Positions 1 to 64,000 of a DNA stretch of 64,000 nucleotides are shown here, one piece after another. The notes below the pieces were generated by a model. That model was not told the DNA's origin, did no database searches, and was given only the letters and a program-made list of their open reading frames with translations. Both the position numbers and the translations under genes were made by a program. The stretch comes from an uncultured Fibrobacteria bacterium (GTDB lineage Bacteria; Fibrobacterota; Fibrobacteria; UBA11236), in NCBI GenBank assembly GCA_963716395.1, contig OY970309.1, positions 1,876,402 through 1,940,401 of the forward strand. Reading direction: 5' to 3'. Position 1 is the first letter of the stretch; every line of letters starts with the position of its first letter.

Positions 1-1640
1 GCGGAGGCGAACGCTTCGAGCGTTTCCGCAACCTGTACCGCGGCTTTTTGGAGCGCGTGGTCGACCGGCCCCTTCTCGTCGGGCTGTTCTGCTTTCTGTT
101 CGTGGCCCTGGGCATCATGGCCTATGGAAAATTCGGCACCGGCGTGACGTTCTTTCCCAATATCGAGCCCGACGTCGTGGCCGCCGAAATCACCGGGCCC
201 CTGGGCATCGACATCGCTTCGACCGATTCGGCGCTCAAAACCATCGAGGCCAAACTGTTCACCATGCCCAAGAGCGTGGCCGACGTCGACAACTATTCGG
301 CCGTGGTGGGTTTCAACAAAGTCGACGAGGGCGCGGGCGACCGCCGCCCGGCGTCGCATTACGGTTATGTCGACGTGAGTTTCGCCGATTACGATAAGCG
401 CAAGGTCAGTTCCTGGAAATCGATGCAATGGATGCAAGACAGCGTGCCCAAGGTGCTGCCCGGGTGGAAGGTGGCCATCAAGCAGCAGCAAAACGGTCCG
501 CCGCAGGGCTATCCGGTTTCTTTCGAGGTGTCGGGGAACGACTTCGACCAGTTGGCGCAAATCGCCGAGCAGGTGAAAGCGAAATTGGCCAAGGTGCCAG
601 GGCTCATCAATATCGACTGGGATTACGATCCCGTGCGGCCCGAACTTTCGGTGCAGGTCGATCGCGATCAGGCCGAACGCCTGGGCATCAGCACCAGTGA
701 AATCGCCCTGGCCGTGCGTGGCGCCATTTACGGGTATCAGGCCGCCAAATACAGGGTGGGCAAGGATGAAGACGACGTCATGGTGCGGCTCAATCCTGCC
801 ACCCGCGAAAACTTTTCTGGATTGGACCAGATCACCATTGCGCATGAGGGCGCCTTGATTCCGCTTACATCGGTGGCGCATATCACGCAGAAGGCCAGCC
901 TGGCCAGCATCCGCCACCTCGACAGCAAACGCACGATTCAAGTGTGGGCCGAACTCGCGGCCGGTGTGCGCGACGAATCCAAACCCAAGGCCGCGGCCCT
1001 GGCCGCGGTGAAAGACATTCCCGTGCCGCCGGGCTACACCTTGGAAACCGGCAGCAGCAACCGCGATCAGGACGAATCGCAGGCCTTTCTGGAAAAGGCC
1101 TTCTTGATCGCGGTGGCGCTGGTGGTGCTTACCATGGTGGCGCAGTTCAATTCCATCGCGCAGCCGTTCTTCGTCTTCATCAGCATTCTCCTTTCGTTGG
1201 GCGGCGTGTTTTGGGGATTGTTGTTCATGCACGTGACCTTTTCGATTCTCATGACCGGCATCGGCATCATCGCCTTGGCGGGCGTGGTGGCCAAGAACGG
1301 CATCGTGCTCATCGACTTCATCAATCGCTTGCGGCACAGCGGCGTGCCCTTGCGCCAGGCGGTGATCGAAGGCGGCGCCACGCGCTTGCGGCCGGTTCTG
1401 CTCACTGCGGTCACGGCCATGATCGGCCTGGTGCCCATGGCCACCGGCGTGGGTTTTGATTTCTTCCACCTGCGGCTCATTCTGCGCTCGCAGAGCTCGC
1501 TGTGGTGGACGCCGATGGCCTGGGCCATATTCTGGGGTCTGTTCTTCAACACCATTTTGACCTTGGTGGTGGTGCCCACCTTGTATCTGGGATGGGAGCG
1601 GCTCAAGGCCAAGATTCTGCGCAAACACATCGTGGTTTAA
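1..1640 (+). CDS. RND efflux transporter permease subunit, C-terminal half (5' end outside window)
   Basis: ORF 48..1640 stays open in frame back to base 3; translation shows AcrB/HAE-type transmembrane segments and tail; the listed start at 48 is only the first TTG. Confidence 0.85.
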   Translation, partial: GGERFERFRNLYRGFLERVVDRPLLVGLFCFLFVALGIMAYGKFGTGVTFFPNIEPDVVAAEITGPLGIDIASTDSALKTIEAKLFTMPKSVADVDNYSAVVGFNKVDEGAGDRRPASHYGYVDVSFADYDKRKVSSWKSMQWMQDSVPKVLPGWKVAIKQQQNGPPQGYPVSFEVSGNDFDQLAQIAEQVKAKLAKVPGLINIDWDYDPVRPELSVQVDRDQAERLGISTSEIALAVRGAIYGYQAAKYRVGKDEDDVMVRLNPATRENFSGLDQITIAHEGALIPLTSVAHITQKASLASIRHLDSKRTIQVWAELAAGVRDESKPKAAALAAVKDIPVPPGYTLETGSSNRDQDESQAFLEKAFLIAVALVVLTMVAQFNSIAQPFFVFISILLSLGGVFWGLLFMHVTFSILMTGIGIIALAGVVAKNGIVLIDFINRLRHSGVPLRQAVIEGGATRLRPVLLTAVTAMIGLVPMATGVGFDFFHLRLILRSQSSLWWTPMAWAIFWGLFFNTILTLVVVPTLYLGWERLKAKILRKHIVV

Positions 1641-1670
1641 AAAAACGGCGGAGCTTTCGCCCCGCCGTTG
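1641..1670 (-). terminator. Rho-independent terminator downstream of ahpC (minus strand)
   Basis: Inverted repeat ACGGCGG...CCGCCGT with a 6-nt loop; on the minus strand it is followed by a T-run (plus-strand A-run about 1636-1643); sits between convergent RND and ahpC stops. Confidence 0.5.
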
Positions 1671-1696
1671 CGACGTCCCAAAAAACGGGCCCGGAT

Positions 1697-2287
1697 TCAG
1701 GCCGCGTGGCGCGCGAGATAGGCTCCCACCGATTCGCGGTTTTCACGCAGGGCGTCTTCGCCCGGATGCCAGTTGGCCGGGCAGACTTCGCCGTTCTCTT
1801 CGTAGAATTGCAACGCGTCGAGAATGCGCAGGGCTTCGTCTACGCTGCGGCCCAGGGGCAAATCGTTGATCAGGGCATGCCGCACGATTCCGGCCTGGTC
1901 GATGAGAAACAAGCCGCGCAACGCCACTTCTTCGTTCAAGAGCACGCCGTATTGGCGCGCGATGGACTTGCTCAAGTCGGCCACCACGGGATGTCCGATG
2001 GCGCCGATGCCGCCTTGAACCACGGGTATATTCCGCCACGCTGCCAAGGTGTGCTGCGAATCCACCGACACGCCGATCACCTCGCAGCCGCGCGCCTGAA
2101 AATCCTTGAGCCGCTTGTCGAAGGCCAGGATTTCCGTGGGGCAGACGAAGGTGAACGCCAGCGGAAAGAAATACAGAATAACGTGCTTTCCCCGGTACGC
2201 GGCCAGATCGACTTCACCCAGCGATCCGTCGGGTAGGACCGCCTTGGCCTTAAAGGCCGGTGCGGGTTGGGTGACGAGGGTGTTCAT
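1697..2287 (-). CDS. ahpC: Peroxiredoxin (AhpC/2-Cys Prx family)
   Basis: 196 aa; FFPLAFTFVCPTEI peroxidatic-Cys motif and resolving Cys near C-terminus (EVCPANW). Confidence 0.9.
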   Translation of the reverse strand: MNTLVTQPAPAFKAKAVLPDGSLGEVDLAAYRGKHVILYFFPLAFTFVCPTEILAFDKRLKDFQARGCEVIGVSVDSQHTLAAWRNIPVVQGGIGAIGHPVVADLSKSIARQYGVLLNEEVALRGLFLIDQAGIVRHALINDLPLGRSVDEALRILDALQFYEENGEVCPANWHPGEDALRENRESVGAYLARHAA

Positions 2288-2313
2288 GGTGTTCTCCTTG
2301 GTTGATGTGATTC

Positions 2314-2802
2314 TTATTCCTCCAGCAGGCTGCGAAGCATCCAGGCGGTTTTTTCATGCACCTGTAACCGCTGGGTCAACAAATCCATGGTGGCCTGGTC
2401 GCCGGCTTTTTCCGCGGCGGGAAAAACCTCGCGCACGGTTTTGGCCACGGTTTCATGCCCTTTGACGAGCGAGCGGATCATGTCGACGGCCTTGGGCACG
2501 CCGTCTTCTTCGGCGATGGCGGTCAATTTTGCAAAGGCCGCATAGGTGGCCGGGGCCGGATGGCCCAGGGCGCGGATGCGCTCGGCTACGAGATCGACGG
2601 CCAGCGCCAATTCATTGTAATGCTGCTCGAACATGAGGTGCAGGGTTTGGAACATGGGACCGACGACGTTCCAGTGGAAGTTGTGCGTCTTCAAATACAG
2701 GGTATAAGTGTCGGCCAGCACGCGGGACAAACCTTGCGCCACCTGGCGGCGATCGGATTCGGTGATGCCGATTTCAATGGAAGCATGGGATGGGGAATTC
2801 AT
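2314..2802 (-). CDS. dps: Dps (DNA-binding ferritin-like protein)
   Basis: ORF 2314..2985; start placed at internal Met 62 ([12 protein letters not shown]...); ferritin-like Dps motifs ([16 protein letters not shown]); start overlaps the perR stop as ATGA. Confidence 0.9.
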
Positions 2803-3245
2803 GGGCGGATCTCCTTGTGTTGAGAGGTGAAGGTGCGTTGCTTTAAAGTACGTTCCCCCCGCCGGCATTCGGAACACAAACCGATGACGCGCACCGATAC
2901 CTCTTCGGCCTGGAAGTGGGCGAGTCGCGGCAGTTTGGCCGCAGCCAGGCGGCCGAGCACATCGGCGTCTTCGATGCGGCCGCATCGGCGGCAGATCAGG
3001 TGGTCGTGCCGCGCCAGCATGCCGTCGTAGCGTACGCCTTCTTCTTCCGAACCCACGCGCCGGATCGTGCCGGCCGCCAGCAGAAAATTCAACGAGTTGT
3101 ACACCGTGGCCACGCTCAGGCCCGGGTCTTTTTTCGCCACGCGGTCGAACACCTGCCGCGCCGTGGGGTGGTCATGGCTGGCGCGTACCACGTCGAGCAC
3201 GGTGCGCCGATGCGGGGTCAGGGTGTGCGAGGTCGGAGGGGTCAT
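2799..3245 (-). CDS. Fur-family transcriptional regulator, probably PerR-like peroxide sensor
   Basis: 148 aa with [10 protein letters not shown]...CSECRRG metal-binding motifs; operonic with dps and ahpC; palindromic operator immediately upstream. Confidence 0.85.
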
Positions 3246-3253
3246 GGGGAGAA

Positions 3254-3276
3254 TTTATAATTATTCTAATTATAAG
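3254..3276. promoter_or_regulatory. Fur/PerR-type operator overlapping the perR promoter
   Basis: Perfect AT-rich palindrome TATAATTA-TTC-TAATTATA about 10 bp upstream of the perR start codon; resembles PerR/Fur box half-sites TTATAAT/ATTATAA. Confidence 0.6.
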
Positions 3277-3296
3277 TCAAGCGCACTCCGGCGGCC

Positions 3297-4286
3297 TCAG
3301 GGTTTTCCGGGATGCCGTCCCTCCGGCAGATAGTGCGCCAACCAGTGCACCACGATTTTGGTGGCCAAAACGGCTCCGGCGGCATTGACATGCCCGGGGT
3401 CTTTGTAAAGACCCGCATCGTCGTCGTGCCATGCCGGCAGTCCGTAAAAGTCCAGGTAGGGAACGCCATACCGTTCCAGCACGCTATCCACGGATTGGGC
3501 CACGTATTCCAGGCTCCCGTCGTTCCGGAACTCGGGAGCGGTGAAGGCCGCCAGGAAGACGCCCTGACTTTTCAAACGTCCGGCCAAATCCGACAACATC
3601 TGCAAATGCGATCGGGAGACGGGAAAAGCGCTGCGGGGAAAATAGGGATGCCGTTTTTCGGACTTGCGTTCCAGCCGGATCACTCGCAGCGAATCTCCCG
3701 GTTCCGCCGCAAACGCGCTGAACCCGTGGGAGGTGTCCGGGAGCGGATGCAACCAATCCCGCAGCAGGTAAAAAAACTGGCCGTTGAACGGGTACAGGGC
3801 GGATAAGAATTTAAGCCGATCCAGCAGGGGCCATTCCCGCGCCTGGCGATCCACCCAGTTTCCCCGGCGCCACAGAGTGCGCAAAAAACGCCGGTCGTGC
3901 AGGGTATCGGCGTCGGCGTTCTTATCGGGGAGGAAGGCTTCCAGATCCAATTCCAACAGCACCGCGGGCGGTAACCGGCCCGCTTCCTCGATCAGCCCCA
4001 ACACGCCGTTGGCCCAATAAATTTCGTATCCGGCGTGCCCGAGATTATAGGTCGGGTAGGGAAAAAATTCGGGATCCACCGTATATTCCATGCGGCTGCT
4101 TCCCACCAGCAGCAGATACGGACGGACCCGACCCTGCAACACGTTTTGAATCCGGCCGCCATGGTCGCCGCTTCGGGTCAACCTTTGGATGCGGCGGAAG
4201 CCAAAGACGAGCAGACGATCGCATAGCAGGAGCGACCCGCCCAGCAGGGTCAGGAAAAAAAATACGCGCCGTTTTTCCCGGTTCAT
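3297..4286 (-). CDS. AlgJ/DltD/PatB-like periplasmic O-acetylation partner protein (putative)
   Basis: 329 aa with N-terminal signal anchor; directly downstream of and co-oriented with the MBOAT gene (10-bp gap); family assignment is by context. Confidence 0.5.
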   Translation of the reverse strand: MNREKRRVFFFLTLLGGSLLLCDRLLVFGFRRIQRLTRSGDHGGRIQNVLQGRVRPYLLLVGSSRMEYTVDPEFFPYPTYNLGHAGYEIYWANGVLGLIEEAGRLPPAVLLELDLEAFLPDKNADADTLHDRRFLRTLWRRGNWVDRQAREWPLLDRLKFLSALYPFNGQFFYLLRDWLHPLPDTSHGFSAFAAEPGDSLRVIRLERKSEKRHPYFPRSAFPVSRSHLQMLSDLAGRLKSQGVFLAAFTAPEFRNDGSLEYVAQSVDSVLERYGVPYLDFYGLPAWHDDDAGLYKDPGHVNAAGAVLATKIVVHWLAHYLPEGRHPGKP

Positions 4287-4296
4287 CGGCCGCGCC

Positions 4297-5778
4297 TTAG
4301 AATTTGAAATAAATGAAAGCGCCGCCGTGTTCGACGCCCAGAAGGAGTACGGCCAGCGCGAAAAACGCGTTTAAAGCCAGTGGAAATTTCCATTGAAAAC
4401 GGGATGATGGTGCGGCTTTTCCGGTCGGCACGAAGAGCGCGGCGAAGCCTTGGGAGGAGGAGGGGAAACGCCGCAGCCATACCGCTTCAAAGCCCAACAT
4501 CAAGAGCAACTGCGGCAAGGCGCTCACCAAAGAGGTTTTATGCAGGATGTGCAGGTGCAGTAAGGACGCGGGATGGGCGATGCGGGAGAAAATGAGCAGA
4601 GCTTCCCTCAATCCGCCGGCACGAAAAAGAATCCACCCCAGGCATACCACATGGAAGGTCAGAAAAATGCGCAGCGCCTGGAAGCAACGTCCCCGGAAAC
4701 CCGGGGTATGGCTCCCCTTCTCCAGAAATTTTAGGGGTAAAAATTTTTCCCGCGACAGCCAAAGGGCGTGCCAAGCGCCCCACAAAATGAAGGTCCAGGC
4801 CGCCCCGTGCCAAAGTCCCGCCAGCAACATCGTCACACACAAGTTACGTAAGGTGGCGATCTTTCCGGCCCGGTTGCCGCCCAGGGGGATGTATAAATAA
4901 TCGCGCATCAAGGTCGACAGCGAGATATGCCACCGCCGCCAGAAATCCGTCAGGGTTTCCGCGAAGTAGGGGAAGCGGAAATTTTCGCGTACTTCCACGC
5001 CCAGCATCCGCGCCGTTCCCAGCGCGATGTCCGAATATCCCGAGAAGTCGCAGTAGATCTGGAAGGCAAAGAGGTACACCGTCAGCAGCAAGGTTCCGCC
5101 TCCGAATTCCCCGGGCGAAGCAAAGGCCCAATTGACGTGCAAGGCCAGAGCGTCGGCGATGACGACCTTTTTCCACAGGCCGAACAGGGCCTGTGTCAAG
5201 CCGCCCAGAAACCGGGATGCGTTGAGTGGCGGCGCCGGGCGGTGAAATTGGGGCAGTAAGGTCGAAGCCCGCTCAATGGGCCCGGCCACGAGCAGCGGAA
5301 AGAAACAGACATACAACGCATAATGCGGAAAACTTTTTTCCACCGGCACGCGGCCGCGGTAGACATCGACGACATAGGCGATGGAATGAAAGGTGTAGAA
5401 GGAAATTCCCAAGGGCAGAATCCAATGCCAGATCGGGAACGCACGATGCAAATGCAGGGCCCGGAGGCCGACGTTGAGGCTCGCCGCCCCGAACGCCTCA
5501 TATTTGAAGAGGGCCAAGATGGAAAGATTTGCGGTGATGCCGGCCGTCAGCAAAAAACGGCGCGCCGCGGGATGCTTTTGTTGCGACAGCAGGCGCCCTA
5601 CGGTATAGTCGAACAGGGTATTGCCCAGCAGCAAAAACAGGAAAACCGGTTTCCACCAGGCGTAAAAGATCCAACTGGCGAGCAGCAAAATCGGAATGCG
5701 CCAACGATCTCCGCCCACCGAGCAGAGGATCAAAACGATTACAAAGAAAATCGGGAAGTCGAGGGACGCGAAGGTCAT
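4297..5778 (-). CDS. MBOAT family membrane-bound O-acyltransferase (AlgI/DltB/PatA-like)
   Basis: ORF 4297..5928; start placed at Met 51 (MTFASLDFPIFFVIV...); polytopic; conserved MBOAT His region (GLWHGAAWTFILWGAWH). Confidence 0.85.
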   Translation of the reverse strand: MTFASLDFPIFFVIVLILCSVGGDRWRIPILLLASWIFYAWWKPVFLFLLLGNTLFDYTVGRLLSQQKHPAARRFLLTAGITANLSILALFKYEAFGAASLNVGLRALHLHRAFPIWHWILPLGISFYTFHSIAYVVDVYRGRVPVEKSFPHYALYVCFFPLLVAGPIERASTLLPQFHRPAPPLNASRFLGGLTQALFGLWKKVVIADALALHVNWAFASPGEFGGGTLLLTVYLFAFQIYCDFSGYSDIALGTARMLGVEVRENFRFPYFAETLTDFWRRWHISLSTLMRDYLYIPLGGNRAGKIATLRNLCVTMLLAGLWHGAAWTFILWGAWHALWLSREKFLPLKFLEKGSHTPGFRGRCFQALRIFLTFHVVCLGWILFRAGGLREALLIFSRIAHPASLLHLHILHKTSLVSALPQLLLMLGFEAVWLRRFPSSSQGFAALFVPTGKAAPSSRFQWKFPLALNAFFALAVLLLGVEHGGAFIYFKF

Positions 5779-6108
5779 GGAATCCCGATCTAACGGATTT
5801 TGGCGAAACTTTCCATGCATACCGGAATTCGCTGTGCCTGCAATAATAAAACCGCGCGGAATCGAAGCCGATGTCGTGAGCTTCGCACCGGCGCCGAATC
5901 GGTGCGGGTTTTTCCGGGGGCTATCCACCCATCAGCCTTGGCTCTGGATTCACCACTGGAAAATTCTCCGTGCATGGCCCCGGAATCGGCGCTGCGCATT
6001 TTTACACTTTTCCAGGAAGAACGGCATGCCACAATTTTCGCTTTCCCATCCGGGTTCGCATCCGCCGGCTCCGGCGGTCCCGACGCGCAAGAAGACGCTC
6101 CCTTCGGC

Positions 6109-9100
6109 ATGAAACCGCGCGCCTTCAAACGCCAGCCGCGTTGGTATCTCGACGCCGTCATTTACCAGGTGCATGTCAAAAGCTTTTTCGACGGCAACGA
6201 AGACGGTTCGGGCGATCTGCCCGGTCTGATCCAAAAACTTGATTACATCCGCGAGCTGGGCGTGACGGCTTTGTGGTTGTTGCCGTTCTACCCGAGCCCG
6301 TTGCGCGACGACGGCTACGACATTTCCGACTACATGGGCGTACACCCGACCTACGGCACGCTCGACGACTTCCGCACTTTGCTGCAAGAGGCGCATGCCC
6401 GCGGCATCTACGTCATCACCGAACTGGTGATCAACCACACTTCGGATCAGCATCCCTGGTTCCAGCGCGCCCGAGTCGCGGCGCCGGGATCGACCGAGCG
6501 CGATTTCTACGTGTGGAGCGACGATCCCGAACGCTACCAGGACGCGCGCATCATCTTCAAGGATTTCGAACCGTCGAACTGGACCTGGGATTCCATCGGC
6601 AACGCCTATTACTGGCATCGCTTCTACAGCCACCAGCCCGATCTCAATTTCGACAGCCCGGCCGTGCACGAGGCCGTGCTGCAGGTGCTGGATTTCTGGC
6701 TGGGCATGGGCGTCGACGGCCTGCGGCTCGACGCCGTGCCTTACCTGTATGAACGCGAAGGCACCTCGTGCGAAAACCTGCCCGAGACGCACGCCTTTCT
6801 GCGCAAGCTCTCGGCCTATGTGCGCAAGCATTACGATGAGCGCATGCTCCTGGCCGAGGCCAACCAATGGCCCGAAGATGCGGCCGCGTATTTCGGCAAG
6901 GGCGACGAGTGCCAAATGGCCTTCCACTTTCCTCTCATGCCGCGGCTGTACATGGCCGTAGCCATGGAAGACCGCTTTCCCATCGTCGACATTCTCGAAC
7001 AGACGCCGCAGCTTCCCGAAGGCTGCCAATGGGCGATCTTTTTGCGCAACCACGACGAGCTGACGCTGGAAATGCTCACCGACGAAGAGCGCGACTACAT
7101 GGTGCGCGTGTATGCGCACGACCGCCGCGCGCGCATCAACCTCGGCATCCGCCGCCGGCTGGCGCCGCTCATGGCCAACAACCGCCGCAAGCTCGAACTG
7201 CTCAACAACCTGCTGCTCTCGCTGCCGGGCGCGCCGATTCTGTATTACGGCGACGAGATCGGCATGGGCGACAACTTCTACCTCGGCGACCGCAACGGCG
7301 TACGCACGCCCATGCAATGGAGTCCGGATCGCAATGCGGGGTTTTCCCGCGCCAATTCGCAGCGCCTGTTTCTGCCGGTTATCATCGATCCCGAATACCA
7401 TTACGAAACCGTCAACGTGGAAAACCAGGAGCACAACCCGAGTTCCCTGCTCTGGTGGCTGCGGCGGCGCATCGCCCTGCGCAACCGGCACGCCGTGTTC
7501 AGCCGCGGCGAAACGGTGTTCCTGGCTTCGGACAACGTGCGCGTGCTGGCCTTTTTGCGCCGCGCCCACGACGACGCGGTGCTCGTGGTCGCCAATCTTT
7601 CCGAGCACCCGCAGACCGCGGCGCTGGGTCTGGCCGAATGGGCCGGCAGCCGGCCCATCGAATTGACGGGGCAGACGCCGTTTCCGGCCGTCGAGGCCGA
7701 TCCGTATCGCGTCATGCTGGGATCTTACGACGTGATTTGGCTCAAGCTCTCGGCGCCGGGCGAAGCGGTCGAGCCCGATCGCTTCCAGATCCGTTCCCTG
7801 CCGCCGGCACGGAATTGGCGCGACCTGCTGCATCCTTCGCGCATCGATTTGTGGCAGTCGGCGCTGCCGTTGTGGCTTTCGAAATCCGGCCTGGCCGAAG
7901 CCAGCCTTGAACCTGTCTGCCATTTCGCCTTGCCCGGCCTGCCGCCCGAGTCGGCGGCTTTGGTGTTGGCGCGCAATACCTCGGCGCAGGGAAACGGAAG
8001 CTGGATGGCGTTGCCGCTCATGTTCGTCGAGGCCGCGGCGTCGCCGCCGCCTCCGGCGGCCGTGGTGGCGCGGGTACAGAACGGCAGCAAAAGCGGATGG
8101 CTTTGCGATGCGGCCTCGCATCCCGACGGCGCGGCCGCGTTGGCGCGCATGCTCATCACACCCTCCAGTTTGCAGGGGCCGCACGGTGTTTTAAAAGCCT
8201 GGTCGCCCCACCCGCTCGCCGACGTACCCGAGGATTTGAATCTGCGCACCGTGCCCTTGGCCGAAAATTCATCGCGCAGCGCCACGATTTCGTTTCAGGA
8301 TTTCGGCGTGCTCAAGTGGTTTCGCCAATTGCCCGAAGGCGTGCATCCCGATCCCGAAATCACCTTGTTTCTCGGCGAATGGGCGCATTTCGAAGGCGCG
8401 CCCCGCGTGCTGGGCATGCTCGAATGGCAGCCCGAAGGCGGCGAGACCTGTACCGTGGCCTATTTGCAGCAATGGGTGCGCGCGGATCGCAGCGCCTGGG
8501 ATTTGTTCTGCGACGTGCTGGCCAAAGCCATTGAGTCGGTCGAAGTCGACGGCCGCCTGTGGAGCCAGCCTCCGGCCCTGGGTAATTATGCGCGTCCATC
8601 CGATTTCGAAACCTGGGCCGAACCTTTGCAGGAGGCCCTGGGCGGACATGTGCGGGAATTTCTGATTCTCCTCGGCGAACGCGTGGCGGCCTTGCATCTG
8701 GCGTTGGCTTCGGATTCGGACGTGCCCGAATTCGAACCCGAACCGTTCACCTGGCATTACCAGCAGGCGGCGTTCCAGGCGATTCGCAGCCTGATGAACC
8801 GGCATTACTCGCGCTTGCAATACGCCGCGACCCATTGGGAGGCGCCACTGCGCGAGCTCGCGCAGGAAGTGCTGGAGGGCCGCGACGCCGTGCTGGCCCG
8901 CATCCGCCCGCTGCGCGAGCGGAAAATCGAAACCTCCAAGATCCGCATCCACGGCAACCTGACCTTGTCGCAAATCCTGTTCACCGGCAAAGACTTCGTT
9001 TTGCAGGCGTTCGAAGGCGACCCGCACTTCACGCCCGAAGAACGCCGGCACAAATACTCGGCGCTGCGCGATGTGGCCACCTTGATTCGGTCGTTTCAGG

Positions 9101-9393
9101 CCGCCGCCGAGGTCGCAGGACGGCGCCATACCGAGCAGCGCAGCGGCGACTTCGGAACCCACCATCATTGGGCGCGCGTGCTGGGCCAATTGGCGGCGGG
9201 CGTGTGTTATCGCGCCTATCTCGGGCGCGCCGCGCACGCTCCCTTTCTGCCGGCGACGGAAGAGGACCGGAACCTTTTGCTCGAAGCCTTTTTGCTCGAG
9301 AAGGCGTTGCATGAGTTGGGCCGCGCCCTGGACGCCAGCCCCGAAGCGCAGTCCTCGGCCTTGCGCGGGCTGATCGCGCTGCAATCGAGATAA
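6109..9393 (+). CDS. treS: Trehalose synthase (maltose alpha-D-glucosyltransferase) fused to a C-terminal maltokinase-like domain
   Basis: ORF 5800..9393; start placed at Met 104 (MKPRAFKRQPRWYLDAVIYQVHVKSFFD...), the conserved TreS N-terminus; GH13 motifs (LRLDAVPYLYEREGTSCENLPETH); C-terminal ~450 aa carry a kinase-like loop (RIHGNLTLSQILF...DFVLQAFEGDP). Confidence 0.85.
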   Translation: MKPRAFKRQPRWYLDAVIYQVHVKSFFDGNEDGSGDLPGLIQKLDYIRELGVTALWLLPFYPSPLRDDGYDISDYMGVHPTYGTLDDFRTLLQEAHARGIYVITELVINHTSDQHPWFQRARVAAPGSTERDFYVWSDDPERYQDARIIFKDFEPSNWTWDSIGNAYYWHRFYSHQPDLNFDSPAVHEAVLQVLDFWLGMGVDGLRLDAVPYLYEREGTSCENLPETHAFLRKLSAYVRKHYDERMLLAEANQWPEDAAAYFGKGDECQMAFHFPLMPRLYMAVAMEDRFPIVDILEQTPQLPEGCQWAIFLRNHDELTLEMLTDEERDYMVRVYAHDRRARINLGIRRRLAPLMANNRRKLELLNNLLLSLPGAPILYYGDEIGMGDNFYLGDRNGVRTPMQWSPDRNAGFSRANSQRLFLPVIIDPEYHYETVNVENQEHNPSSLLWWLRRRIALRNRHAVFSRGETVFLASDNVRVLAFLRRAHDDAVLVVANLSEHPQTAALGLAEWAGSRPIELTGQTPFPAVEADPYRVMLGSYDVIWLKLSAPGEAVEPDRFQIRSLPPARNWRDLLHPSRIDLWQSALPLWLSKSGLAEASLEPVCHFALPGLPPESAALVLARNTSAQGNGSWMALPLMFVEAAASPPPPAAVVARVQNGSKSGWLCDAASHPDGAAALARMLITPSSLQGPHGVLKAWSPHPLADVPEDLNLRTVPLAENSSRSATISFQDFGVLKWFRQLPEGVHPDPEITLFLGEWAHFEGAPRVLGMLEWQPEGGETCTVAYLQQWVRADRSAWDLFCDVLAKAIESVEVDGRLWSQPPALGNYARPSDFETWAEPLQEALGGHVREFLILLGERVAALHLALASDSDVPEFEPEPFTWHYQQAAFQAIRSLMNRHYSRLQYAATHWEAPLRELAQEVLEGRDAVLARIRPLRERKIETSKIRIHGNLTLSQILFTGKDFVLQAFEGDPHFTPEERRHKYSALRDVATLIRSFQAAAEVAGRRHTEQRSGDFGTHHHWARVLGQLAAGVCYRAYLGRAAHAPFLPATEEDRNLLLEAFLLEKALHELGRALDASPEAQSSALRGLIALQSR

Positions 9394-9966
9394 GACACTA
9401 AAGGTCTGTAAAAAAATAACCGCACCATTCGGCCTAAGGTCCATCTCACCCGCCTGTCCACCTCTGGCGGACTCGTCGCTTGCATACTCCCGGTATGCGG
9501 CGCTCCTTGCGCCTGGCCGGGTGGGCGGCTCTTCGTCCTCGGAGTGATGCGCTTATTTCTTTCCGGGCCCTCATCGTGATTTCGCCGTCGCCGCGGAGGC
9601 AGACTTTCACTGCGAAACGCCCTGGTAATTGTTCGTTACAACATCTTTTTGCGAATTTCTTTTTTATAGATTACCGCATTTCAGTATCTGCAAAGCCCCA
9701 TGCGCATTCATCGTTTCGTCTTCTGCCCGATAGCCGGTGTCGTGCGGAGTGTCTGTCATTCGTACGCAGACGCGCGGGCAGCCAAAACGTATGCCGGCAG
9801 AATGTCCGAAACACGGGCCGCCGTGGTGCTCAACCCCGCCAAGGTTTCTTCCGACGCGACCGCGACTGGCGCAGAGCTGACCTATCTGCAGGTCGATGCG
9901 CAAACTGAAATCGCGGGCAAAGTGGGGGAAATGGCTCGGATATTGGGGGGAAGGAACGGTTTTATT

Positions 9967-11460
9967 GTGTTGCCACCAATAAGAAAAATTACCGTCGCAC
10001 TTGGGATCGTTCTGCTGATGGTCGGCTGTGCCGTGGGGCCGGATTTCAAGCGTCCGGCAGCGCCGGCCGCCAAGGAATACACTTCCCATCCGCTACCGGC
10101 CGACGTTGAGCCGGGGGGCGGCGGCGGAGCGCCCCAGCATTTCGTGCAGAACATGGACATTCCCGCCCAATGGTGGACCTTGTTTCATTCCCCGTCTCTG
10201 AACCGGCTGGTGGAACAGGCCTTGAAGGCCAACCCCACCCTGAAGGCGGCGGAAGCCACCTTGCGCCAGGCGCAGGAAAACGTGTACGCTGCGGAAGGCG
10301 CCCTGTTTCCCTCCGTCAATGCCAACGGTGCGGTCTCCCGGCAAAAGACCAATGGTGCAACGGCCGGAAAGGCAGGCCCGGGCCCCTTGTTTACGCTGTA
10401 TAACGCTTCGGTCAGCGTCTCCTACGGCATCGACATTTTCGGCACGGCGCGCAGAACGCTGGAAGCGATCGGGGCGCAAGCCGATTTCGAGCGGTTCCAG
10501 ATGAAAGCCGCCACCCTGACGCTGACCTCGAATGTGGTCACCACCGCGGTGCAGGAAGCCTCGTTGCAGGCCCAGATCGCGGCCACTCGCGAAATCGTCG
10601 ACGTGCAAAGCCAGCAGCTCGACGTGCTGCAACATCAGTCCAACGTGGGCGCCGTTTCGCTGGCCAGCGTGCTGGCGCAAAAGACGACACTGGCACAAAC
10701 GCGCGCCAACCTGCCGGTGCTGGAAAAACAATTGGCGCTGATCCACAACCAGTTGGCGGCGCTGGCCGGCCATTTCCCGAGCCAGGACGGCGGGGTCACC
10801 TTCGATCTCGATTCGCTGCAACTTCCGCAGGAACTGCCGGTAAGCCTGCCTTCCATGCTGGTCAAGCAGCGCCCCGACATCCGCGCCTCGGAGTCCCAGT
10901 TGCATGCGGCCAGCGCCGAGATCGGTGTGGCCACGGCGAACATGTTCCCGCAATTCACCATCAGTGGCAGTGCGGGTTCCGTCGCCAACGCCGCTGGCAA
11001 CCTGTTCACGGCCGGATCGGGGATCTGGGACGCCGTTGCCGGCCTGACCCAGCCGATCTTCCACGGCGGCACGCTGTTGCACCAGCGTCGTGCCGCCGTC
11101 GCCGCTTACGCCGCGGCCGAAGCACAATATCGCAGCACCGTGTTGTCGGCTTTCCAGGATGTGGCCAATGTGCTGGACGCCCTGCAATTCGATGCGACCA
11201 TCCTGCAGGCGCAGCAGACCGCCGCGCAATCTGCGGCCGAGTACCTCGACATCGCGCGCCAACAATACCAATCCGGCGCCATCAGCTTCATAGCGCTGCT
11301 GAATGCCCAGCAGGCGTATCAGCAGACGCGCATCGCCCTGGTGCAGGCGCGCGCCAGCCGTTACACGGATACTGCCGCCCTGTTCGCTTCGCTAGGTGGC
11401 GGCTGGTGGAGCCGCAAAGACGCGGACATGGACAAGCAACCGGGAGCAGACAAACCATGA
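9967..11460 (+). CDS. Efflux transporter outer membrane factor lipoprotein (NodT/OprM family)
   Basis: ORF 9700..11460; lipoprotein signal peptide and lipobox (ITVALGIVLLMVGC); start placed at in-frame GTG behind an AGGA RBS (ATG at 9931 is the alternative); two TolC-like repeat halves. Confidence 0.8.
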   Translation: MLPPIRKITVALGIVLLMVGCAVGPDFKRPAAPAAKEYTSHPLPADVEPGGGGGAPQHFVQNMDIPAQWWTLFHSPSLNRLVEQALKANPTLKAAEATLRQAQENVYAAEGALFPSVNANGAVSRQKTNGATAGKAGPGPLFTLYNASVSVSYGIDIFGTARRTLEAIGAQADFERFQMKAATLTLTSNVVTTAVQEASLQAQIAATREIVDVQSQQLDVLQHQSNVGAVSLASVLAQKTTLAQTRANLPVLEKQLALIHNQLAALAGHFPSQDGGVTFDLDSLQLPQELPVSLPSMLVKQRPDIRASESQLHAASAEIGVATANMFPQFTISGSAGSVANAAGNLFTAGSGIWDAVAGLTQPIFHGGTLLHQRRAAVAAYAAAEAQYRSTVLSAFQDVANVLDALQFDATILQAQQTAAQSAAEYLDIARQQYQSGAISFIALLNAQQAYQQTRIALVQARASRYTDTAALFASLGGGWWSRKDADMDKQPGADKP

Positions 11461-11500
11461 GAACCATGATGATTCAGCAGCTGAATCGGAGGCAATGACA

Positions 11501-12631
11501 ATGAAAAAAAGAATGGGGATCATGCTCGTTTCGGCCCTGGTGGTGTTCGGCGGAATTTTCGGCTTTCAGGCCTTCAAGGGACACATGATAAAGAAGTACA
11601 TGGCCGCCGCCGGCAATGCCCCGCAGACGGTCTCGACCGTCCGCGCCGCTTACCAGGACTGGCAACCACAGCTGGAAGCGGTAGGCAGCCTGCGTGCGAT
11701 ACAGGGCGTCGAAGTCAGCCCGGAAGTATCCGGCATCGTTTCAGCCCTGAATTTCAAGCCGGGGCAGGTCGTCAAGAAAGGCGCGGTCCTGGTGGAACTG
11801 GTGGCCGAAGACGAGATCGCTAAGCTGCATTCGCTGCAGGCCGCCGCCGCTTTGTCCAAGACCACCTATGCGCGCGACCAGCAGCAATTCGAATTCAAGG
11901 CGATCAGCCAGCAGACCTTGGACGTGGACAAGGCGAATGCGATGCAGGCAGATGCCGACGTCGCGGCCCAGCAGGCGCTGGTCAACAAGAAGATCATCCA
12001 CGCACTGTTTTCGGGCCAGACCGGCATCCGCCTGGTCAGCGTGGGACAATACGTGAACGCCGGCACACCCTTGGTTTCGCTGCAGGAGTTGGATCCGATC
12101 TACCTGGATTTTTCCGTTCCGCAGCAAAACCTCAGCCTGATCCGCGTCGGCCAGAAAGTGTCGGCCGAGACCGACGCCTATCCAGGCGAGAAATTCAGCG
12201 GACAGATTTCGGGGATCAACCCGGAGGTGGACAGCGTCACTCTCAATGTGAAGGTGCGCGCCGAATTGCCCAATCCAAACCGTCGGCTGCTTCCCGGCAT
12301 GTACGCGACCGTCGACATCTTCGCCGGCGAACAGCAGCGCTACCTCACCTTGCCGCAGACCGCGGTCACCTATAACCCGTACGGAACCATCGCATACCTT
12401 GTCGAGCAACAGGGCGCCAACGCCCAAGGCAAGCCCAAGCTGATCGTCAAACAGGTGTTCGTCACCACGGGCGCGACGCGCGGCGACCAGGTCGCCGTGC
12501 TTAAGGGCATTCAGGAAGGCGACATGGTCGTGACCGCGGGGCAGGTCAAGCTGCACAATGGTTCTCCCGTCACCATCAACAACGACATCCAACCCAGCGA
12601 TGAGCCGCATCCGCAGCCCAAGGACGAATAA
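11501..12631 (+). CDS. Efflux RND periplasmic adaptor subunit (membrane fusion protein)
   Basis: ORF 11396..12631; start placed at Met 36 behind GGAGG (MKKRMGIMLVSALVVFGG...); HlyD/AcrA-like lipoyl and beta-barrel regions. Confidence 0.85.
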   Translation: MKKRMGIMLVSALVVFGGIFGFQAFKGHMIKKYMAAAGNAPQTVSTVRAAYQDWQPQLEAVGSLRAIQGVEVSPEVSGIVSALNFKPGQVVKKGAVLVELVAEDEIAKLHSLQAAAALSKTTYARDQQQFEFKAISQQTLDVDKANAMQADADVAAQQALVNKKIIHALFSGQTGIRLVSVGQYVNAGTPLVSLQELDPIYLDFSVPQQNLSLIRVGQKVSAETDAYPGEKFSGQISGINPEVDSVTLNVKVRAELPNPNRRLLPGMYATVDIFAGEQQRYLTLPQTAVTYNPYGTIAYLVEQQGANAQGKPKLIVKQVFVTTGATRGDQVAVLKGIQEGDMVVTAGQVKLHNGSPVTINNDIQPSDEPHPQPKDE

Positions 12632-12646
12632 CACGGGACTGTCAGC

Positions 12647-15600
12647 ATGAAATTTACCGATATCTTCATCCGCCGGCCGGTATTGGCCATGGTCGTCAGC
12701 CTGTTCCTGCTGGTGCTGGGCCTGCGCTCGTTCGGCACCCTGCCGATCTTGCAGTTTCCGCGCACGCAGAATGCGGTGATCACCGTGAGCACGACCTATT
12801 TCGGCGCCGACCCGGATCTGGTGGCCGGTTTCATCACCACGCCGCTGGAAAATGCCATCGCCCAGGTCAACGGCATCGATTACATGACCTCGAGCAGCAC
12901 CAACAGCCGCAGCGTGATCACGGTGAACCTGAAGCTGAATTACGACGCGGACAAGGCGCTGACCGAGATGAACGCGCAGATCAGTTCGGTGCTCAACCAG
13001 TTGCCGCCGCAGACGCAAAAGCCGGTGATGACCATCAGCATCGGCCAGACCCTCGATGCCATGTATATCGGCTTTTCCAGCAAGGAGCTGCCGTCCAACC
13101 GCATCACGGATTATTTGCAGCGCGTGGTGCAACCGAAACTGCAGGCGGTGGATGGCGTGCAGACCGCCGAACTGCTCGGCGCCAAGAACTTCGCCCTGCG
13201 CGCATGGCTCAACCCGAAGAAGCTGGCGGCCTACGGACTGACGGCGGCCGATGTCAGCGCGGCACTGGCGCAAAACGATTTCCTCTCCGGCGTGGGCAAC
13301 ACCAAGGGGCTGATGGTGCAGACCAACCTGAATGCCTCGACCAATCTGCATTCGCTGGACGAGTTCCGCAATCTGGTGATCCGGCAATCCGGCCATGCGA
13401 TGGTGCGGCTGAAGGATATCGCCAATGTCACGCTGGGAGCCGATGACTACGACAGCCAGGTGTCCTTCGACGGCCAAGACGCAACGTATATCGGTATCCA
13501 GGTGGCGCCCAGCGCCAACCTGCTCGACGTGATCAAGCGCGTGCGCGAGGTGATGCCGGAATTACAGGCCCAGTTGCCGGAGGGGATCGACGCCCGAATC
13601 GTTTACGACTCCACCCGCTTCGTCAACAGTTCGATCCAGGAAGTGATCAAGACCCTGATCGAAGCGATCCTCGTGATCATGCTGGTGATCTTCGCCTTCC
13701 TCGGTTCGCCGCGTTCGGTGCTGATCCCGGTGATCGCCATCCCGCTTTCGCTGATTGGAACATTCACGTTCATGCTCGCATTCGGTTTTTCCATCAACCT
13801 CCTGACCCTGCTGGCCTTCGTGCTCGCCATTGGGCTGGTGGTCGACGATGCCATCATCGTGGTGGAGAACGTCAGTCGCCACATCGAAGAAGGCGTGCCC
13901 CCGATGCAGTCCGCACTCCATGCCGCGCGCGAATTGGCCGGCCCCATCATCGCCATGACGGTCGTGCTGGTTTCGGTGTACGTGCCGATCGGATTCCAGG
14001 GCGGACTGACCGGCGCCCTGTTCACTGAATTTGCCTTCACGCTGGTCGGCACCGTCACGGTGTCTGCGATCATTGCGCTGACCCTATCGCCCATGATGTG
14101 CTCGCGGCTGCTCCGGCCGCACCGCCCGGAGGATACTGGCCTGGAATCGCGCGTCGTGCACTTCATCAATGCGACCTTTGAAAAGGTGCGGAAAGTTTAC
14201 GCGCGCACGCTGCACAACTCGCTCGACTACCTGCCGGTGACGGCGGTGTTCGCGCTGATCGTGCTGGGCAGCATTTACTTTTTGTATTCCGCCGCCAAAC
14301 ATGAGCTTGCGCCGCAGGAAGACCAGGGCGTCATTATCGCCTCGCTGACGCCGGCGCCCAATTCGACCCTGCAACAACAGGAGTTGTACTCGCAACAGAA
14401 CTACCGGATCTATGCCAAACATGCGGAGACCGACCATGTCTTCCAGTTCGATTTGCCGGGCAGGATGTTTGCCGGCATGGTGCTGAAACCGTGGGACGAG
14501 CGTGACAAGACGACGAACCAGTTGCAGCCGGTGGTCCAAAAAGAATTGGGCGACATTGCCGGTGTGCAAGCGGTGGCCTTCCAGCCGCCCTCGTTGCCGG
14601 GCAGCCGCGGTTTGCCCATCCAGTTCGTCATCGGCACCACCCAGCCCTTCGACCGCCTGAACGATGTCGTGCAGAATTTCCTGGAGCAGGCGCAGAAGAG
14701 CGGCATGTTCATGTTCATCAACTCCGACCTGCGCATTGACCTGCCGCAATCCACCGTGGAAATCGACCGCAACAAGGCCGCCTTGCTCGGCCTGTCCATG
14801 CAGGATATCGGCAACTCGCTGGCCGCCATGCTGGGAGGCGGCTACGTGAACTATTTCAGCCTGTCGGGGAGATCGTACAAGGTCATTCCCCAGGTGCAGC
14901 AGCGCTACCGCTTGAACACATCGCAGCTGCTCAACTATTACATCCGCACCGCCAGCGGCACCTCCGTGCCGCTGTCCAGCGTGGTGCACATCACGACCAA
15001 GACGGCGCCGGAATCGCTGAACCACTTCCAGCAGCTCAATGCGGCCACCGTGCAGGGCGTGGCTTCGCCCGGCATCACGACCGGCGAGGCGCTGAGCTAT
15101 CTCAAGCATCTGGCCGACCGGACTCTGCCGCAGGGCTATTCGATAGATTACGCCGGACAATCGCGCCAGTTCATGCAGGAATCCACCGGCTTCGTGACCC
15201 TGTTCGCCTTTGCGCTGATCATCATTTTCCTGGCACTGGCGGCGCAATTCGAAAGCTTCCGCGATCCGTTCATCATCCTGGTCTCGGTGCCGATGTCTGT
15301 CGCCGGCGCGCTGATCTTCGTCAGCCTGGGCATCGGCGGCGCCAGCCTGAACATCTACACGCAGGTCGGGCTGGTGACGCTGATGGGACTGATCAGCAAG
15401 CACGGCATTCTGATCGTGCAGTTTGCCAACAACCTGCGCCGGGAAGGCAAGACCAAGCGTGAGGCCATCGAGGAAGCCGCCACCATCCGGCTGCGCCCGA
15501 TTCTAATGACCACCGCCGCAATGGTGCTGGGCGTGATTCCGCTGATCGTCGCCAGCGGCGCCGGTGCGGCGGCGCGCTATAACTTAGGGCTGGTCATCGC

Positions 15601-15715
15601 CAGCGGACTCGCCATCGGCACTTTGTTCACACTGCTGGTGGTGCCGGCCGTATACATGCAGATCGCCAGCAATCACGTGAAACCACGCGCAACGGCCGAT
15701 AGCTCTACAGTCTGA
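12647..15715 (+). CDS. RND multidrug efflux permease (HAE1/AcrB family)
   Basis: 1022 aa; N-terminus MKFTDIFIRRPVLAMVVSLFLLVLG and 12-TM architecture typical of AcrB/MexB. Confidence 0.95.
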   Translation: MKFTDIFIRRPVLAMVVSLFLLVLGLRSFGTLPILQFPRTQNAVITVSTTYFGADPDLVAGFITTPLENAIAQVNGIDYMTSSSTNSRSVITVNLKLNYDADKALTEMNAQISSVLNQLPPQTQKPVMTISIGQTLDAMYIGFSSKELPSNRITDYLQRVVQPKLQAVDGVQTAELLGAKNFALRAWLNPKKLAAYGLTAADVSAALAQNDFLSGVGNTKGLMVQTNLNASTNLHSLDEFRNLVIRQSGHAMVRLKDIANVTLGADDYDSQVSFDGQDATYIGIQVAPSANLLDVIKRVREVMPELQAQLPEGIDARIVYDSTRFVNSSIQEVIKTLIEAILVIMLVIFAFLGSPRSVLIPVIAIPLSLIGTFTFMLAFGFSINLLTLLAFVLAIGLVVDDAIIVVENVSRHIEEGVPPMQSALHAARELAGPIIAMTVVLVSVYVPIGFQGGLTGALFTEFAFTLVGTVTVSAIIALTLSPMMCSRLLRPHRPEDTGLESRVVHFINATFEKVRKVYARTLHNSLDYLPVTAVFALIVLGSIYFLYSAAKHELAPQEDQGVIIASLTPAPNSTLQQQELYSQQNYRIYAKHAETDHVFQFDLPGRMFAGMVLKPWDERDKTTNQLQPVVQKELGDIAGVQAVAFQPPSLPGSRGLPIQFVIGTTQPFDRLNDVVQNFLEQAQKSGMFMFINSDLRIDLPQSTVEIDRNKAALLGLSMQDIGNSLAAMLGGGYVNYFSLSGRSYKVIPQVQQRYRLNTSQLLNYYIRTASGTSVPLSSVVHITTKTAPESLNHFQQLNAATVQGVASPGITTGEALSYLKHLADRTLPQGYSIDYAGQSRQFMQESTGFVTLFAFALIIIFLALAAQFESFRDPFIILVSVPMSVAGALIFVSLGIGGASLNIYTQVGLVTLMGLISKHGILIVQFANNLRREGKTKREAIEEAATIRLRPILMTTAAMVLGVIPLIVASGAGAAARYNLGLVIASGLAIGTLFTLLVVPAVYMQIASNHVKPRATADSSTV

Positions 15716-17954
15716 TGGTCAAACCGCCGCGGAACTGCCTGGGCTCGGCGGGATGAAAAACAAGGTCATCCACACCGTCCGCGGGTTCTCCCGGCAGGCG
15801 GGTCACATAATCGTAGGCCATGTCGTCGACCTGGGTGTCGAAAATATTGAAGACGTCTCCGTACACACTCACATGGCGGTTGAGGGCGCAGGTGATTTGA
15901 CCGTTGAACAGGGTCGAGGAAGAGGATCGTACGCTGTTGTCCTGGGTGAGCGCGCGGGGTCCGAAAAAGCGCATGAACAAACCCGCCGACCACGGTCCCA
16001 GGCGGTGGAGTGAAACGCCCGCTGAAACCGCGGACTCGATCGCCTCGGGCACGTACTGCCCCTCCGAATCGGGATCCACAAACCTGGCCCGCGAAAACGC
16101 AAGGTCGAGGTCGAAAAGCAGCCAGGGCACGGGTTGGTAATGCTCATTGATCTCGATCCCCATTCTGCGCGTAGGGCCTGCGGGTTCGGTGGTTCCCTCG
16201 TCGGCATCCCACACCAGCTCGGAATTGAAGTCCAACAGCCACAGCGCCAACGAGCTTTGCAATCCGGGTACCGCTTCGGAACGGCCGCCGATCTCGAAAC
16301 CGCGCGACCGGACGAGCAGTGAATCCTGGCTGATGGTCTCGCCGCTCTTGGCATCGATCGTGGCGGTGGCGCCGCGGGCGTCGTTGGAGTGATAGCCGTC
16401 CCCGAAGTTCAGGTAAAATTCCGTCTTCGCCCAAGGCCCCAGAATGAGAGAGGCCTTGGGCAGCAGGATGCCTTCGGAAACCCATCCCGAATTGGCGGGA
16501 TTGCTCGCCTGCACATTGGCGCCCAGAAACGCGTAACGAAGACCGAGGTAAAGGCGGCTCCAGGATGTGAAGTGGCTCTCCAGATCGGTCCAGTACCCGA
16601 CGGTCGGTTCCTGGACCGTGTCCACGGCCCAGGGATTCAGCCGCATCCGGTCCATGGTATGGTAGAGCGCGACGGGAGCGATGTCATCGTAGCGTGCGTC
16701 CAGGCCGAGCCGTAACTTTTCCCCCCATCCCAGCACGGAGCCATCCTTGGTCCACCGCTCCGAAGTCCCGAAAATCCAGCGATTGTCCAACTGCTCCATT
16801 TGATCGCCGTTCACGGTGTCGTCGAGGAAAAAGGTGAAGTTGGAATACAGATTCATGTCGTACTTGACGGCGTAGGCGTTCGCGCGCAAGGCGCCGCCCC
16901 CCAATTCCCCGTCCCAGGCCGTGGAAAAGCTGTAGCGATGCGAAGAGCCGCCGTCGCTGGAATCGAGCGTTCCGTAGTAGTCCACCGCCCCTTCCGTGAC
17001 CGCTCTTTCGGGGATCTGGTTCGTGGCGTTCCACGTGCCCGAGTAGGCCATGCCTTCGAGGCTGAACAGGCCGCTGCCGAGCGGGTGGCTCCAGCGCAGC
17101 AGTTCGTTGAATTTTCGGTAATCCTCCGGCACATCCCACGGGCCGTCCTCATGCAAGGCTTCGATCCCGAGCAAGAGTTTACCGCCGAAAAGATCCGCGG
17201 AGGCTCCGCCGATGGAACGGTTATACCCGAAGGCGCCGAGGGTCTGATCCAGGAAAGGATGGGCCACGCTGTTTTCGTAATAAATATCGGCCGCGCCGGC
17301 TGAGGCAAAATCACCCCTCGAAGCATCGTAGGGGCCTTTCGTATAGTCGACGTGATCGATGAACTCCGGCAGGAGGAAATTCAGGTCATCGTAGCCCTGG
17401 CCATGGGCATGGGTGGGAAGGTTGACCGGCACGCCGTCGACCGAGGTCGCGAAATCGGTACCGTGATCGAGATTGAACCCGCGCAGCAGGAATTGGTTCG
17501 CTTTGCCGGCACCGCTGTGCTGCGTTACGATCAGCCCGGGAACCAATTCCTCCACTTCGCCGGGCCTTAACAGCGGCCTGTCTTCCAGCAACTCCTTGGT
17601 GTAGGTTCCGCTGCTGGCGGCGTCTGCGGAGCCTAAAAGGCCTTGGTAATGCCCGACCACGATGATCGGCTTCATGGGTTTAACGACTGCCGTATCCTGC
17701 CGAACATTCGGTTTCGCAGACGAACCGCTTACGGTGGCGACGGTATCGTGCTTGACCGCGCTCGTCGAATCGGCCTCAACTTGCGCCGGCAGGGTCTGCG
17801 GTTCGGGCACCTGACCGAAGCCGGCTCGAGCCCACGGCAAGGCGGCCAAGAAAAAAAAGAGCCCGCCGCGAATGAGCTTAGGCGCTTTCGGGTTGACCTG
17901 CGAGTAGCCCCGGAAGCGCATCTGCGTCTGGGCGAGGAAAAATTTTGTTGGCAT
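15705..17954 (-). CDS. TonB-dependent outer membrane receptor
   Basis: ORF 15705..18407; start placed at Met 152 behind GGGAG; signal peptide; plug-domain motifs (FLLRGFNLDHGTDFATSVDGVPVN); long beta-barrel; 3' end overlaps the convergent RND gene by 11 bp. Confidence 0.8.
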   Translation of the reverse strand: MPTKFFLAQTQMRFRGYSQVNPKAPKLIRGGLFFFLAALPWARAGFGQVPEPQTLPAQVEADSTSAVKHDTVATVSGSSAKPNVRQDTAVVKPMKPIIVVGHYQGLLGSADAASSGTYTKELLEDRPLLRPGEVEELVPGLIVTQHSGAGKANQFLLRGFNLDHGTDFATSVDGVPVNLPTHAHGQGYDDLNFLLPEFIDHVDYTKGPYDASRGDFASAGAADIYYENSVAHPFLDQTLGAFGYNRSIGGASADLFGGKLLLGIEALHEDGPWDVPEDYRKFNELLRWSHPLGSGLFSLEGMAYSGTWNATNQIPERAVTEGAVDYYGTLDSSDGGSSHRYSFSTAWDGELGGGALRANAYAVKYDMNLYSNFTFFLDDTVNGDQMEQLDNRWIFGTSERWTKDGSVLGWGEKLRLGLDARYDDIAPVALYHTMDRMRLNPWAVDTVQEPTVGYWTDLESHFTSWSRLYLGLRYAFLGANVQASNPANSGWVSEGILLPKASLILGPWAKTEFYLNFGDGYHSNDARGATATIDAKSGETISQDSLLVRSRGFEIGGRSEAVPGLQSSLALWLLDFNSELVWDADEGTTEPAGPTRRMGIEINEHYQPVPWLLFDLDLAFSRARFVDPDSEGQYVPEAIESAVSAGVSLHRLGPWSAGLFMRFFGPRALTQDNSVRSSSSTLFNGQITCALNRHVSVYGDVFNIFDTQVDDMAYDYVTRLPGEPADGVDDLVFHPAEPRQFRGGLTIRL

Positions 17955-18162
17955 AAAAACTCCCGGTTTTTTTGAACGCAGCTCTGGTATTATTATTTTA
18001 ATAAACGTAATAAGTACACTCCGTTCCTCCCAAGCGCAAGGCGTTTCGCGGCGAATTGGTTCTTCCTGGGGATCGGTGATATTGGGTCGCAACCCGAAGC
18101 CGGCCGGCGCGGCACACAGGTCGCCGCTTCGGGGTCGGGCGCGAAATTGATACACTTTCGGC

Positions 18163-19608
18163 ATGGAAATGAGTGAAGCGTTAAGCCGATTCGACGCCCT
18201 GACGCCCCTCGTGCTGGGCGACAGTTTTATCGATGAATACGTAACCGGCGACTGCTCGCGGCTTTCGCCCGAGGCCCCGGTTCCGGTGCTGCATGTGGAT
18301 GCGGGACAGACCCGGCGCGTGTTGGGAGGCGCAGCCAATACCGCCGCCAATATCGCCGCCTTGGGCGGCAAGCCGGTGCTCTTCGCCCTGTACGCGCGCG
18401 ACGACATGGGCCAGGAATTTGAAGCGCAATGCGCGGCCGCGGCCGTAACCCTCGAACCTTTTCACGACGGCCGCCCCACGCCACGCAAGACCCGGCTTTT
18501 GGGCCAGCGCCAGCAATTGCTGCGGCTTGATTATGAGGAAACCCGCGACGTCGAGGCCGATGTCGAAGCGCACCTATTCGCCGTTTTTCAACGGCGCCTG
18601 CCGCACGCCGATTTCGTGGTCTTCTCCGATTATGCCAAAGGGTTGCTCACGGCCGAGCTTGCCCCGCGCCTGATTCGCGCTGCCCGCGCCGCCGGAAAAC
18701 CGGTGATCGTCGATCCGCGCCCGCAGCATGCGGACCGCTACCACGGCTGCGATTACCTTACGCCCAACTGGAAGGAATCTTTGGGCATGCTGGGCCGCGG
18801 AGAACTCGAACCCACCATGGCCAATGTGCGCGACGTCGGCGACACCTTGCGGCGGCGGCAGGAATCGCATGTGCTGCTCACCCTGGGCCCCAAGGGCATG
18901 GCGTTTTTCCATCGCGACTCCGGCGAATTCTTTCACCTTCCCACCGCCGCGCGCGAAGTGTATGACGTGTCCGGCGCTGGCGACACCGTGGTGGCGGCCT
19001 TCGCCCTGGCCCATGCGGCCGGAATGTCGCACCGCGCGGCCGTCGAATTGGCCAATCGCGCCGCGGGCGTGGTGGTGGGCAAATTGGGAACCGCCACGGT
19101 CACGCGCGAGGAGTTGTCGCAGCCGTCGTCCGGGGGCGGTTTGCTGGTCCGGAACCAACTGGCGCCTTTGGCCGCCTTGCTGCGCGCCCAGGGAAAATCC
19201 ATCGTGACCCTCAACGGCTCCTTCGACCTGTTGCATGCCGGCCACTTGCACATTCTCACAGAGGCCAAAAATCAAGGCGACATGCTGATCGTGGGCTTGA
19301 ACAGCGATGCTTCGGTGCGGCGCTATAAGGCGGCTGGGCGCCCTTTGATTCCCCAGACCGAACGCGCGCGCATGCTGCTGGCCCTGCGTTGTGTGGACTA
19401 CGTGCACATCTTCGACGAAGACGTGCCCATGCCCTTTCTCGCAGCCGTGCGACCCGACGTGCACGTGAACGGGTCGGAATACGGCCAAGACTGCATCGAA
19501 GCCCCGACGGTCCGGCGCTTCGGCGGCCGCATCCACATCGTGGAAAAAATCCCCGGTCTTTCCACCAGCGCGCTTCTCGACCGCATCCGTAACCTGCCGG
19601 TGTCGTAA
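18163..19608 (+). CDS. hldE: Bifunctional D-beta-D-heptose 7-phosphate kinase / heptose 1-phosphate adenylyltransferase
   Basis: 481 aa; N-terminal ribokinase-like sugar kinase domain and C-terminal cytidylyltransferase-like domain (SFDLLHAGHLHIL). Confidence 0.95.
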   Translation: MEMSEALSRFDALTPLVLGDSFIDEYVTGDCSRLSPEAPVPVLHVDAGQTRRVLGGAANTAANIAALGGKPVLFALYARDDMGQEFEAQCAAAAVTLEPFHDGRPTPRKTRLLGQRQQLLRLDYEETRDVEADVEAHLFAVFQRRLPHADFVVFSDYAKGLLTAELAPRLIRAARAAGKPVIVDPRPQHADRYHGCDYLTPNWKESLGMLGRGELEPTMANVRDVGDTLRRRQESHVLLTLGPKGMAFFHRDSGEFFHLPTAAREVYDVSGAGDTVVAAFALAHAAGMSHRAAVELANRAAGVVVGKLGTATVTREELSQPSSGGGLLVRNQLAPLAALLRAQGKSIVTLNGSFDLLHAGHLHILTEAKNQGDMLIVGLNSDASVRRYKAAGRPLIPQTERARMLLALRCVDYVHIFDEDVPMPFLAAVRPDVHVNGSEYGQDCIEAPTVRRFGGRIHIVEKIPGLSTSALLDRIRNLPVS

Positions 19609-19612
19609 GCCC

Positions 19613-19990
19613 ATGCGCATCCACGCGCTGGATTCTTTTTCCGAGGCCCCGCGCGGAAAATTCGTGCTGCTGCGCTTTCGGGGAACGGTGCATTTCGTTT
19701 CGGGATCGGTGGAGCAGCGGCCCTATCACGCGAATCTCATCTTCGACTTCTTCGCGCAAACGGAATGGGGCCGCGCCGAATGGGAGGGGGAGACCCGGTG
19801 CGCAATCCGCACCCCGGGTTGGGAGATTCTCGGCGGCGGCCGCTATGAAATCGACGAGGCCGAGGGCGTGTTGATTTTATCCGAGAAGTCCACTGCCTAT
19901 GGAAAGTTCTCCGCGGAAGAAATCGCTGCGCAGGCGGCCGATTTGCTTGCGGCCATGCCGTCTCCGGGTTTTCGTCTGCGCCTCGATTGA
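19613..19990 (+). CDS. Hypothetical protein co-transcribed with hldE
   Basis: 125-aa ORF starting 4 nt after the hldE stop; no recognisable family. Confidence 0.45.
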   Translation: MRIHALDSFSEAPRGKFVLLRFRGTVHFVSGSVEQRPYHANLIFDFFAQTEWGRAEWEGETRCAIRTPGWEILGGGRYEIDEAEGVLILSEKSTAYGKFSAEEIAAQAADLLAAMPSPGFRLRLD

Positions 19991-20039
19991 GAGGTCGCAT
20001 GCACCTTCGGCGCGAGGAGATGAATTTTCTCGGTTCTCG

Positions 20040-20300
20040 CACATTGTTATCCAAATTTTGGTATGTGGTTACCTTAATCAAGGAGTTTTTACCCGTATTT
20101 CGTTATCCGAAAAACGAAATTTCTGAATGCAATTTATAGGATAATTTCTAATTTAAGCGGAAATAAGCCGGATTATGGCTGTATACCGTTATCCCTCTAT
20201 AAAGAATTGATTGTTTTCCGGTCCCGTTATCGAATATATTGACCTTAACTTCTTCGGAAGTCGGAGACTGCGAAACACATCACTACCACGGAGAGAGGAT
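20040..20300. promoter_or_regulatory. AT-rich regulatory region with repeated GTTATC(C) motifs and an 8-bp inverted repeat
   Basis: Markedly AT-rich compared with the flanks; GTTATCC/GTTATCG four times; ATTTCGTT-N8-AACGAAAT inverted repeat; lies upstream of the lipoprotein / TIGR02147-like locus. Confidence 0.4.
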
Positions 20301-20301
20301 C

Positions 20302-21117
20302 ATGAAACTTACCAACGCCATTTCACCCGTTCTGAAATACAGCGCTGCGGCCGCGCTGTTGACCTTGGGATTCACCGGCTGCATGACTTCGCCGAGTAGT
20401 AGCAGCAATACGGCCGGCTACACCAGCAGCGGTGAAAGCGCCTTTATCAAACAAGAATCCGAAAACATGGGCCAGGTGTGGAACAGCGGCGCATCGGCCT
20501 CGACTTCGACCGGCTTGGCCAAAGAGGCTTCCGACACCGTCATGGACACCATCACCGGCGACCTGGTGATCACACCGCTGCACTATGACTCCGCCTGCCA
20601 ATGCTTTGTGCGCGTGGCGAATTACACCAGCTCGGTGGGCTTCGAACGCCAGCGCCTCGACAGCATCACCTTGGTTGACTCGAACGGCAATCCCATGAGC
20701 CGGTTTCGGCCGTTGCTGGCGAAGACCATCATCCATAACCGGCACGTGACCCGAATCCGTAGCAATCTGGGTACTGAGGTCGACGTCAATTTCAATACCA
20801 CTTTGACCTGGGCCGACAGCGGCAGCAAGCGCGTCGGCGTCTGGAACGGTACCATCACCGGAACCTTCAACGGCGTGACGTTCAAGACGGGCAGCATCGA
20901 CAACGTCGTGCGCACCTGGTACCCCCTGTTGCTGCGCTTCGGATTTCCGTCATCCGGTTCCATCGATATCGATCGCATCTCGGGCAAAGGGGCCGAATTC
21001 ACGCTCGACATCGTCTTCACCGGCGAAGGCTCGGCCGATGTGTCCGTGACCAATAAAGCGACGGACAAAACGCTCACGATTCATATCGGATTGAACAACG
21101 TGGAAACTTCAGGATAG
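20302..21117 (+). CDS. Lipoprotein, function unknown
   Basis: ORF 20239..21117; start placed at Met 22 behind GGAGAGAGG; lipoprotein signal peptide with lipobox (LTLGFTGC). Confidence 0.7.
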   Translation: MKLTNAISPVLKYSAAAALLTLGFTGCMTSPSSSSNTAGYTSSGESAFIKQESENMGQVWNSGASASTSTGLAKEASDTVMDTITGDLVITPLHYDSACQCFVRVANYTSSVGFERQRLDSITLVDSNGNPMSRFRPLLAKTIIHNRHVTRIRSNLGTEVDVNFNTTLTWADSGSKRVGVWNGTITGTFNGVTFKTGSIDNVVRTWYPLLLRFGFPSSGSIDIDRISGKGAEFTLDIVFTGEGSADVSVTNKATDKTLTIHIGLNNVETSG

Positions 21118-21246
21118 GTCGAGGGACGCGGCCTTGGGGCTACGGCCCTGGGGCCGCGGGGCCGCCATGAACGTGTTCGTTCCCCATACCATTTCCCGAC
21201 CCGCTTTTCCGAGAGGCGGGTCTTGTTATTCTGAAATGTAAAGATC

Positions 21247-22146
21247 ATGGAACCACAGCCCCTCCCCGCCGCGCGACCGAACGTCTACCAATACGACGAT
21301 TTCCGGGCCTTTTTGCGCGACGCCTTCGCGTTCAAAAAAGGCGAAGACCCGGAGTATTCCCACCGCAAGTTCGCCCGGGCCGCAGGCATCGCCAATCCCG
21401 GCTATCTGCTCGACGTCATTCTGGGCAAGCGACCCTTGAGCCGCAATCAGGCTGCGAAAATGGCGCCGGTGTTCGGATTAAACGAGGCCGAAGCCGAATT
21501 TTTTTTCCGCTTGGCCGAGTTCGGCCAAAGCAAAAAAGACGCGGAGCGGCAGGAGTTGTACCACGATTTGCTGTTGCGCCGCAACCGCAGCCGCTTTGCG
21601 CGCCTCAGCCCTTCGCTGGTCAAGTATTATCAGGATTACCGCTACGCGCTGGTGCGCTGTGCGGTCGAAGCCCTGGATTTCCGCGGCGATTACGAGGCCC
21701 TGGGAAAATTCCTCGATCCGCAGGTGGCGCCGGCCGTGGCGCGCAAATGCGTGCAAGAACTGGAAGCATGGGGACTGATCGTGAAGGACGAAAGCGGCCG
21801 CTACCGCGTCACGCAGAAATTCGTGGAGCCGCCGCCCACCCTGTCGGCCATGGTGCGCCGCCTGAACCGGGAATGGATTCTGCAGGCGGCCGAAGTGCCG
21901 TTTAAATTTGGTCCGGAGGATCGGCATGTCTCCGCCCTTTTGCTGATGGTGAGTGAAACCACGCGCCGGCAGTTGATGGCTAAGGTCGAGCAGTTCCGCA
22001 AGGAAGTGCTGGACTTGGTGGAAAAGGACGAGCATCCCGAAACCATCTTGCAACTATCGGTGCAACTGTTTCCCAAGTCACGCCGTCCAGCGCGTCCGGG
22101 TCGCGAAAAGAATCGCGAAAAGAATCACGAAGAGGAGAAGCCATGA
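21247..22146 (+). CDS. TIGR02147-like protein (putative HTH regulator, DUF4423-like)
   Basis: 299 aa; N-terminal pattern YQYDDFRAFLRDAF...YSHRKFARAAGIANPGYLLDVILGKRPLS...FGLNEAEAEFFFRLAEFGQSKK matches, from recall, the TIGR02147 family that is expanded in Fibrobacter and Bdellovibrio. Confidence 0.7.
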   Translation: MEPQPLPAARPNVYQYDDFRAFLRDAFAFKKGEDPEYSHRKFARAAGIANPGYLLDVILGKRPLSRNQAAKMAPVFGLNEAEAEFFFRLAEFGQSKKDAERQELYHDLLLRRNRSRFARLSPSLVKYYQDYRYALVRCAVEALDFRGDYEALGKFLDPQVAPAVARKCVQELEAWGLIVKDESGRYRVTQKFVEPPPTLSAMVRRLNREWILQAAEVPFKFGPEDRHVSALLLMVSETTRRQLMAKVEQFRKEVLDLVEKDEHPETILQLSVQLFPKSRRPARPGREKNREKNHEEEKP

Positions 22147-23483
22147 GATTTGCGACCGGGATCGCCATCCTGGCGGCCACTCTGCTCGGGGCCTGCGTCT
22201 TCGAGCAGCAAACGGCGGGCGGCGAAGATTTTCCCAATACGCTGGAACCCCTGGGCAAGGCGGCCGCCGAACCCATCGCCAACCACACCCAATGGGATCA
22301 ATTCCAGAACATTCCGGCCGTGCCGAACGTTCAGTCCAGCGACACCCTGGCTCAGCCCGCGCCCACGGCCAAACCCGCTTTGGCCAAGATCGCGGCGTCA
22401 GACAGCGCCACCTGGGATTTGCGCGACACGGCCTTGGCGCAGGGCGGCGTGGCGCGGGAATACGTGGTGAAATCCGGCCTGTTGAAAATCGAACGCGATA
22501 CCTTGGTCTATCGATGGAACGCGGCCTTCGGGGATTCGGTTCCCGGCAGCGCCGTATTGCTCGAAGTGCGCGGCCGAACCCTGACCTATCTCACTTTGCG
22601 CCTGTTGGTTTACCGCTATTTGAATCTGGATTCGAGCGGCGCCTTGGATCAGGCGGATTTCACGGAATACACCGTGGGTTTCGCCGACAGCGCGGTGCAT
22701 ATTCTGCACATCAAGATGCTGGCCGGTCCCGACGGCGATTTGGCGACCTTGGGCGACAATTTGTGGAAGCAGTACGAGTTTCTGCGGGTGCGCGGCGGAA
22801 CCGACACGTTGGAATGGACGCGGGTGGTCGACGCCGACGGCGACGGCCTGTTGTGGTCCGGCGGTGATTCGGGGATGGTGGACTTGCGGCAAGACGTGGA
22901 GTCGCCCGCGTTACGGCCGCAAGACCTGCATCTGTCGCTCAACTTGCGCGCCAAGGTGTACCACAAAGGCGACAGCGCGATCCCGCTGGCGTATACCGAG
23001 ACCAACGCGTTGCGCAACGGGGTGACGACGGTTTTTACGGCCAAGGGCGTGCATGTCGACTCGCTGCTCATTCCCGGCGACACGGCCGTGGTCACCTTCG
23101 ACCAGATTTATCCTCCAGATGCGGACCGGGTAGAGTCCTATGCGCGTTACCGCATTCTGCTGGCGTCCCAGCCGTGGCATTTCGCCGACAACGCCCTCAT
23201 CCGCTTCCACGCCGAAAATACCTGGCGCGCGGGCGTCATCCGCAGTGCGATCATGGATTTTACGCCTGACAGCATGGTGGTTTCGGGCCAGCTGCAGATC
23301 GCGGGCAGCTTCACTTTGAGCGTGGTGTACGATGACGGCGGCACGGGTGCGGTGACCGGAACCTACCGCAATCACATCATCGCGGCCACCTTGCACCAGA
23401 ATAAAGCGGGTCTGCTGCAAACTTTTTCGCTGAGCTTCGACGCCAACGGCAAATTGCTGACCCAATCCTTGCTGCCGCCATGA
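22143..23483 (+). CDS. Lipoprotein, function unknown
   Basis: 446 aa; signal peptide with lipobox (LLGAC); start overlaps the upstream stop as ATGA. Confidence 0.7.
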   Translation: MRFATGIAILAATLLGACVFEQQTAGGEDFPNTLEPLGKAAAEPIANHTQWDQFQNIPAVPNVQSSDTLAQPAPTAKPALAKIAASDSATWDLRDTALAQGGVAREYVVKSGLLKIERDTLVYRWNAAFGDSVPGSAVLLEVRGRTLTYLTLRLLVYRYLNLDSSGALDQADFTEYTVGFADSAVHILHIKMLAGPDGDLATLGDNLWKQYEFLRVRGGTDTLEWTRVVDADGDGLLWSGGDSGMVDLRQDVESPALRPQDLHLSLNLRAKVYHKGDSAIPLAYTETNALRNGVTTVFTAKGVHVDSLLIPGDTAVVTFDQIYPPDADRVESYARYRILLASQPWHFADNALIRFHAENTWRAGVIRSAIMDFTPDSMVVSGQLQIAGSFTLSVVYDDGGTGAVTGTYRNHIIAATLHQNKAGLLQTFSLSFDANGKLLTQSLLPP

Positions 23484-23703
23484 TCCAAATCCCGCTCCCT
23501 CCGCAGACGGTCTGAGTACCGCCTCGGCCTTCGGCCGGTTCGACATCCCTCGACGGGCTCGGGAACCAAGCTCACCGACCGAAAAGGGTTCGGCAGGCTT
23601 TGGAAACCGGCTCAGGGCGCGGCGAATGAGCCTGCCGTGTGGCCGACTCCGCGGCGGGTGAGCCTGTCGAACCCGCCGGGATCGGTGCGTGATCTTTTTT
23701 TAT

Positions 23704-24795
23704 TTAACCGGGTTGGTTCCGCGGTTGAATTTCGGCGCGCAGGGCCGCGAAGGCTTTCCACACCGTCTCCGCCCGCAAGGTTTTGAGGCATTCCTTGTAA
23801 TTCGGATTGACGCAGCGGTGACCGCAGGGCCGGCAGGGCATGGGTTCAACCTGCACGCACCGCGTCAGCGGCCCGCGCGGTTCCACGTGCCGGGCGTCGG
23901 ACGAGCCGTTGATCCAGAGCACGGGTTTGCCGTAATACCCGGCCATGTGGCCCAAAAAATTGTCGGTGGCCACCACGCCGGCCGCGTTCTGCACCTGGCC
24001 CGCCAGCCGCAACAGCGGTCCGCGCCAAAAACCCACGCGCTGCGCCCAGCGGCTGCGGAAGCGCGCAAACCCGGCGCCGGCGTCAGGGGGATCGAGAATC
24101 AGCAAGGGCAAGCGCGACTCCGTCATTTTTTCCAGCAAGTCGTCCCAATGCTCGAAGGGCCAGTTCTTGGAGTCTTTGCGCGTCCAGCAGGAAAGAATCC
24201 ACGGCGCGGTGACGGTGTCGAGGAGGGGAAAGGAACGGGTCTCGCGGCGCAAACCGGCCGATGACGTCAGCGCGCATTTCTTTTCCCAATTGCGGCGATG
24301 CTCCCAAAACGCCGCGGCCACGGCGGCGTTCTTGTCGGCTTGATGCACGGCCTCGGCCGGCAGGGGAAAGCGATACTGGAAAAACCAGGCGTGCGGCCGT
24401 GCATAGGAGGTCACGCGGCAGGCGCCGGCCACGCGCAGCCAAAAGGCGCTGCGCGGATCGGCATCGAAGTCGAGCGCCCAATATCCCAACGCGCCCCGCA
24501 GCTTGCAGGCCGCCGCCCCGGTGCGCAGAAAAGAGCGCAGTCCCGGCCGCCGGAAAAAGGCGTTGTCGAAGGCCAAGCCCTCCAGCCCCTCGGCCTGGAG
24601 CAGTTCGAGGCAATCGGGACGGCAAACGATTTGCACGCGCACGTGGCTGGCCAAGGTTTTGATCGCCGGCAGCGCCAGATATAAATCGCCGATCATATAA
24701 CTCTGGAAAATCGTGAGCGGCGCAGCGTTGTCGCGCGGTTTTTTCCGTAGCAGCCACAGCCAGGGCGTCAGGGCCACGGCTCCCGCCGCCGCCAT
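23704..24795 (-). CDS. Glycosyltransferase family 9 (LPS heptosyltransferase-like)
   Basis: ORF 23704..24885 begins at TTG; start placed at Met 31; GT9 C-terminal motif (VVATDNFLGHMAGYYGKPVLWINGSSD). Confidence 0.8.
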   Translation of the reverse strand: MAAAGAVALTPWLWLLRKKPRDNAAPLTIFQSYMIGDLYLALPAIKTLASHVRVQIVCRPDCLELLQAEGLEGLAFDNAFFRRPGLRSFLRTGAAACKLRGALGYWALDFDADPRSAFWLRVAGACRVTSYARPHAWFFQYRFPLPAEAVHQADKNAAVAAAFWEHRRNWEKKCALTSSAGLRRETRSFPLLDTVTAPWILSCWTRKDSKNWPFEHWDDLLEKMTESRLPLLILDPPDAGAGFARFRSRWAQRVGFWRGPLLRLAGQVQNAAGVVATDNFLGHMAGYYGKPVLWINGSSDARHVEPRGPLTRCVQVEPMPCRPCGHRCVNPNYKECLKTLRAETVWKAFAALRAEIQPRNQPG

Positions 24796-24993
24796 CCACC
24801 CTGGCCCGCGGCGGCGGGGGAGGTTCGGGTTGTCGGAGGACCAGGGCATCGGCGTAACTTGGATGTTTCGGGTAAAAATAGCCAATCGACCGGGGTCCGA
24901 CGCGGCTTTTACCGGTCCCGCGCGGTTTTTTGCGGGGGGCTGCGTTTTGGCGAACCGGTCTGTCTATTTTGCTGGCCGCAAACCCCGGTCCGC

Positions 24994-26139
24994 ATGCCAG
25001 CCCCAACTTCTTCTGCCCCGCCTTGCGCGCCGCCGCCGGTTGCCCCGACGGTGTTGCTCGTCATTCTCACCGATCTTTCCACGGACCACCGCTGCTTCAA
25101 GTGGGCCAAGAGCCTGCGGCAATGGGGGGAACATCCCGTGATTTATTGCGATCAACCGCGGCATGCGTTGGGCGAAGCCTGGAGCGGCTTCGACGTGCGC
25201 ATTCTGACGCGCCGTTCGCATTTGCAGGAATTCCTTCCGGTATTTGCGGCTTTTTGGCGGCGCCTCGCGCCCGCGCTCTGGCGCACACCGGCCCGGATTT
25301 GGATTGCCCTGGACGCGCCGCCGCTGCTGGGGCTGGCCTTTATCGGCAAGCTGCGGCGGCGCACCGTGATCTACGATGCGCACGAACTGTTCCTGGAAAC
25401 TCCGATGGTCTTGTCACGGCCGGGCCGCCGGATTTTCTGGTGGCTGTGGGAGCAGGGCGGTTTTGCGCTCATTGCCCGCGCCGTCACGGTCAGCCCCCCG
25501 ATTTTGGCGCGCCTGCAGCAACACCATCGGGCGGTGGGGTTTTACCTCTTGCCCAATATGCCCTTTCGCGTTTCCCGACCATCCGAGCCGAATCGCGATG
25601 TACCTCACGGTGAAATACGCTTGATCTTTCAGGGCGGATTGCGCACGGCTTCGGGGTTGCCCGAACTGTTCGCCGCGCTGGCGGAACGACCCGCCTGCCG
25701 CCTGGATATTTACGGCGACGGAGTCGAAGGCGATAACGTGCGCGCCGCCGCCCGGCACGAGCACCTCGGAGAGCGCGTGGCTTTTCACGGAGCCGTTCCC
25801 TTTGAGAGCCTGCCCGCAACTTTGGAGCGGGCCCATCTCGGCGTGCACCTCATGCAACCGGTATGCGGTAGCTTCGCCCTGACCTGGGCCAACAAAATTT
25901 TCGATTACGTGCATGGGCTTTGTCCGGTGCTACTCAGCGACAATCCTGCGCATCAGTCTCTGTTGCATGAGTTCCGCGTCGGCGTCACGGTCGACGCCTT
26001 TTCCACCTCGGCCATCGGTGGCGGGATCGACGCCTTGCTGGCCGGCTACCCCGCTTTTGTCGCGGCTTGCCGCCGGGCCCGCGAGCAATGGCATTGGGAA
26101 GCCTTCGCGGCCAACCTGGGCCCCTTTCTGGGACTATGA
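24994..26139 (+). CDS. Glycosyltransferase (GT-B fold, GT4-like)
   Basis: ORF 24859..26139; start placed at Met 46; C-terminal GT1/GT4-type motifs (FDYVHGLCPVLLSD). Confidence 0.8.
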   Translation: MPAPTSSAPPCAPPPVAPTVLLVILTDLSTDHRCFKWAKSLRQWGEHPVIYCDQPRHALGEAWSGFDVRILTRRSHLQEFLPVFAAFWRRLAPALWRTPARIWIALDAPPLLGLAFIGKLRRRTVIYDAHELFLETPMVLSRPGRRIFWWLWEQGGFALIARAVTVSPPILARLQQHHRAVGFYLLPNMPFRVSRPSEPNRDVPHGEIRLIFQGGLRTASGLPELFAALAERPACRLDIYGDGVEGDNVRAAARHEHLGERVAFHGAVPFESLPATLERAHLGVHLMQPVCGSFALTWANKIFDYVHGLCPVLLSDNPAHQSLLHEFRVGVTVDAFSTSAIGGGIDALLAGYPAFVAACRRAREQWHWEAFAANLGPFLGL

Positions 26140-27605
26140 GCGAAACTCCGGGGTCGTTGGGACGCGCCGCCGGATCGGCCTTGCGCTGGAACTCCGTCGG
26201 CGTCGGGGTATCCATGGTGTCGCAATTCGTGCAGTTGCTGGTGCTGGCGCGCCTTCTGGCTCCGCGTGAATTCGGATTGGCGGCATCGGCTCTGGCCGTT
26301 GCCGGGTTTGCGCAGGGCTTCACCGATTTGGGGCTTGGCAATGCCCTGGTCCAGCACGGCGAAGTCGACAACCCGCTTTGGTCCAACGCGTGGCGCGCTT
26401 GCGCCGGCACCGGATTGATTCTGGCTGCGGCGCTTTTCGCCTCGGCACCGGCCTGGGCCGCGCTGCTGCGCTTACCGGGACTGGCCCCGGTATTGGGCCT
26501 GGCAGCGCTGGCTTTGCCCTTCGCCGGGCCGGCCAGCGTGTACCAGGCCAAAGCGCAACGGGAGCTTCGCTTCGCGCGCTTGGCGACCGCCGAAATCGTC
26601 GCCGCCCTCTTCTCCCTGGCGGCGGCTCTGGCCTGGGTGGCCTGGCGCCGCGATGCCCTGGCCGTGGTGGCGGGGCAAATCACTTTGACCTCCGTGCGCT
26701 GCCTGGCCTTGGCGCCGGCCTCGCGCATCGCGCCCCTGCGCGGACCCTGGCGTTGGTCCGATCTGCGCCCCGTCGCCCGTTTCGGCGGCTTTCAATTGGG
26801 CGAACGCGCACTGAACGCCGCGGCCGGCAATCTCGATCGCCTACTGGTGGCCCGCTGGCTTGGCGCCGCGGCCGCGGGTTATTACACCTTGGGATCGCAA
26901 ATCGCCTTGCGGCCCATGGTGCTGTTGGCACCGTTCGCCTTCCGCACCTTGTTCCCGCTGTGGTCGCGGTTGCAGGACGACCGCCGCCGCATCGCGGTTT
27001 CTTTCATCCACTCCGTATCCCTTCTGTGCCTGTTGGCCGCGGGGGTATACGCCCTGCTCGGCGGTCTGGCCCCCGCGTTGGTGCGGGTTGTGCTTGGTCC
27101 GGGATGGGAACCCGTATCACCCGTGTTACGCATTCTGGCGGGCCTCGGCTGGATTTGGACCGCCTCGCAACCCTTGGCCAGCGCCACCCTGGCCCTTGGC
27201 CGCGCGCGCGCCAGCTTTTGGCTCAACGTGCTGGTGCTGGCCACCAATGCCGCCGGGGTGCTGGTGGGGTTGCATTTCGGCCTCACGGGTGCGGCCTGGG
27301 GCATTTTGGCCGCGGCCGCGGCACTGCTCCCGCTCGACGTGATGCTTGTCCGCCGCTGGTTGCAGATTCCGGCGCGGCAATTTTTGGCGGCCGCCGCCCG
27401 GCCCTTGCCCGCGGCCCTGGCGGCGGGGATTGCCATCGCCAACCTGATCGCGTTGCCGTGGTGGTCAGCCTGGCCGAGATTCGCGGCGCTGGCGGTGCAG
27501 GGGATTTTAGCCGTCGCTGTCTATGCGGCGGCGTCCCGGGTATTTCATCGCCGCGGCTGGCCTGAGGCTTGGGTTGAAATGAAGACAAAAATTTTTCGTG
27601 TTTAA
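26136..27605 (+). CDS. Polysaccharide/oligosaccharide flippase (Wzx, MOP superfamily)
   Basis: ORF 26067..27605; start placed at Met 24, overlapping the GT stop as ATGA; polytopic membrane protein with Wzx-like topology. Confidence 0.8.
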   Translation: MSETPGSLGRAAGSALRWNSVGVGVSMVSQFVQLLVLARLLAPREFGLAASALAVAGFAQGFTDLGLGNALVQHGEVDNPLWSNAWRACAGTGLILAAALFASAPAWAALLRLPGLAPVLGLAALALPFAGPASVYQAKAQRELRFARLATAEIVAALFSLAAALAWVAWRRDALAVVAGQITLTSVRCLALAPASRIAPLRGPWRWSDLRPVARFGGFQLGERALNAAAGNLDRLLVARWLGAAAAGYYTLGSQIALRPMVLLAPFAFRTLFPLWSRLQDDRRRIAVSFIHSVSLLCLLAAGVYALLGGLAPALVRVVLGPGWEPVSPVLRILAGLGWIWTASQPLASATLALGRARASFWLNVLVLATNAAGVLVGLHFGLTGAAWGILAAAAALLPLDVMLVRRWLQIPARQFLAAAARPLPAALAAGIAIANLIALPWWSAWPRFAALAVQGILAVAVYAAASRVFHRRGWPEAWVEMKTKIFRV

Positions 27606-27651
27606 AATCACATCGGCACCGCCGCACCGGCCGCCGGAGAGTTCCTGCGAA

Positions 27652-30351
27652 TTAATGCGCGTTCAACACCAAGCGGCGCCATACATGGCCGTCTGGTTGG
27701 CGTAATTGCAAGACCACCAAACCCTCGGACAGGCCGTGTAGGTCCACCGAGCTGCCGTCGGAGGCAGGCTGCAAGATCAAGCTGCTAACGCCGTGGCCGT
27801 TGATGGGGGTGACCGTCAATTGCGCCGCTTGCGACAGTCCAAAAAGACGGAAACGGCCGTTGCCCAGGTTTTGCAGGACAAGGTCCTTCGCCGCAGACGA
27901 CGGCCGGACGCCCGCATTCCCCGGTAAAATTTGAAAGACGTGATCGCTGAGGTCACGGGTACGCCCGAAATACTCATACACGGTGACCAGGCAGCGGTTT
28001 GAAACCAAGGATTTTCCATCCAAAGAATCGGGCAACTGGAAGGCGAAGCGGCCCCAATCGGCATCGCCGACGCGCACCGAACTGGTGCGGGTGAGGGGAA
28101 TCCAACTCGCGCCGCTATCCACGGAAAGCTCGATGCCAACCGAAAGCACCCACGACGTGTCGGCGGTCCAACGCACAATCAGGGAATCGCCGACTCGATA
28201 TTGCTCGCCCCCGTTGGGCGCATTCACCTGCACGGGTGTGGGCGCATCGCTGTAGGCTTCGATCGCGGCCAAGCCATAACCGCCGCCGTCGGCCGCGCTG
28301 AGCGAGATGCCGAGTCCGTTGCTGTCGGATACCGTGACATCCGTCTCAAAAATCATTGCCCCGATGGCACCCGCGGGCTTGGCCGGCGCCGCGAAGGGCG
28401 CTCCGATGGTTTGACCTTCGAGTCCCACGCTCAAACTTGAGGTTGCCTTCGCCGACGCATCGTTCAAGCTGGTGAAATGCAGACGCACGTGATAGCGGTT
28501 GTTGGGTACCGGCAGGGTCAAACCGGAAGGGCTGTTGCGATAGAGGCGGTAGGCGACCGCGGGAGCCGGGTCGATGACCGAATCCAGTTGCACGATGGTG
28601 TCGCTTTGCCGCACCAGCGGCATCGTACCCAGGAGGGAGGTATCCGGCAGCCAGCCCGCACCCAGGGCGGGTTCAGCGGCATAGCGCCATACGCCTTTGG
28701 CCACCACCACCGAAGTGGTGCACACCACGGCCCCTTCAGACCCGTAAGCGGAAAAGGTGTGGAAGACCTGGCTCGAATCCGCGGTGGCTTGTCCGCCGGA
28801 GGTGAGATGCAAACCGGAAGAACCGGTCCAGGTCAAGGGCGATGCCAAAGTCCAGGGCCGTCCGATTTGATCCTTTCCATCCGCCGCGAGCTGCACCGTG
28901 TCGCCCGGCCGGAGCACGGCCGTATGCGGACGCGGCACCAGGGTGGTGAGCGCCGGATTGGCATACAGGAAGGTTACGGTGTAAGCCGCTGAATCGACGC
29001 CCTGGCCATAGCTCAAAACCACACGGGCCCTATAACTTCCCAGGGGCAGATTTTTGCGGGTCACGGTGTTGACCACCTGCGGGGCATTGGTGCCATTGGC
29101 GAGAATCGTGACCCGCAGCCAGGTGGTGTCGGAATCGGGATAGGCGGCCGTCAACGGCGGCAAAACGCCATCGCCGGCGTTGGATACATGCGTCGTGTCG
29201 GGTCCAGGGTCGGCGCTGTCTTGCGGCAGCGCGGTGAACAGGAAGGCATCGCGATCCAGGCGAAGAGTGGCCGGGGTTACGCCGTTTTTGACCCACAGAT
29301 GCGGGGTCAGATTCACCCCGTCGCCTTCCAACACCCGCAGCAGGCGGCTGGGACCGGAGGTATCGATGCGCACGATGTAGAGATCGCCCGAATCGGCGAT
29401 ATCGACGTCTTTGGATCCGGTGGCCGTGAAATAGTCTTCGTCGGTGGACCATTCGGGGTTACCCCAGAATAGATTGCCGCTGCTGTCGTTGTTGCAGTTG
29501 TCACCGGGAATGCCCATGTACCAGAAGGGATGATCGATGTCGGGATCATTCCAACCCCGGATGAAAATAGCCTTGTGGTTGTCGTAAACCTTGCCCTCCA
29601 CCGTGCCTTGCCCCGAGGTCAAATACATCATGCGGTCCTGGCGCGTGGGATCGGTCGACATGCTGATCGAGGCGTTGCAACCCGACAGCCATCCCGAGGT
29701 CAGCCAGTTTTTCGAGGCCAGGTAGGCCGTATCGATTCGGGTGGAATCGAGTTCGTACATGCCGGTGCTGTGGTGTGACGAAGCGCCCCACCGCCCGTCG
29801 CGCGAGCGACCCGTCGACATCAGATAGGGCACCAGCATCGTGGCCGGCCCCAATGTGTCATGGCCGTTGACGATGCGCCGGATATAGGTGCCCCCGCTGG
29901 CGGGCGGCCAGGTGGGGTCATTGATGTCGCCCAAGGTGTAGGTCACGTATTCGTTCCCAGTGCCGGGTTGCACCCACCAATGGGGCTCCAACGATTCGCC
30001 GCTGGGACGATCCACGCTGCCGCAGTAAACCGCGTATTCGGTTTGCGAGTTCTCGACCAGGTCGCGCACGAACACGCTATCGAAGCGTTCGTAGAGCACG
30101 CGCGTTCCGTCCCAACTGATCATGGGGTTGGCGGCCTCGGTCGTGGCCACCCGGTGTTCCACCAGTACGCTGTCGTCAAAGTCGAGGTAATAAATCTGGT
30201 AGGTGTAGTCCCGGATGAACGCGACTTTGCCGGTGCGGCCGCCCAAAAAGGCGCGCACCTCCGGGCCGGTGACCAGGGCCTTGGCCTCCGCGGGCCGCCA
30301 GACCGACAGCATCGCCGCACCCACGGCGGCGGCCCACCCGAAAAATTTCAC
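27652..30351 (-). CDS. Large secreted multidomain protein (beta-propeller-like N-region, Ig-like repeats, possible C-terminal sorting domain)
   Basis: ORF 27652..30423; start placed at GTG (MKFFGWAAAVGAAMLSVWRPAEA signal peptide) overlapping the SGNH stop as GTGA; beta-rich repeats; C-terminal ~80 aa resemble a Por/T9SS-type sorting domain. Confidence 0.6.
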   Translation of the reverse strand: MKFFGWAAAVGAAMLSVWRPAEAKALVTGPEVRAFLGGRTGKVAFIRDYTYQIYYLDFDDSVLVEHRVATTEAANPMISWDGTRVLYERFDSVFVRDLVENSQTEYAVYCGSVDRPSGESLEPHWWVQPGTGNEYVTYTLGDINDPTWPPASGGTYIRRIVNGHDTLGPATMLVPYLMSTGRSRDGRWGASSHHSTGMYELDSTRIDTAYLASKNWLTSGWLSGCNASISMSTDPTRQDRMMYLTSGQGTVEGKVYDNHKAIFIRGWNDPDIDHPFWYMGIPGDNCNNDSSGNLFWGNPEWSTDEDYFTATGSKDVDIADSGDLYIVRIDTSGPSRLLRVLEGDGVNLTPHLWVKNGVTPATLRLDRDAFLFTALPQDSADPGPDTTHVSNAGDGVLPPLTAAYPDSDTTWLRVTILANGTNAPQVVNTVTRKNLPLGSYRARVVLSYGQGVDSAAYTVTFLYANPALTTLVPRPHTAVLRPGDTVQLAADGKDQIGRPWTLASPLTWTGSSGLHLTSGGQATADSSQVFHTFSAYGSEGAVVCTTSVVVAKGVWRYAAEPALGAGWLPDTSLLGTMPLVRQSDTIVQLDSVIDPAPAVAYRLYRNSPSGLTLPVPNNRYHVRLHFTSLNDASAKATSSLSVGLEGQTIGAPFAAPAKPAGAIGAMIFETDVTVSDSNGLGISLSAADGGGYGLAAIEAYSDAPTPVQVNAPNGGEQYRVGDSLIVRWTADTSWVLSVGIELSVDSGASWIPLTRTSSVRVGDADWGRFAFQLPDSLDGKSLVSNRCLVTVYEYFGRTRDLSDHVFQILPGNAGVRPSSAAKDLVLQNLGNGRFRLFGLSQAAQLTVTPINGHGVSSLILQPASDGSSVDLHGLSEGLVVLQLRQPDGHVWRRLVLNAH

Positions 30352-31055
30352 CGGAGCACCGCTGCGATGGAATCGGCCAGAATCGAGGCGATGGCTGCAT
30401 GGCCGTGATTGCCGGGATGCCATTGGATGGCAGGATCGGCATAGCCCGAGTTATAAGCGTAGTTGGCGGAGTCTTTGGCGAGGGCCGTGATATCGACGAG
30501 ATGGACATCGTCAATTCCCTGCATGGCCTGGAGAACCGCGGCCGTGCGGAGGGCTGTCAGGGTCGTGTCGTTCCATACCGACAGGCAGAAAATGGGGAAG
30601 TCGCCGCCTTGCCGCAGGGCCCACAAAAGTTCGCGATATTGAAAGAGAAGTTGGCCGGTTTCCACTTCGAGGTCATTCGAATTCTCGCCCAATTGCACCA
30701 CCACCCAGCGCGGATGGGCTTGGGTCAGGTCCCAAGTCACATTGTGAAAATGTTCGTCGATGGGGCCGTCGCAAACCTCGCAGTCGCGGCGGCCATAGAA
30801 GATGCCCGCGGCGACGCCGAGTGGCTGCAAATCGCGGATGGTGGAATGGACGTAATCGCTGTCCGGAACCGTGGCTGCCATGCCGTTCTCTTGGCTCCAA
30901 CCGATGGACGGCAGCGAATCGTGCAAGGTGATGCTATTACCCAAAAACAGCACATTCGGCGGTTGTGTTTGCGTGTTGAACATGCAGGCCTGCAGGATCG
31001 AAATCCCGATCCAGGCAACCCCCCCACAACTTAAGATACGCAAGGGCCACCTCAT
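30348..31055 (-). CDS. SGNH/GDSL-family hydrolase
   Basis: ORF 30348..31217; start placed at Met 55 (signal peptide MRWPLRILSCGGVAWIGISILQAC); GDS(L)-like block LFLGNSIT and C-terminal HPGNHGH. Confidence 0.75.
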   Translation of the reverse strand: MRWPLRILSCGGVAWIGISILQACMFNTQTQPPNVLFLGNSITLHDSLPSIGWSQENGMAATVPDSDYVHSTIRDLQPLGVAAGIFYGRRDCEVCDGPIDEHFHNVTWDLTQAHPRWVVVQLGENSNDLEVETGQLLFQYRELLWALRQGGDFPIFCLSVWNDTTLTALRTAAVLQAMQGIDDVHLVDITALAKDSANYAYNSGYADPAIQWHPGNHGHAAIASILADSIAAVLR

Positions 31056-31130
31056 CCGGGTGAATAATTTACTTGATTGCTTTTCTCCGCCATGTGCACC
31101 GGTAGAGGACCTGGACCTTTTTGATCGGCC

Positions 31131-33083
31131 ATGTGCGGCATCTCCGGCTATTTCGCCTTTGCCGGTCCGGTGGAAGATCCATCGGCCTTGCAACGCATGA
31201 ACCGGGCCGTGGCCCATCGCGGGCCCGACGGCGAAGGTTTGTTTCTGTTACAACGCGCCACGGGCCAGGCGCGCGCGTTTTGCGGAACGCGCACGCCCAT
31301 GACACCGCCCGAACTCGGCCCCTGCGCATCGGATTTTCGCTTCGCACATGATGTGGCCCTGGGCCATCGCCGCTTCGCCATCCTGGATTTGAGTCCGGGC
31401 GGGCATCAACCGCTGGTCGGCGACGGCGGCGCGATGGCGCTGTGCTTCAATGGGGAGATTTACAACTATGTGGAACTACGCGCCGAATTGGAAAAGTCGG
31501 GCGCGATCTTCCGCACGCGCGGCGACGCTGAAGTGCTGCTGCAAGCCTACCGCCATTGGGGCGAAGCGTGCTTCGAGCGCCTTGCCGGTTTTTGGGCCCT
31601 GGCTTTGTGGGACCAAAAACACGGTCTTTTGCTGGCGCGCGACCGGCTGGGCAAGGCGCCGCTGTATCATACATGTTACGGGGGGCGCCGGTGGTGGAGT
31701 TCGGAAATCAAGGGGCTGTTGGCCGCCGCGGGCCGCCGCGCCTTCGCGGTCCGGCCGCAGGCCGCGGCGTGGTTCGCGCGCGCGGGGTTGCGCGACTTCG
31801 GGGGCGAAACTTTTTTCCAGGGCATCCGCACCTTTCCCGCGGCCAGCTTTGCCTGGGTGCGTGAAGACGGCGACTTCGCGCTGCGGCGCTTTTGGCGGCC
31901 GCCCGCCGCGCGGCTGCGCCCTTCCGAAATCTCGGCAGCCGAGGCGGCGGTTGAATTGCGCCAGCGCCTCTTCGCGGCCGTGTCGCTGCGGCTGCGCGCC
32001 GATGCGCCCGTGGGGTTGGAATTAAGCGGCGGTCTCGACAGCTCGACCCTGGCGGCTTTCGCGGCCCGCGCCGCCGAACCGTCGGCGCCGCCTTTTGCGG
32101 CCTTCACCGTCGGCTTTCCCGACACAGCCTGGAATGAAGCGCCCTTTGCCCGGCAAGTTCTCGCGTGTTGGCCTGGGCGTTTCACCCCGCGCGAACTTGT
32201 GCCCGACGCGCACGCCGTGCTGCGAGGCCTGGCCGCCTTTCACACGCACATGGATGAACCCATCCATTCCCCCAACATGGTGATCAACCAGGAAATTTGG
32301 CGGCGCATGGCCGCCGAGGGTATCCGCGTGAGTTTGAACGGAGCGGGCGGCGACGAAGTGTTCGCCGGCTACGGCAGCGAATATTTCGGGCCCTTTGTGC
32401 GCGGATTGATCGAACGGGGCCGCTTCGCCACCGCGGCGCGCGAGTTCGTCCGCTGCAGCGAACGCCCGCCGCATTCGGCGGCGGCGTGGCTGCGACTGGC
32501 CTGGATGTTGCTGCCAGAAGGTTTCCGCCGCGGCGTGCGTCCGCCTTTTCCCGCCCAAGAGATCGACCCCCTGCGGTGGCCGCGCGGCGCCTGGCCCGAA
32601 GCTTCTCCCGAGTTCGCGCAGCGGCTGCTGGATCATCTCGGCGATTACAAAATGAATTACTGGCTACGATCGGGAAACACTTCGTGCATGGGCGTGCCGC
32701 TCGAAGTGCGGCTGCCCCTGCTCGATCACCGCGTGGTGGAATGGGCCTGCCGGTTGCCGCCGGAATATTTAATCCGCGACGGCTGGCTCAAATGGATTTT
32801 GCGCCGGGCCGTCGAACCCTGGCTGCCGCCCGAGGTCACTTGGCGGCGGGTCAAAATGGGATTTCCCTTTCCTTTGGCCGCATGGCTGCGAACGGTCAAG
32901 CCGGCTTTGATGGCCTTGGGCCGGGGCGACGCGCCCGACTTTCTGGATCGCGGACGATTGTTCCGCCATTATGATTTCCTGGCCCATCGGTATCCGGCGT
33001 ATTTGTGGCGCTGCGTGTCGGTGCTGTTGTGGTGGAAGGTCGCGGTGAACGGCGAAACGCCGGTTCTCGACGCCGCGACGTGA
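31131..33083 (+). CDS. asnB: Asparagine synthase (glutamine-hydrolysing), AsnB family
   Basis: 650 aa; N-terminal MCGI glutaminase nucleophile; synthetase PP-loop region (LSGGLDSS). Confidence 0.9.
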   Translation: MCGISGYFAFAGPVEDPSALQRMNRAVAHRGPDGEGLFLLQRATGQARAFCGTRTPMTPPELGPCASDFRFAHDVALGHRRFAILDLSPGGHQPLVGDGGAMALCFNGEIYNYVELRAELEKSGAIFRTRGDAEVLLQAYRHWGEACFERLAGFWALALWDQKHGLLLARDRLGKAPLYHTCYGGRRWWSSEIKGLLAAAGRRAFAVRPQAAAWFARAGLRDFGGETFFQGIRTFPAASFAWVREDGDFALRRFWRPPAARLRPSEISAAEAAVELRQRLFAAVSLRLRADAPVGLELSGGLDSSTLAAFAARAAEPSAPPFAAFTVGFPDTAWNEAPFARQVLACWPGRFTPRELVPDAHAVLRGLAAFHTHMDEPIHSPNMVINQEIWRRMAAEGIRVSLNGAGGDEVFAGYGSEYFGPFVRGLIERGRFATAAREFVRCSERPPHSAAAWLRLAWMLLPEGFRRGVRPPFPAQEIDPLRWPRGAWPEASPEFAQRLLDHLGDYKMNYWLRSGNTSCMGVPLEVRLPLLDHRVVEWACRLPPEYLIRDGWLKWILRRAVEPWLPPEVTWRRVKMGFPFPLAAWLRTVKPALMALGRGDAPDFLDRGRLFRHYDFLAHRYPAYLWRCVSVLLWWKVAVNGETPVLDAAT

Positions 33084-33097
33084 TGAGGAGTTTCCGA

Positions 33098-34651
33098 TTA
33101 TTCCACCGCAAAAATCCGGTAATCAAAAACATTTTGTTGCCAGGGTAATGCGGAAGGTTTGTCCTTCCCCGTGTAAATCGCTTCAAAGAGGGGGGAAAGT
33201 TTTTGGGCGTCTGGATTTAATACCACAAAACGAACTCCACGACGCTTACAGGCGGAAATGAAATCCGCCATCGAATCCACGGGAAACTCCGGAAACTCCC
33301 GATTGTACAAATACGTTCCCCAACGCGGCGCGCCCCCATTGAAATACGGTATTTGATCGGGTAAAGTGCGGAAATACAAATCGAAGTCGCTGGTAAAAAC
33401 CTGAGTCGCTTTCCGCACTCCTAGGTCGCGCAGGTCGGCCTCAATGGCATGAAAGTCCCGTTGCAGGGTAGAGCGCTTCTCAAGCAAACGAAAATCCCGC
33501 AGGAGATTCACCCCAAGCATCAAGGCCACCAGAGTCCAGGCGCCCCAGGTCACCCACGCCGTCCTCCGATGGGAGAGAACATTCCCGTCGAATCGGTATT
33601 CCCATGCCGTCAGCATCACCATTCCCAAGGCCAGCATGGATAGTGGCAACGCCAGTAAAATTTGCCTTCCACTCGTGGTCGCGGAAAACATCAGAAAATA
33701 AATTGCCTCCCATGCCGCCACGATCCGCATCATCCATTTCCGCTGCGGGTGACGAACCCACAGAGCGGCGATGAGGGGCGGCCCATAGGCCTGTTTAAAA
33801 GACCATAGGGCCGTCAGATATTTTTTTAGGAATAACGCCGGATCCCCGGCGATGATGGCTCCAACCGAACCGGGCAATTTCAAATCCAAGGTGCGATGCC
33901 AGTTGATTCCATACATCAAGTCGTACACATTCATGGGACCGAATTGGGTTTCCAACAGGCCATGACCGCTGGCGAGGTTCACGGCCCATTGCAGGCTATA
34001 GACCGTGAACACACCCGCCGAAACCGTGGCCATCGTTTTCCAAAGTTGGGGACGTATCACCACAATCGCCAGCACCAACATGCCATCGGCCACCAAAACA
34101 TGGTAACGGAACAACGCCCCCAAACCCAGCAGGAATCCCGCCGCCAGGAAACCCCGGCTGGGTGCGGCCTGGGGCGAATCGAAGAGCCGAGAGAAAATCA
34201 GCGCGATCCCGGCGGTGAAAAAAAACAAGGCCGCCGGATCGCCGCCCCCCGCGTTCATGTAATGGAAGAACTGCACGAACAGCGAAAGTGACACCAAGGA
34301 CAGCAAGGCGAATCCCGGCGGCAGGATTTTACGGAACAGCCAACCCGAAACCGCGAGGGTCAGGGTTCCGAAGGCGACATTGACCAGAATGGCGGGACCC
34401 GCGGGATTTCCATCGCCCAGGATGAGTTTGAGCAGCAAGCCGCATCCCACCGGGTATTGCGGGTTAAACCACGATTGCCGATCCGCCCAATGCAAATGCC
34501 GGGCGTAAAACACCGTGTCCCAAAAATCATTGTGGTATTGCTGGAAATCCAAACCCCAATTCAATGCCAACGACCCAAGCGCGAAACACAGGGGAACGAT
34601 TAACCAGCCATAGCACAAAATGCCACGAGGTCTGCTGGCAGGACTATGCAA
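33098..34651 (-). CDS. Polytopic membrane glycosyltransferase (ArnT/PMT-like, GT39/GT83-type), putative
   Basis: ORF 33098..34846; about 10 TM segments followed by a soluble C-terminal domain; start tentatively placed at in-frame TTG overlapping the GT2 stop. Confidence 0.55.
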   Translation of the reverse strand: MHSPASRPRGILCYGWLIVPLCFALGSLALNWGLDFQQYHNDFWDTVFYARHLHWADRQSWFNPQYPVGCGLLLKLILGDGNPAGPAILVNVAFGTLTLAVSGWLFRKILPPGFALLSLVSLSLFVQFFHYMNAGGGDPAALFFFTAGIALIFSRLFDSPQAAPSRGFLAAGFLLGLGALFRYHVLVADGMLVLAIVVIRPQLWKTMATVSAGVFTVYSLQWAVNLASGHGLLETQFGPMNVYDLMYGINWHRTLDLKLPGSVGAIIAGDPALFLKKYLTALWSFKQAYGPPLIAALWVRHPQRKWMMRIVAAWEAIYFLMFSATTSGRQILLALPLSMLALGMVMLTAWEYRFDGNVLSHRRTAWVTWGAWTLVALMLGVNLLRDFRLLEKRSTLQRDFHAIEADLRDLGVRKATQVFTSDFDLYFRTLPDQIPYFNGGAPRWGTYLYNREFPEFPVDSMADFISACKRRGVRFVVLNPDAQKLSPLFEAIYTGKDKPSALPWQQNVFDYRIFAVE

Positions 34652-35405
34652 GGCGCGGGGGCCTTTCCCGGAATAAACGGGATCGCCGCCAACCCCGCCG
34701 GTGCAACAGGTAAACGATTGAGGTCGCCACCACGCCCAATCCGTAGTAAACGCTGGCGCCGAATTTAATGGTAGACGCTTCCGGAAAATACTTGGTGGGG
34801 CAGGTGATTTCGGCGATGGAAAAACCGCGCTGGAAAATCTGGACAATCATCTGGTTGTCGAACAGAAACCCATTGGAATTGGCATGGTAATTCACGGAGG
34901 CCAGTACTTCCTTGGAATAAGCCCGGTACCCGGTGTGGTACTCCGATAGTTTTTGCCCTAAGCAAAGGTTTTGCAGCAAAGTGAGGAACCGATTGGCCGC
35001 ATACTTGTAGCGCGGCATTCCGCCCCGCAAGGCCTGGCCGCCGAGAATACGCGAACCAAAGACCACGGGGTACACGCCGTTTGCAATTACGCTGGCCATG
35101 GCCGACACCAGTTTCGGGGTGTATTGGTAATCGGGGTGGATCATGATGACCATATCCGCGCCCAGTTCCAACGCCTTGTCATAGCACGTTTTTTGGTTGC
35201 CACCGTATCCGCGTCGATGATCATGCACGACGACATGTCGGATCCCCAACGTCACCGCAAGCGCGGAGGTTTCATCCACGCTCGCGTCGTCCACCAAGAC
35301 CACGTCGTCGACGATATCGAAGGGCAATTCTCGGTAAGTTTTTTCCAGGGTGGCCGCCGCGTTCAGCGCGGGCAAAACCACTACCAATTTTTTACCGAGG
35401 AGCAT
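34644..35405 (-). CDS. GT2 polyprenol-phosphate glycosyltransferase (ArnC/DPM1/GtrB-like)
   Basis: 253 aa; GT-A signature (VVLVDDASVDET...DADMVIMIHPDYQYTP). Confidence 0.9.
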   Translation of the reverse strand: MLLGKKLVVVLPALNAAATLEKTYRELPFDIVDDVVLVDDASVDETSALAVTLGIRHVVVHDHRRGYGGNQKTCYDKALELGADMVIMIHPDYQYTPKLVSAMASVIANGVYPVVFGSRILGGQALRGGMPRYKYAANRFLTLLQNLCLGQKLSEYHTGYRAYSKEVLASVNYHANSNGFLFDNQMIVQIFQRGFSIAEITCPTKYFPEASTIKFGASVYYGLGVVATSIVYLLHRRGWRRSRLFRERPPRLA

Positions 35406-35590
35406 GATGCGTTAATGTACCCAACTCGAACGGGTCCACAGCAGCTCGTCTTCGCAGGTGTTGCGCCGGTCCTGCCGGGAGGACTTGCGCAAGGTCTTCC
35501 CCCATCGCGGCGTGGCCCGGCCATGCTGCATGCGATCTACTCCCGATTTTGCGAACACTCCTACCTGGGTGTAGGCAAAATCGGGGAAGA

Positions 35591-36359
35591 TCATGGCTTG
35601 CGCGCCACGAAAATCCAGGCCTCGCCGTCGTCTTCATCCCCAGCGTCGAGGCGGCAGCGTTCGATCTCTTCGCGGCCCAGTTGCTCTGCATAGCGCACGG
35701 CTTCGACCCCGAAGCCCGCGGCACGCACCCGATCCGTGAAATCACTTCCGTAAAAACGCACGTGATCGAATTGTCCGAAACGCCGATGCCGCGCGGCGGG
35801 ATCGACGACAGAGGCGTCTTCGTCGGTGGGGCCTGTGCGCAGCGGCACCTGTATGACTGCCGCGCCGCCCGGACGCAAGACGCGCCGCAGCTGGCGCAGC
35901 GCCCCGCGGTCATCGGGTATGTGTTCCAGCACGTGGCTGCACAAAATCAGATCGAAGCGTTCCGATTGCATGCCCAGGTGCGCAATGTCGACGGCAACGC
36001 TCCCGCGACCGGGTTCGCGATCCGCGGCGACATAGCGCAGTGCTCGGCAAAGATTCCAACCGGTGCCGCAGGCCGGGTTCCGGGGCGAAGTGCAGAACCG
36101 ACACGGGCTTGGATCCCAACGCCATTTCGCGATCCAGGAACAACCACAAAAGACGGTGCCGTTCCAAAGACAGGCAACCCGGACACATGGCTTCGTCGCG
36201 GGGCGGATCGCCTTTGGGCAGAAAGCGGCGAAAGCGACCGCCGCAAACCGGGCAATGGCGATGATGCCCCCGCAGCCAAAGACCGCGCAAACGGTAATAG
36301 GCGGGTCGCAGACAGGCTTTCCAGGGGCGCACTTGGGGCGATGGGGCCGGGTTGAACAA
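35591..36359 (-). pseudogene. Class I SAM-dependent methyltransferase with N-terminal zinc ribbon; apparent frameshift
   Basis: N-terminal part (Cys pairs, VLHFAPEPGLRHRL) reads in ORF 35910..36359; C-terminal part (RYVAADRE...FDLILCSHVLEHIPDD...RVLRPGG) reads in the frame of ORF 35591..35971; span is 769 nt (3n+1); frames switch near 36030-36050. Confidence 0.6.
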
Positions 36360-36425
36360 GTCTGGGAAAGTTACAATCAGGGTGTTTGCGCGGGCGGGGA
36401 ACGGCCATGCGCGCGAGGTAGGGTT

Positions 36426-37562
36426 TTAACCCGCCCCGGTAAATTGTTCCAGGGGAACCGCCTCTACGCGGTTCGAAATCGCGTAACGCTTTTCACCCGG
36501 ATAAACGACCCATAATTCATCGAGCTTTAAATCGTGCCGCGCAATGCGCAGGGAGGGCGTCAAGGTCGGCGCATCCGCGCGTTTGCATTCCACGCCGATG
36601 CGTTTGCCCCGCCGGAACAAAAGCAAATCCAATTTCGCGCCGTTATGGGTGGCCCAAAAATAGGTCTCGTCCGGCGCGCGGGCCTTGAGGATTTCCTCAA
36701 CCGCGTATCCTTCCCAGGAGGCGCCCACCTTGGGGTGCATTTCCAAATCCCGCCGCGTGCCGATGCCGAGCAGCGCGTGCAGCAGCCCGCTGTCGCGGAC
36801 GTAAATTTTCGGCGCCTTGACCTGCCGCTTTCCGAGGTTTTCGAACCAAGGCGGAAGCTGGCGCACCATGAACACGTCGGTCAGGAGATCCAGATAGCGC
36901 CGGATGGTCGTTTCGCCCAACCCCATGGCGCGCGCCAATTCGGCGCCGTTCCAGATCCGGCCGTGGTAATGCGCCAACATGTTCCAGAAACGCCGCAACG
37001 TGGCGGCGGGAATGGTGACGCCGAGCTGGGGCATGTCCCGCTCCAGGAAGGTCTGGATGAATTGGTTTCTCCATGCCAACGAATCGGCCTCCGAACGCGC
37101 CGTATACGCCAGGGGGTAACCTCCCCGTAGCCAATGCCGGGGCTGGGCCTTGGCCCCCAAATCGCCCAGTCGAAAGCCCTCCAAGGTCAGGGTTTCCATA
37201 CGCCCGGCCAGGGATTCGGAGCTTTGTTTCAGCAATGCAGGCGTGGCGCTGCCGAGGATGAGAAAACGCGCGGGCAGGGGCCGGCGATCCGCCAGTACGC
37301 GCAGAAGGGGAAACAACTCGGGGCGGCGCTGGATTTCATCCAGCACCACGAGACCCTTGAGGGGGCGCAACGCGGTGTCGGGCTCCTGCAGGCGGGCGAG
37401 GCTGCGCGGATCTTCCAGGTCGAAGTAATTCAGCGATGTCGGCGGAACCAGGGAGCGGACCAAGGTGGTTTTACCGCTTTGCCGGGGGCCCAGCAAGGCC
37501 ACCACGCGGGCGCGTTTCAGGGCGGAGCGAAGGCGCGCCAGATCGGCGGGACGGGTGAGCAT
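36426..37562 (-). CDS. AAA+ ATPase (DUF4143/COG1373-type)
   Basis: ORF 36426..37937; start placed at Met 126 (MLTRPADLARLRSALKRARVVALLGPRQSGKTTL, Walker A); Walker B-like VVLDEIQ. Confidence 0.8.
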   Translation of the reverse strand: MLTRPADLARLRSALKRARVVALLGPRQSGKTTLVRSLVPPTSLNYFDLEDPRSLARLQEPDTALRPLKGLVVLDEIQRRPELFPLLRVLADRRPLPARFLILGSATPALLKQSSESLAGRMETLTLEGFRLGDLGAKAQPRHWLRGGYPLAYTARSEADSLAWRNQFIQTFLERDMPQLGVTIPAATLRRFWNMLAHYHGRIWNGAELARAMGLGETTIRRYLDLLTDVFMVRQLPPWFENLGKRQVKAPKIYVRDSGLLHALLGIGTRRDLEMHPKVGASWEGYAVEEILKARAPDETYFWATHNGAKLDLLLFRRGKRIGVECKRADAPTLTPSLRIARHDLKLDELWVVYPGEKRYAISNRVEAVPLEQFTGAG

Positions 37563-37569
37563 GATGACA

Positions 37570-37618
37570 AGATACCATATACCATGAAATTCCACCACTT
37601 GTAGGATGAATTTCATGG
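37570..37618. promoter_or_regulatory. Tandem ATACCAT repeat plus 11-bp perfect inverted repeat upstream of the AAA+ ATPase gene
   Basis: ATACCAT-ATACCAT followed by CCATGAAATTC-N15-GAATTTCATGG, 20-56 bp upstream of the ATPase start codon. Confidence 0.4.
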
Positions 37619-37712
37619 TGTCAAAAATACCCTTCCCGATCCCGAAGCGCTTTTCCCCCAAGGCGTAAATCCATCGCCTGCGGTGGGGGGAACTCCCCGG
37701 ATCGGGGCGGGG

Positions 37713-37766
37713 CCTTTTCCAAAAAGGATCGAGACCCTTTTTGCGGTGCCGGCGTTGCAAAAAGGG
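37713..37766. promoter_or_regulatory. Paired palindromes (CCTTTTCC-AAAAAGG and CCCTTTTTGC-N12-GCAAAAAGGG) upstream of the aminotransferase gene
   Basis: 10-bp perfect inverted repeat ending about 28 bp before the GTG start, preceded by a smaller palindrome with the same core; a similar CTTTTTCC-N11-GGAAAAA site lies at about 59241-59267. Confidence 0.4.
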
Positions 37767-37794
37767 TATTTTACGCCTTCGCAAAGGAAGCACC

Positions 37795-38985
37795 GTGAGC
37801 AAACCGGCCCTGGACGGCGGCAAACCCGTGCGGTCCCGCAAAAATTTTCTGGTGTTCGGCGCGCCGCAAATCGGGCCCGAAGAGATCGCGGGCGTGGTCG
37901 ATTCGCTGCGCCGCCGGTGGATCGGCACCGGCCCCAAGGTCGCCGCCTTCGAGCAGGCCTTCGCGGCCTACAAAGGCGCGATTGCCGTGGCCGTCAACTC
38001 TGGCACCGCGGCCCTGCATTTGTCGATTCTGTCTCTGGGCATCGGCCCCGGCGACGAAGTCATCACCACGCCCATGACTTTTTGCGCCACGGTCAACGCC
38101 ATTCTGCACGCCGGCGCACAACCGGTACTGGCCGACTGCGATCCGGTTTCGCTCAATCTCGATCCCGCGCACGTCGAGCGCAAAATCACCCGGCGCACCA
38201 AGGCCGTTTTGCCCGTGCATTTCGCCGGCCGCGCCTGCGACATGCGCGCCCTGATGCGCCTGGCCAAGGCGCATCGACTGCGCGTGGTCGAAGATTGCGC
38301 CCATGCCCTTGAAACCGAAACCATGGGCCGCAAGGCCGGCACCTTCGGCGATCTGGGCTGCTTCAGTTTCTACGTCACGAAAAACCTGACCACGGCCGAA
38401 GGCGGCATGGTGATCACCGCGCGGCAAAACCTGGCCGATCGCATCAAGCGCCTGGCCTTGCACGGCCTGTCTCAGGACGCCTGGAAGCGGTTCTCCGATG
38501 CGGGCTATGTGCATTACGACGTGGTCGAACCCGGATACAAATACAACATGACCGACTTGCAGGCCGCCATCGGCCTGCCGCAATTGCGTCGCCTCGAGTC
38601 GAATTGGAAGCGCCGCCGCGCGGTCTGGAACCGGTATCAGGAGGCTTTCGCCGATTTGCCGGTGGAGCTTCCGGCCGAAGCGCCGTCCGACGAACGGCAT
38701 GCCTACCATCTGTACACGCCCCGGGTAACGCGCGGGTTTCGCCGGAGCCGCGACTGGGTGTTGGCCGCCCTGACGGCCGAAGGTATCGGCGTGGGCGTAC
38801 ATTACCGCGCTTTATGCGACCACCCGTATTATCGGCGCGTCTTGGGCTGGAAGCGCCGCGACTTTCCGGTGGCGGCCGATATCGGGGAACGCACCGTGTC
38901 GCTGCCGCTGTCGGCGGCACTCACCGCACGCGACGTAGACGACGTCATCGCGGCTTTCCGCAAAGTGATGCGGGCCGGAGCCTGA
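37795..38985 (+). CDS. DegT/DnrJ/EryC1/StrS-family PLP-dependent sugar aminotransferase (ArnB/WecE-like)
   Basis: ORF 37741..38985; start placed at GTG behind AAGGAAG; conserved aminotransferase blocks incl. FSFYVTKNLTTAEGG (PLP-Lys region). Confidence 0.9.
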   Translation: MSKPALDGGKPVRSRKNFLVFGAPQIGPEEIAGVVDSLRRRWIGTGPKVAAFEQAFAAYKGAIAVAVNSGTAALHLSILSLGIGPGDEVITTPMTFCATVNAILHAGAQPVLADCDPVSLNLDPAHVERKITRRTKAVLPVHFAGRACDMRALMRLAKAHRLRVVEDCAHALETETMGRKAGTFGDLGCFSFYVTKNLTTAEGGMVITARQNLADRIKRLALHGLSQDAWKRFSDAGYVHYDVVEPGYKYNMTDLQAAIGLPQLRRLESNWKRRRAVWNRYQEAFADLPVELPAEAPSDERHAYHLYTPRVTRGFRRSRDWVLAALTAEGIGVGVHYRALCDHPYYRRVLGWKRRDFPVAADIGERTVSLPLSAALTARDVDDVIAAFRKVMRAGA

Positions 38986-38995
38986 GAGAAATCCC

Positions 38996-40183
38996 ATGGC
39001 TTTCTCTCTGCGCGCACGCGCCTGGCGCTTCATTCTTCTCATGGGCTTCGTCAGCCTGTTCGCCGACATGGCCTACGAGGGCGCACGCGGCCTGGCCGGT
39101 CCCTTTCTGTATTCACTCGGAGCTTCGGCCGCGGTGGTGGGCATGGTCTCGGGCCTGGGGGAATTGGTCGGCTACGCCTTGCGCGTGGTGTTCGGCGCCT
39201 GGAGCCAGCGCACGGGGCGGCATTGGTTCTTCGCCTTGGTGGGCTATGCCGTCAACCTCTGCGCCGTGCCGCTGTTGGCCCTGGCCACCACCTGGCCCGT
39301 AGCCGCGGCGTTACTGGTCTGCGAACGGCTGGGCAAGGCCGTGCGCAGCCCTTCCAAAGACAAGCTCTTGTCGCACGCAGCCGCGGCCGTGGGGCACGGC
39401 AAGGGATTCGGCTTTCATGAAGCCATGGACCAAACCGGCGCCGTGGCCGGGCCCCTGCTCGGTGCCTTGGGGCTGGCGTGGTGGGGCTACCGCGGCGCCT
39501 TCGGCGTGCTGGTTTTTCCGGTGCTGGCGGCCCTTTCCGTCCTGGCGGTGGGGCGTTTCGTGTTTCCCAAGCCGGAACAATTGGAAATCGCGGCGACGGA
39601 TAAAAACGCACCGGACGGGAAACTTCCCCGCGTCTTCTGGATTTACCTCGCAGCCGCGGCCTTGCTGGCCTTCGGGTACGCCGACTTTCCCCTCATCGCC
39701 TATCACTGGCGCAAGGCTTCGCTGCTCGGGGCGGCGCAGGTACCGCTGGCCTATGCCGCGGCCATGGGCGTCGATGCCGTGGCCGCCTTGCTGTTCGGCA
39801 TCTGGTTCGACCGCGTCGGGCTCAAGCTGCTGCCGCTGTCGGCCCTCCTGGCCGGCGCGGCCGTGCCCTTGGTTTTTTCCACCCGCCTGCTTTTCTGCGG
39901 TATCGGTATTGTGCTGTGGGGCCTGGCCCTGGGAGCGCAGGAAAGCACGCTCAAAGCCGGCATCGCCAAACAAATTCCGGCCGGCCAAAGGGCCGGAGCC
40001 TACGGGATTTTCCATGCGGCCTTCGGCGTCGCCTGGTTTTTGGGCAGCGCGGCCATGGGCTGGCTTTACGATTGGAAGCGCGGCGCGGTGGTGGCGTTGG
40101 CCGTGACGGCGCAAGCCGCGGCGGCTTTGGTTTTTTTCTGGGCCGGAAAAGCCGCAGCAACGCGTTTTCCGGCTCCTGCTTGA
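38996..40183 (+). CDS. MFS transporter
   Basis: 395 aa; 12 predicted TM segments in two 6-helix halves; central loop GKAVRSPSKDKLLSH. Confidence 0.8.
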   Translation: MAFSLRARAWRFILLMGFVSLFADMAYEGARGLAGPFLYSLGASAAVVGMVSGLGELVGYALRVVFGAWSQRTGRHWFFALVGYAVNLCAVPLLALATTWPVAAALLVCERLGKAVRSPSKDKLLSHAAAAVGHGKGFGFHEAMDQTGAVAGPLLGALGLAWWGYRGAFGVLVFPVLAALSVLAVGRFVFPKPEQLEIAATDKNAPDGKLPRVFWIYLAAAALLAFGYADFPLIAYHWRKASLLGAAQVPLAYAAAMGVDAVAALLFGIWFDRVGLKLLPLSALLAGAAVPLVFSTRLLFCGIGIVLWGLALGAQESTLKAGIAKQIPAGQRAGAYGIFHAAFGVAWFLGSAAMGWLYDWKRGAVVALAVTAQAAAALVFFWAGKAAATRFPAPA

Positions 40184-40208
40184 CTCAAGTAGCTACCGTA
40201 GCTACTAT
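40180..40208 (+). promoter_or_regulatory. vapBC promoter with tandem palindromic operator
   Basis: TTGACT, a 17-bp spacer containing GTAGCTAC-C-GTAGCTAC, then TACTAT; the ATG follows about 6 nt later, so the transcript is probably leaderless. Confidence 0.5.
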
Positions 40209-40214
40209 ACGGGT

Positions 40215-40526
40215 ATGAAGTCGGTCGGCATCAAAAACCTGAAGAACGGCCTGAGCCGGTATATCGATATGGTGCGCGCAGGCGAAGTGGTGTATGTGAC
40301 CGATCGCGACGAAATCGTGGCCGAAATCCACAAGCCCGTGAGCGCGCCCACGCGCATGCTTTCGCGCTGGGAGGCGTTTCTGAACGAGGAAGAACGCAAG
40401 GGGTCGATCCGGCGGGCACAACCCGTCAACCCGTTGTTCTTCGAGAATTTGAAGAAATTGAAACCGCTACCCGGAACTCCGCATCTGCAGAAGCTCTTGG
40501 ACGAAACGCGCGCCGAGCGATTTTAA
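40215..40526 (+). CDS. Type II antitoxin (Phd/YefM- or VapB-like)
   Basis: 103 aa; N-terminus IKNLKNGLSRYIDMVRAGEVVYVTDRDEIVAEI typical of Phd/YefM-type antitoxins; immediately upstream of a PIN-domain gene. Confidence 0.7.
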   Translation: MKSVGIKNLKNGLSRYIDMVRAGEVVYVTDRDEIVAEIHKPVSAPTRMLSRWEAFLNEEERKGSIRRAQPVNPLFFENLKKLKPLPGTPHLQKLLDETRAERF

Positions 40527-40527
40527 C

Positions 40528-40974
40528 GTGAGCAAGGCCTATTTCGATTCCAGCGTGGTGCTGGCCATGCTCCTGGCCGAACCCAATGGATCGGAAGCGG
40601 CCGAAATCTGGAATTCGCACGCGGTAAAACTTGCCTCGGTGCTTTTGTCCGCCGAATGCACGATCAACCTGCGCCGCTACCACGCGCAGGCGACGCGTAG
40701 TCCGGCGGGATGGTTGCAGCGCATCGAATCCTATTTCGATGAAATCTATGGCGGCCTTGTGACCAAGGAAGTGGATGGGGAAATATTGGCCATCATCCGG
40801 CGCGAAAAAATCCTCGCGGAGTGCCGTACGCTCGACGCCATTCATCTGGCCACGGCCCTTTACTTTCGGGAAAAAGCCGAAGAAGACATCCGCATGGTTT
40901 CCTTTGACCGTCGATTCTCTGAAACCGCGCGCCGGCTCAAGTTCAAGGTGGTTTCCAGCGCTGCGGCCCGATGA
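40528..40974 (+). CDS. vapC: PIN-domain toxin (VapC-like ribonuclease)
   Basis: 148 aa; GTG start 1 nt after the antitoxin stop; PIN acidic residues (YFDSS..., LDAIHLATAL). Confidence 0.8.
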   Translation: MSKAYFDSSVVLAMLLAEPNGSEAAEIWNSHAVKLASVLLSAECTINLRRYHAQATRSPAGWLQRIESYFDEIYGGLVTKEVDGEILAIIRREKILAECRTLDAIHLATALYFREKAEEDIRMVSFDRRFSETARRLKFKVVSSAAAR

Positions 40975-41074
40975 ACCTAAAACCGCCGCCACGACACTCA
41001 ACGAAGCTGCGCTCGATAGTAACCGCTGGCCGCAAACGGCTTCCCTTTCCGAACTACTTTTGCCCTTGAGCCCC

Positions 41075-42517
41075 ATGCAGCAGCCCACCGATCAATACGA
41101 CAACCCCTTGATTCGCCGTTACGCTTCGGCGCCCATGAGCTTTCTCTTCTCGCCGCAGTTCAAACATTCCACCTGGCGCAAATTGTGGGTCCACCTGGCC
41201 GAGGCCGAGCAGGCGCTGGGGCTGCCCATCACCGACGCGCAAATCGCCGAACTCAAGGCGCATGTCGACGACATCGATTTCGCCGAGGCCGAACGCCAGG
41301 AACGCAAGGTGCGCCACGACGTGATGGCGCATGTGCATGCCTATGCCCAGCAATGTCCCCAGGCGGCGGGCATCATCCATCTCGGAGCCACGTCGGCCTA
41401 TGTCACCGACAACACCGATTTGATCCAGATGCAAGACGGCTTGAATCTCTTGCGTCGGCGCACCTTGCGCGTGATCGCGGCCCTGGCCGAATTCGCGCGC
41501 CGTTGGAAAGATCAACCCGCGCTCGGGTTCACGCATTTTCAACCCGCGCAACCGGTCACGGTGGGCAAGCGCGCCTGTTTGTGGATGCAGGATTTTCTCT
41601 TCGACGCCGAAGACCTCGACCGCCTGGCGCAAGGCCTGCCCTTTCTCGGGGTCAAGGGCACCACGGGCACGCAGGCCAGTTTCCTGGAATTGTTCGCCGG
41701 CGATCACGACAAGGTGAAAAAGCTCGACGCCGAGGTCACGCGCCGCGCCGGGTTCGTGCGTAACCTGCCGGTTTCGGGTCAGACCTACACCCGCAAACTC
41801 GACGCCCAGGTTTTGGCCGCGCTGTCGGGGCTGGCGCAAACGCTGGCGAAGTTTTCCACCGACCTGCGCCTTTTGCAGCATCTCAAGGAAATCGAAGAAC
41901 CCTTTGAAAGCGGGCAAATCGGATCGTCGGCCATGGCCTATAAGCGCAATCCCATGCGCTGCGAACGCATCGGATCGCTGGCCCGCTTCGTGGAATCGCT
42001 GTCGGCGTCGACCGCCTTCACCGCGTCGACCCAATGGTTCGAGCGCACGCTCGACGATTCGGCCAACAAGCGGCTGGCCGTGGCCCAGGCCTTTCTCGCC
42101 GCCGACGCCATGCTGCTGTTGGCCGAAAACGTGGCCTCGGGGCTGGTGGTGCATCCGCGGGTCATCGAACGCCGGCTGGCCGAAGAGCTTCCCTTTCTCG
42201 CCACCGAAAATATTCTCATGGATGCGGTGAAGCGCGGCGGCCACCGCCAGGAATTGCACGAACGCATTCGCGTACATGCGCAAGAGGCCGCGCGCCGCGT
42301 CAAGGACGACGGCTTGGAAAACGATTTGCTCGACCGCATCGCCGCCGATCCCGCTTTCGCCATCGACGCCGCGGCCCTGCGGCGCGAACTGGATCCGCGC
42401 CGCTATACGGGCCGCGCGGCGGCGCAGACCGAGGAATTTTTGCGCGATCACGTGGATCCGTTGTTGGCCCGCGATGCTTCCTGGAAAGACCTGGAATCGC
42501 CGGCGCTGCGGGTGTAA
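41075..42517 (+). CDS. purB: Adenylosuccinate lyase
   Basis: ORF 40775..42517; start placed at Met 101 (MQQPTDQYDNPLIRRYAS...); fumarate-lyase signature region (GSSAMAYKRNPMRCERI). Confidence 0.95.
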   Translation: MQQPTDQYDNPLIRRYASAPMSFLFSPQFKHSTWRKLWVHLAEAEQALGLPITDAQIAELKAHVDDIDFAEAERQERKVRHDVMAHVHAYAQQCPQAAGIIHLGATSAYVTDNTDLIQMQDGLNLLRRRTLRVIAALAEFARRWKDQPALGFTHFQPAQPVTVGKRACLWMQDFLFDAEDLDRLAQGLPFLGVKGTTGTQASFLELFAGDHDKVKKLDAEVTRRAGFVRNLPVSGQTYTRKLDAQVLAALSGLAQTLAKFSTDLRLLQHLKEIEEPFESGQIGSSAMAYKRNPMRCERIGSLARFVESLSASTAFTASTQWFERTLDDSANKRLAVAQAFLAADAMLLLAENVASGLVVHPRVIERRLAEELPFLATENILMDAVKRGGHRQELHERIRVHAQEAARRVKDDGLENDLLDRIAADPAFAIDAAALRRELDPRRYTGRAAAQTEEFLRDHVDPLLARDASWKDLESPALRV

Positions 42518-42536
42518 CGATTTCGTTACCTGGGCA

Positions 42537-43316
42537 TTAAACCGCCGTAATCACCGTGCCCGCGGCCGGTCTGCCTTCCAGGCGCGCGCGCAGCGCGGCT
42601 TCGCCGGCAAAACCGCAGATATGCACTTCACCCACGCCGGTTTCCGCGGCCTGCAGGCACGAACGCAGTTTCGGGAGGATGCCGCCCGTGGCCGCTCCCG
42701 CCGCGATCAGGGTTTCGATGCCGGCGCGGTTCAAGCGCGCCAGGGTTTGTCCGGCGGCGTCGAGCACGCCCGGCACGTCGGAAATGAAAATCAGTTTTTC
42801 CGCCCCCAGGGCCACGGCTACGGCCGAAGCCGCGTCGTCGGCGTTCACGTTGTAAGACTCTTGCGCCGCATCCACCGAAACCGGCGAGAGCACGGGCAAA
42901 AATCCCGACCGTAACAAGACGGTTACGAGCCCGGGGCGGACTTCGGACACGGCGCCCACCCGGCCCAGTTCGGCGGAAATCGGCCGGCAGATCAAAATGG
43001 GGCCGTCGACGCCACTGAGGCCGCAGGCCGCCACGCCCCGCCGTTGCAGGCGGCGGACCAAATCTTTGTTCACGTGGCCCGACAAAGTCATTTCCACCAC
43101 TTCCATGGCCGCGGGACTCGTGACCCGCAACCCGTCGCGAAAGCGGGGCTCTTCACCCAGCCATTGCAGGTTCCGGTTGATGTCTTTGCCGCCGCCATGG
43201 CACAGCAACAGGTTCCCGCGTTCCCGGTGATGGGCCGCCAAGACGCCGCATAACGCGTCGAGCCGGCCGCGGTCCTCCATCAGGGAACCGCCGATTTTCA
43301 CCACCGTGGGATTCAC
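42537..43316 (-). CDS. argB: Acetylglutamate kinase
   Basis: ORF 42537..43544; start placed at GTG (VNPTVVKIGGS...) overlapping the argC stop as GTGA; amino-acid kinase motifs (CHGGG, NVNAD). Confidence 0.9.
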   Translation of the reverse strand: MNPTVVKIGGSLMEDRGRLDALCGVLAAHHRERGNLLLCHGGGKDINRNLQWLGEEPRFRDGLRVTSPAAMEVVEMTLSGHVNKDLVRRLQRRGVAACGLSGVDGPILICRPISAELGRVGAVSEVRPGLVTVLLRSGFLPVLSPVSVDAAQESYNVNADDAASAVAVALGAEKLIFISDVPGVLDAAGQTLARLNRAGIETLIAAGAATGGILPKLRSCLQAAETGVGEVHICGFAGEAALRARLEGRPAAGTVITAV

Positions 43317-44338
43317 AGAAGGCCCAGGGTTTCTTCCAGGCCGAAGGCGATGTTCAGGTTTTGCAGCGCCTGGCCCGAAGCGCCTTTCACCATGTTGTCG
43401 AGCACCGACACGATGATAAGATGCGTCGTGCCGGCGGGCTGATAGGCCTTGAAGCGGCACTCGTTGCTGCGCGCCACGTCGGCCGTGGCGGGAAAATCCG
43501 GCATGACCTTGACGAAGGGAGAACCGGCGTAGGCCTGGCGCCAAACGGCTTCGGCGTCGTCCGCGCTGCGGCCCGGTTTCAGTTCGGCGTAAATCGTCGA
43601 GAGAATGCCGCGCTCCATGGGAACGAGATGGGGAGTAAACAAAGGCGTTACCCCGGTGCCGGCCGCGGCGGAAAGTTGGGCCGAGATTTCGGGCAAATGC
43701 CGGTGGCGATCCCCGACCTGATAGGCGGAAAAATTTTCATGGCAGAACACGAAGTGGGTGCCTTCGGTGGCTTTGCGTCCCGCGCCCGACACGCCCGATT
43801 TGGAATCGGCGATGAGGCCGCGGCTTGCGACGACCCCCTCGCGCAAGAGCGGAATCAGGGGCAACAGAATCGACGTGGGGTAGCAGCCGGGATTGGCCAC
43901 GAGCCTGGCCTGGGCGATGCGGCGGCGGTGAATTTCGCTGAGGCCATATACGGACGCATGTGCGGGGTTGGGCATGGTTGCGGCATGCGTGGGAATCGCG
44001 GCCGGGTCGGCCAGGCGGAAATCGGCCGAAAGATCGATGATGCGCGTCCCCGCTTGCGCCAAAAACGGTTCCAGGGCGGCGGCCGAAGCGCCATGCGGCA
44101 AGCAGGAAAACACCGCGTCCGGAGGCGTGCGTTTTTGGGCCTCGACTGTCGGGATAAGACGCGAAACCGCGGCGGAAAGGTGGCCGGCGAAAGCGCGGTA
44201 AACCTGGGCATAATCGGTTCCGGCCTGGGATTCAGAGCCGAGCCAGGCCAATTCCACCTGCGGATGCCGCAGCAGCAGCCGCACCAATTCGGCGCCGGCC
44301 AGCCCCGTGGCGCCCAGAATTCCCACCGTAATTTTCAT
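43313..44338 (-). CDS. argC: N-acetyl-gamma-glutamyl-phosphate reductase
   Basis: ORF 43313..44359; start placed at Met 8 (MKITVGILGATGLAG, NAD-binding fold); catalytic Cys region (LVANPGCYPTS). Confidence 0.95.
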   Translation of the reverse strand: MKITVGILGATGLAGAELVRLLLRHPQVELAWLGSESQAGTDYAQVYRAFAGHLSAAVSRLIPTVEAQKRTPPDAVFSCLPHGASAAALEPFLAQAGTRIIDLSADFRLADPAAIPTHAATMPNPAHASVYGLSEIHRRRIAQARLVANPGCYPTSILLPLIPLLREGVVASRGLIADSKSGVSGAGRKATEGTHFVFCHENFSAYQVGDRHRHLPEISAQLSAAAGTGVTPLFTPHLVPMERGILSTIYAELKPGRSADDAEAVWRQAYAGSPFVKVMPDFPATADVARSNECRFKAYQPAGTTHLIIVSVLDNMVKGASGQALQNLNIAFGLEETLGLL

Positions 44339-44576
44339 CGCGGAAAAAGTAGCAAGCACCCCTGGGACGCCACGAAATCAGCTTATTCCCAGGGTTGGCC
44401 ATGCTTGCATGGCTTGGCGGTTTCGAGTACCTTTATCGGTATATAACTGCGCGATGTCTTGGCATATCCGGCCGATCCTCTTGCCGAAATGAAAAATTCA
44501 CCGGACAATGAACCAGAGTTCAGGCGGCAACGGAGCGCGAAGACTGATGATGCGGTAAAGTGAATAGGAGTAGGAA

Positions 44577-44807
44577 ATGGCGGCCGTCACCAAGGTTTGG
44601 TTGGATGAAAGCGAAAACGAATGCACCATGTGCGGCGCATGTGAAGCCACGTGCCCCGAGGTATTCGAAGTTCCCGAAAAAATGGTAGTGAAAGACGGGG
44701 CGGATTTGACCTTGACCCAGCAAATCGTGGAAGCCGCCGAGGGCTGTCCCGTGGGTACCATCGCCATCGAATACGACGCCAGCGGCAAGCGCGACAATCC
44801 AGCCTAA
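44577..44807 (+). CDS. Small ferredoxin (single Fe-S cluster type)
   Basis: 76 aa; CTMCGACEATCP (CxxCxxCxxxCP) plus a distal Cys; GGAGTAGGA RBS. Confidence 0.8.
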   Translation: MAAVTKVWLDESENECTMCGACEATCPEVFEVPEKMVVKDGADLTLTQQIVEAAEGCPVGTIAIEYDASGKRDNPA

Positions 44808-44973
44808 AATTCCGCTGCGTCGAGTTGCAATCGACTCGGACCTTTTTCCCATCTCCAATCCGATCCGAAATCTCATCTGCGCAGGCGGATGGGGTTGTTC
44901 CCCGCATCTTTCGCACCGCACGGGATCGGGGTGGCTATATTTACTTCCCCGTTTTTTCCGGGGCAGGTTCGTT

Positions 44974-46857
44974 TTGCAATCCCTGTATGAATATCTCGCG
45001 TCGGCTCCCAAAAGCCATTTGGCCAAATTACACCGGCGCGATCACCCCACGGCCGGTCTGCAACAATCGGCACGGGTCATCGAAGGCGTGCAGGCGCGCG
45101 CGCTGGACCCGGACCGCTTGCAAGAGGTGCTGGCCAATTCCGATCGCGAGGCGCGGCGGCTGCTTTTGGCCGTGTACGCCGCGGAAGAGCGCGGTCTCTT
45201 TGAGACCGAGCTGCAACGGGGATGCCCCACCGGACCGTCGCAGGCAAGTTACTTCTTGGCCGGGCTCGAATACGAATTGCTGGTGTTCAGCCGCGAAAGC
45301 GAATCGCGCAGCTACCATGGGTTTCGCGAATTGGCACCCATGCTCCTGCCCGCTTTGCTGGCCGAATTCGCCCCGGTCGAGGCCGGCCCGCCTTCGGGAG
45401 CGTGGGTTTCGAATGCGGCGCATGGTCTTTCGCACTTCTGCCATTTTCTGGCCAAGGCCGCGCGTGGTGAATTGCGCCTGACCCAGGCCAAAGAACTGCA
45501 TCGCAAAAGCTTGCAGGATTTGGCCCAGGGTTTTTCCTCGGGGCATTCCCTCTCGGATGCGGCGGCGGAGGAAGAAACGGTATTTCTGTTCCGCTTCGGC
45601 GCCGAAGCGGAATTGTGGCGCGAAGACGACGGAATCCTGCGTTTGTCGGAGGCGGCCGAGGCCTGGCTCGAAGAAGGTCGCGCCGAATGGCGGCGGCGGT
45701 TGTGGGAATGGTGGTTGCGCCGCCGCGTGCGCGGCCTGTCGCGCACATTAGCCGCGCTGGCGCAGATGGAGAACGCCCCGGCGCCGGCGCATGCCGTGGG
45801 TGCGCTGGCCCCGATCTTTTCCGTCTACGAGGGCTGGGAATCTACCCGCGGCAAATCGGTTTCCGAGCTTTCCACGTGGGAAAATCTGCCGCGGACCCTG
45901 CGCGAGTTATGGATGATCGGCGGCGTGGATTTCGCCATGCACAAGGGACGGATCCGCTGGGTCCGTCTGCGCAACCCCGAGGAAGGCGTCGCGGGCGCGC
46001 CCGATCCGACCGAAGCCCCGCGCGGTCTGCCCAATCTCGAAGCTCTGGTTCCCGTGTCGGTACCGCTGCGCCGCCAATTCCAGGTCGAGTTGGTGGCCGG
46101 CCGCGCCAACGACGAGGTGCTGACGCGCTACCGCTTTACCAAGGATTCGGTGGTGCAGGGGTTGCAGGCCGGCATGACGGCCGAGGCGCTGCAGGAACTG
46201 GCCGCTTGGCTGGGATTCGAGGCTCCGGCACGGCGCACCTTATCCGACTGGGCGGCCGCCTACGTGACCGCCGTGTTTCGGGAAATTTTTGTGTTACGGG
46301 TGCGCGACCCCGAGCGCTTCCGCGAATTGCAGGAGTTTCCGCATTTCATGGAACTTGTGACCGAAACCATTCCAGACTACGGCTTCGTGCTGGCCCGGGC
46401 CGACAAAGCGCGTGCGCGCGAATTGCTGCGCGTGTTCGACCTTTTGCCCGGCGAAGAAGCCTCGCCCGAGGCGGACCGCGGCCAGACCCTGGCTTTGGAG
46501 GCGGCTGATCCGCAATGGGCGCTGCCGGCCTTCCCGCACGGCGAAATCGCCTACCGACACGCGCTTCCCTTGCGACGCGAGTTGCCTTCGTTGGGCGAAC
46601 GCGAGCGCGGCGCGCGCGCCCGGGCCGAAGCCACCGTGGCCGACCGCATGCAGGTGCTCGAAGGCGCCATCCGCCTGCAAAAGACCGTCGAGTTCACCTA
46701 TAACGGCGCCGTCGGCAAACGCATCCAGGTGCAGCCCCTGCACGTGCTGCGCAACCGCGACCCCATCAAGCTCATCGCCGTGGAGCTGGGCAGCGGCCAT
46801 CGCAACGAGTATTTGCTCGACCAGGTGCAGGGTCTGCATCTGGTCGAGGCCGGCTGA
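44974..46857 (+). CDS. Hypothetical 627-aa protein with possible C-terminal WYL-like domain, translationally coupled to dnaE
   Basis: Long ORF beginning at TTG (true start uncertain); stop lies 1 nt before the dnaE ATG; C-terminal ~70 aa loosely resemble a WYL ligand-binding domain. Confidence 0.5.
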   Translation: MQSLYEYLASAPKSHLAKLHRRDHPTAGLQQSARVIEGVQARALDPDRLQEVLANSDREARRLLLAVYAAEERGLFETELQRGCPTGPSQASYFLAGLEYELLVFSRESESRSYHGFRELAPMLLPALLAEFAPVEAGPPSGAWVSNAAHGLSHFCHFLAKAARGELRLTQAKELHRKSLQDLAQGFSSGHSLSDAAAEEETVFLFRFGAEAELWREDDGILRLSEAAEAWLEEGRAEWRRRLWEWWLRRRVRGLSRTLAALAQMENAPAPAHAVGALAPIFSVYEGWESTRGKSVSELSTWENLPRTLRELWMIGGVDFAMHKGRIRWVRLRNPEEGVAGAPDPTEAPRGLPNLEALVPVSVPLRRQFQVELVAGRANDEVLTRYRFTKDSVVQGLQAGMTAEALQELAAWLGFEAPARRTLSDWAAAYVTAVFREIFVLRVRDPERFRELQEFPHFMELVTETIPDYGFVLARADKARARELLRVFDLLPGEEASPEADRGQTLALEAADPQWALPAFPHGEIAYRHALPLRRELPSLGERERGARARAEATVADRMQVLEGAIRLQKTVEFTYNGAVGKRIQVQPLHVLRNRDPIKLIAVELGSGHRNEYLLDQVQGLHLVEAG

Positions 46858-46858
46858 C

Positions 46859-49800
46859 ATGGCGACTCCCTTCGCGCATCTGCACGTGCATTCGGAGTAT
46901 TCGCTGCTCCGCTCCACCGCGCGCCTCCCCGGACTCATCGCCCAGGCCAAAGCCGCGGGACAAACCGCCTTGGCCCTCACCGATCACGGCAACATGTTCG
47001 GCATGCTCGAGTTCTACACGGCCGCGCACAAAGCCGGCCTCAAGCCCATCCTCGGATGCGATTTGTACATGGCGCCCGACCACCGCCGCAACCAGGTGTA
47101 CGCGCCCGGCCAGCCGGCCTGGCACCAGGTGGTGGCGCTGGCCGAGAACGAAACCGGGTACCGGAATCTCCTGGCCCTGTGTTCGGCGGGGCATCTCGAC
47201 GGCTTCTACCAGAAGCCGCGTATCGATCGCGCGGCCGTCGAGCAATGGCGTGAAGGGCTGTTTTTCCTCCTGCCCAACGTCGACAGCGAAGCCGGCTACC
47301 ACATCGTGCACGGGCAGGAGAAGAAGGCCCGCGAGATTTTGGATTTCTTCGCCGCCGCCTGCGGCCGCGACCGGGTCTTTCTCGGGGTGGAGGATCACGG
47401 CCGTCCCGAAGAGCGGGAGGTGAACCGGTTCTTCCTGAATCTCCACCACGAAGGTTGGTCTCTGGTCGCGGGCAACGACGTGCATTACGTGGCGCGCGCC
47501 GACGCCGAGGCCCACGACGTGCTACTGTGCATCGACGGCGGTTGGAAGTTGAACGACGCCCAACGGCCCCGGTTCGCCTCCGACCAGTACTATCTGCGAT
47601 CGGGCGCGGAGATGGCCGCCCTGCTCGCCGCCTATCCGGGCGCCCTGGAAAACACCGCCGCCTTGGCCGACGCCTGTTCGGTGACCATCGGATTCGGAAC
47701 CCTGTCGCACCCGAGTTTTCCCGTACCGGCCGGCTTCGCCGACGCCGACGCCTACCTGGCCCGTTTGGCCGAAGAGGGGTTGCCCCGGCGTTACGGGGAG
47801 CCGACGCCGGAGATGCGCGCGCGCCTGCGTTTCGAACTCGAAACCATGCGCCACATGCAAGTGGCGGGGTACATGCTGATCGTGCAGGATTTCATCAACG
47901 CCGCCAAGGCACGCGGCATACCGGTCGGCCCGGGCCGTGGCTCGGCGGTGGGGTCGCTGGTGTGTTACGCCGTGGGCATCACCGACGTCGATCCCCTGCG
48001 CTACCACTTGCTGTTCGAACGTTTTTTGAACCCCGAACGCGTGACCATGCCCGATATCGACACCGATTTTTCCGACAGCGGCCGCCAGGCCGTCATCGAA
48101 TACGTGGTGGAAAAATACGGCAAGGAATCGGTTGCGCAAATCGTGACCTACGGCCGGCTCAAAGCCAAGGCCGTGCTCAAAGACGTGGCGCGCGTGCTCG
48201 GCATCGATCACAAAGAGGTCGAGCGCCTCAACAAGTTCATTCCGCCGCTGGCCAAGGGGTTGCGCCGTCCCGCGGGCGATCCGACGCATGACGGCGTGTA
48301 CGCGTCGGATATCTCCGAGGTGAACCAGGCCATTGCCGCCGGGGGCGAACCCTACCGTCGCCTGTGGGAGCATGCGCAAAACCTCGAAGGCCTGGTGCGC
48401 CAGGCCGGCATGCACGCCGCGGCCGTGATCATCGCGCCGCGCGCCGTGGTGCACTTCGCGCCGCTGTTTCAGCAGCCCGGATCGAACCAAGTCATGATCC
48501 AGTACGACATGCGTTTTTCCGAGAGCATCGGGCTTTTGAAAATGGATTTTCTCGGACTGCGCAACCTGTCGGTGATCCAGGACGCCCTCCAGCAGATCGA
48601 AGAGAACCACGGCGTCGCGCTCGACCCGCTGCGGCTGCCCGAGGCCGATGCCAAAACCTTCGCCCTGTTGGGCCAGGGCCAGACGGTGGGCATCTTCCAG
48701 TTCGAATCGGCGGGCATGCAGGATTATTTGCGCAAGCTCAAGCCGTCGAGCCTCGAGGATCTCATCGCCATGAACGCGTTGTACCGCCCCGGCCCCATGG
48801 AGTTCATTCCGCAGTATATCGCCCGCAAAAACGGCCAGGAAGCGGTCGATATGTACCACGCCGATCTCGAACCGATTCTGCGCGAGACATACGGGGTCAT
48901 CGTCTACCAGGAACAGGTCATGCAGATCGCGCAGGTGCTGGCCGGCTTCACCTTGGGCGGCGCCGATTTGCTGCGCCGCGCCATGGGGAAAAAGGACGAG
49001 AAGAAGATGAAGGATCTCAAGCCCAAATTCATCGGCGGCGCCAAAGAGCGCGGCTATGATCCGGCGCTGGCGGAACGGCTGTGGGAAGTGCTGATTCCTT
49101 TTTCCAGCTACGCCTTCAACAAATCGCATTCCGCGGCCTACGCCTTCATCGCCTACCAGACCGCGTTTCTCAAGGCCAATTATCCGGCCGAGTTCATGGC
49201 CGCCAACATGAATTCCGAAATGCACGATACCACGCGCCTGGTGGTGCTGCTCAACGATTGCCGGCAATTGCATATTCCCGTGCGCTTTCCCGACGTGAAC
49301 CGCAGCGACGCGGTGTTCAAGGCCCGCGAGGGCGCCATCGTGTATGGTCTGGGCGGCATCAAGAACGTGGGCGTGGGCGCGGTGGAACGCATCGTGGCCG
49401 AGCGGCGCGCGCGCGGACCGTTCACCTCGCTGTTCGATCTCTGCAAGCGCGTCGACGCGCATGTGCTGAACCGCCGCGCGCTGGAGTCGCTCATCTTCGC
49501 GGGCGCGCTGCCCGACGAGATTCCCGGCAACCGCGCGCAGCAATTCGCCGCTGTGGAAACCGCGCTGGCCTGGGCCGCCGGACGGCAGGCCGATCGCGAG
49601 CGGGGCCAGGTCAGCCTGTTCGAAGCGGGCGGCGGCGCGGCGCTGGAGACGGGGGAGCCCGTGCTGCCCGACGTCGACGCCTGGCCGTACCCGGAAATGC
49701 TGGAAAAAGAAAAAGAGGTGCTCGGCCTTTACCTCTCCGGCCATCCGCTGGAACCGTATCGCGCCGAACTCGAAGCCTTCGCCACCGCGCCGCTGGATCC

Positions 49801-50401
49801 GGAGCGGCTCAAAGCTCTGGCGCCTCCGACGGCGGCTGACGCCGAATCCGCCCCCCGCCGGTTCGACAAATCGGGCGGCCCCAAAACCGAAGTGGTGCTG
49901 GGCGGGTTGATCGCGCGCCTCAAGACGCGCATCAGCCCCAAGGACAATCGTACCTTCGCGTTCGCCGATCTCGAGGACTTCACCGGCAAAATCGACGTGA
50001 CCTTCTGGTCCGAAGTGTTCGAAAGCGTGCGCGCGCAGGTCGACGTCGACGCCATGGTGCTGATCCGCGGCGAGCTCAAATGGGACGCAGATCGCGGCCA
50101 GCACAAACTCATCGCTTCCAAGGTGCTGCCGCTTGCCGAGGCGCGCGCGCGGCTCGCCAAGAGCGTACATGTGCGCTTGCGCGCCGACGGCCTGGGCCGC
50201 GACCGGCTGGAGCAATTGCAAACGCTATGCGCCGGGCTCGCCGGCGCGTGCCAATTAGTATTCCATGTCGACACGCGCCGCACCCCCGTCGAGGTTTTGA
50301 GCGACCGCTATCGCGTGAGCCCCGATGCCGGCTGTCTGGACCGCTTGTCGGAATGGGCCGGGACGGGCAACGTGTGGTTGAGCGCCAGAGCTTACGCTTA
50401 A
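46859..50401 (+). CDS. dnaE: DNA polymerase III alpha subunit
   Basis: ORF 46412..50401; start placed at Met 150 (MATPFAHLHVHSEYSLL, PHP domain); polymerase core and OB-fold regions follow. Confidence 0.95.
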   Translation: MATPFAHLHVHSEYSLLRSTARLPGLIAQAKAAGQTALALTDHGNMFGMLEFYTAAHKAGLKPILGCDLYMAPDHRRNQVYAPGQPAWHQVVALAENETGYRNLLALCSAGHLDGFYQKPRIDRAAVEQWREGLFFLLPNVDSEAGYHIVHGQEKKAREILDFFAAACGRDRVFLGVEDHGRPEEREVNRFFLNLHHEGWSLVAGNDVHYVARADAEAHDVLLCIDGGWKLNDAQRPRFASDQYYLRSGAEMAALLAAYPGALENTAALADACSVTIGFGTLSHPSFPVPAGFADADAYLARLAEEGLPRRYGEPTPEMRARLRFELETMRHMQVAGYMLIVQDFINAAKARGIPVGPGRGSAVGSLVCYAVGITDVDPLRYHLLFERFLNPERVTMPDIDTDFSDSGRQAVIEYVVEKYGKESVAQIVTYGRLKAKAVLKDVARVLGIDHKEVERLNKFIPPLAKGLRRPAGDPTHDGVYASDISEVNQAIAAGGEPYRRLWEHAQNLEGLVRQAGMHAAAVIIAPRAVVHFAPLFQQPGSNQVMIQYDMRFSESIGLLKMDFLGLRNLSVIQDALQQIEENHGVALDPLRLPEADAKTFALLGQGQTVGIFQFESAGMQDYLRKLKPSSLEDLIAMNALYRPGPMEFIPQYIARKNGQEAVDMYHADLEPILRETYGVIVYQEQVMQIAQVLAGFTLGGADLLRRAMGKKDEKKMKDLKPKFIGGAKERGYDPALAERLWEVLIPFSSYAFNKSHSAAYAFIAYQTAFLKANYPAEFMAANMNSEMHDTTRLVVLLNDCRQLHIPVRFPDVNRSDAVFKAREGAIVYGLGGIKNVGVGAVERIVAERRARGPFTSLFDLCKRVDAHVLNRRALESLIFAGALPDEIPGNRAQQFAAVETALAWAAGRQADRERGQVSLFEAGGGAALETGEPVLPDVDAWPYPEMLEKEKEVLGLYLSGHPLEPYRAELEAFATAPLDPERLKALAPPTAADAESAPRRFDKSGGPKTEVVLGGLIARLKTRISPKDNRTFAFADLEDFTGKIDVTFWSEVFESVRAQVDVDAMVLIRGELKWDADRGQHKLIASKVLPLAEARARLAKSVHVRLRADGLGRDRLEQLQTLCAGLAGACQLVFHVDTRRTPVEVLSDRYRVSPDAGCLDRLSEWAGTGNVWLSARAYA

Positions 50402-51378
50402 TCCGTCGGGCGCGGCCTCGTACGTTTCCATCGCCGCCGGAGCGCGCGCAGCCCGTCGCCCAGGGCCCCGAGAAAACGGGCCGAGCCCACGCGTTGCAGC
50501 GAAGAGGGAAACTCCACGGGGTGCGTTCCGAAGCGGCGCTTGAACTCCTGCACGCCTTCGAGGCCGCTGCTGCCGGTGAGATCGAAGACCGCGAAGCCGC
50601 GGCGCCGCGCGTCGAGGATCATGTCGTGCAACAGGATTTGCGAAACCCCGAAAGAGAAATAATGTTCGTCGGCCGCGCCGTGCCACAAGACCACGTGCCG
50701 GTTGTGGTAAAAGGTGAGATAACCCGAGCCGATGACGCCTTGGTGTTCGGCCACCCATAGCCGCAGCGCCGGCGAGTTCCCCAACTTGCGGCGGATATCG
50801 TCGAACAGTGCCCGGGGATAAGCGGCGGTGGTGCGCGCCCCCCAGCGTTGCAGCGAAAGTTCGTAGAGAGCGTAATAGCGATCCCAATCGGCCGGAGCTT
50901 CCGCCGCGCGTGTGCGCACCTGGTTGCGCAGCGCCACCCGCACCCGGCGGCGCTGGCCCTGATCCCAGTCGCGCATGGGATTTTCGGGATCCAGCGCGTC
51001 CAAATCGATGGTCTGGATGCGCGAGGTAAAAGTGCGGCCCACGGTGATGGCATTGGGGGTGAAGGGCGAGGAAATAAGCAGCACGTTCAACCCCCGTAAC
51101 GCTTGTGCGACTGCGCGCAATTCGTCGCGTGCGAGGAGTCGGGCGCAAATGGGCGCGGCATAGGTGCCGAAGGGGCTGAAATAGCGATCGCTGCCCCAGC
51201 GCCGGGTCTTGAGCAGCGGCAGGCAAATCGGCGTCTCACCTGCCTGCAGCAGCAGGGGCGCGACTTCGGCCCGATAATGGCGGGCGCCGATGCCCAGCCA
51301 TTCAGGTGTTTGGTAAAAAGTGCAGCCGGGGTCCGCGCGGCACAGCTCGCTCCACAACGGCTCGGGGCAAAGTTCCAT
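50398..51378 (-). CDS. FemAB/BioF2-like GNAT-fold acyltransferase
   Basis: 326 aa; reads as a FemAB-type (Acetyltransf_6-like) domain; convergent with dnaE, ends overlapping by 4 bp. Confidence 0.65.
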   Translation of the reverse strand: MELCPEPLWSELCRADPGCTFYQTPEWLGIGARHYRAEVAPLLLQAGETPICLPLLKTRRWGSDRYFSPFGTYAAPICARLLARDELRAVAQALRGLNVLLISSPFTPNAITVGRTFTSRIQTIDLDALDPENPMRDWDQGQRRRVRVALRNQVRTRAAEAPADWDRYYALYELSLQRWGARTTAAYPRALFDDIRRKLGNSPALRLWVAEHQGVIGSGYLTFYHNRHVVLWHGAADEHYFSFGVSQILLHDMILDARRRGFAVFDLTGSSGLEGVQEFKRRFGTHPVEFPSSLQRVGSARFLGALGDGLRALRRRWKRTRPRPTD

Positions 51379-51482
51379 CGGCGCTTAGGCGAATATCGCT
51401 GCCGAGTCTCGGCCACACGGGCGGACGCCTGTGTTGGTCCGGCGCTGCGGCAAAGTTCGGTGGGGAGAGGGAATGGAAATAG

Positions 51483-51505
51483 GAAAAAGTCCGGCCTTAA
51501 GCCGG
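51483..51505 (-). terminator. Possible intrinsic terminator (minus strand)
   Basis: CCGGC-CTTAA-GCCGG hairpin followed on the minus strand by ACTTTTTCC; downstream of DivIVA and a small ORF. Confidence 0.35.
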
Positions 51506-51533
51506 CTGTGCGGAAAGCCGCAAACGGTGCGCG

Positions 51534-51695
51534 TCAAACGCCGTCGGTCGGTTCGCCTGCGTCGGGTTTTTCCCGGAAGACGCGGAGCACGATGCGGCCC
51601 ACGGCCAGAGCGATGCCCACAAAGGCCGCGAACCCCAGCGCCTTCAACAACTTCGAACCGGATTTTCCTTCGGATGCCATATCTTCGGTCTGCAT
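51534..51695 (-). CDS. Possible small membrane protein (53 aa)
   Basis: Not in the ORF track (under 60 aa); MQTEDMASEGKSGSKLLKALGFAAFVGIALAVGRIVLRVFREKPDAGEPTDGV has one hydrophobic helix with charged flanks; sits between DivIVA and the hairpin. Confidence 0.3.
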   Translation of the reverse strand: MQTEDMASEGKSGSKLLKALGFAAFVGIALAVGRIVLRVFREKPDAGEPTDGV

Positions 51696-51823
51696 GATGC
51701 GGTACGTTCCCCAACTGCGTCTGACGCCATTCTACCACGTGCCGCGATTCCTATCCAATCAAATCGGGTTCGCGTGGCCGGCACCAACACCTTGCAATAT
51801 ACAATCCAGGGGCAGCGTTCGGG

Positions 51824-52303
51824 TTACCCTTCGCGGGCCGAGGCGATTTCGCGTTCTTCGGCTTCCATCATGGCTTCGAGGATTTGGGCTTGACTGCGCA
51901 GGAGATTTCGGAAGCGGACGAAAAACTGCTGCTTTTGGTTTTCCAGGCTGAAAATTTCGGCGCGTAAATTCGCGATATGCTCGCGCGACCCGCGCAGTTC
52001 TTCGTCGGCGCGCAATTGCGCCTGCTGCACGATGAGGTCGGCCTCCTGCTCCGCCGACCGGCGCTTCTCTTCCAGCGTCTGCTGCATGGTGATCACGGCG
52101 TCTTGCAGGGTTTTTTCGATGAGCCGGTAATGGTTCACCCGCTCTTCGGAAATTTTGAGCCGCTCCGAAAGCTGGGCGTTCTGGCGGTTCAACTCCTCGA
52201 ATTCCTTGGCGATGGAATCGAGCAGCGCCCGCACTTCGTCCGGATCATAGCCGCGAAACTTCGCAGAGAACTCGTGCTTCTTGATGTCGAGGGGTGTGAT
52301 CAT
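51824..52303 (-). CDS. DivIVA-domain cell division protein
   Basis: 159 aa; N-terminus MITPLDIKKHEFSAKFRGYDPDEVRALLD typical of DivIVA; coiled-coil remainder; GGAGG RBS. Confidence 0.85.
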   Translation of the reverse strand: MITPLDIKKHEFSAKFRGYDPDEVRALLDSIAKEFEELNRQNAQLSERLKISEERVNHYRLIEKTLQDAVITMQQTLEEKRRSAEQEADLIVQQAQLRADEELRGSREHIANLRAEIFSLENQKQQFFVRFRNLLRSQAQILEAMMEAEEREIASAREG

Positions 52304-52394
52304 GCATCCTCCGGCGGTCGCAAATTTGAAAAGTGCAAAAATGGGGAGGGGCGCGGTGGGAAATGCGTTTCAATTTACCTATGCTCAGAATTTT

Positions 52395-53843
52395 ATGCAC
52401 GCAACCATGACCGGAAAAGATTATCTGGACCCGATCTTCGCCGCCCTGACGACGCTGACTTCACACGGGCTGGAAAGCGTGTTCGGCACCGGCATGCACA
52501 CTTGCGTTGTCGGCAGCGTTACCTGGGCGGATTTGGGAACGGTGCTTTGCCTGCTGCTTTTCGTTCTGCTCGTCCATGCTCTGGCCGCCACCTTTCTGCG
52601 GCACAAAACCCGGCAGGCCGCGGCGACCCCAGGCGGGGAATTGCACCATCATGTCTTTGGCGCGTTGGGCAAGCCTTTTTATGCGCTGATCTGGATTTAC
52701 GGCGTCTATCTGGCCGCGATGCCGCTGCTGCTGAAACTGCCGGCGGATCCAGAATTGCACGTTGTCCGGACGGGTTTTAACAAGGTGTTCGATCTGGGCG
52801 TTTTTGCGGTCGTGTTTTGGCTGTTCTTCCGCTTCACGCGGGTTTTGGAAGCGTGGCTGGCGGTTTGGGCCTCCAAAACGAACAGCAAGCTCGACGATTT
52901 GTTCGTGCCGCTGGTGGGCCGGAGTCTGCGCGTGATCGTGCCGGTGGTGGGAATCATCTTTGCCCTGCCCATCCTCGGGTTGCCGCCCGAATACGCGGGT
53001 GTTTTTGCCAAGGGCAGCAGCATTCTGCTGATCATCGCAGTGTCGGTCATCCTCTTTCAGACCGTGAGCCTGGGCGAAAAAGCCGTCCTGGCGGAATATG
53101 ACATCAAGGCGTCAGACAATCTTCAGGCCCGCAAGATTTACACCCAGGCCCACGTCATCAGCAAGGTGCTCTACGCCGTCATCTCCCTGTTCACCGTGGC
53201 CTCGGTCTTGATGCTGTTCCAAGAGGTGCGGCAATTCGGCACCAGCATTCTGGCCTCGGCGGGCATCGTCGGGATCATACTTGGTTTCGCCGCGCAAAAG
53301 ACCATTTCCAACCTGTTCGCCGGTTTTCAACTCGCTCTGACCGAGCCCATCCGCCTGGATGATGTCGTGATCGTCGAAGGCGAATGGGGCCGCATCGAGG
53401 AAATCACCCTCACCTACGTGGTCGTGCATATTTGGGATGACCGCCGGCTGGTGGTACCGTTGAGTAATTTCATTGAAAAACCGTTTCAGAACTGGACCCG
53501 CGTCTCGGCGGAATTGCTCGGTTCGGTTTTCGTATGGACGGATTACACGCTGCCGTTGGACGAAGCGCGCCGGGCGTTGCAGGACATCATCGAAAACCAT
53601 CCGCTCTGGGACAAACGCTTTTGGAACCTGCAGGTGACCGACACAAGCGAAAAAACCATGCAGTTGCGCGTGTTGGCCACGTCCGCGGATTCGTCCAAAT
53701 CCTGGGATTTGCGCTGCGCCATCCGCGAGCAATTTATCGCCTATCTGCAAAAAAGCCATCCGGAATGCCTGCCGCGCGTGCGCGCCGAAATGTGCCCGCC
53801 GTTTCCCGCCGGCGATCCAATCCCTAAATCCATCGGGCCCTGA
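52395..53843 (+). CDS. Mechanosensitive ion channel, MscS family
   Basis: ORF 52281..53843; start placed at first ATG clear of the divIVA promoter; MscS signature (GIILGFAAQKTISNLFAGFQLALTEPIRLDDVV). Confidence 0.85.
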   Translation: MHATMTGKDYLDPIFAALTTLTSHGLESVFGTGMHTCVVGSVTWADLGTVLCLLLFVLLVHALAATFLRHKTRQAAATPGGELHHHVFGALGKPFYALIWIYGVYLAAMPLLLKLPADPELHVVRTGFNKVFDLGVFAVVFWLFFRFTRVLEAWLAVWASKTNSKLDDLFVPLVGRSLRVIVPVVGIIFALPILGLPPEYAGVFAKGSSILLIIAVSVILFQTVSLGEKAVLAEYDIKASDNLQARKIYTQAHVISKVLYAVISLFTVASVLMLFQEVRQFGTSILASAGIVGIILGFAAQKTISNLFAGFQLALTEPIRLDDVVIVEGEWGRIEEITLTYVVVHIWDDRRLVVPLSNFIEKPFQNWTRVSAELLGSVFVWTDYTLPLDEARRALQDIIENHPLWDKRFWNLQVTDTSEKTMQLRVLATSADSSKSWDLRCAIREQFIAYLQKSHPECLPRVRAEMCPPFPAGDPIPKSIGP

Positions 53844-53990
53844 ACGAAACGCCTGCGGAAAACGGCCGGGTCCGCGCCGTCCTCGAAACCATCGCGCTGG
53901 AAATCGACGGCGGCCGCAGTTCCGATCCACGCACCGCCCGCCGGGAATTCCAGGTGATCGCATCCCCGGACTTTGTTCTATTTCCCCAGC

Positions 53991-55301
53991 ATGCGGTTTG
54001 ACATGCTTTCTCGAAGCCGGATTTGGCTGGCCGCCGCCGCCGTGAGCGTCTTGCTGGGCTGCCGCGGCGCCCAAAACGAGCCCTTGGAATTCGCCGTGGG
54101 CGGCGTTCCCGCCGAAATGCAGGTGTGGCAGCAGGTCATCGCCGCGTTTACCGCCGCCACCGGGCAGAAGGTGGATTTGCTGCGCCAGCCGGCGGATTCG
54201 GATCAGCGCCGCCAGGGATTGGCCGTGGCTTTGCAAGCCGGACAAAGCCGCCCCGACGTCTTCCTCATGGACGTGGCCTGGATTCCGCAGTTCGCGGCTT
54301 CGCATTGGCTCAGTCCCCTGTCGGTTACGGGTGACACGGACTTGCCCGGCCCCCAATCCTTTCCCGCCGGCGCCTTGGCGGTCGACAGCGCGCAGGGCCG
54401 GCTCGTGGCCCTGCCGGTATACATCGACGGCGGCCTCTTGTATTACCGCCAAGACCTGCTGACGAAATACGGGTTCACGCATCCGCCGGAGACTTGGGAC
54501 AGCCTGGTGGCCATGGCGCGCAAGGTCCAGGCCGGGGAACGCCGGCACCATCCCGACTTTTACGGCTATGTGTGGCAGGGCGCGCAGTATGAGGGGTTGG
54601 TCTGCGATTATCTCGAAGTGGCCGCTTCGGCGGGCGGCGGCCTCAACGCCGCGGCTCCGGATTTGGATGCGGCGCAGCCGGCGAATGTGCGGGCCCTGCG
54701 CTTTTTAACCAGCCTGGTGGGGCCCGGAGGCATTTCACCGCCCGAGACCTATACCGAGATGAAAGAAGAAGAGGTGCGCCGCTATTTCCAGCGCGGCGCG
54801 GCCCTGTTCGAACGCAACTGGCCGTACGCCTGGGCGCTACATCAGGCCGCGGATTCGCCGGTGCGCGGCTTGGTGGGCATGGCGCCGCTGCCGCATTTTC
54901 CCGGACACGTTTCGGCCGCGACCTTGGGAGGCTGGCATGTGGGCATCTCGCGCTTCACCCGCCATTCCGCTGCCGCCCGGAAACTGGTCGGTTACCTGGT
55001 CTCGTTGCCGGTGCAGCGGCGCTTGGCTTTGCAACTGGGTTGGAATCCGGGACGCATGGAGATTTACCGCGACACGGCGGTTCTGGCCCGGCGGCCCGAT
55101 TTCAAAGAACTGCGGACGGTGTTCGCGCATGCCGTGGCGCGGCCCAATGTGCCTTATTGGTCGCCGCTCTCCGAAGTTCTGCAACGCCATCTAAACGCCG
55201 CCTTGGCCGGCAAAGCCACGCCGGAGGCCGCGTTGCAGGCGGCGCAACGCGAACTCGCCGCGGTCACGGCGCGGTATCGCGACGTGGGAAGCCATGACTG
55301 A
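53991..55301 (+). CDS. ABC transporter substrate-binding lipoprotein (carbohydrate type)
   Basis: ORF 53973..55301; start placed at Met 7; lipoprotein signal peptide (LLGC); family-1 SBP pattern. Confidence 0.85.
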   Translation: MRFDMLSRSRIWLAAAAVSVLLGCRGAQNEPLEFAVGGVPAEMQVWQQVIAAFTAATGQKVDLLRQPADSDQRRQGLAVALQAGQSRPDVFLMDVAWIPQFAASHWLSPLSVTGDTDLPGPQSFPAGALAVDSAQGRLVALPVYIDGGLLYYRQDLLTKYGFTHPPETWDSLVAMARKVQAGERRHHPDFYGYVWQGAQYEGLVCDYLEVAASAGGGLNAAAPDLDAAQPANVRALRFLTSLVGPGGISPPETYTEMKEEEVRRYFQRGAALFERNWPYAWALHQAADSPVRGLVGMAPLPHFPGHVSAATLGGWHVGISRFTRHSAAARKLVGYLVSLPVQRRLALQLGWNPGRMEIYRDTAVLARRPDFKELRTVFAHAVARPNVPYWSPLSEVLQRHLNAALAGKATPEAALQAAQRELAAVTARYRDVGSHD

Positions 55302-56184
55302 ATCCGGCGGCTGGCGCACGGCCTGGCCGTATCTGTTGCCGGCCCTGCTGGCCGCCGCCGTCTTTTTGCTCTTTCCCCTGGGCGGCACCTTGGTGACGAG
55401 TTTTTTCCGTGACGTGTCGTTTTTGCCGACTCGCTTCATCGGCGGCGGAAATTACCGGGCCCTGCTGCGCGACCCGGCCTTTTGGCAGGCGTTCCGGTTC
55501 ACCGTGTTTTTCGTGGCCGCGTCGGTGCCCTTGGAAACCGCGCTGGGCCTGGTTTTCGCCCTGCTGCTGAACCAGGTGTCGGGAGCGGGCCGGAGCGGAC
55601 GGCTGCGCGCCGGGTTTTTGCGTGCGGCCGTGCTGATTCCCTGGGCGGTGCCGGCCGCCGTGTCGGCGCGCACCTTCGAATTGATTTATCAATACCATGC
55701 GGGTCTGGTGAACGCGTTGCTCTCGCGGTGGGGAGGGATGGCGCCGGTGAATTGGCTCGGCTCAGCGCCCGGCGCCTTTTTCGCGTTGGTGCTGGCCGAC
55801 GCCTGGAAGACCACGCCGTTTGCGGCCATCCTCTTTTTGGCCGGCCTGGCCGCCATTCCCGAAGATGTGCAGCGCCAGGCGCGCGTGGACGGGGCGCATT
55901 TCACGCAGCGTTTTTTCCGCGTCACCTTGCCGTTACTGCGGCCGATTTTCCTGGTGGTGGTGCTGTTTCGCGGCATCGATGCGCTGCGCGTCTTCGATCT
56001 CAATTACGTGCTGACCGGCGGCGGCCCCGGCGGCGCCACCACGTCGCTATCGCTGTTCGGTTACCGCCTCTATCTCGCGGGGGATTACGGCCTGGGAGCG
56101 GCGGCGTCCATGGTGCTGTTCGCCCTGTCTTTCGCCCTGGCCTGGGTCTATGCCCGCCGCGGTTGGGCGCAAGGGGCGGTATGA
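55294..56184 (+). CDS. Sugar ABC transporter permease (MalF/UgpA-like)
   Basis: 296 aa; 6 TM segments; EAA-type permease loop; start overlaps the SBP stop. Confidence 0.9.
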   Translation: MTESGGWRTAWPYLLPALLAAAVFLLFPLGGTLVTSFFRDVSFLPTRFIGGGNYRALLRDPAFWQAFRFTVFFVAASVPLETALGLVFALLLNQVSGAGRSGRLRAGFLRAAVLIPWAVPAAVSARTFELIYQYHAGLVNALLSRWGGMAPVNWLGSAPGAFFALVLADAWKTTPFAAILFLAGLAAIPEDVQRQARVDGAHFTQRFFRVTLPLLRPIFLVVVLFRGIDALRVFDLNYVLTGGGPGGATTSLSLFGYRLYLAGDYGLGAAASMVLFALSFALAWVYARRGWAQGAV

Positions 56185-57009
56185 GCGAAGCCGCCCAGCA
56201 GCGCCTGTGCGTCGCGGCCGGAACGCTGCTGCTGACCGTATTCTGTCTGTTACCCTTCGTCTACATGGTGCTGGTGGCCTTCGCCGGGCGTCCCGATTTT
56301 CTGGCGCCGGGAGCGTCGTTTCACTTCACGTTGGCTCATTTCCGCAGCGTGGCCGATCCGGTGCTGCACGTCTTTGATCTGCATGCGCAACAGCCTGGTC
56401 GTGGCCGGGGTCACGGCCCTGCTGGCGCCGTTGCTGGCGGGCCTGGCGGCGTACCCTCTCGCGCGCCTGCGGGTGCGCGGCAAAAAGGCGCTGCTCTTCG
56501 GCGCCCTGGGGCTTTCCATGGTGCCGCCCATCTGCATCGCCGGCTATCTGTTTCGCATGGCGGCCAGTGTCGGCCTCACCAATACCTATCCGGCTTTGAT
56601 TCTTCCTTATGTCGCCTGGCTGCTGCCGCTTTGCCTGTGGTTTCTGGCCGGTTATTTCGGCGGCTTGCCGCGCGAATTGGATCGCGCCGCCAGCATCGAC
56701 GGGTGCACAACCTGGCAAATCCTGACCCGGGTGTTGTTGCCGCTGGCCCGTCCGGGGCTGATCTCGGCAGGATTGCTGGCCTTCGTATTCGCCTTCAACG
56801 AATTCCTCTTTGCGCTGCTCTTGACCGTCGATTGGCATGCCCGCACCTTGCCCGTGGGCATCGCCCTGTTTCAGGGTTTGCACGGCGAGGTGCCCTGGTG
56901 CCTGCTCATGGCGGTTTCCACCGTGGCGGCTTTGCCGGTGGTGGTGGTGGCGGTGCTGTTCCAGGGCCATGTGGTGCAGGGCCTCACGCGCGGGGCGGTG
57001 AAGGGATGA
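56181..57009 (+). pseudogene. Sugar ABC transporter permease (MalG/UgpE-like) with apparent frameshift
   Basis: N-terminal part (MSEAAQQRL...FTLAHFRSVADPVL) reads in the long 55482..58103 frame; remainder (RNSLVVAGVTALL... to stop at 57009) reads in ORF 56374..57009; span is 829 nt (3n+1); switch near 56375-56390; ATGA overlap with neighbours at both ends. Confidence 0.6.
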
Positions 57010-58103
57010 CGCCCGGGAAAAACCCGCCCGGGCTGCCGGTGCGCCTCGAACAGGTGCGCAAGGTTTATGCGGGCCGCGGCGCCACGGTGACGGCCATCGG
57101 CGGAATCGATTTGGCCGTGGAGCCGGGGGAGTTCTTCATTCTGCTCGGGCCCAGCGGCTGCGGTAAAAGCACCCTGTTGGACCTGCTGGCGGGATTGGCG
57201 GCGCCCGATGCCGGCACCATCTGCTTCGGCGCCGAGGTGGTGGCCGATCCGGGCCGCGGAATTTGGCGCACGCCCAAGGAGCGCAACGTGGCCATGGTAT
57301 TCCAAAGCTATGCGCTGTATCCGCATCTCAGCGTGGCCGAAAATATCGCCTTTCCGCTGCGCGTCGGCGGCGCCCGGAAGGAAACCGTCACCCCCGCGGT
57401 GCGCGCCGCGGCCGCGTCGGTGCAAATCCTCGATCTGCTGGAGCGCAAGCCCGCCGAACTGAGCGGCGGCCAGAGGCAACGCGTGGCCATCGCCCGCGCT
57501 TTGGTGCGGCATCCCGCGCTGTTTCTGCTCGATGAGCCGCTTTCCAATCTCGACGCCCGGCTGCGGACCGCGACCCGCGCCCGGCTCAAATCCCTGCAAC
57601 GTAACCTGGGTGTTACGACGGTGTACGTCACCCACGATCAGCAGGAGGCGTTGGCCCTGGGCGATCGCGTGGCGGTTTTAAAGCGCGGGCACATCGAGCA
57701 AATCGGACCGCCCGGCGAACTGATCGCCCGTCCGGCCACGGCCTTCGTGGCCCGCTTCGCGGGCAATCCGCCCATGAACATGCTGCGCCTGCGCACCGGC
57801 GAAACCCATCCGGGTCTGTCGCGCGAACGCCTGGCCGCGGCGGGGCTTACGCACGCGGCCACCTTCTTGCTGGGCGTGCGTCCCGAACGCATCGCCTTAT
57901 CATCGCCTGAATCCGAACGCGGCTGGCCGGCCGAGGTGGAATCCGTCGAACCTCTGGGCCGCGATCATCTGGTGCATCTTTCGGCCGGCGAGCGGAGATT
58001 TTCGGTTTTGACCGCCGGCGCCGCGCCGTGTGCGGGCGAACGCGTGCGGGCCGAGATCGACTTCGATTCCGCCCAACTGTTTCCGGATGACGGCGAAGAG
58101 TGA
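57006..58103 (+). CDS. ABC transporter ATP-binding protein (MalK/UgpC-like)
   Basis: Walker A GPSGCGKST, ABC signature LSGGQRQR, Walker B LFLLDEPLSNLD, C-terminal regulatory domain. Confidence 0.9.
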   Translation: MTPGKNPPGLPVRLEQVRKVYAGRGATVTAIGGIDLAVEPGEFFILLGPSGCGKSTLLDLLAGLAAPDAGTICFGAEVVADPGRGIWRTPKERNVAMVFQSYALYPHLSVAENIAFPLRVGGARKETVTPAVRAAAASVQILDLLERKPAELSGGQRQRVAIARALVRHPALFLLDEPLSNLDARLRTATRARLKSLQRNLGVTTVYVTHDQQEALALGDRVAVLKRGHIEQIGPPGELIARPATAFVARFAGNPPMNMLRLRTGETHPGLSRERLAAAGLTHAATFLLGVRPERIALSSPESERGWPAEVESVEPLGRDHLVHLSAGERRFSVLTAGAAPCAGERVRAEIDFDSAQLFPDDGEE

Positions 58104-58226
58104 GGCGAAGAGTGAGGGGAAGAGGCGCGGCGTCCGCCGGAGGGGTAGGTGTGCGATCCGTGCGCCGATCAACGGCGGAAGATCCCCACTGGGTAACACA
58201 AACGTAACGTTACACCCGTAACGGGT

Positions 58227-59165
58227 CTAATGCCCGTTGCCGCAGTCGCCGGCTTCGCATTGACCGGCCTGCAAGGTGATGTGGCCGATGCCGAATTCGC
58301 GCTGCAGGTTTTGGCGCAAGGCCGACACCACCTGGGGCTCGCTTTGCTCGCCTTCGCCGGTGGCCACATGCGCGCTGAGGTAAAGGTCGCGGCCGTTCAA
58401 CGTCCACACATGCATGTCATGCACGTCGCGCACCTGCGGGGTGGCGAGCATGGCGCGGCGCACGCTTTCGAGATCCACCTCTTCGGGTGTGCCTTCGACG
58501 AGAATATGGGCGCTGCGGCCCAGCACGCGCACCGCACCCGCGCTCAGAATGGCGGCGATGAACAAGGTGGCCGCGGGGTCGACCCAAAGCCAGCCCTTGG
58601 CGTACAGCAACGCCCCGGCCAAAAGGGCGGCGGCCGAGCCCAGGGCGTCGCCGGCAATATGCAGCAGCACACTGTCTTCGTTCAGGTTTTTTTCTTCGCC
58701 GCCGCGGTGCAGCCAAGTCGCCATGCCCAGATTGAGCAGCAGACCCAGACCCGCCACCACCATCATGGGTTTCGCGGCCGGGGTTTCGGGGCGCCAGAAG
58801 CCCACCGCGGCCTTGACGGCCAACACCGTGGTGAGCACCAGCAACACCACGGTGTTGGCAAAAGCCGCCAGCACTTCGAAACGTTTGTAGCCAAAGGTCT
58901 TTTCGGCGGTGGGCCGCCGCAAGCTGAGACGCGCCGCACCCGCGGCCAAAGCGAAGGCGACGGTGTCGGAAAGCATGTGCAGGGCGTCGGAAAGCAGGGC
59001 CAGCGAATGGGCCCAGAACCCGGTCGCAGCTTCCACCGCCATGAAGACCGCTGCCAGGCCGAAACAAACCAGCAGGCGGGCTTGGGACGAAACCGGGGAA
59101 CGCGCCGGGTACTCCACCGAAGAAGGTTCCCCGCGGGCTCGGGTCGCAGTGTGAGGGAATGCCAT
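58227..59165 (-). CDS. Cation diffusion facilitator (CDF) family metal efflux transporter
   Basis: ORF 58227..59210; start placed at Met 16; CDF motifs (SLALLSDALHMLSD), His-rich regions, C-terminal cytoplasmic domain. Confidence 0.85.
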   Translation of the reverse strand: MAFPHTATRARGEPSSVEYPARSPVSSQARLLVCFGLAAVFMAVEAATGFWAHSLALLSDALHMLSDTVAFALAAGAARLSLRRPTAEKTFGYKRFEVLAAFANTVVLLVLTTVLAVKAAVGFWRPETPAAKPMMVVAGLGLLLNLGMATWLHRGGEEKNLNEDSVLLHIAGDALGSAAALLAGALLYAKGWLWVDPAATLFIAAILSAGAVRVLGRSAHILVEGTPEEVDLESVRRAMLATPQVRDVHDMHVWTLNGRDLYLSAHVATGEGEQSEPQVVSALRQNLQREFGIGHITLQAGQCEAGDCGNGH

Positions 59166-59358
59166 GCGGTGCTCCGCGCTCAGAATAACCCGAGAAAGAG
59201 ACGGCGGCAAGGCGGATGCGGGGCCGTGGCCGGCTGCCCCGCTTTTTCCCTGTCGGCGAGGAAAAATTTTCAGGCCAGAGAAACGTTGACGGGTTTAAGA
59301 TTGAGATTTAGTCTTAATCATGAGGTCCGGTTTCCCTTCCAAATTGCAAGGAGTCTGT

Positions 59359-60561
59359 ATGTCCCATCCCGTTCCCATCCTGAAGCCCGAGCCCGCCGCC
59401 CGGGCGCCTTTCCCTCGCCGGTTTACTCTCGGCCTCGCCTGCGCCGTGGGCGTCGCCTTGTCGGCCACTCCCGCCTCGGCCGATTCGGCCCCTTCCCTCG
59501 GCGGCTATGGCGAAATCGCCTACAATCATTATCCGCGGGGCGCCGACCGGGACCAGGCCGATCTCAAACGCTTCGTGATTTTCCTCGGCTACGGCTTCAA
59601 CGATCAATGGAGCTTTAACAGCGAGGTGGAATGGGAGCACGCGGTGGCCAGCGCCGACGACTTGGGCGAAAGCGAGATTGAACAGGCCTATTTGAATTAT
59701 CAATTTGCGCCGTCGCTGAACCTCAAGACCGGACTTTTCTTGATGCCGTTCGGGCTTCTCAACCAGGCGCATGAACCGCCGGTTTTCTACGGTGTCGAGC
59801 GCAACGAGGTGGAAACCCGCATCATTCCCAGCACTTGGCGCGAAGGCGGCATCGGCCTTTCCGGCAACACCGCCCTCGGCCTCGACTTCGACGCCGGCGT
59901 CACCACCGGTTTCGACGTCGCCAAATTCGACGATCCCGGGTCGCCCCTGAGCTCGATGCATCAGGAATTGCAACTTGCCAAGGCCAATGATCTGGCGGCG
60001 TACGGGGCCCTAAACTACCGCGGCCTTCCGGGGTTCACCCTCGGAGGCGCGTTGTTTACCGGTAATTCGGGGCAAAGCAATGCCGATTTCGAATCCGATC
60101 AATCCGGGCCCGATTTCTCCGGCATCAACGGCCGCATCTTTTTATGGGACGGCCATACCCGCTGGCAAAAAAAAGGCTGGGATCTGGAAGCCGTCTATGC
60201 CCAAGGTGTGATCGGCGAGGCGGATCGCATCGACGCGCAATTGCAGGCCTTTAACGCTGCGAACAACGATGATCGCCCCTATGTGCCGGATCAATTCTAT
60301 GGTTGGTTGGTGCAAGGCGCGTACACGGTTTTCCGGCATGGGGATCTTTCTTTGGCCCCTTTTCTGCGCTACGAACAGTATGACACGCAACTGAAAATGC
60401 CGGCGGGATTCACGTACGATCCTACGAATGCCGACCGCGTGACCACGGCGGGTTTTTCCTTTAAACCTCTGTCGCAGGTGGTGTTCAAAGCCGATTATCA
60501 GTATTACAAGGATCATACCGACAATAGCCGCTTCAACCTCGGCCTCGGGTACATGTTTTAA
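59359..60561 (+). CDS. Outer membrane beta-barrel protein (porin-like)
   Basis: ORF 59320..60561; start placed at Met 14 behind AAGGAG; signal peptide; alternating beta-strand pattern; C-terminal ...GLGYMF. Confidence 0.65.
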   Translation: MSHPVPILKPEPAARAPFPRRFTLGLACAVGVALSATPASADSAPSLGGYGEIAYNHYPRGADRDQADLKRFVIFLGYGFNDQWSFNSEVEWEHAVASADDLGESEIEQAYLNYQFAPSLNLKTGLFLMPFGLLNQAHEPPVFYGVERNEVETRIIPSTWREGGIGLSGNTALGLDFDAGVTTGFDVAKFDDPGSPLSSMHQELQLAKANDLAAYGALNYRGLPGFTLGGALFTGNSGQSNADFESDQSGPDFSGINGRIFLWDGHTRWQKKGWDLEAVYAQGVIGEADRIDAQLQAFNAANNDDRPYVPDQFYGWLVQGAYTVFRHGDLSLAPFLRYEQYDTQLKMPAGFTYDPTNADRVTTAGFSFKPLSQVVFKADYQYYKDHTDNSRFNLGLGYMF

Positions 60562-60577
60562 GATTCGGGAGGATGTT

Positions 60578-61093
60578 GTGAGACACAGCGCGTGGGTCTG
60601 GCTTCCCGTGGCCGCCATTTCCACCTCGGTTTACGCCAAAACCTATTTCACCGTGGCCGAGGCCCAGCAAGCGATCTTTCCCGGGGAAAAACTCACCCCC
60701 GACTTCCTCACTTTGAGCGACTCGCAGGCGGCGCTCATCGCCAAACGAACCGGACAGGACGTGATCCACCGGCAGATCAAGGCGTGGAAAGTCGCCGGGG
60801 GCGGGTGGTTCATCGTCGACGAAGTGGTGGGCAAGCACGAGCTCATCACCTATGCCGTCGGCCTGAACCCGGACGGCAGCGTCAAGCAAATCGAAATCAT
60901 GGATTACCGCGAATCCTACGGCTATGAGATTCGCAACGCCAGATGGCTGCGGCAATTCGCGGGCAAGACGGCGGCCGATCCGGTTATGCTGAACCAGGAT
61001 ATCGGCAATATCAGCGGCGCCACCCTTTCTTCGCGGCACGTGACCGAAGGCGTCCGGCGCGTGCTGGCAACCTATGCCGTCGCGCTCAAATAG
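60578..61093 (+). CDS. Secreted FMN-binding domain protein (flavinylation substrate)
   Basis: 171 aa; signal peptide; FMN_bind-like fold with NISGATLSSR, the S/T-G-A-T motif flavinylated by ApbE-type transferases. Confidence 0.75.
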   Translation: MRHSAWVWLPVAAISTSVYAKTYFTVAEAQQAIFPGEKLTPDFLTLSDSQAALIAKRTGQDVIHRQIKAWKVAGGGWFIVDEVVGKHELITYAVGLNPDGSVKQIEIMDYRESYGYEIRNARWLRQFAGKTAADPVMLNQDIGNISGATLSSRHVTEGVRRVLATYAVALK

Positions 61094-61976
61094 CCTGGAG
61101 CGCGCCCGTCCCCTGCTGGGGACTTTGGTCATGATTCGCGTCGAAGCGGCCGCGGATCGCCCGGCCTTGGCGGCGGCGGTGGATCAGGCTTTTGCCGCGG
61201 TCGAACGCGTGGAGCGTCGCATGAGTTTCCACGACAGTAACAGCGATGTTTCCCATATCAACGCCGCCGCGGCCGGAGGCGAAATTTCCGTCGACCCGGA
61301 AACGATGCGGGTCCTGTCGTTCGCCTTCGTTCTGGGCGAGCTTTCCCGCGGAGCGTTCGATATCGCGGCGGCCCCGGCGCTGGTGCGGGCGGGATTTCTG
61401 CCGGCGCGACCGCCCCGCGCAAGGCCCGGTGCAGATGCCACCTTCCGCGACTTGGAATTGCTCGACGACCGCCGCGTCCGGTGGAAGCGCAAGGGATGGA
61501 TCGATTTGGGGGGCATTGCCAAAGGGTATGCCGTCGATCGCGCCGTCGCAGTGCTGCAAGCGCAGGGCGTGGCGCATGGCGTGGTCAATGCCGGCGGAGA
61601 TTTGCGCTGCTTCGGCCGGCCGCAACCCGTCGCCGTCCGCCATCCCGAGGCGCTGGCCGCCCGCATCCCGTTGGGAAAGCTGTCCAACCGCGCCTTGGCG
61701 ACTTCCGGCGGATATTATTCCAGCGGCGCAGACGGCGGACGTCGGGTGGAGCCCCTGGTCGATCCCAAGCGGCAGGCCTGCACGACCTGGGGCGCCAGCG
61801 TGAGCGTCGCGGCCTCCGATTGCATGACCGCCGACGCGCTGACCAAGGTCGTGCGCCTGGCTCCGCGGCGTACTCCGGAAATCCTGGCGCGCTTTCACGC
61901 CCAGGCTTTCGTGTTGCGCCGCAACCGCCTGCGTTGTTGCGGCGAGATGATTCTGCAACCGGAAACCGCAAAGTGA
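61074..61976 (+). CDS. apbE: FAD:protein FMN transferase (ApbE family)
   Basis: 300 aa; ApbE motifs (LLGTLVMIRV, DLGGIAKGYAVD); overlaps the FMN-binding gene by 20 nt; no obvious signal peptide from this start. Confidence 0.85.
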   Translation: MPSRSNSLERARPLLGTLVMIRVEAAADRPALAAAVDQAFAAVERVERRMSFHDSNSDVSHINAAAAGGEISVDPETMRVLSFAFVLGELSRGAFDIAAAPALVRAGFLPARPPRARPGADATFRDLELLDDRRVRWKRKGWIDLGGIAKGYAVDRAVAVLQAQGVAHGVVNAGGDLRCFGRPQPVAVRHPEALAARIPLGKLSNRALATSGGYYSSGADGGRRVEPLVDPKRQACTTWGASVSVAASDCMTADALTKVVRLAPRRTPEILARFHAQAFVLRRNRLRCCGEMILQPETAK

Positions 61977-61999
61977 CGTCCCCGCGTTCCTCCTCGCCC

Positions 62000-62467
62000 A
62001 TGCGCCTGAGCCGCCGGCATGAACGCTGGGTCTACGGCATAGGCGGCCTCCTGTTTCTTTCCGGCGTGGGCTGGCTGATCGCCCATTATTTCCTGGCCAA
62101 GCCCGACGCCTTCGGAAATTCCTTTCATCCCTCCGAACCCTGGTGGCTGCGCCTGCACGGCGCGGCGGCCATGGGATTTCTGCTGGTGCTCGGTTCCCTG
62201 TTCCCTCGGCATCTCGTTCCTGCCTGGAGGGTGCGCAGGAATTTCCGCAGCGGTCTCGGCGTGATTGGGGTGATGGCCTTGCTGATCGCCACCGGATACG
62301 GGTTGTACTACGCCGCCGGCGAACAATCCCGGCCCTGGATCAGCGCCATCCACTGGATAATTGGCTTGCTGGCCGCGCTGATCGTGCCGTGGCATGCCTG
62401 GAGGGGAAAGCGGACCCGAGGCGTGCGCCCCGCCGCCTCCGCGCCCCGCGGTCCCCGGTCCCGGTGA
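62000..62467 (+). CDS. Small polytopic membrane protein (DUF4405-like, possible heme-binding), putative
   Basis: 155 aa from the ATG (in-frame GTG at 61973 would give GTGA coupling to apbE); 3-4 TM helices with conserved-looking His/Trp (HYF, WW, HWIIG). Confidence 0.5.
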   Translation: MRLSRRHERWVYGIGGLLFLSGVGWLIAHYFLAKPDAFGNSFHPSEPWWLRLHGAAAMGFLLVLGSLFPRHLVPAWRVRRNFRSGLGVIGVMALLIATGYGLYYAAGEQSRPWISAIHWIIGLLAALIVPWHAWRGKRTRGVRPAASAPRGPRSR

Positions 62468-62643
62468 AGAATCGGATCGGCGGCATGGCCTTTGCCTCAG
62501 GGGGCGCCGGGATTGAACGAGGCTTCGATTTACCGATACCCCCTGGGAACAACTTCTACGGCCCCTTCGTCGAAGGGCCTGAAGCCCATGACTCTTACTT
62601 CTTATAAGTGGCATGATTGGGGTTTAGAGCAAATTTTGGATAG

Positions 62644-63357
62644 GTGCCGGCATGCGCGGCATTCTGGAGGGCACGATTGACGGCTGGGAAAAATGTCCCA
62701 AAACCCAACGCCGGGCGGAGGTTTTATCCCCGACGGCGTCCTCAAGGCGGGCCGGTAGAGAGCGGGCGACATTTTTCCGGCCGGTTGGGGTTGGGGTTGG
62801 GATTTTGCCTGTTTGCGGCCGGGGCTTCGTTCGCCGGTCCGGAAGGCACCAATCGTTTTGGTGTCAATCTGGAATTCGTGGGCTTGACCTATCACCCGGG
62901 CGGGGGGGAAAACGAAGGTTATCCGCGGCAGCTTGATGACGGGGCCTATTGGGTGTTGCTGTTGGGGGCGCAGGTCGACGCGGACTGGTATTTCCACAAG
63001 TATGGATTGCTCCGGGCCTCCGTGGCCTTGAACAAGGATTGCGCCGATGTGTGGTCGGGCTTCTTCCATCTGGGTCCCCGCCTCAATCTTCCCTGGGGTC
63101 CGCACTTCGTTTTCCGCATCGGCATCGGCCCCACCTTGGTGTGGCGGCAGAATTGGTACGGAGTGGTGGCGGGCTATACGCATGACAGTTTTTACGGCCA
63201 AGGGACAAGCGGCGCCTTCCAGTCGCGGTTTATATGGTATGGCGGGAACATCGATCTGGAATGGAAGGTGAAACGCAATATCAGTCTGGTCTACGGCAAT
63301 ATCCCGGGTTACCCCCACGTCATCACCAGCAGTTTCGGCGCCCGATACAGTTTTTAA
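62644..63357 (+). CDS. Small outer-membrane beta-barrel protein (PagL/OmpW-like?)
   Basis: Signal peptide GRLGLGLGFCLFAAGASFA; amphipathic beta strands; C-terminal aromatic ...RYSF; start codon uncertain (no in-frame ATG near the signal peptide). Confidence 0.45.
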   Translation: MPACAAFWRARLTAGKNVPKPNAGRRFYPRRRPQGGPVESGRHFSGRLGLGLGFCLFAAGASFAGPEGTNRFGVNLEFVGLTYHPGGGENEGYPRQLDDGAYWVLLLGAQVDADWYFHKYGLLRASVALNKDCADVWSGFFHLGPRLNLPWGPHFVFRIGIGPTLVWRQNWYGVVAGYTHDSFYGQGTSGAFQSRFIWYGGNIDLEWKVKRNISLVYGNIPGYPHVITSSFGARYSF

Positions 63358-63431
63358 TTCTCGGGCAGCCGGTGCGCGCCCTGCAATCCCCGGCCCTTGA
63401 CCCGCCGGGCGCCGATTGCTCCCTTGCCGCT

Positions 63432-64000
63432 ATGATCGCCTTCGGTATCGAGACCTCGTGCGACGAAACCGGGTGCGGGCTGGTCGATGCCGACTACCGC
63501 ATCCTGGGGCAAAGCCTGTATAGCCAGGCGGCGCAACATGCGCGCTACGGAGGCGTGGTGCCCGAAGTGGCGGCCCGATCGCATTTGGAAAAGCTGGGGT
63601 TGGTGGCGGCCGCGGCTTTGGAGGCTTCGGGACGCACCGTGCACGAGATTGATCTCATCGCCTACACGCGCGGCCCGGGTTTGCTCGGGCCCTTGCTGGT
63701 GGGGGCTTCCTTTGCGCAGGGGTTGGGCCGCGCCCTGGGCAAGCCCGCGCACGGGCTCAACCATCTCGAAGGCCATGTGGCGGCCGCGTATTTTACCGAC
63801 CCCGATTTGCGTCCGCCCTTCTTGACCTTGCTGGTTTCCGGCGGTCACACCGAATTGGTGCTGGCGCAGCCGGGTTTCCGCTTTCAGGTGCTGGGCCGCA
63901 CGCGCGATGACGCCGCGGGCGAAGCCTTCGACAAATGCGGCAAACTGCTGGGTCTGGGATATCCGGCCGGCCCCGAGGTGGCGGCTTTGGCCGCCCAGGG
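63432..64000 (+). CDS. tsaD: tRNA N6-adenosine threonylcarbamoyltransferase TsaD (3' end outside window)
   Basis: Absent from the ORF track because it has no stop in the window; translation MIAFGIETSCDETGCGLVD...VPEVAARSH...NHLEGH...LLVSGGHTEL...DDAAGEAFDKCGKLLGLGYPAGP is canonical Kae1/TsaD. Confidence 0.9.
   Translation, partial: MIAFGIETSCDETGCGLVDADYRILGQSLYSQAAQHARYGGVVPEVAARSHLEKLGLVAAAALEASGRTVHEIDLIAYTRGPGLLGPLLVGASFAQGLGRALGKPAHGLNHLEGHVAAAYFTDPDLRPPFLTLLVSGGHTELVLAQPGFRFQVLGRTRDDAAGEAFDKCGKLLGLGYPAGPEVAALAAQ

Follow-up and report, generated by a model that had tools for sequence, protein, structure and literature searches.

A predicted PerR operator fused to the promoter of a compact perR-dps-ahpC operon in a Fibrobacterota-like bacterium

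Bacillus subtilis PerR controls mrgA/dps, ahpCF, katA, and perR itself through a 15-bp operator of 7-1-7 symmetry, the Per box, for which the consensus TTATAATNATTATAA has been quoted (PMC545781). A second published 15-bp consensus, TTANAATNATTNTAA (PMC2518855, Table 3), applies to PerR of Group A Streptococcus and S. suis, whose targets include dpr (a Dps) and ahpC; the Group A Streptococcus ahpC and pmtA sites, TTAGAATCATTTTAA and TTAGAATTATTATAA, both begin with TTAGAAT (PMC2518855 Table 3, PMC3458967 Table 1). In mycobacterial furA-katG loci, a PerR-like repressor stands first in an operon with a peroxide-detoxifying enzyme, under an inverted-repeat operator that lies over its own promoter, and furA1-katG1 of M. 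smegmatis is an autoregulated operon with a leaderless mRNA (PMC12713383, Fig 4 legend). Predictions for Desulfovibrio and Geobacter likewise place perR first in a peroxide-defence operon with a palindrome at its own promoter, with SD-bearing leaders predicted for the Geobacter perR operons (PMC545781).

Here, we analyze a perR-dps-ahpC locus within a 64-kb stretch of DNA (hereafter the window). We consider it likely that the three genes form a self-repressed peroxide-stress operon, served by a single sigma-70-type promoter with PerR acting at a Per box, and probably leaderless. The predicted regulator is only distantly related in sequence to B. subtilis PerR, but the two share the Cys4 zinc site, identical ligands (H37, D85, H91, H93, and D104 in B. 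subtilis) and Asn61, as well as a 15-bp 7-1-7 operator, a Dps homologue and AhpC as targets, and self-repression, the last three on the window's side being predictions. They differ in the half-site, TTAGAAT in the window's clade versus TTATAAT in B. subtilis, and in that the window regulator and its targets are fused in one operon, probably leaderless, in a Gram-negative Fibrobacterota-like host.

The streptococcal consensus fits the window box, whereas streptococcal boxes lie tens to more than 100 nt upstream of separate genes and are not fused to a perR −10 element and start codon. Mycobacterial furA-katG differs in its partner (a catalase-peroxidase rather than Dps and a peroxiredoxin), its GTG start, its phylum, and its operator sequence. 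Desulfovibrio vulgaris perR-rbr-rdl and the delta-proteobacterial regulons resemble the window locus in having a palindromic box at their own promoter and at ahpC, and in being small and mostly local (PMC545781), but the box there reads AwnAGnAATngTTnCTnwT and the partners are rubrerythrin and rubredoxin. Every element of the locus therefore has precedent; what is particular is the combination, the compactness, the lineage, and the breadth over which the box variant TTAGAATnATTCTAA is conserved, a string that we did not find as a stated consensus in the literature searched.

A PerR-type regulator at the head of a peroxide-defence operon

The operon comprises the following features:

2799–3245, minus strand: PerR-type Fur-family repressor, 148 aa (Pfam, NCBIfam, structure match, and signature residues)
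2811–2816, minus strand: Shine-Dalgarno sequence AAGGAG for dps, inside the perR 3' end, 8 nt before the ATG
2314–2802, minus strand: Dps, ferritin-like DNA-protection protein, 162 aa (Pfam/NCBIfam)
2294–2299, minus strand: Shine-Dalgarno sequence AAGGAG for ahpC, 6 nt before the ATG
1697–2287, minus strand: typical 2-Cys peroxiredoxin (AhpC/Prx type), 196 aa (Pfam/NCBIfam)
1637–1669, minus strand: intrinsic terminator after ahpC, with an 11-pair stem (8 GC), a GAAA loop, and a T-run

The gene order, the ATGA overlap, and the hairpin terminator had been described in the original prediction, and all are present: the dps ATG (2802–2800) overlaps the perR TGA (2801–2799) as ATGA, ahpC follows with 26 nt between the dps stop and its own start, and the terminator, whose hairpin and T-run span 1669–1644, comes after it. 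From this layout we infer that perR, dps, and ahpC are co-transcribed. The peroxiredoxin carries the motifs FVCPTE and EVCPANW, whose cysteines we take to be the catalytic pair of a typical 2-Cys enzyme, and no ahpF gene is adjacent to the window operon. The gene orders perR-dps-ahpC, perR-ahpC-dps, and perR-ahpC recur in relatives, and in nearly every relative peroxide-defence genes are linked to the regulator by genomic association. As a separate observation, the window PerR extends about 20 aa past its second CxxC motif (2799–2860, minus strand), a C-terminal tail that is missing in most relatives; the dps Shine-Dalgarno sequence falls within the DNA for this tail, which looks as if an intergenic spacer had been taken into the reading frame.

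The regulator matched the Pfam FUR family (PF01475) with 76.8 bits against a cut-off of 23.1 (E 2.1e-21). Its top two NCBIfam matches were PerR models (3.3e-24 and 1.3e-22), ahead of the best Fur model at 1.3e-15, and PerR models also took the top two places for all 32 aligned relatives, some 8–9 orders of E-value in front of Fur. The equivalog cut-offs were missed (NF047406, 85.6 versus 200 bits; NF052545, 80.2 versus 180). Judged from their names, TransRegPerRTherm and TransRegPerRClab, the equivalog models look lineage-specific, so that a missed cut-off means "not that ortholog group" rather than "not a PerR". The window protein is PerR-like by its signature residues and not a curated equivalog. 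A genome-collection scan with the regulator protein alone returned only a 28%-identical homologue from Gaiellaceae.

The best match among solved structures was B. subtilis PerR itself (2fe3, 4.6e-17; phmmer, 65.7 bits over 127 residues). In the alignment, H26, D74, H80, H82, and D93 correspond to the B. subtilis ligands H37, D85, H91, H93, and D104; the two CxxC motifs (C85, C88, C124, and C127) correspond to C96, C99, C136, and C139; and N50, within ATVYNSL, corresponds to Asn61 of the recognition helix. The metal ligands, the four cysteines, and N50 are invariant in 32 relatives of 45–72% identity.

These positions separate the members of the family. Where PerR has Asp104 and Asn61, Fur has Glu and Arg (PMC4866751, PMC8638967), the Asn-versus-Arg distinction being drawn in PMC8638967 with reference to Caux-Thang 2015; Zur is without His37 and has Cys replacing Asp85 (PMC4866751, PMC8638967); Irr has Asp and Asn as in PerR but is without the CxxC motifs (PMC8638967), and a structural zinc site of two CxxC motifs is a criterion for PerR (PMC4866751). 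The window regulator has Asp93 and Asn50 where Fur has Glu and Arg, the two residues that the Fur structure 9ire (ATVYRTL), retrieved in the same search, shows at the discriminating positions. It also has both CxxC motifs, unlike Irr, whose models matched at only ~1e-10. By alignment, then, the regulator has every canonical PerR signature residue feature and groups with PerR, not Fur. Whether it would fall with PerR or with iron-responsive Fur had been raised alongside the original prediction, and the models, the 2fe3 match, and the invariant Asp and Asn all place it with PerR.

One might still read the protein as an iron-sensing Fur (or a Zur, Mur, or Nur) and the palindrome upstream of its gene as a Fur box through which dps and ahpC would respond to iron status instead of peroxide. 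The protein does belong to the Fur family and is still matched by Fur models at 1e-15, Dps is an iron protein, and a 19-bp palindrome in the spacer shares its hexamer layout with the classical Fur box GATAAT-GATAAT-C-ATTATC. This reading is very improbable given the invariant Asp where Fur-type sensors have Glu, the invariant Asn in place of the recognition-helix Arg, and the precedence of PerR over Fur models in all 32 relatives. The equivalents of His37 and Asp85, missing in Zur, are present in the regulator. The linked genes are those of peroxide defence in nearly every relative, and the half-site of the box, TTAGAAT or TTATAAT, is unlike those of B. subtilis Fur (TGATAAT) and Zur (TCGTAAT). 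We thus return to PerR as the preferred identity.

The Per box and its promoter

The interval between the upstream gene and perR contains the following features:

3246–3296, minus strand: spacer of 51 bp, from the upstream gene stop (TGA, 3299–3297) to the perR ATG
3275–3280, minus strand: −35 hexamer TTGACT (consensus promoter scan)
3252–3257, minus strand: −10 hexamer TAAATT (promoter scan), 17 nt from the −35
3246–3251, minus strand: discriminator CTCCCC, 6 nt between the −10 and the ATG, without a Shine-Dalgarno sequence
3255–3275, no strand: perfect 9-3-9 inverted repeat (repeat finder)
3255–3269, minus strand: 15-bp 7-1-7 Per box TTAGAAT-A-ATTATAA, predicted PerR operator core (conservation and published consensus)

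On the coding strand, the spacer reads GGCCGCCGGAGTGCGC-TTGACT-TATAATTAGAATAATTA-TAAATT-CTCCCC-ATG. A consensus scan of the spacer found exactly one minus-strand promoter, TTGACT-17 nt-TAAATT. Promoter and operator together take up the 35 bp next to the gene, and the 16 bp at the far end of the spacer (GGCCGCCGGAGTGCGC) are unremarkable GC-rich sequence in a window of ~61% G+C. A promoter filling all 51 bp had been predicted; the length of the spacer is as described, but its full occupancy is not. The −10 element had been placed within the palindrome and less than 10 nt from the ATG, of which the distance holds (6 nt), while only the TAA of TAAATT falls inside the palindrome.

The palindrome that had drawn attention to the locus, TATAATTA-TTC-TAATTATA, is present at 3256–3274, is perfect, and extends to 9-nt arms as TTATAATTA-TTC-TAATTATAA. 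According to the repeat finder, its arms (3255–3263 and 3267–3275) are 100% complementary and 3 nt apart. The 21-bp palindrome was found once in the 64-kb window, where dinucleotide shuffles allowing up to 3 mismatches put the chance expectation at 0.00 for the 21-mer and at 0.02 for a pattern of the arms only. Inside it lies the 19-mer TATAAT-TAGAAT-A-ATTATA, which has the hexamer geometry of a 19-bp Fur-type box. The classical 19-bp Fur box is GATAATGATAATCATTATC. The window site shares with it the three-hexamer, near 9-1-9 layout and can be read, like it, as two overlapping 7-1-7 sites; it differs in having T rather than G at the hexamer start and in accompanying a protein with PerR discriminators. 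Most relatives keep only one 7-1-7 site, unlike the classical Fur box.

The 7-1-7 site nearer the gene is the one that is conserved. The window Per box, TTAGAATAATTATAA (3269–3255), differs from the clade consensus TTAGAATnATTCTAA at a single position and matches the published consensus TTANAATNATTNTAA exactly, in line with the proposed resemblance to Fur/PerR boxes. Its centre (3262) lies 3 bp from that of the palindrome (3265), and its final three bases are the TAA that opens the −10. We gathered homologous loci by exact-protein look-ups and by one metagenome scan with the family alignment. The exact pattern TTAGAATNATTCTAA occurred once per locus in 48 of 85 loci, each time immediately upstream of the Fur-family gene. 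Among 72 distinct homologous loci, 44 carry the exact box and 16 a box with one mismatch (60/72 at 0–1 mismatch), whereas shuffling the full 368 kb of collected loci gave a chance expectation of ~1.45 matches at up to 2 mismatches. This conservation upstream of the regulator's own gene fits the autoregulation that had been proposed for the operon. Conservation upstream of orthologues, which had been looked for in the form of the 8-3-8 palindrome, is found for the operator in another form: the conserved predicted operator is the 7-1-7 Per box that overlaps the palindrome, not the palindrome itself.

The box keeps its sequence while its position relative to the promoter changes. In the window's clade it fills the spacer between −35 and −10 and provides the TAA of the −10; in soil loci at ~40–43% identity it lies 10–11 nt past TTGACA, over the −10; and in gut Firmicutes-like loci it follows closely on a TATAAT −10 (the flanks of the latter two groups were read by eye). 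A sequence that is kept while moving relative to the promoter, and that is tied to one regulator family, is best explained as the binding site of that regulator.

These observations bear on the suggestion that the palindrome is a mere AT-rich core promoter with overlapping −10-like hexamers, or an RNA hairpin, and binds no repressor. It does overlap the promoter spacer and the −10 and contains several TATAAT-like hexamers, and AT-rich promoters in GC-rich genomes often look palindromic. We nevertheless regard this explanation as close to negligible, since 14 specified box bases are kept in very different genomes, the box occupies three positions relative to −35 and −10 (flanks read by eye), and a second copy stands before dps or ahpC in relatives. 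As for a hairpin, the spacer folded as RNA gave −9.2 kcal/mol (z = −0.37), no more stable than shuffles, and a leaderless mRNA would not include the palindrome. The same fold led us to reject both a riboregulator and an upstream-gene terminator within the spacer. A scan of the whole 64 kb against Rfam brought no family to its gathering score and thus no described RNA gene or riboswitch; with the fold no better than shuffles and no Rfam match in the window, an RNA element is unlikely. The preferred reading of the site remains a PerR operator.

In eight distinct relatives, the spacer that separates perR from dps or ahpC holds a second box (exact or with 1–2 mismatches):

L004, 4435–4449: second Per box
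L006, 802–816: second Per box
L007, 2650–2664: second Per box
L008, 2904–2918: second Per box
L088, 2946–2960: second Per box
L089, 2935–2949: second Per box
L091, 2928–2942: second Per box
L094, 2908–2922: second Per box

The site thus recurs at other peroxide-stress promoters, a point on which the original prediction had proposed to be judged. Ahead of the second box, at a distance of 6 nt, stands a T-run or TTTRCC, and the end of the box is a −10-like hexamer, mostly TAAATC (read by eye). A Bacteroidota-style promoter (−33 TTTG/−7 TAnnTTTG) was considered at this position; its −7 part is mismatched, and we take the upstream element to be an ordinary weak −35. In L092 a run of N (2958–3056) between perR and ahpC in the public record leaves a second box beyond judgement. 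The spacer that holds the second box is missing from the window and its relatives L003 and L086, each of which has only one box, suggesting that in this sublineage the three genes have been compacted behind a single operator. No further box was found in the 64-kb window, even at 3 mismatches.

The perfection of the longer palindrome is particular to the window. Its outer arm beside the −35 (TATAA) is common only to the window and its closest relatives, L003 and L086, and the window alone among 15 clade promoters has A at 3258, where the others have C (box position 12, nearly invariant). The longer palindrome is perfect because of this single C-to-A change relative to the closest relatives, which weakens the 7-1-7 symmetry and completes the 9-3-9 repeat. 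The perfect longer palindrome is, by this comparison, specific to the window genome.

These features also allow the full 19–21-bp palindrome to be read as the operator, binding two PerR dimers on opposite faces of the DNA, in the manner of the classical Fur box, and compensating for the lost second operator. The 21-mer can be broken down into two 7-1-7 sites, TTATAAT-T-AGAATAA and TTAGAAT-A-ATTATAA, which are shifted against each other by 6 bp, with their centres 3 bp to the left and right of the palindrome's own. Only the window, L003, and L086, the single-box, compacted loci, have the extra TTATAAT beside the −35. Set against this, the upstream 7-1-7 site has 4 mismatches to the clade consensus, and the window, L003, and L086 are mutual closest relatives, so that shared ancestry explains the pattern equally well. 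We judge a two-dimer operator unlikely and keep the single 15-bp Per box as the predicted site of PerR binding.

The 5' end of the perR message

The start of the gene coincides with the predicted start of its transcript:

3243–3245, minus strand: perR ATG, with the predicted transcription start at A3245 (from the −10 spacing)

No start codon other than the ATG at 3245 lies ahead of the invariant residues T10, H12, and R13. In sigma-70 promoters, the initiating purine usually lies 7 nt after the −10, and leaderless translation requires a 5'-terminal AUG. With 6 nt between the end of the −10 and the ATG, A3245 occupies this usual +1 position.

We compared 15 distinct promoters from the window's clade (44–74% protein identity), which could be aligned without ambiguity. 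Thirteen of them have 6 nt between −10 and ATG, and the other 2 have 7 nt. The TTG of the −35, the closing T of the −10, and the ATG are invariant and the A of the −35 nearly so; the Per box is kept, and the −10 is always TAAnnT at the same position. By contrast, the bases between −10 and ATG vary freely (CTCCCC, GTGGGC, ATGGGC, ATGCCC, ATTCCC, ATGGAC, CTGTGT, AAAGGC, GAGTGC, ATACCC, and CTGTTC, among others), none of the 15 spacers resembles a Shine-Dalgarno sequence, and all 15 starts are ATG. In both the window and relatives, dps and ahpC have AAGGAG-type sites, showing that these organisms do use Shine-Dalgarno sequences and that the absence of one at perR is gene-specific. The perR mRNA is probably leaderless, starting at A3245, as this conserved geometry suggests; a leaderless or near-leaderless message had been proposed from the window alone, and the 6–7-nt, SD-free interval kept across the clade speaks for it.

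An alternative keeps the control by PerR while giving up the leaderless start: transcription would begin a few nucleotides further upstream, or perR would be translated mainly from read-through of the upstream gene pair that includes an MBOAT-family gene, without a Shine-Dalgarno sequence. An alternative −10, TATAAA (3259–3254), can be drawn with a 15-nt spacer, and more distant homologues have real leaders of ~20–30 nt with SD-like sequences (read by eye). The promoter and terminator scan found no terminator between the upstream pair and the perR promoter; since the upstream gene is co-directional, leadered read-through transcripts are possible. Such read-through would not be a conserved feature, however, as the neighbour upstream of perR in relatives is a DoxX-family gene rather than the MBOAT pair. 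With the interval from −10 to ATG at 6 nt in 13/15 and 7 nt in 2/15 clade promoters, free in sequence and never SD-like, and with ATG as the start throughout the clade, we find a leadered perR rather unlikely. The leaderless start at A3245 is the reading carried forward here.

Proposed regulation and genomic setting

In the regulation that we propose, a metal-loaded PerR dimer would bind the 15-bp Per box TTAGAATAATTATAA (3269–3255). As the box takes up the promoter spacer and the −10 begins with its last three bases, RNA polymerase would be kept off by the bound repressor. If the window protein works like B. subtilis PerR, H2O2 would oxidise an iron-bound histidine (His26 or His80), the oxidised repressor would come off the DNA, and transcription of the operon would follow, most likely from the A of the perR ATG, giving a leaderless message. 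Translation of dps and ahpC would proceed from their own AAGGAG sites, with dps coupled to perR through the ATGA overlap. AhpC would then remove peroxide and Dps would sequester iron, while newly made PerR would shut the promoter again, closing a loop of negative autoregulation. We infer DNA binding, peroxide sensing, and the exact transcription start from sequence anatomy, family features, and conservation.

A more far-reaching, tentative reading joins these features into one history, and we hold it to be possible though on the doubtful side. It sees the 35-bp module of the Fibrobacterota-like clade as a fusion of operator arm, −10, transcription start, and start codon, in which repressor occupancy, promoter recognition, and 5'-AUG initiation would be physically coupled. 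In the sublineage of the window, the separate PerR-controlled promoter of dps or ahpC would have been lost and the three genes compacted, and through the C-to-A change the 7-1-7 box would have become a perfect Fur-box-like site of 21 bp, with possible room for two dimers. If true, this would be a conserved leaderless design for a stress regulator outside the phyla with well-documented leaderless genes, and a small natural example of operator remodelling alongside operon compaction.

The likelier reading, a self-repressed operon, allows a confident annotation of a peroxide-stress regulator and its predicted operator in an uncultured Gram-negative Fibrobacterota-like lineage. It extends the known PerR mechanism to a new lineage and leaves the current understanding of PerR unchanged. 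Because the TTAGAATnATTCTAA variant is conserved across very different genomes, the box could serve as a probe for PerR regulons in metagenome-assembled genomes. The invariant distance between −10 and ATG, in turn, makes perR a clean test case for conserved leaderless expression of a regulator gene.

The surroundings of the operon point to the type of host. An outer-membrane efflux protein (OEP, 9700–11460) and an AcrB-type pump (12647–15715) form a further RND set in addition to an AcrB-type RND efflux gene that is convergent with the operon end (48–1640, plus strand), an arrangement also seen in the closest relative, L003 (3397–6217). The window also encodes a protein with a TonB-dependent-receptor plug domain, and its DnaE (46853–50401) has as nearest named relatives, taking best matches only, MAGs of Fibrobacterota at 51–66% identity. 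The efflux protein, the pump, the TonB plug, and the DnaE matches together point to a Gram-negative, Fibrobacterota-like bacterium as the source.

Immediately upstream of perR and co-directional with it lie a 329-aa ORF (3297–4286, minus strand) with no Pfam or NCBIfam match and an MBOAT/DltB-like acyltransferase (4297–5928, minus strand); the pair may serve acylation of a polysaccharide or of a teichoic-acid-type polymer. Two large ORFs elsewhere in the window, of 923 aa (27652–30423, minus strand) and 582 aa (33098–34846, minus strand), have no Pfam match at 1e-5. A third, of 1197 aa (5800–9393, plus strand), resembles by eye a GH13 trehalose-synthase-type enzyme in its N-terminal part, to which a long C-terminal domain is fused.

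Follow-up and report, generated by a model that had tools for sequence, protein, structure and literature searches.

What does a protein of the TIGR02147/DUF4423 family do between two lipoprotein genes, and which protein reads the repeats in the AT-rich DNA that precedes them? TIGR02147/DUF4423 is a sizeable orphan family, present in several copies per Fibrobacterota genome and named in Pfam after a domain of unknown function, and neither a function nor a DNA site or a partner has been described for it. Literature searches by family name returned no functional study and a single incidental mention in a proteomics study of Bdellovibrio, and searches on the paralogous lipoprotein and HTH families of Fibrobacter likewise yielded no functional study of either. 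The locus considered here resides in a stretch of 64,000 nt (the window; contig OY970309.1, positions 1,876,402 to 1,940,401 of the forward strand, assembly GCA_963716395.1) from an uncultured Fibrobacteria bacterium (Fibrobacterota; Fibrobacteria; UBA11236), and it was compared with about 80 other Fibrobacterota loci. To the family we add, by computation, a two-domain DNA-binding model, a lipoprotein partner and a candidate operator. On sequence comparison and structural models, we put at roughly 0.6 the probability that the TIGR02147 protein is an autoregulated transcription factor controlling its own lipoprotein genes. The module would probably be one copy of a cassette multiplied within Fibrobacterota that comprises this factor, lipoB and lipoA (Table 1).

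Table 1. Features of the lipoA-regulator-lipoB module; coordinates are positions in the window.
Feature	Position	Strand	Remarks
AT-rich intergenic island, module promoter/leader region	19991..20301	+	GC 0.38-0.41 vs 0.62 in window
GTTATC site 0, extra upstream copy (GTTATCCAAA)	20046..20051	+	aligned GTTATC in L081 and L002; GTTACA in L069; absent in L082
GGTTACC palindrome	20067..20073	.	elsewhere only at unrelated positions
Inverted repeat ATTTCGTT-N8-AACGAAAT	20097..20120	.	overlaps site 1; absent from L081, L082, L002 and L069
GTTATC site 1, distal	20102..20107	+	86 bp upstream of proximal site; spacing within 86-88 bp peak
GTTATC site 2, proximal	20188..20193	+	17 nt upstream of -35-like hexamer; about -58 to -53 from predicted start
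-35-like hexamer TTGTTT (predicted)	20211..20216	+	TTG aligned in 4/5 lipoA-first loci
GTTATC site 3, in promoter spacer near -10	20226..20231	+	GTTATCGAA-TATATT
-10-like hexamer TATATT (predicted)	20235..20240	+	TAnnTT aligned in 5/5 lipoA-first loci
Small hairpin ACUUC-UUCG-GAAGU	20248..20261	+	predicted transcript 5' end; -4.1 kcal/mol
lipoA	20302..21117	+	271 aa; lipobox FTGC, Cys27; no family assignment
GC-rich hairpin	21127..21158	+	just after lipoA stop codon
Terminator-like hairpin with T-rich tail, candidate attenuator	21198..21232	+	11 pairs, -17.1 kcal/mol; 15 nt before regulator ATG
Regulator, TIGR02147/DUF4423 protein	21247..22146	+	299 aa
lipoB	22143..23483	+	446 aa; lipobox LGAC, Cys18; overlaps regulator by ATGA
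Weak hairpin with T-run, module end	23674..23703	+	faces convergent heptosyltransferase gene

The regulator and its lipoprotein neighbours

The original assignment of the 299-aa protein to TIGR02147 is confirmed by HMM search. The protein is a true full-length member, aligning with positions 2-271 of the 272 of the NCBIfam model (E = 6.3e-61, 206.2 bits, cut-off 50), and residues 114-276 match Pfam DUF4423 (PF14394; E = 1.8e-16, 60.8 bits, threshold 30). Its AF2 model (pLDDT 83) shows an XRE-like HTH with the five-helix Cro/cI-type fold (including helices 39-46 and 53-58), a winged helix (about residues 130-190) and C-terminal helices. At the sequence level, no Pfam HTH model matched at E <= 10, the sole match, to the cyanase N-terminal domain, being non-significant (E = 0.06), and a sequence-profile search of the PDB returned no significant relative. 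The nearest structural neighbours of the HTH are the repressors P22 c2, DdrO, C.AhdI and HigA; from XRE/Cro repressors of this kind, 434 repressor included, the protein differs by the extra winged-helix domain and the C-terminal helical region. Likeness to winged-helix regulators of the MarR, ArsR and HxlR families is confined to the fold (11-17% identity), with no evident counterpart of the MarR dimerisation helices. Residues 53-58 (YLLDVI) are the predicted recognition helix, with L55 (versus N or G) as the candidate specificity residue.

Both neighbouring genes encode predicted lipoproteins, as had been proposed. The signal peptides end in …LTLGFTG-C27 (lipoA) and …ATLLGA-C18 (lipoB), each with a lipobox, and the cysteine is invariant in either alignment. 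Neither protein, nor a 125-aa ORF, has a match in Pfam, NCBIfam or PADLOC, and none of the four proteins is recognized by the defence models of the latter. PDB sequence-profile searches returned nothing significant for lipoA or for lipoB, for which there were weak matches to EF-hand loops (E ~0.1). Two lipoprotein families that Pfam lacks are defined here, in polymer-degrading bacteria. A kinship between the two was considered and dropped, the likeness being confined to the signal peptides. With 283 representative clusters among 1.84 billion proteins, lipoB belongs to a narrow family. The lipoB protein of this module features the signature C-x7-AGGEDFPNT, a DADGDG…GDSG loop and an all-beta body, modelled by AF2 with 27 strands (pLDDT 84). 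Structural comparison with lipoproteins built on a long antiparallel beta-sheet, Borrelia OspA and Campylobacter JlpA, gave low scores, which unrelated barrels and MORN repeats reach as well. Neither protein is related to lipoB in sequence, and the lipoB family has an N-terminal (E/D)DFPN helix-cap motif and a DADGDG loop that are peculiar to it.

The ATGA coupling of regulator and lipoB, noted in the original prediction, is read directly from the sequence at 22143-22146, and it is not a peculiarity of this locus. In 76 of 78 loci, the gene directly after the regulator encodes a lipoprotein with the Cys…(E/D)DFPN signature, and 54 of these lipoprotein genes start 3 nt before the regulator stop, exactly as in the window. 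The regulator-lipoB pair is nearly universal across the TIGR02147 family of Fibrobacterota, and, as part of the cassette reading as a whole, we think it probable that lipoB is coupled to its regulator in translation. This almost invariant pairing, with its frequently overlapping stop and start codons, and the conservation of the N-terminal (E/D)DFPN in lipoB paralogs otherwise just 22-28% identical would also suit a lipoB that acts as a sensor and, by analogy with RcsF or NlpE, reports the state of the envelope to the regulator, the coupling serving to keep sensor and regulator in proportion. We regard such a role as very unlikely. Neither the sequence nor the model of the regulator contains a signal peptide or membrane segment, and the cassette encodes no membrane protein that could serve as a transducer, so that an extracytoplasmic lipoprotein would have no evident route to a DNA-binding protein in the cytoplasm. 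A sigma-70 domain is likewise absent from the module proteins in Pfam and NCBIfam searches, and the module does not contain an ECF sigma/anti-sigma pair.

Homologs of lipoA, found in at least 13 loci, may precede the regulator gene, follow lipoB or lie on the other strand. Wherever the upstream sequence examined was long enough, it contained a matching GTWATC site or two such sites as a pair. lipoA is presumed to be a separately promoted, mobile member of the same regulon.

An AT-rich island with conserved GTTATC sites

The AT-rich island stands out clearly from the high-GC DNA around it (GC 0.38-0.39 over 20000-20299), and an equivalent low-GC island precedes the module in 18 of 18 orthologous loci. 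All four copies of GTTATC(C) that had been noticed are there, as GTTATCC at sites 0, 1 and 2 and as GTTATCG at site 3. Could the island be an ordinary AT-rich promoter region and its repeats chance matches in low-complexity sequence? AT-rich intergenic regions are normal in GC-rich genomes and, when the whole window is shuffled, GTTATCC is not over-represented (4 observed versus 3.5 expected). It is the local clustering that lies far above chance: three of the four GTTATCC copies of the 64-kb window fall into the island, where a first-order Markov model of the island itself predicts 0.11 copies of GTTATC against the 4 observed and where none of 5000 simulations under that model produced at least four. 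Furthermore, the spacing of the sites is quantised and their positions are kept in relatives whose flanking DNA has diverged. All four recur in four other loci with lipoA in first position (apart from site 0 in L082), GTTA of site 1 and GTTAT of site 2 being invariant in the alignment of the five. For the GTTATC copies, we therefore consider an origin by chance scarcely credible.

The two other repeats that had been pointed out fared differently. Both the inverted repeat ATTTCGTT-N8-AACGAAAT and the palindrome GGTTACC are present, but they were rejected as functional elements, because neither is conserved in related loci, the closest relative L081 (84% identity in the regulator) included. Of the inverted repeat, only the GTTATCC(R)AAA part recurs. 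Both are probably incidental on this comparison, and for them the low-complexity explanation does hold. DNA inversion or phase variation via the repeats was rejected as well: the copies are direct rather than inverted and there is no recombinase gene among the annotated neighbours in the window.

A promoter class shared by TIGR02147 cassettes

A scan of the island with a strict sigma-70 consensus called no promoter and the literature offered no usable Fibrobacter promoter consensus; the -35 and -10 hexamers in Table 1 were assigned by alignment only. Comparison across Fibrobacterota reveals a conserved arrangement, in which a distal GTWATM is followed 75-77 or 86-88 bp on by a proximal copy, N17, TTGnnn, N17-18 and TAnAnT. 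Same-strand GTWATC copies separated by 60-140 bp form 91 pairs; 19 of these show a spacing of 75-77 bp and 18 one of 86-88 bp, two peaks that differ by one helical turn. When repeated hexamers were collected at both spacings with no motif preselected, GTAATC (16 loci), GTTATC (8) and GTAATA (8) dominated. TTG peaks 17 nt after the proximal site (offset 23) in 27 of 64 paired-site promoters and TAnAnT at offsets 45-47 in 39 of the 64, 17-18 nt beyond TTGnnn. A Bacteroidetes-type -33/-7 reading of TTTGTAATC…TTACTTT was dropped, since this canonical TTGnnn-N17-TAnAnT pair keeps a constant distance to the site. Of the 64 paired sites, the majority lie in front of a TIGR02147 gene or a gene for a lipobox protein; about seven do not. 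By these comparisons, the GTTATC repeats are conserved, phased sites of a promoter class almost restricted to TIGR02147 cassettes. Together with the lipoprotein pairing, this class supports and sharpens the original view of the locus as a regulated envelope module of unknown function.

The promoters of lipoA and of the regulator genes are not identical. In lipoA promoters, a third copy abuts the -10 hexamer, and the arrangement GTTATCGGA-TAYATT is found not only in the window but also in L002, L010, L011, L012, L014, L016, L018, L069 and L081. Regulator promoters lack the site in the spacer, and their sole proximal site is centred near -55.

Site variants follow the regulator paralog

Which hexamer occurs depends on the cassette. 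The variant (GTTATC, GTAATC or GTAATA) changes with the regulator paralog and with one residue of the predicted recognition helix: GTTATC accounts for 30 of 46 core hexamers in the LLDV..GKR class, GTAATC goes with the xNDV/xGDV..GRR classes and GTAATA makes up 19 of 29 in the LNDV..GFKP class. All three classes coexist in single genomes, and within one locus the promoter of the regulator and that of the neighbouring lipoprotein bear the identical variant. In the tree, this covariation corresponds to about two independent evolutionary switches rather than dozens.

These observations bear on the possibility that the reader of the GTWATM sites is another factor (for instance a nucleoid protein, a subunit of RNA polymerase or an unlinked regulator), and that the TIGR02147 protein serves another target or role and has no more in common with the lipoprotein genes than the promoter class. 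As a rule, XRE-type proteins bind palindromes as dimers, short ones in the case of XRE/Cro repressors. The candidate sites described here are single, non-palindromic hexamers, directly oriented and spaced by 76 or 87 bp, which speaks against our proposal and is unusual for an XRE-type protein. The rule linking helix and site is broken in L035, where an LLDV helix goes with GGTAACA sites, and in L041, a member of the GFKP class in which one pair reads GTAATC at both sites and a second pair does so at its distal site. The link between protein and site is, moreover, drawn from sequence comparison. On the other hand, the variant is fixed per paralog class over many genomes and differs between cassettes in one and the same genome; several distinct readers that diverged together with the cassettes would thus be required, and apart from the cassette's own regulator no such protein is present. 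Elsewhere the motif is rare, and in the 64-kb window it clusters in the island only. We consider another reader unlikely and infer that the regulator itself binds the sites.

With due caution, a bolder interpretation can be put forward, which we regard as speculative and rather improbable: TIGR02147 cassettes may be mutually insulated, self-activating switches, in which each paralog uses its own hexamer code (GTTATC, GTAATC, GTAATA or GTAACA), read via one or two recognition-helix residues, and drives only its own signature lipoproteins. If so, a Fibrobacterota cell would toggle individual sets of envelope or surface lipoproteins independently, possibly in a bistable or mutually exclusive manner, a previously undescribed mode of cell-surface diversification built on an unusual transcription factor family of XRE-plus-winged-helix type. 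Should a paralog-specific code be confirmed, it would provide a natural example of duplicated regulators kept insulated and a source of orthogonal regulator-operator parts. In any case, what had been a 'hypothetical protein' now has a testable function, with a named protein, a positioned 6-bp site, a predicted specificity residue and lipoA and lipoB as predicted targets.

Leader hairpins and a possible mode of control

A small hairpin of the form (G/A)ACTTC-loop-GAAG lies 6-7 nt after the -10 hexamer in the window and in L081, L002 and L069, at the predicted 5' end of the transcript; we infer a transcription start near 20248. A convincing promoter of the regulator's own was looked for in the spacer between lipoA and the regulator gene and was not found; the spacer holds two hairpins instead. 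The first, a GC hairpin with a G-rich tract, occurs at the same place in L002, L069, L081 and L082 and also in the leaders of L003-L008. These latter loci lack lipoA and are organized as an 87-bp paired promoter, a leader with the G-rich hairpin and the regulator gene, so that transcription from the paired promoter must cross the hairpin. The second hairpin and its tail GGGTCTTGTTATTCT are conserved in L002 only; the tail TTGTTATTCT is interrupted, and the region is no richer in terminator-like matches than its shuffled versions (7 versus 5.5). Rfam covariance models found no match at E <= 1 in 19500-23800 and a sub-threshold chance match only in the leader of L005.

How, then, might the cassette be controlled? 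We propose that the factor uses the recognition helix of the XRE-type HTH at its N-terminus to read GTTATC, and that it sits at sites of the same strand along one face of the DNA, mainly the distal and the proximal site. The latter is centred near -55 of a sigma-70-type promoter with a weak -35 hexamer, and from there the factor would most likely aid RNA polymerase in the manner of a class I activator. The likeness to class I promoters (such as CRP at -61.5) lies in a proximal site upstream of a weak -35, near -55 from the predicted start, and at a fixed distance from the -10 hexamer; the island departs from the simple class I scheme by its phased distal site and, in the case of lipoA, by a third site within the spacer. 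At high levels of the factor, this third site would restrict the expression of lipoA. Repression and activation alike are compatible with a spacer site beside the -10 hexamer.

It is conceivable, though we hold it to be doubtful, that the protein binds these sites mainly as an autorepressor, with looping between distal and proximal site and the spacer site blocking polymerase until a signal relieves repression and turns the lipoproteins on. The position of site 3 by the -10 hexamer of lipoA promoters, the phased spacings of 76 and 87 bp, typical of looping repressors, and the repressors among the structural neighbours of the HTH would all agree with this. However, regulator promoters have no spacer site and their proximal site does not overlap polymerase; as in promoters that depend on an activator, the -35 hexamer is weak (TTGnnn) or lacking. 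In the activator scheme that we favour, transcription would start near 20248 and proceed through lipoA, would be attenuated at the two hairpins in the spacer, and the fraction presumed to read through would express the regulator and lipoB. As the regulator would be made from read-through of the island promoter, the loop would be autoregulatory.

Identity of the regulator

Profile searches confirm the family assignment of the original prediction: TIGR02147 aligns along the whole regulator with 206 bits (E = 6e-61; cut-off 50) and DUF4423 scores 60.8 bits (cut-off 30), and by homology the protein is thus a genuine member of the TIGR02147/DUF4423 family. Structure prediction, also proposed at that stage, gave an AF2 model (pLDDT 83, pTM 0.70) with three parts, an XRE-type HTH, a winged helix and C-terminal helices. 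Judged by the Cro/cI fold, helix 53-58 (YLLDVI), which follows an A-G-I-x-N-P-G turn, would be the recognition helix. A structure search with the AF2 model retrieved no solved structure matching the whole chain, and PDB sequence searches and the Pfam HTH models returned nothing for the regulator. Literature searches on the family names and on paralogous lipoprotein and HTH families of Fibrobacter turned up a single passing reference, in a proteomics context, to a DUF4423 protein of Bdellovibrio, and no described function for the family. DUF4423 genes also occur outside Fibrobacterota, in Bdellovibrio, Myxococcota and Leptospira.

Pairing of the regulator with lipoB

The module comprises three genes on one common strand, and every feature described in the original prediction, i.e. 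the open reading frames, the ATGA overlap, the AT-rich island and its repeats, is present in the window. The regulator stop overlaps the lipoB start, which is preceded at a distance of 5 nt by GAGGAG. A scan of the genome collection yielded 79 loci, among them 78 regulators with adequate downstream sequence. In 77 of these, an ORF of 150 aa or more resides within 300 nt 3' of the regulator, and in 76 the downstream ORF features a signature Cys followed within 2-16 residues by [AG]G-x-(E/D)(D/E)[FIY]PN. The downstream start is located 3 nt ahead of the regulator stop, just as in the window, in 54 cases. The pairing is kept in orthologs (regulators 60-84% identical) and also in paralog classes with 43-50% identity, the lipoB partners of which are only 22-28% identical. 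The regulator-lipoB pair is the conserved unit.

An alignment of 21 lipoB sequences shows no variation at Cys18, G26, D29, P31, N32, W51 and a few Asp/Gly positions; in a more diverse set of 30, invariance is confined to Cys18 and G388, with G26, P31 and N32 conserved in at least 90% of the sequences. With 283 representative clusters out of 1.84 billion proteins the family is a narrow one, and Pfam matches none of the 30 diverse members apart from one chance match. LipoA shows no relation to lipoB beyond the signal peptides and is more loosely attached to the cassette. Its gene precedes the regulator in the window, in L081 (the closest relative) and in loci L002, L069, L082, L022, L023 and L034; it comes after lipoB in L010-L014, L016 and L018, and in L029 it lies on the opposite strand. 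Loci L012 and L018 additionally contain very distant TIGR02147-like genes (~30% identical) that are ATGA-coupled to large lipoproteins of 573 and 810 aa, respectively; these lipoproteins are devoid of the DFPN signature, and GTWATC sites were not seen upstream.

A conserved promoter class

The island has a GC content of 0.38-0.41 vs 0.62 for the window. GTTATCC is not over-represented window-wide (4 observed vs 3.5 expected), with three of the four copies falling into the 310-bp island. When sequences were simulated from a Markov model based on the composition of the island itself, none of 5000 reached four GTTATC copies (mean 0.11). A low-GC island precedes the module in 18/18 orthologous loci, and GTTATC recurs there on the gene strand. 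The inverted repeat ATTTCGTT-N8-AACGAAAT and the GGTTACC palindrome, which had been listed as further elements, fared differently: the former is missing even from L081, the regulator of which is 84% identical, and the latter is not conserved in related loci. Both are regarded as incidental.

GTWATC pairs on one strand with a spacing of 60-140 bp number 91; 19 of them fall at 75-77 bp and 18 at 86-88 bp, the expectation for six of 81 bins being about 7. The two peaks are one helical turn apart, pointing to a need for the sites to lie on one face of the helix. A search upstream of the regulators without any preset motif recovered repeated hexamers at both spacings (GTAATC in 16 loci, GTTATC and GTAATA in eight each) and nothing comparable at control spacings. 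TTG follows exactly 17 nt past the proximal hexamer in 27/64 pairs, and TAnAnT another 17-18 nt on in 39/64. From these regularities we derive the promoter layout distal GTWATM-(76 or 87 bp)-proximal GTWATM-N17-TTGnnn-N17/18-TAnAnT. All but about seven of the 64 paired sites lie ahead of either a TIGR02147 gene or a lipobox protein. Among these lipobox proteins are lipoA-like proteins and lipoproteins of 720-860 aa that follow GFKP-class cassettes.

LipoA promoters carry a third copy within the spacer (GTTATCGGA-TAYATT; window, L002, L010, L011, L012, L014, L016, L018, L069 and L081). In five loci in which lipoA comes first, the four site positions, TTG, TAnnTT and the 5' hairpin align, the remaining island having diverged.

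Features in the window and in related loci (locus handle:position)
Feature	Position	Strand	Remarks
TonB-dependent receptor ORF	15705-18407	-	extendable to 900 aa (first start codon)
125-aa ORF	19613-19990	+	starts 5 nt past hldE stop
AT-rich island	19991-20301		
Extra site	20046		GTTATCC
GGTTACC	20067-20073		
Inverted repeat	20097-20120		
Distal site	20102		GTTATCC
Proximal site	20188		GTTATCC
-35 hexamer	20211-20216		TTGTTT, predicted
Spacer site	20226		GTTATCG
-10 hexamer	20235-20240		TATATT, predicted
Predicted start	near 20248		conserved small hairpin ACUUC-UUCG-GAAGU
Shine-Dalgarno-like GGAGAGAGGA	20290-20299		
lipoA	20302-21117	+	271 aa; lipobox …LGFTG-C27
GC hairpin	21127-21158	+	14 pairs
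Hairpin with T-rich tail	21198-21232	+	11 pairs; -17.1 kcal/mol; ends 15 nt before ATG
Regulator	21247-22146	+	299 aa
lipoB	22143-23483	+	446 aa; lipobox …LLGA-C18
ATGA	22143-22146		stop/start overlap
923-aa ORF	27652-30423	-	coding-like GC3
GC-rich leaders	L003:4180-4350, L004:6835-7003, L005:6785-7003, L006:6810-7003, L007:6830-7003, L008:6790-7003		
Distant TIGR02147-like genes	L012:2164-3030, L018:9420-10250		
Second paired-site promoters	L025:9124, L026:9415, L043:4003, L045:9523, L065:9488, L076:9635, L079:9253		after GFKP-class cassettes
Regulator upstream regions with TATACT -10 hexamer	L039:6953-7010, L047:6941-7000, L059:292-350, L066:6941-7000 and similar		6 nt before ATG (MDVYQY…)
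GGTAACA pair	L035:2190-2280		

Proposed mode of regulation

Most likely, the TIGR02147 protein binds GTTATC through its XRE-type helix (GTTATCCAAAA is a 20-bp duplex sequence with a candidate hexamer), with the winged helix perhaps contacting the A-rich tract next to it, distal sites reading GTTATCCRAAA. From its place near -55, ahead of a weak -35 hexamer, the protein would probably activate transcription, helped by the phased distal site, which would make binding more stable. The same phasing and the site within the spacer also suit a repressor that acts by looping and by occlusion of the promoter from the spacer site, and this is a serious alternative. For an activator, the extra site in the spacer of lipoA promoters would put a ceiling on expression when the regulator is abundant. 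As the regulator gene follows the same promoter, the loop would be autoregulatory, and ATGA coupling would link lipoB output to regulator output. The conserved promoter class and the lipoprotein pairing thus support and sharpen the original picture of a regulated envelope module.

HTH factors that regulate themselves and their neighbouring genes are a familiar kind, and in principle the finding holds no surprise. New here are the two-domain architecture of the model, the near-obligate and apparently translationally coupled signature lipoprotein, the putative phased direct-repeat promoter and the candidate paralog-specific hexamer variants. An orphan family is thereby turned into a set of precise, inexpensive experiments.

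Site variants and regulator classes

GTTATC goes with regulators of the NPG[YF]L-L-DV…GKR class, GTAATC with the x-N-DV or x-G-DV…GRR class and GTAATA with the LNDVIKGFKP class. The more distant paralogs in L053 (TLLHV), L073 (TLIQV) and L080 (LLLDI) have Leu/Ile at the same position and also possess GTTATC. In a neighbour-joining tree these three and L035 are sister to the window's group and the GFKP class forms one clade, so that the covariation amounts to about two independent switches, not many. It is nonetheless informative, for two reasons. The three classes occur together in single genomes (L012/L065/L066, L018/L076/L052, L014/L037/L051 and L010/L043/L062), and the site variant therefore belongs to the cassette and not to the genome. 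Moreover, the regulator promoter and that of a neighbouring extra lipoprotein have a common variant per locus (GTTATC in six, GTAATA in six and GTAATC in two loci). Exceptions occur. In GFKP-class locus L041, one pair consists of two GTAATC copies and another has GTAATC as its distal copy. In L035, two GGTAACA copies 86 bp apart precede a regulator with the helix YLLDV of the GTTATC class; this breaks a simple residue-to-base rule and represents a fourth site variant.

Seven GFKP-class cassettes are followed by a second paired-site promoter with two GTAATA copies 86-87 bp apart, predicted to drive a large lipoprotein of 460-860 aa (…GCFS…IEGRV…), which plays the role of lipoA in the window's class. 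In the 'YFNDV' paralog class, the regulator mRNAs look leaderless because the -10 hexamer is situated only 6 nt before the ATG.

Leader hairpins and transcription of the regulator

The 129-bp lipoA-regulator spacer of the window contains no paired-site promoter and harbours two hairpins; a G-rich tract and a GC hairpin are found at the equivalent place in L002, L069, L081 and L082. Loci L003-L008, which lack lipoA, exhibit an 87-bp paired-site promoter, a G-rich leader of 170-250 nt with hairpins of the same kind, ten pairs of which show compensatory change, and then the regulator. As this promoter has nothing else to express, we infer that the hairpins are read through. In the window, regulator and lipoB would then be supplied by transcription that starts at the island promoter and is attenuated on the way. 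A long hairpin (GGGAGGCG…CCGGGCGGGGGCCTGG…CGCCTCCC) is conserved among the L003-L008 leaders, which also have a terminator-like hairpin ahead of the ATG and no significant match in Rfam; they may be an attenuator or a remnant of the lipoA 3' end.

Genomic neighbourhood

The module is preceded by an RND efflux operon, a TonB-dependent receptor gene (opposite strand) and hldE. After it come a GT9 heptosyltransferase gene in convergent orientation and genes for a GT1 glycosyltransferase and a Wzx-like flippase. The closest orthologous loci (L002-L008, L069, L082) have the same LPS-type neighbourhood, and the next group, L009-L018, does not; it is thus a feature of the lineage outside the module. 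The relatives are labelled Fibrobacteria, Fibrobacterota or Chitinivibrionales. Eight record titles (L003, L004, L025, L028, L030, L060, L075, L080) read 'uncultured Bifidobacterium sp.' or 'Bifidobacteriales'; these metagenome-assembled genomes nevertheless contain typical Fibrobacterota cassettes syntenic with Fibrobacteria loci, and the labels are probably wrong.

A 125-aa ORF between hldE and the island was found outside its own genome only in L081, at the same position; like lipoA and lipoB, it has zero matches to Pfam, NCBIfam or PADLOC models. A 923-aa ORF beside the polysaccharide genes is without a Pfam match. The extended TonB-dependent receptor ORF overlaps the hldE start region; its true start is probably internal, the gene call in locus L001 being 749 aa.

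Follow-up and report, generated by a model that had tools for sequence, protein, structure and literature searches.

The described systems with which the locus analyzed here can best be compared include the three-component systems (GtrB/GtrA/Gtr*), in which a GT2 polyprenyl-phosphate sugar synthase gene lies beside a GT-C gene, and among them the published pentofuranose system is served by a flippase of the MOP superfamily (Kelly et al. 2024, PMC11127046). A second is the Arn pathway, which provides lipid A L-Ara4N, and a third the Wzx/Wzy-dependent O-antigen/EPS clusters, of which Wzx, GT4, DegT and AsnB-type amidotransferase genes are typical. Further comparison systems are actinobacterial Ppm1/Pmt, in protein O-mannosylation, and PpgS/Rv3779, in GalN addition. 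We analyzed a stretch of 64 kb from an uncultured Fibrobacteria bacterium (the window), and consider it somewhat more probable than otherwise that its glycan locus is a mosaic, consisting of a conserved Fibrobacteria backbone and an inserted, portable GT2–GT-C cassette that acts outside the cytoplasm to modify an envelope glycan, a lipid or a protein.

The cassette is like the three-component systems in the adjacency of its two genes, in that part of its GT-C family recurs with Wzx-type glycan clusters, and in that a flippase of the MOP superfamily could supply the third component, as it does in the pentofuranose system (PMC11127046). It is unlike them in that it contains no GtrA/SMR-type flippase gene (no GtrA/ArnE/F-type flippase was found in the window by tblastn and Pfam), its GT2 is short and DPM1-like, lacking the pair of C-terminal TM helices that ArnC has, and its GT-C falls in a small, distinct family, the window protein having no Pfam match of its own. 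GtrB also carries two C-terminal TM helices. With the Arn pathway the locus shares an ArnB-like aminotransferase, a GT2 and a GT-C of ArnT-like fold within 5 kb, together with nearby LPS-core-type genes (GT9, HldE). However, the 64 kb encode no ArnA, ArnD or ArnE/F and no sugar dehydratase, the GT-C has no sequence-level ArnT membership, and the genes are on opposite strands and came to lie together through an insertion that the nearest relatives lack. The actinobacterial systems belong to a different phylum, and scores for them were far under the family cut-offs (PpgS, 50 versus 370 bits). The typical genes of Wzx/Wzy-dependent clusters are present and the backbone is conserved in relatives, but in the window we found no initiating phosphoglycosyltransferase, Wzy polymerase, chain-length regulator or nucleotide-sugar dehydratase, and the cluster is too small for a complete O-antigen locus.

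Table 1. Features of the glycan locus and its surroundings (positions in the window).
Feature	Position	Strand	Evidence or remark
GT9-family glycosyltransferase	23704..24885	-	PF01075, E 2e-10; divergent from GT4
GT4-family glycosyltransferase	24859..26139	+	Glycos_transf_1, E 1e-6 (weak)
Wzx/MOP-family flippase	26136..27605	+	Polysacc_synt_3, E 3e-55
Secreted 899-aa all-beta protein	27652..30351	-	signal peptide after GTG start
SGNH/GDSL-type hydrolase	30348..31055	-	Lipase_GDSL_2; longest ORF reaches 31217
AsnB-type glutamine amidotransferase	31131..33083	+	TIGR01536, 349 bits vs cut-off 267; GATase_7 + Asn_synthase
GT-C-fold polytopic membrane glycosyltransferase (transferase of the cassette)	33098..34651	-	confident fold
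DPM1/AglJ/PpgS-like GT2, putative polyprenyl-phosphate sugar synthase	34644..35405	-	PF00535
Zinc-ribbon class I SAM methyltransferase, split	35591..36359	-	1-nt frameshift near 36040
AAA_14 + DUF4143 ATPase, 378 aa	36426..37562	-	DUF4143, E 2e-44; AAA_14, E 3e-22
DegT-family ArnB-like sugar aminotransferase	37795..38985	+	PF01041, E 3e-120
MFS transporter	38996..40183	+	MFS_1, E 9e-25; starts 10 nt after DegT
Phd/YefM antitoxin + PIN toxin pair	40215..40974	+	variable slot between DegT-MFS and purB
dnaE / FemAB-like acetyltransferase junction	50398..50401	.	convergent 4-nt overlap; cassette site of relatives, empty here

Gene families were assigned by Pfam/NCBIfam profile search (Table 1), and most of the assignments made in a preliminary description of this DNA were upheld. 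These included the GT4 transferase, the Wzx flippase (247 bits to the MOP flippase model NF007773, under its 273 cut-off), AsnB, the DegT-type aminotransferase, the polytopic transferase, the SGNH hydrolase and the secreted protein of about 900 aa coupled to it by GTGA. The GT9 heptosyltransferase stood as a GT9 protein, with the heptosyltransferase I/II equivalog models giving only ~31 bits versus cut-offs of 134-185. HldE is encoded nearby. An ATGA overlap had been ascribed to the polytopic transferase and the GT2; it is instead GT4 and Wzx that are coupled in this way, as read from the sequence at 26136-26139, and the cassette genes overlap by 8 nt, the GT2 stop TAG and the GT-C TTG start lying within TTGCATAG. 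The TTG start agrees with database protein P0001. The zinc-ribbon methyltransferase proved recognisable in both its parts, but the CxxC...CxxC part and the C-terminal Methyltransf_23/11 part are in different frames, which reflects either a pseudogene or an assembly error. The gene list itself was incomplete, as the ATPase between the methyltransferase and DegT had been left out.

The backbone order, DUF4423 - lipoprotein - GT9(-) / GT4-Wzx ... AsnB-DegT ... purB, is kept in Fibrobacteria chromosomes. GT9 orthologs occupy the same position at 54% identity in the two closest syntenic relatives (loci L046 and L047) and at 42% in a third locus, L014; for GT4, the coordinates of which are those of the longest ORF with a true start probably further downstream, the corresponding values were 64-66% and 46%. 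AsnB orthologs (61-63% identity) lie immediately 5' of DegT in L046/L047, where DegT itself is 79-83% identical to the window protein, whose 396-aa call is identical to database protein P0165. The DegT-MFS pair is common to the window and locus L048, in which the MFS ortholog (63% identity) directly follows DegT and precedes a CDP-alcohol phosphatidyltransferase gene. In the toxin-antitoxin pair beyond it, the antitoxin matched PhdYeFM_antitox under the gathering score (E 1e-5) and the toxin matched PIN (E 4e-10). The backbone most likely serves to assemble, and then flip, a short envelope glycan that is lipid-linked and contains an aminated, perhaps amidated, sugar.

Two insertions interrupt this backbone in the window. 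The first comprises the 899-aa protein and the SGNH hydrolase, a lineage-specific insertion that is separate from the cassette and whose slot is occupied by a DSBA gene in L046/L047. The start of the 899-aa gene overlaps the SGNH stop as GGTGA at 30348-30351, and the protein matched no Pfam/NCBIfam family at a threshold of 0.01, had no relative in any fetched locus and gave an unusable single-sequence AF2 model (pLDDT 35). Pfam support for the SGNH hydrolase was weak (E 1e-4, 23 bits versus a gathering score of 32.9), with GNS(I) and C-terminal HP(G)N blocks readable in the translation; its start is likely M55, which would give a lipoprotein signal ending ILQAC, and it is a probable lipoprotein. 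The second is a 4.7-kb minus-strand block in the AsnB-DegT spacer that holds the ATPase, the frameshifted methyltransferase and the GT2 and GT-C genes. Since AsnB and DegT adjoin in L046 and L047, in flanks syntenic with the window, the cassette of the window arrived in this insertion. The ATPase has no ortholog among the related loci. A methyltransferase gene lies between GT2 and GT-C in L001 and L014, and its orthology with that of the window was rejected (28% over 99 aa). Like the SGNH and 899-aa genes, those of the methyltransferase and ATPase are insertions specific to this lineage rather than members of a pathway common to relatives; the earlier suggestion that methylation or SGNH-dependent acylation may modify the amino sugar was not supported.

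The portability of the cassette is apparent from its placement in relatives. The GT2 gene is upstream of the GT-C gene in six of six loci with a GT-C of at least 46% identity (L001, L004, L005, L014, L017 and L035), the two overlapping as ATGA in L004. The pair is downstream of dnaE in four (L001, L004, L005 and, up to the contig end, L035), and a convergent FemAB-like gene is downstream of the pair in five (all but L035), so that L001, L004 and L005 read dnaE-GT2-(MT)-GT-C-/AcT6. In the window, dnaE (46412-50401) adjoins the Acetyltransf_6 gene (50398-51378) directly, and the pair beside DegT is the only copy. The GC contents of GT-C (54.6%) and GT2 (55.5%) are lower than those of their neighbours (62-68%), which is a weak sign of foreign origin because the pairs of relatives are low in GC too. 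Wzx-like genes adjoin or are near family members in L014, L019, L023, L025 and L051.

The GT2 was described previously as ArnC-like, and of this only its resemblance to the polyprenyl/dolichyl-phosphate sugar synthase type was retained: its nearest curated families are all of that type, the best NCBIfam matches being AglJ, Dol-P-hexose transferase and PpgS (all under cut-off) and the best PDB match P. furiosus DPMS (5mlz). Likeness to ArnC was rejected given no ArnC model match, 21% identity and the lack of a C-terminal TM hairpin; HPDYQYTP of the GT2 aligned with DADLQNPP of ArnC. Its top 120 homologs (66-74% identity) span the Fibrobacterota-Chlorobiota-Bacteroidota (FCB) group, with 64-73% identity to proteins of Bacteroidia, Chlorobiales and Chitinispirillaceae, representing three phyla. 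In a survey of three contexts of this wider family, the GT2 was stand-alone in two and had an aminotransferase within 6 kb in none. This conservation without an aminotransferase favours a common sugar over a locus-specific amino sugar, contrary to the lipid-linked amino sugar proposed earlier, although the colinearity of DegT-GT2-MT-GT-C in L014, with tiny gaps, speaks the other way. The GT-C has a confident AF2 model, an acidic motif (HNDFWD) conserved after TM1 and, within the first outer loop, the invariant residues N41-D42. Its fold is that of Pmt4/ArnT/AglB, and as ArnT and AglB score nearly equal to Pmt4, the fold does not discriminate among the three.

An Arn-like path independent of formylation, in which the DegT UDP-amino sugar passes via GT2 to polyprenyl phosphate and via GT-C to lipid A/core or another glycan, and in which methylation or amidation may decorate the amino sugar, is in our judgment unlikely. 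It draws on a DegT closest among solved structures to ArnB (1mdo, 296 bits, versus 235 for perosamine synthetase) and with 41% identity to E. coli ArnB across the full length, on ArnT as the top Foldseek match of the GT-C, and on GT9 and HldE, which point to the LPS core. Yet DegT scored equally with the PseC and ArnB models (~344 bits each), under cut-offs of 423 and 631, and no keto-sugar-making enzyme (ArnA-CTD/SDR dehydratase type) is encoded within the 64 kb, nor did tblastn with E. coli ArnA and ArnD find either there (best E 0.02-0.2), in agreement with the earlier description. The insertion of the cassette right beside DegT, as in L014, gives two genomes with this arrangement, seemingly from separate events, and could indicate a functional tie to the aminotransferase. 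Against this, the nearest syntenic relatives carry DegT without GT2/GT-C beside it, and assembly GCA_900299345.1 has the cassette behind dnaE (L001) and DegT elsewhere, in an operon with APH, MFS and CDP-alcohol phosphatidyltransferase genes (L048). Further, DegT is opposite in strand to the cassette, 2.4 kb off, and co-directional with MFS; the trio is therefore no operon. Of the Arn-like trio, an ArnB-like DegT and a GT2 coupled to a GT-C stand, but as a juxtaposition and not a conserved unit.

We regard as less probable still a PMT/Ppm1-like protein O-glycosylation, with the GT2 making polyprenyl-P-hexose (e.g. mannose) and periplasmic or secreted proteins receiving the sugar on Ser/Thr through the GT-C. 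Consistent with it, 14 of 42 relatives match Pfam PMT_2, the best PDB match of the GT2 is a Dol-P-Man synthase, and the GT2 has no TM hairpin; the DPM1-type architecture is short, ~250 aa. The cassette also has no dedicated flippase, and none is known for actinobacterial Ppm1/Pmt either. In addition, a 2025 review reported that for Bacteroidota-type O-glycosylation neither the OTase nor the core-glycan enzymes are known, and that Fibrobacterota share its sequon enrichment (PMC12871550). However, Pmt4 scored barely above ArnT and AglB, the GT-C family is tiny with named members all from Fibrobacterota whereas the GT2 is FCB-wide, GT-C copies of close genomes share only 46-53% identity, a level more in keeping with variable glycan acceptors, and family members recur by Wzx/AsnB-type glycan genes. 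That the block is rearrangement debris adding nothing to the glycan locus is very improbable: the frameshift, the orphan ATPase, the nearby VapBC-like pair and the low GC would fit, but GT2 and GT-C have intact, full-length frames, no invariant residue of the family is missing (the window protein being itself the first row of the family alignment, A1), the model is confident, the start/stop overlap is preserved, and with the dnaE site empty the pair is the only copy within the window.

In the mosaic that we favour, the GT2 would use a nucleotide sugar to charge polyprenyl phosphate with a single sugar on the cytoplasmic side, the resulting lipid-sugar would be flipped, with the nearby MOP/Wzx protein as a candidate flippase, and the GT-C would transfer the sugar to an acceptor at the periplasmic face. 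As the sugar transferred, a common hexose or a HexNAc would be more likely than an amino sugar made by DegT, and the acceptor candidates are the Wzx-flipped glycan or the LPS core first and periplasmic proteins second. The locus only looks like the Arn (aminoarabinose) pathway; the mechanism is well known, and this example of it uncharacterised.

The genes between 18 and 51 kb of the window (GC ~62%) were mapped by combining Pfam and NCBIfam scans with a search for reading frames rich in GC at the third position, and their positions are collected in the table below. This map largely agrees with the gene list of the preliminary description, including the GTGA coupling of the gene for the 899-aa protein to the SGNH gene, and adds an AAA_14/DUF4143 gene that had been overlooked there and was found by Pfam. 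The ATGA overlap that had been placed at the polytopic gene and the GT2 gene actually belongs to GT4 and Wzx; the GT2 and polytopic genes overlap by 8 nt (TTGCATAG), and the start of the polytopic gene at that overlap agrees with a 517-aa database protein. The zinc-ribbon SAM methyltransferase gene listed earlier is present, but it is split by a 1-nt frameshift near 36040, a position taken from reading the two frames rather than from a homolog, and after manual rejoining the Pfam alignment was restricted to the part downstream of the junction. The site (36000-36080) lacks a homopolymer, and the gene may be either a pseudogene or the product of an assembly error. Right after its stop codon is a 17-nt inverted repeat with a 10-nt loop, which is not a canonical intrinsic terminator because no T-run follows. 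Downstream of the Phd and PIN genes the order is purB, argB, asd, a gene for a 627-aa protein, dnaE, the FemAB-like Acetyltransf_6 gene and divIVA. The Phd/YefM-like antitoxin (a weak match, below the Pfam gathering score) and the PIN-domain toxin make up a VapBC-type pair in a variable slot between DegT-MFS and purB, where relatives have a DCC1-like or a CDP-alcohol phosphatidyltransferase gene. No tRNA genes or Rfam families were found in the 64-kb window.

Features of the 18-51 kb region and their positions in the window
Feature	Position (nt)	Strand	Remarks
HldE	18163-19608	+	
Unknown protein	20239-21117	+	292 aa
DUF4423	21247-22146	+	
Lipoprotein-like	22143-23483	+	446 aa
GT9	23704-24885	-	
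GT4	24859-26139	+	
Wzx/MOP flippase	26136-27605	+	Polysacc_synt_3, E 3e-55; NF007773, 247 bits, just below the cut-off of 273
Secreted protein	27652-30351	-	899 aa
SGNH lipoprotein	30348-31055	-	
AsnB	31131-33083	+	
Polytopic protein (predicted GT-C)	33098-34651	-	
GT2	34644-35405	-	
Inverted repeat	35542-35585	-	
Zn-ribbon methyltransferase	35591-36359	-	frameshifted
AAA_14+DUF4143 ATPase	36426-37562	-	
DegT	37795-38985	+	
MFS	38996-40183	+	
Phd+PIN pair	40215-40974	+	
dnaE	46412-50401	+	
FemAB-like Acetyltransf_6	50398-51378	-	

The polytopic protein had no Pfam match, and its sole NCBIfam match, to the LA_3751/LA_3752 family, was weak (E 1e-4). Its GT-C fold was established at the level of a predicted structure: the AlphaFold model derived from an alignment of 42 family sequences was confident (pLDDT 93.5, pTM 0.92) and has a polytopic N-terminal domain of GT-C architecture, and its top Foldseek match was ArnT (E 3e-6, TM 0.53, 13% identity), with STT3, AftA, DPY19, Pmt4 and PglB ranked below. 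In GT-C enzymes the catalytic acidic residues sit just after the first transmembrane helix (TM1), and conserved acidic residues in the first extracytoplasmic loop, a hallmark of these enzymes, are found here: among the 42 sequences N41 and D42 never vary and D45 is conserved in at least 90%, and in the model all three lie just past TM1 (helix 11-33), where a helix spanning residues 41-51 begins. These residues would be on the extracytoplasmic side, given that the N-terminus is positive-inside. The earlier designation of an ArnT/PMT-like transferase holds for the fold; at the level of sequence the window protein gave no match to the GT83 family of ArnT (Pfam PMT/PMT_2), and its assignment to ArnT, PMT or OST by sequence is not supported. 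Weak Pfam PMT_2 matches occurred in 14 of the 42 family members. Database searches indicate that the family is small: when 1.84 billion representatives were searched exhaustively with a profile, just 662 proteins reached E<=1e-3 and 158 of them E<=1e-30, a word-indexed search returned only 44 relatives, those with names being from Chitinispirillaceae, and a genome scan returned 12 loci. Nearly all of these loci carry the labels Fibrobacteria, Fibrobacter or Chitinivibrionales/Chitinispirillaceae, and one has an unlikely 'Bifidobacterium' MAG label.

As judged by sequence, the nearest characterised relatives of the GT2 are polyprenyl- or dolichyl-phosphate sugar synthases. Its best curated NCBIfam matches were AglJ, a haloarchaeal dolichyl-phosphate hexose transferase and PpgS, all far below the cut-offs, and its closest solved structure is the P. 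furiosus Dol-P-Man synthase. The proposal that it is ArnC-like was not borne out: no ArnC model was among its NCBIfam matches, and it is only 21% identical to E. coli ArnC by blastp. In an alignment of the two, HPDYQYTP stands opposite DADLQNPP of ArnC and the match stops short of the transmembrane hairpin of ArnC; the GT2 has one amphipathic helix at its C-terminus and lacks those two transmembrane helices. More than 8000 database proteins match it at E<=1e-10, and the best 120 of these, from Chlorobiales, Chloroherpetonaceae, Bacteroidia, Flavobacteriales and Chitinispirillaceae, all share 66-74% identity with it. In the fetched loci L039-L045, this family of ~250-aa proteins shares 60-73% identity across Bacteroidia, Flavobacteriales, Chlorobiales and Fibrobacterota. 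In view of the fact that conservation is so high across phyla, the GT2 probably handles a common nucleotide sugar; our literature search found no assigned function for it. Gene contexts were sampled in one member each of the Bacteroidia, where the homolog stands alone amid housekeeping genes, the Chlorobiales, where it is 3' of a PlsC-type acyltransferase and a CN-hydrolase, and the Chitinispirillaceae; in two of the three it is a stand-alone gene in housekeeping surroundings, and in none was there an aminotransferase within 6 kb. In the Chitinispirillaceae MAG (L044, 5351-10397) the GT2 gene is coupled by 4 nt to a PAP2 phosphatase gene, and 2 kb away is a PMT/PMT_2 gene that is truly ArnT-like (E 1e-17 to E. 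coli ArnT), a layout that calls to mind lipid A being dephosphorylated and then glycosylated.

Comparison of the window proteins with 40-odd related loci by tblastn indicates that GT2 and GT-C form a movable cassette. A GT2 gene was directly upstream of the GT-C gene in each of the six loci where GT-C identity to the window protein is 46% or more (L001, L004, L005, L014, L017 and L035). The cassette is 3' of dnaE in L001, L004, L005 and L035, a convergent FemAB-like gene is downstream of it in L001, L004, L005, L014 and L017, and in L001, L004 and L005 it is exactly between these two genes; in L035 the contig ends after dnaE-GT2-GT-C. In the window, dnaE and the FemAB-like gene converge with a 4-nt overlap (50398-50401), and this direct contact means that the usual cassette site is empty. 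There are two GT2 subtypes, the widespread one in the window, L004, L005 and L035, and a second in L001 and L014, the members of which share 77% identity with each other and 43-45% with the window GT2; in those two loci an intact methyltransferase gene, not orthologous to the broken one of the window, is between GT2 and GT-C. The GT-Cs adjoining GT2s share only 46-53% identity. Between L001 and L014 the coupled GT-Cs are only 46% identical, against 77% for the GT2s, and the transferase appears to diversify much faster than the donor synthase.

The backbone into which the cassette has been relocated is evident from the two closest syntenic relatives, L046 and L047, which have the order unknown - DUF4423 - unknown - GT9(-) - GT4 - Wzx - [DSBA(-)] - AsnB - DegT - [DCC1-like(-)] - purB and DegT proteins 79-83% identical to that of the window. 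Because AsnB and DegT are direct neighbors in both, without GT2 or GT-C, the block at 33098-37620 is an insertion into the AsnB-DegT spacer. The 899-aa/SGNH pair occupies the slot held by DSBA in these relatives. The GC of GT2 and GT-C is 7-12 points below that of their neighbors, and a comparable third-position GC dip was seen in the cassettes of relatives. A search of 27-41 kb identified no target-site duplication or terminal inverted repeats, and the only repeats around the block were short matches of chance quality. The locus is thus a mosaic of a conserved Fibrobacteria glycan backbone (GT9 | GT4-Wzx-AsnB-DegT), the translocated cassette and lineage-specific insertions. The 899-aa protein is secreted, all-beta and translationally coupled to the SGNH lipoprotein (27652-31055); it matched no Pfam or NCBIfam family at a threshold of 0.01, its single-sequence AlphaFold model had a pLDDT of 35, and no homolog of the pair was present in any fetched locus.

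The aminotransferase, GT2 and polytopic transferase had been grouped as an Arn-like trio. In Arn, ArnB is the UDP-4-keto-pentose aminotransferase, ArnA combines a formyltransferase with a UDP-GlcA decarboxylase and ArnD is the deformylase. Proteins of the arn operon as annotated in E. coli K-12 served as tblastn queries against the 64-kb window, and ArnB matched DegT (41% identity over 384 aa, E 1e-84), for which it is also the best PDB match; DegT scored 344 bits on both the ArnB model NF008658 (cut-off 631) and the PseC model, below both cut-offs. There were no matches for ArnC, ArnA, ArnD, ArnE or ArnF (best E values 0.02 for ArnA and 0.2 for ArnD), and ArnT reached E 0.003 over 49 residues. 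ArnA- and ArnD-type Pfam domains were also absent among the scanned ORFs, in keeping with the earlier remark that both are missing, and since the ArnA C-terminal domain matched nothing there is no detectable SDR-type keto-sugar-forming enzyme in the 64 kb. Unlike the co-directional Arn operon, DegT is on the opposite strand to GT2 and GT-C with two genes between. The likeness to Arn is therefore one of shared logic, a lipid-linked sugar handed to a GT-C, with family-level resemblance that is weak everywhere but in the aminotransferase. In the light of L046 and L047 the trio is a juxtaposition, and from the content of the 64 kb we do not regard the locus as a variant Arn pathway. The preliminary description was confirmed in part as an observation and supported in part as an interpretation.

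We conclude that the locus is probably a polyprenyl-phosphate-dependent GT-C glycosylation system, which is a known kind. The GT2 would attach one sugar, probably a common one, to polyprenyl phosphate, the product would then be flipped, and the GT-C would transfer the sugar on the periplasmic side; the conserved translational coupling to a DPM1-like GT2 suggests that the donor may be polyprenyl-phosphate-linked. This scheme matches three-component periplasmic glycan modification, in which a GT2 adjoins the GT-C, as the gene order here shows for enzymes of predicted activity. The ORFs in and around the cassette include no GtrA/SMR-type small flippase, and the sole flippase candidate is the Wzx/MOP gene 5.5 kb away; a MOP-superfamily flippase is used in one published three-component variant (PMC11127046). 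Wzx-like genes adjoin or are near family members in L014, L019, L023, L025 and L051. With GT9 and HldE nearby, we favor a Wzx-flipped glycan or the LPS core as the acceptor. The literature that we searched held nothing specific on the GT2/GT-C pair, Fibrobacter LPS glycosyltransferases or Bacteroidota polyprenol/GT-C systems.

The amino-sugar route of the preliminary description, in which DegT would supply the transferred sugar, is kept alive by L014, where DegT, GT2, a methyltransferase and GT-C are colinear, and by the fact that the cassette has landed beside DegT twice, in L014 and in the window; however, DegT has variable flanks, occupied by different genes in each relative, and we gave this double juxtaposition less weight as a sign of functional linkage. 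In GCA_900299345.1 the cassette is 3' of dnaE (L001) and DegT is elsewhere (L048, 8173-12925), in the row inositol-monophosphatase-like - APH - DegT - MFS - CDP-alcohol phosphatidyltransferase. These flanking genes hint that DegT may act in a pathway other than LPS, such as one for lipid head-groups, and the DegT-MFS pair is common to this Fibrobacteria-like genome and the window (37795-40183). A standard O-antigen cluster was rejected: the window shares a Wzx gene with Wzx/Wzy O-antigen/EPS loci but lacks nucleotide-sugar enzymes, and Pfam detected no initiating phosphoglycosyltransferase, Wzy polymerase or chain-length regulator among ~45 large ORFs of ~100 aa or more, which cover the window but for a few gaps. 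That the inserted block is inert debris is unlikely, as the GT2 and GT-C reading frames are intact and conserved.

As a long shot, we speculate that the FCB-wide, highly conserved DPM1-like GT2 supplies a lipid-linked hexose to the first step of general protein O-glycosylation in Bacteroidota and Fibrobacterota, with GT-Cs such as that of the window being the missing protein O-hexosyltransferases; the route would then be PMT-like and would not use an en-bloc OTase. If the glycosylation system is as we propose, extracytoplasmic glycosylation gains an uncharacterised GT-C family, found by name only in Fibrobacterota, with a partner GT2 that is very widely conserved in Bacteroidota, Chlorobiota and Fibrobacterota. 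Because mere juxtaposition can produce an 'Arn-like trio', gene content alone is no sufficient ground for deducing lipid A aminoarabinose chemistry of the resistance type. Since the cassette is movable and can land in an LPS/glycan cluster, it offers this poorly studied phylum a plausible way to vary its surface glycans, and the uncharacterised GT2, conserved across the FCB group, is the more intriguing lead and may be the more rewarding target.

Follow-up and report, generated by a model that had tools for sequence, protein, structure and literature searches.

A window of 64,000 nt from an uncultured Fibrobacteria bacterium, the whole stretch of DNA analyzed here, carries on its minus strand a gene for a zinc-ribbon class I SAM-dependent methyltransferase (35591..36359) whose conserved parts lie in two different reading frames. 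The question raised by this locus is whether the interruption belongs to the organism, as an inactivating mutation, a recoding site, or a boundary between two genes, or whether it belongs to the deposited sequence.

A first-pass annotation made from the letters and open reading frames had described a single methyltransferase gene interrupted by a +1 shift, with an N-terminal zinc ribbon and motif I in one frame and a C-terminal RVLRPGG region in another, a span of length 3n+1, and a C-terminal frame lacking its own start; it attributed the shift to a sequencing/assembly indel or to a genuine inactivating mutation. These structural points are borne out: the two halves are seen in different frames in the three-frame translation, the span is 769 nt (36359-35591+1 = 3x256+1), and a listing of every codon of the C-terminal frame from 36372 down to the ATG at 35971 contains no ATG, GTG, or TTG. 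According to the three-frame translation of 36420-35560 and the codon listing, the N-terminal frame begins at TTG 36359 or GTG 36332 and ends at a TGA stop (35910-35912); it reads ...CPVCGG...CPGCLSLERHRLLWLFL...VSVLHFAPEPGLRHRLESLP and then passes into nonsense (STALCRRGSRT...). The C-terminal frame, which is offset by +1, stays open between 36372 and a TGA stop at 35591-35593 and reads ...ALRYVAADREPGRGSVAVDIAHLGMQSERFDLILCSHVLEHIPDD...RVLRPGG.... Removal of 1 nt yields a continuous protein of 255 aa from the TTG or 246 aa from the GTG. The GTG is the more likely start, as it fits the N termini of related proteins (M-x-x-W-K).

The part of the gene that is read in its native frame (36045..36332, minus strand) encodes a helix, the four-Cys zinc ribbon, a further helix, strand beta1, and helix 95-102, with ...ESLP as its last residues. 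The Cys codons of the ribbon lie at 36254, 36245, 36185, and 36176; in an alignment of 19 sequences, C39, C59, and C62 are invariant and C36 is nearly so. A motif-I-like sequence, VLHFAPEPG, is encoded at 36072-36098 in the beta1 region. Past the shift site, the N-terminal frame continues as an out-of-frame tail of ~43 codons (35910..36040, minus strand), in which the rare codons ACT, CTA, and TGT are abundant because the reading is out of frame, up to the stop at 35910-35912. Over the first part of this tail, the other frame holds the conserved segment LRYVAADREPGRGSVAVDIAHLG (35972..36040, minus strand), which comprises strand beta2 and the invariant residues Y109, D113, and D124. This segment is out of reach of any start codon and is untranslatable in the present sequence. 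The C-terminal open reading frame that follows (35591..35971, minus strand; 126 aa; FDLILCSHVLEH...RVLRPGG...) starts at the first ATG available, matches Methyltransf_23 with an E value of 1e-12, and is annotated in the source record as a separate protein (P0127). Just 3' of the methyltransferase stop codon lies an imperfect 17-nt inverted repeat (35542..35585, minus strand), possibly a transcript-end hairpin.

In general, homologs of the corrected protein are abundant and uninterrupted. A search with this protein retrieved 4861 proteins at E <= 1e-10, the best of which (P0001) gave E = 4e-99 at 66% identity, a match that lies far beyond chance and upholds the description of one gene split by a +1 shift. 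Among the best 120 homologs listed of the 4861, nearly all are 225-285 aa long, and the closest full-length ones cover >90% of the query. The outcome was the same at the nucleotide level, where both halves are matched in one tblastn segment at 79 of 79 loci in GTDB representative genomes (best identity, 53%) and at 80 of 80 loci in JGI metagenomes (best identity, 52%). The first-pass annotation had left room for homologs built as two genes; those examined are single genes of ~250 aa. It had also proposed a comparison with related strains, and on six contigs of the three closest traceable relatives (P0006, P0007, and P0009) the gene is intact and the shift absent.

Five Pfam models score above their gathering cutoffs on the C-terminal part, namely, Methyltransf_23 (47.5-48.3 bits; cutoff, 27), Methyltransf_11 (40-47 bits; cutoff, 21.2), Methyltransf_12, Methyltransf_25, and Methyltransf_31. 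The best NCBIfam match falls far below its cutoff, and sequence matches in the PDB reach the generic SAM-binding core only. The protein belongs to an abundant, functionally uncharacterized subfamily of zinc-ribbon class I SAM methyltransferases, whose members are labeled "SAM-dependent methyltransferase" or "methyltransferase domain-containing protein" in their sources. With these it shares the CxxC...CPxCxSLERHR ribbon, the HFAPE variant of motif I, the YxxxD, xDxxxCxHVLEH, and RVLxPGG motifs, and a length of ~250 aa; it differs in that the frame of the window copy is split by one extra nucleotide, whereas every homolog examined is uninterrupted. The sequence after strand beta1, LHFAPEPG, is noncanonical relative to E/DxGxGxG, and its residues H90, P93, and E94 are invariant or nearly so in the subfamily alignment. 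D113, which is invariant in the 19 aligned sequences, stands at the end of strand 107-112 and is the predicted SAM-ribose-binding Asp of class I methyltransferases.

The shift had been placed at about 36030-36050, and alignment narrows it to four nucleotides inside that interval (36041..36044; AGCA on the minus strand, TGCT on the plus strand), where homologs have one codon. The AGCA sits between CCG (Pro) and CTG (Leu), and codon-level comparison with the orthologs L162-L167 indicates that exactly one of the four nucleotides is surplus; ortholog L167, for instance, reads CTG CCG GGC CTG CGC TAC at this junction. In the 19-sequence alignment, the homolog pattern at this point is L-P-x-(L/M/I/V)-x-Y-x-x-x-D, against L-P-[four nucleotides]-L-R-Y-V-A-A-D in the window, and the corrected protein crosses the junction without a gap. 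Aligning a single-nucleotide-corrected translation to homologs, a check that had been suggested for this gene, gave a gap-free alignment covering 92-100% of the best homolog.

To place the break in structural terms, the corrected protein was modeled with AF2 (pLDDT, 89.4; pTM, 0.86). The model has an N-terminal helix, the zinc ribbon, and then a Rossmann core and, together with the alignment, places the break in that core, in the loop that joins helix 95-102 to strand 107-112. In a Foldseek comparison with the PDB, the best 50 matches listed, all with a probability of 1.00, are almost all class I SAM-dependent methyltransferases or proteins of that fold, the exception, ranked second and fifth, being the [4+2]-cyclase SpnF. 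The corrected protein is thus predicted to have a Rossmann-like alpha/beta methyltransferase fold. The best matches by Foldseek and PDB sequence comparison, the sugar O-methyltransferases RebM (3bus) and AtmM (6uv6/6uvq) and other class I methyltransferases of small molecules, share this Rossmann-type core with E values of 3e-10 to 1e-9; however, identity is 15-21%, the TM-score is about 0.45, and these enzymes lack the zinc ribbon and carry motif I in its canonical GxGxG form. The likeness is one of fold and does not establish a substrate. A sugar-methylating role would, by analogy, fit a glycan locus such as the one described below.

As sequenced, the N-terminal product lacks everything from beta2 on, and the C-terminal product, which would start at M131, lacks beta1, the motif-I loop, beta2, and D113. 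Because the established class I architecture needs parts that are missing from each product, neither fragment can have methyltransferase activity.

The methyltransferase gene lies among genes of envelope-glycan type. Upstream in window coordinates are genes for a GT9 glycosyltransferase (23704-24885, minus strand), a GT4 glycosyltransferase (24859-26139, plus strand), a Wzx-type flippase (26067-27605, plus strand), a 923-aa protein with no Pfam match (27652-30423, minus strand), a GDSL-like protein (30348-31217, minus strand), an AsnB-like amidotransferase (31131-33083, plus strand), a 506-aa multipass membrane protein with no Pfam match (33098-34618, minus strand), and a 253-aa GT2 protein (34644-35405, minus strand) that resembles polyprenyl-phosphate glycosyltransferases and has a C-terminal hydrophobic segment. 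On the other side are genes for an AAA_14/DUF4143 ATPase (36426-37616, minus strand), a DegT aminotransferase (37741-38985, plus strand), an MFS transporter (38996-40183, plus strand), a PhdYeFM antitoxin/PIN toxin pair (about 40215-40974, plus strand), and PurB (about 41075-42517, plus strand). The window also encodes an outer-membrane efflux protein, a TonB-dependent receptor plug, an HldE-like enzyme, and GT9, and for this reason the bacterium is taken to be Gram negative.

On the six contigs of the three relatives, PurB-DegT is divergent from methyltransferase-AsnB-DsbA-Wzx-GT4-GT9, with PurB seen on the P0006 and P0007 contigs only (L162 and L167) and a DegT-methyltransferase spacing of about 57 nt in all three lineages. 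Their methyltransferases are 55-61% identical to that of the window, which by gene order and sequence is their positional ortholog in a conserved DegT/AsnB/Wzx/GT4/GT9 locus. Relative to this arrangement, the window locus has made lineage-specific gains, namely, the ATPase, the GT2 and membrane protein genes, and the MFS gene with the toxin-antitoxin pair. The DUF4143 ATPase gene (36426-37616) separates DegT from the methyltransferase, which are divergent neighbors in the three related lineages. The genes for GT2 and the 506-aa membrane protein (33098-35405) lie between the methyltransferase and AsnB and are absent from the relatives; we take these two, together with DegT, to resemble a lipid-linked sugar-transfer module of the ArnB/ArnC/ArnT type. 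The MFS transporter gene and the PhdYeFM/PIN pair, between DegT and PurB, are likewise extra relative to the related loci, and the 923-aa open reading frame (27652-30423) occupies the position of the relatives' DsbA gene in the glycan locus. This frame and three others (3297-4286, minus strand; 22143-23483, plus strand; 20239-21117, plus strand) have coding-like GC3 and no Pfam match.

The age of the lesion was gauged from sequence conservation. The window methyltransferase retains each of the 40 columns that are invariant in the 19-sequence alignment, in both halves and including those in the 24 untranslatable codons. Identity between the window and L167, L162, and L164 is 0.59-0.61 for the methyltransferase, with 0.67 for the ingroup pair L167-L162. 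For the neighbors, the corresponding values for the window versus L167/L162, with those for L167-L162 in parentheses, are 0.78-0.81 (0.88) for DegT, 0.75-0.76 (0.89) for PurB, 0.62-0.63 (0.75) for GT4, and 0.51-0.52 (0.60) for Wzx. Expressed as a ratio of window to ingroup branch, this amounts to 1.4 for the methyltransferase and 1.4-3.5 for the genes of five neighbors, so that the window branch of the methyltransferase is not accelerated and, set against the branches of its neighbors, is if anything on the short side. The alignment and the pairwise identities gave no sign of relaxed selection in this gene in the form of a second lesion, lost invariant residues, or a longer branch. Because the invariant residues are kept and the branch is not accelerated, the shift is either very recent or not real.

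A direct comparison was available in Logan contigs of run ERR11594399, from the same strain (L001, L081, and L168), which were compared with the window over 16,762 nt. L001 covers 28644-35618 with one substitution (35532) and one C4/C5 indel (about 35584-35587), both within the last 90 nt, at the contig tip and by the inverted repeat at 35542..35585. L081 (38043-43909) matches the window exactly. Over 53613-57532, L168 shows one indel and is otherwise identical at 3919 of 3919 positions. In all, the window and the Logan contigs differ by two indels and one substitution, and the 12.8 kb flanking the methyltransferase are identical save at the one contig tip. The Logan contigs stop at 35618 and resume at 38043, and 36041-36044 thus lies outside their coverage. 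A same-species sequence over the site was found neither in the GTDB representatives (best, 53%) nor in the JGI metagenomes (best, 52%). Exact-protein look-ups of both fragments, four N-terminal starts, and two ATPase starts found only the C-terminal fragment, on the source contig only.

The Logan gap (35619-38042) spans the methyltransferase, the DUF4143 ATPase, and the 5' end of DegT and could reflect strain heterogeneity or low coverage. The contigs retrieved are short (3.9-9.4 kb), look-ups made to extend the comparison found none carrying the AcrB and OEP genes, and the assembly of ERR11594399 looks fragmented, such that a gap over the methyltransferase is nothing out of the ordinary. Close to where the Logan contigs break off there is an inverted repeat of 23 nt at 83% (35662-35684/37866-37888), which was judged to be due to chance.

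The indel in L168 concerns a second frameshifted gene. This gene, for ABC-transporter permease 2 (BPD_transp_1; 56181-57009, plus strand), is split in the window by one extra G at 56381, in a nonhomopolymer context (GATCT[G]CATGCGC). L168 lacks the extra G, and its permease frame is intact at 275 aa, with the BPD_transp_1 domain complete and an ATG that overlaps the stop codon upstream. The source assembly therefore demonstrably carries at least one gene-breaking one-base insertion missing from a second assembly of this strain, with which it possibly shares reads. A context common to the two insertion sites (TCTTTG-N4-GCA(C)TGCGC) is not significant, as 13% of random site pairs align equally well.

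Before an error and a mutation can be weighed against each other, the readings in which the present sequence would be functional have to be considered. Programmed +1 ribosomal frameshifting, or other recoding, would make full-length enzyme from this sequence; the perfect conservation of both halves and the +1 direction are all that speaks for it, and the latter is the one feature shared with prfB-type frameshifting. In contrast to prfB, the site has no CUU-UGA-like sequence, no Shine-Dalgarno-like stimulator upstream (CACCGGUUGGAAUCUUUG), and no conservation in orthologs. At CCG-AGC-A (CCG-AGC-ACU), the P-site tRNA has no possible +1 pairing, an in-frame stop is lacking, the 0-frame codon AGC is common (15.3 per 1000), the fold of the 141-nt RNA is ordinary (z = -1.24), and the absence of a homopolymer argues against transcriptional slippage as well. 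Moreover, programmed sites are conserved, whereas this shift is absent from the orthologs L162-L167 and from 159 related loci. On account of site anatomy, codon usage, RNA fold, and nonconservation, we rejected programmed frameshifting, to which we attach practically no credence; a real extra base combined with noncanonical +1 recoding at CCG-AGC-A, which would have to operate without a slippery sequence, stop codon, or known stimulator, is just as improbable. A functional locus would also result if the enzyme were naturally split or encoded by two genes with starts of their own, or if the gene were a contingency gene whose phase variation is driven by a repeat. These readings are very unlikely, if marginally less so than recoding. 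The ATG at 35971 and the annotation of the 126-aa frame as a protein are compatible with two genes, but that ATG lies 24 conserved codons past the start of C-frame homology with no start codon before it, homologs are single proteins of ~250 aa, and both halves fall within one segment in each tblastn match. The two-gene or split-enzyme reading is refuted by the lack of a start in the C-terminal frame and by homologs that are single genes. As for phase variation, TRF detected no repeats, tandem or simple-sequence, in the region around the site (35400-36500), and the site itself (CCGAGCACTG) does not hold even two identical bases in a row between CCG and CTG; phase variation was rejected because there is no repeat at the frameshift site.

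What remains is an extra nucleotide at 36041-36044 that is either erroneous, inserted into the source contig at assembly or consensus, or a genuine, very recent one-base insertion. We consider an assembly or consensus indel the probable explanation, by a fair but not overwhelming measure, and a young pseudogene, which might be polymorphic in the population, a possible but distinctly less likely one. If the nucleotide is an error, the organism would probably make an intact methyltransferase of ~246 aa, and this enzyme would presumably methylate a sugar in the envelope glycan whose synthesis the locus encodes. If it is real, the N-terminal product would consist of 105 native residues and a 43-residue nonsense tail, the C-terminal frame would start at M131, and a glycan methylation would be lost. 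The lesion is, after all, present in the deposited sequence, which has its C-terminal part annotated as a 126-aa protein; the 12.8 kb of flanks match the Logan contigs except at one tip; and the break, in a loop of the Rossmann core, would leave a complete SAM site in neither piece. Surface-glycan genes are often hit by inactivating mutations, and this locus has been remodeled: the ATPase insertion removes the short divergent intergenic region of the relatives, and there are extra GT2 and membrane protein genes. A real loss of the methyltransferase in such a lineage is biologically plausible and counts against an error. The pristine state of the gene, with no second lesion, its conserved residues kept, and a branch that is not accelerated, speaks against a pseudogene, although young real pseudogenes are likewise free of decay.

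An assembly error is favored because an insertion of the same type, the G at 56381, is not found in the Logan assembly of this strain, and a technical origin has in this way been demonstrated here for this type of lesion. Two indels to one substitution is, in addition, unlike real divergence, and this dominance of indels points to consensus error rather than strain divergence. Also counted for an error were the conservation of the gene in synteny, intact on six contigs of relatives and at 159 more distant loci, and the confidently predicted fold of the corrected protein. The source contig, a single sequence of 3,754,783 bp held by NCBI and ENA, would by its length come from a long-read assembly. 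Isolated one-base insertions in conserved genes, a second such insertion in the window, and differences dominated by indels are what residual indels in long-read consensus assemblies look like; homopolymers are the commonest context of such indels, and in this respect the methyltransferase site differs, as it is not a homopolymer. An estimate built on the single in-body event at 56381 gives one event per roughly 17 kb and predicts a few more in the 47 kb outside the comparison. The prior for frameshift pseudogenes, by comparison, is about 1-3% of genes. Since the error rate predicts further insertions while far fewer than one genuine frameshift pseudogene is expected among about 40 genes, we assign the larger share of probability to an error and a clearly smaller one to a pseudogene.

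Under either of these two leading readings, the frameshift is no new kind of element, and the finding is an ordinary one, of use chiefly for annotation as a sign that the assembly should be polished and that the 126-aa protein of the record is a fragment. Should the extra nucleotide be an error, the record wrongly gives a 126-aa fragment in place of a conserved 246-aa methyltransferase, and, with the ABC permease gene (56181-57009) broken likewise, the assembly needs polishing before claims of pseudogenes or glycan variation are made from it. Should the base be real, an uncultured Gram-negative bacterium would very recently have lost one methylation step from its remodeled envelope-glycan locus, which is an ordinary event. 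The substrate of the zinc-ribbon methyltransferase subfamily that stands beside DegT and AsnB is a modest question in its own right, independent of the frameshift.

Among the related loci, the syntenic GT4 gene of L165 (6657-8122; GCA_964416695.1, CAYQFG010000028.1) is called as two open reading frames of 120 and 200 aa, and the near-identical Logan locus L164 has a single 459-aa GT4 gene. The split GT4 gene in the L165 MAG is possibly another assembly or frameshift problem.
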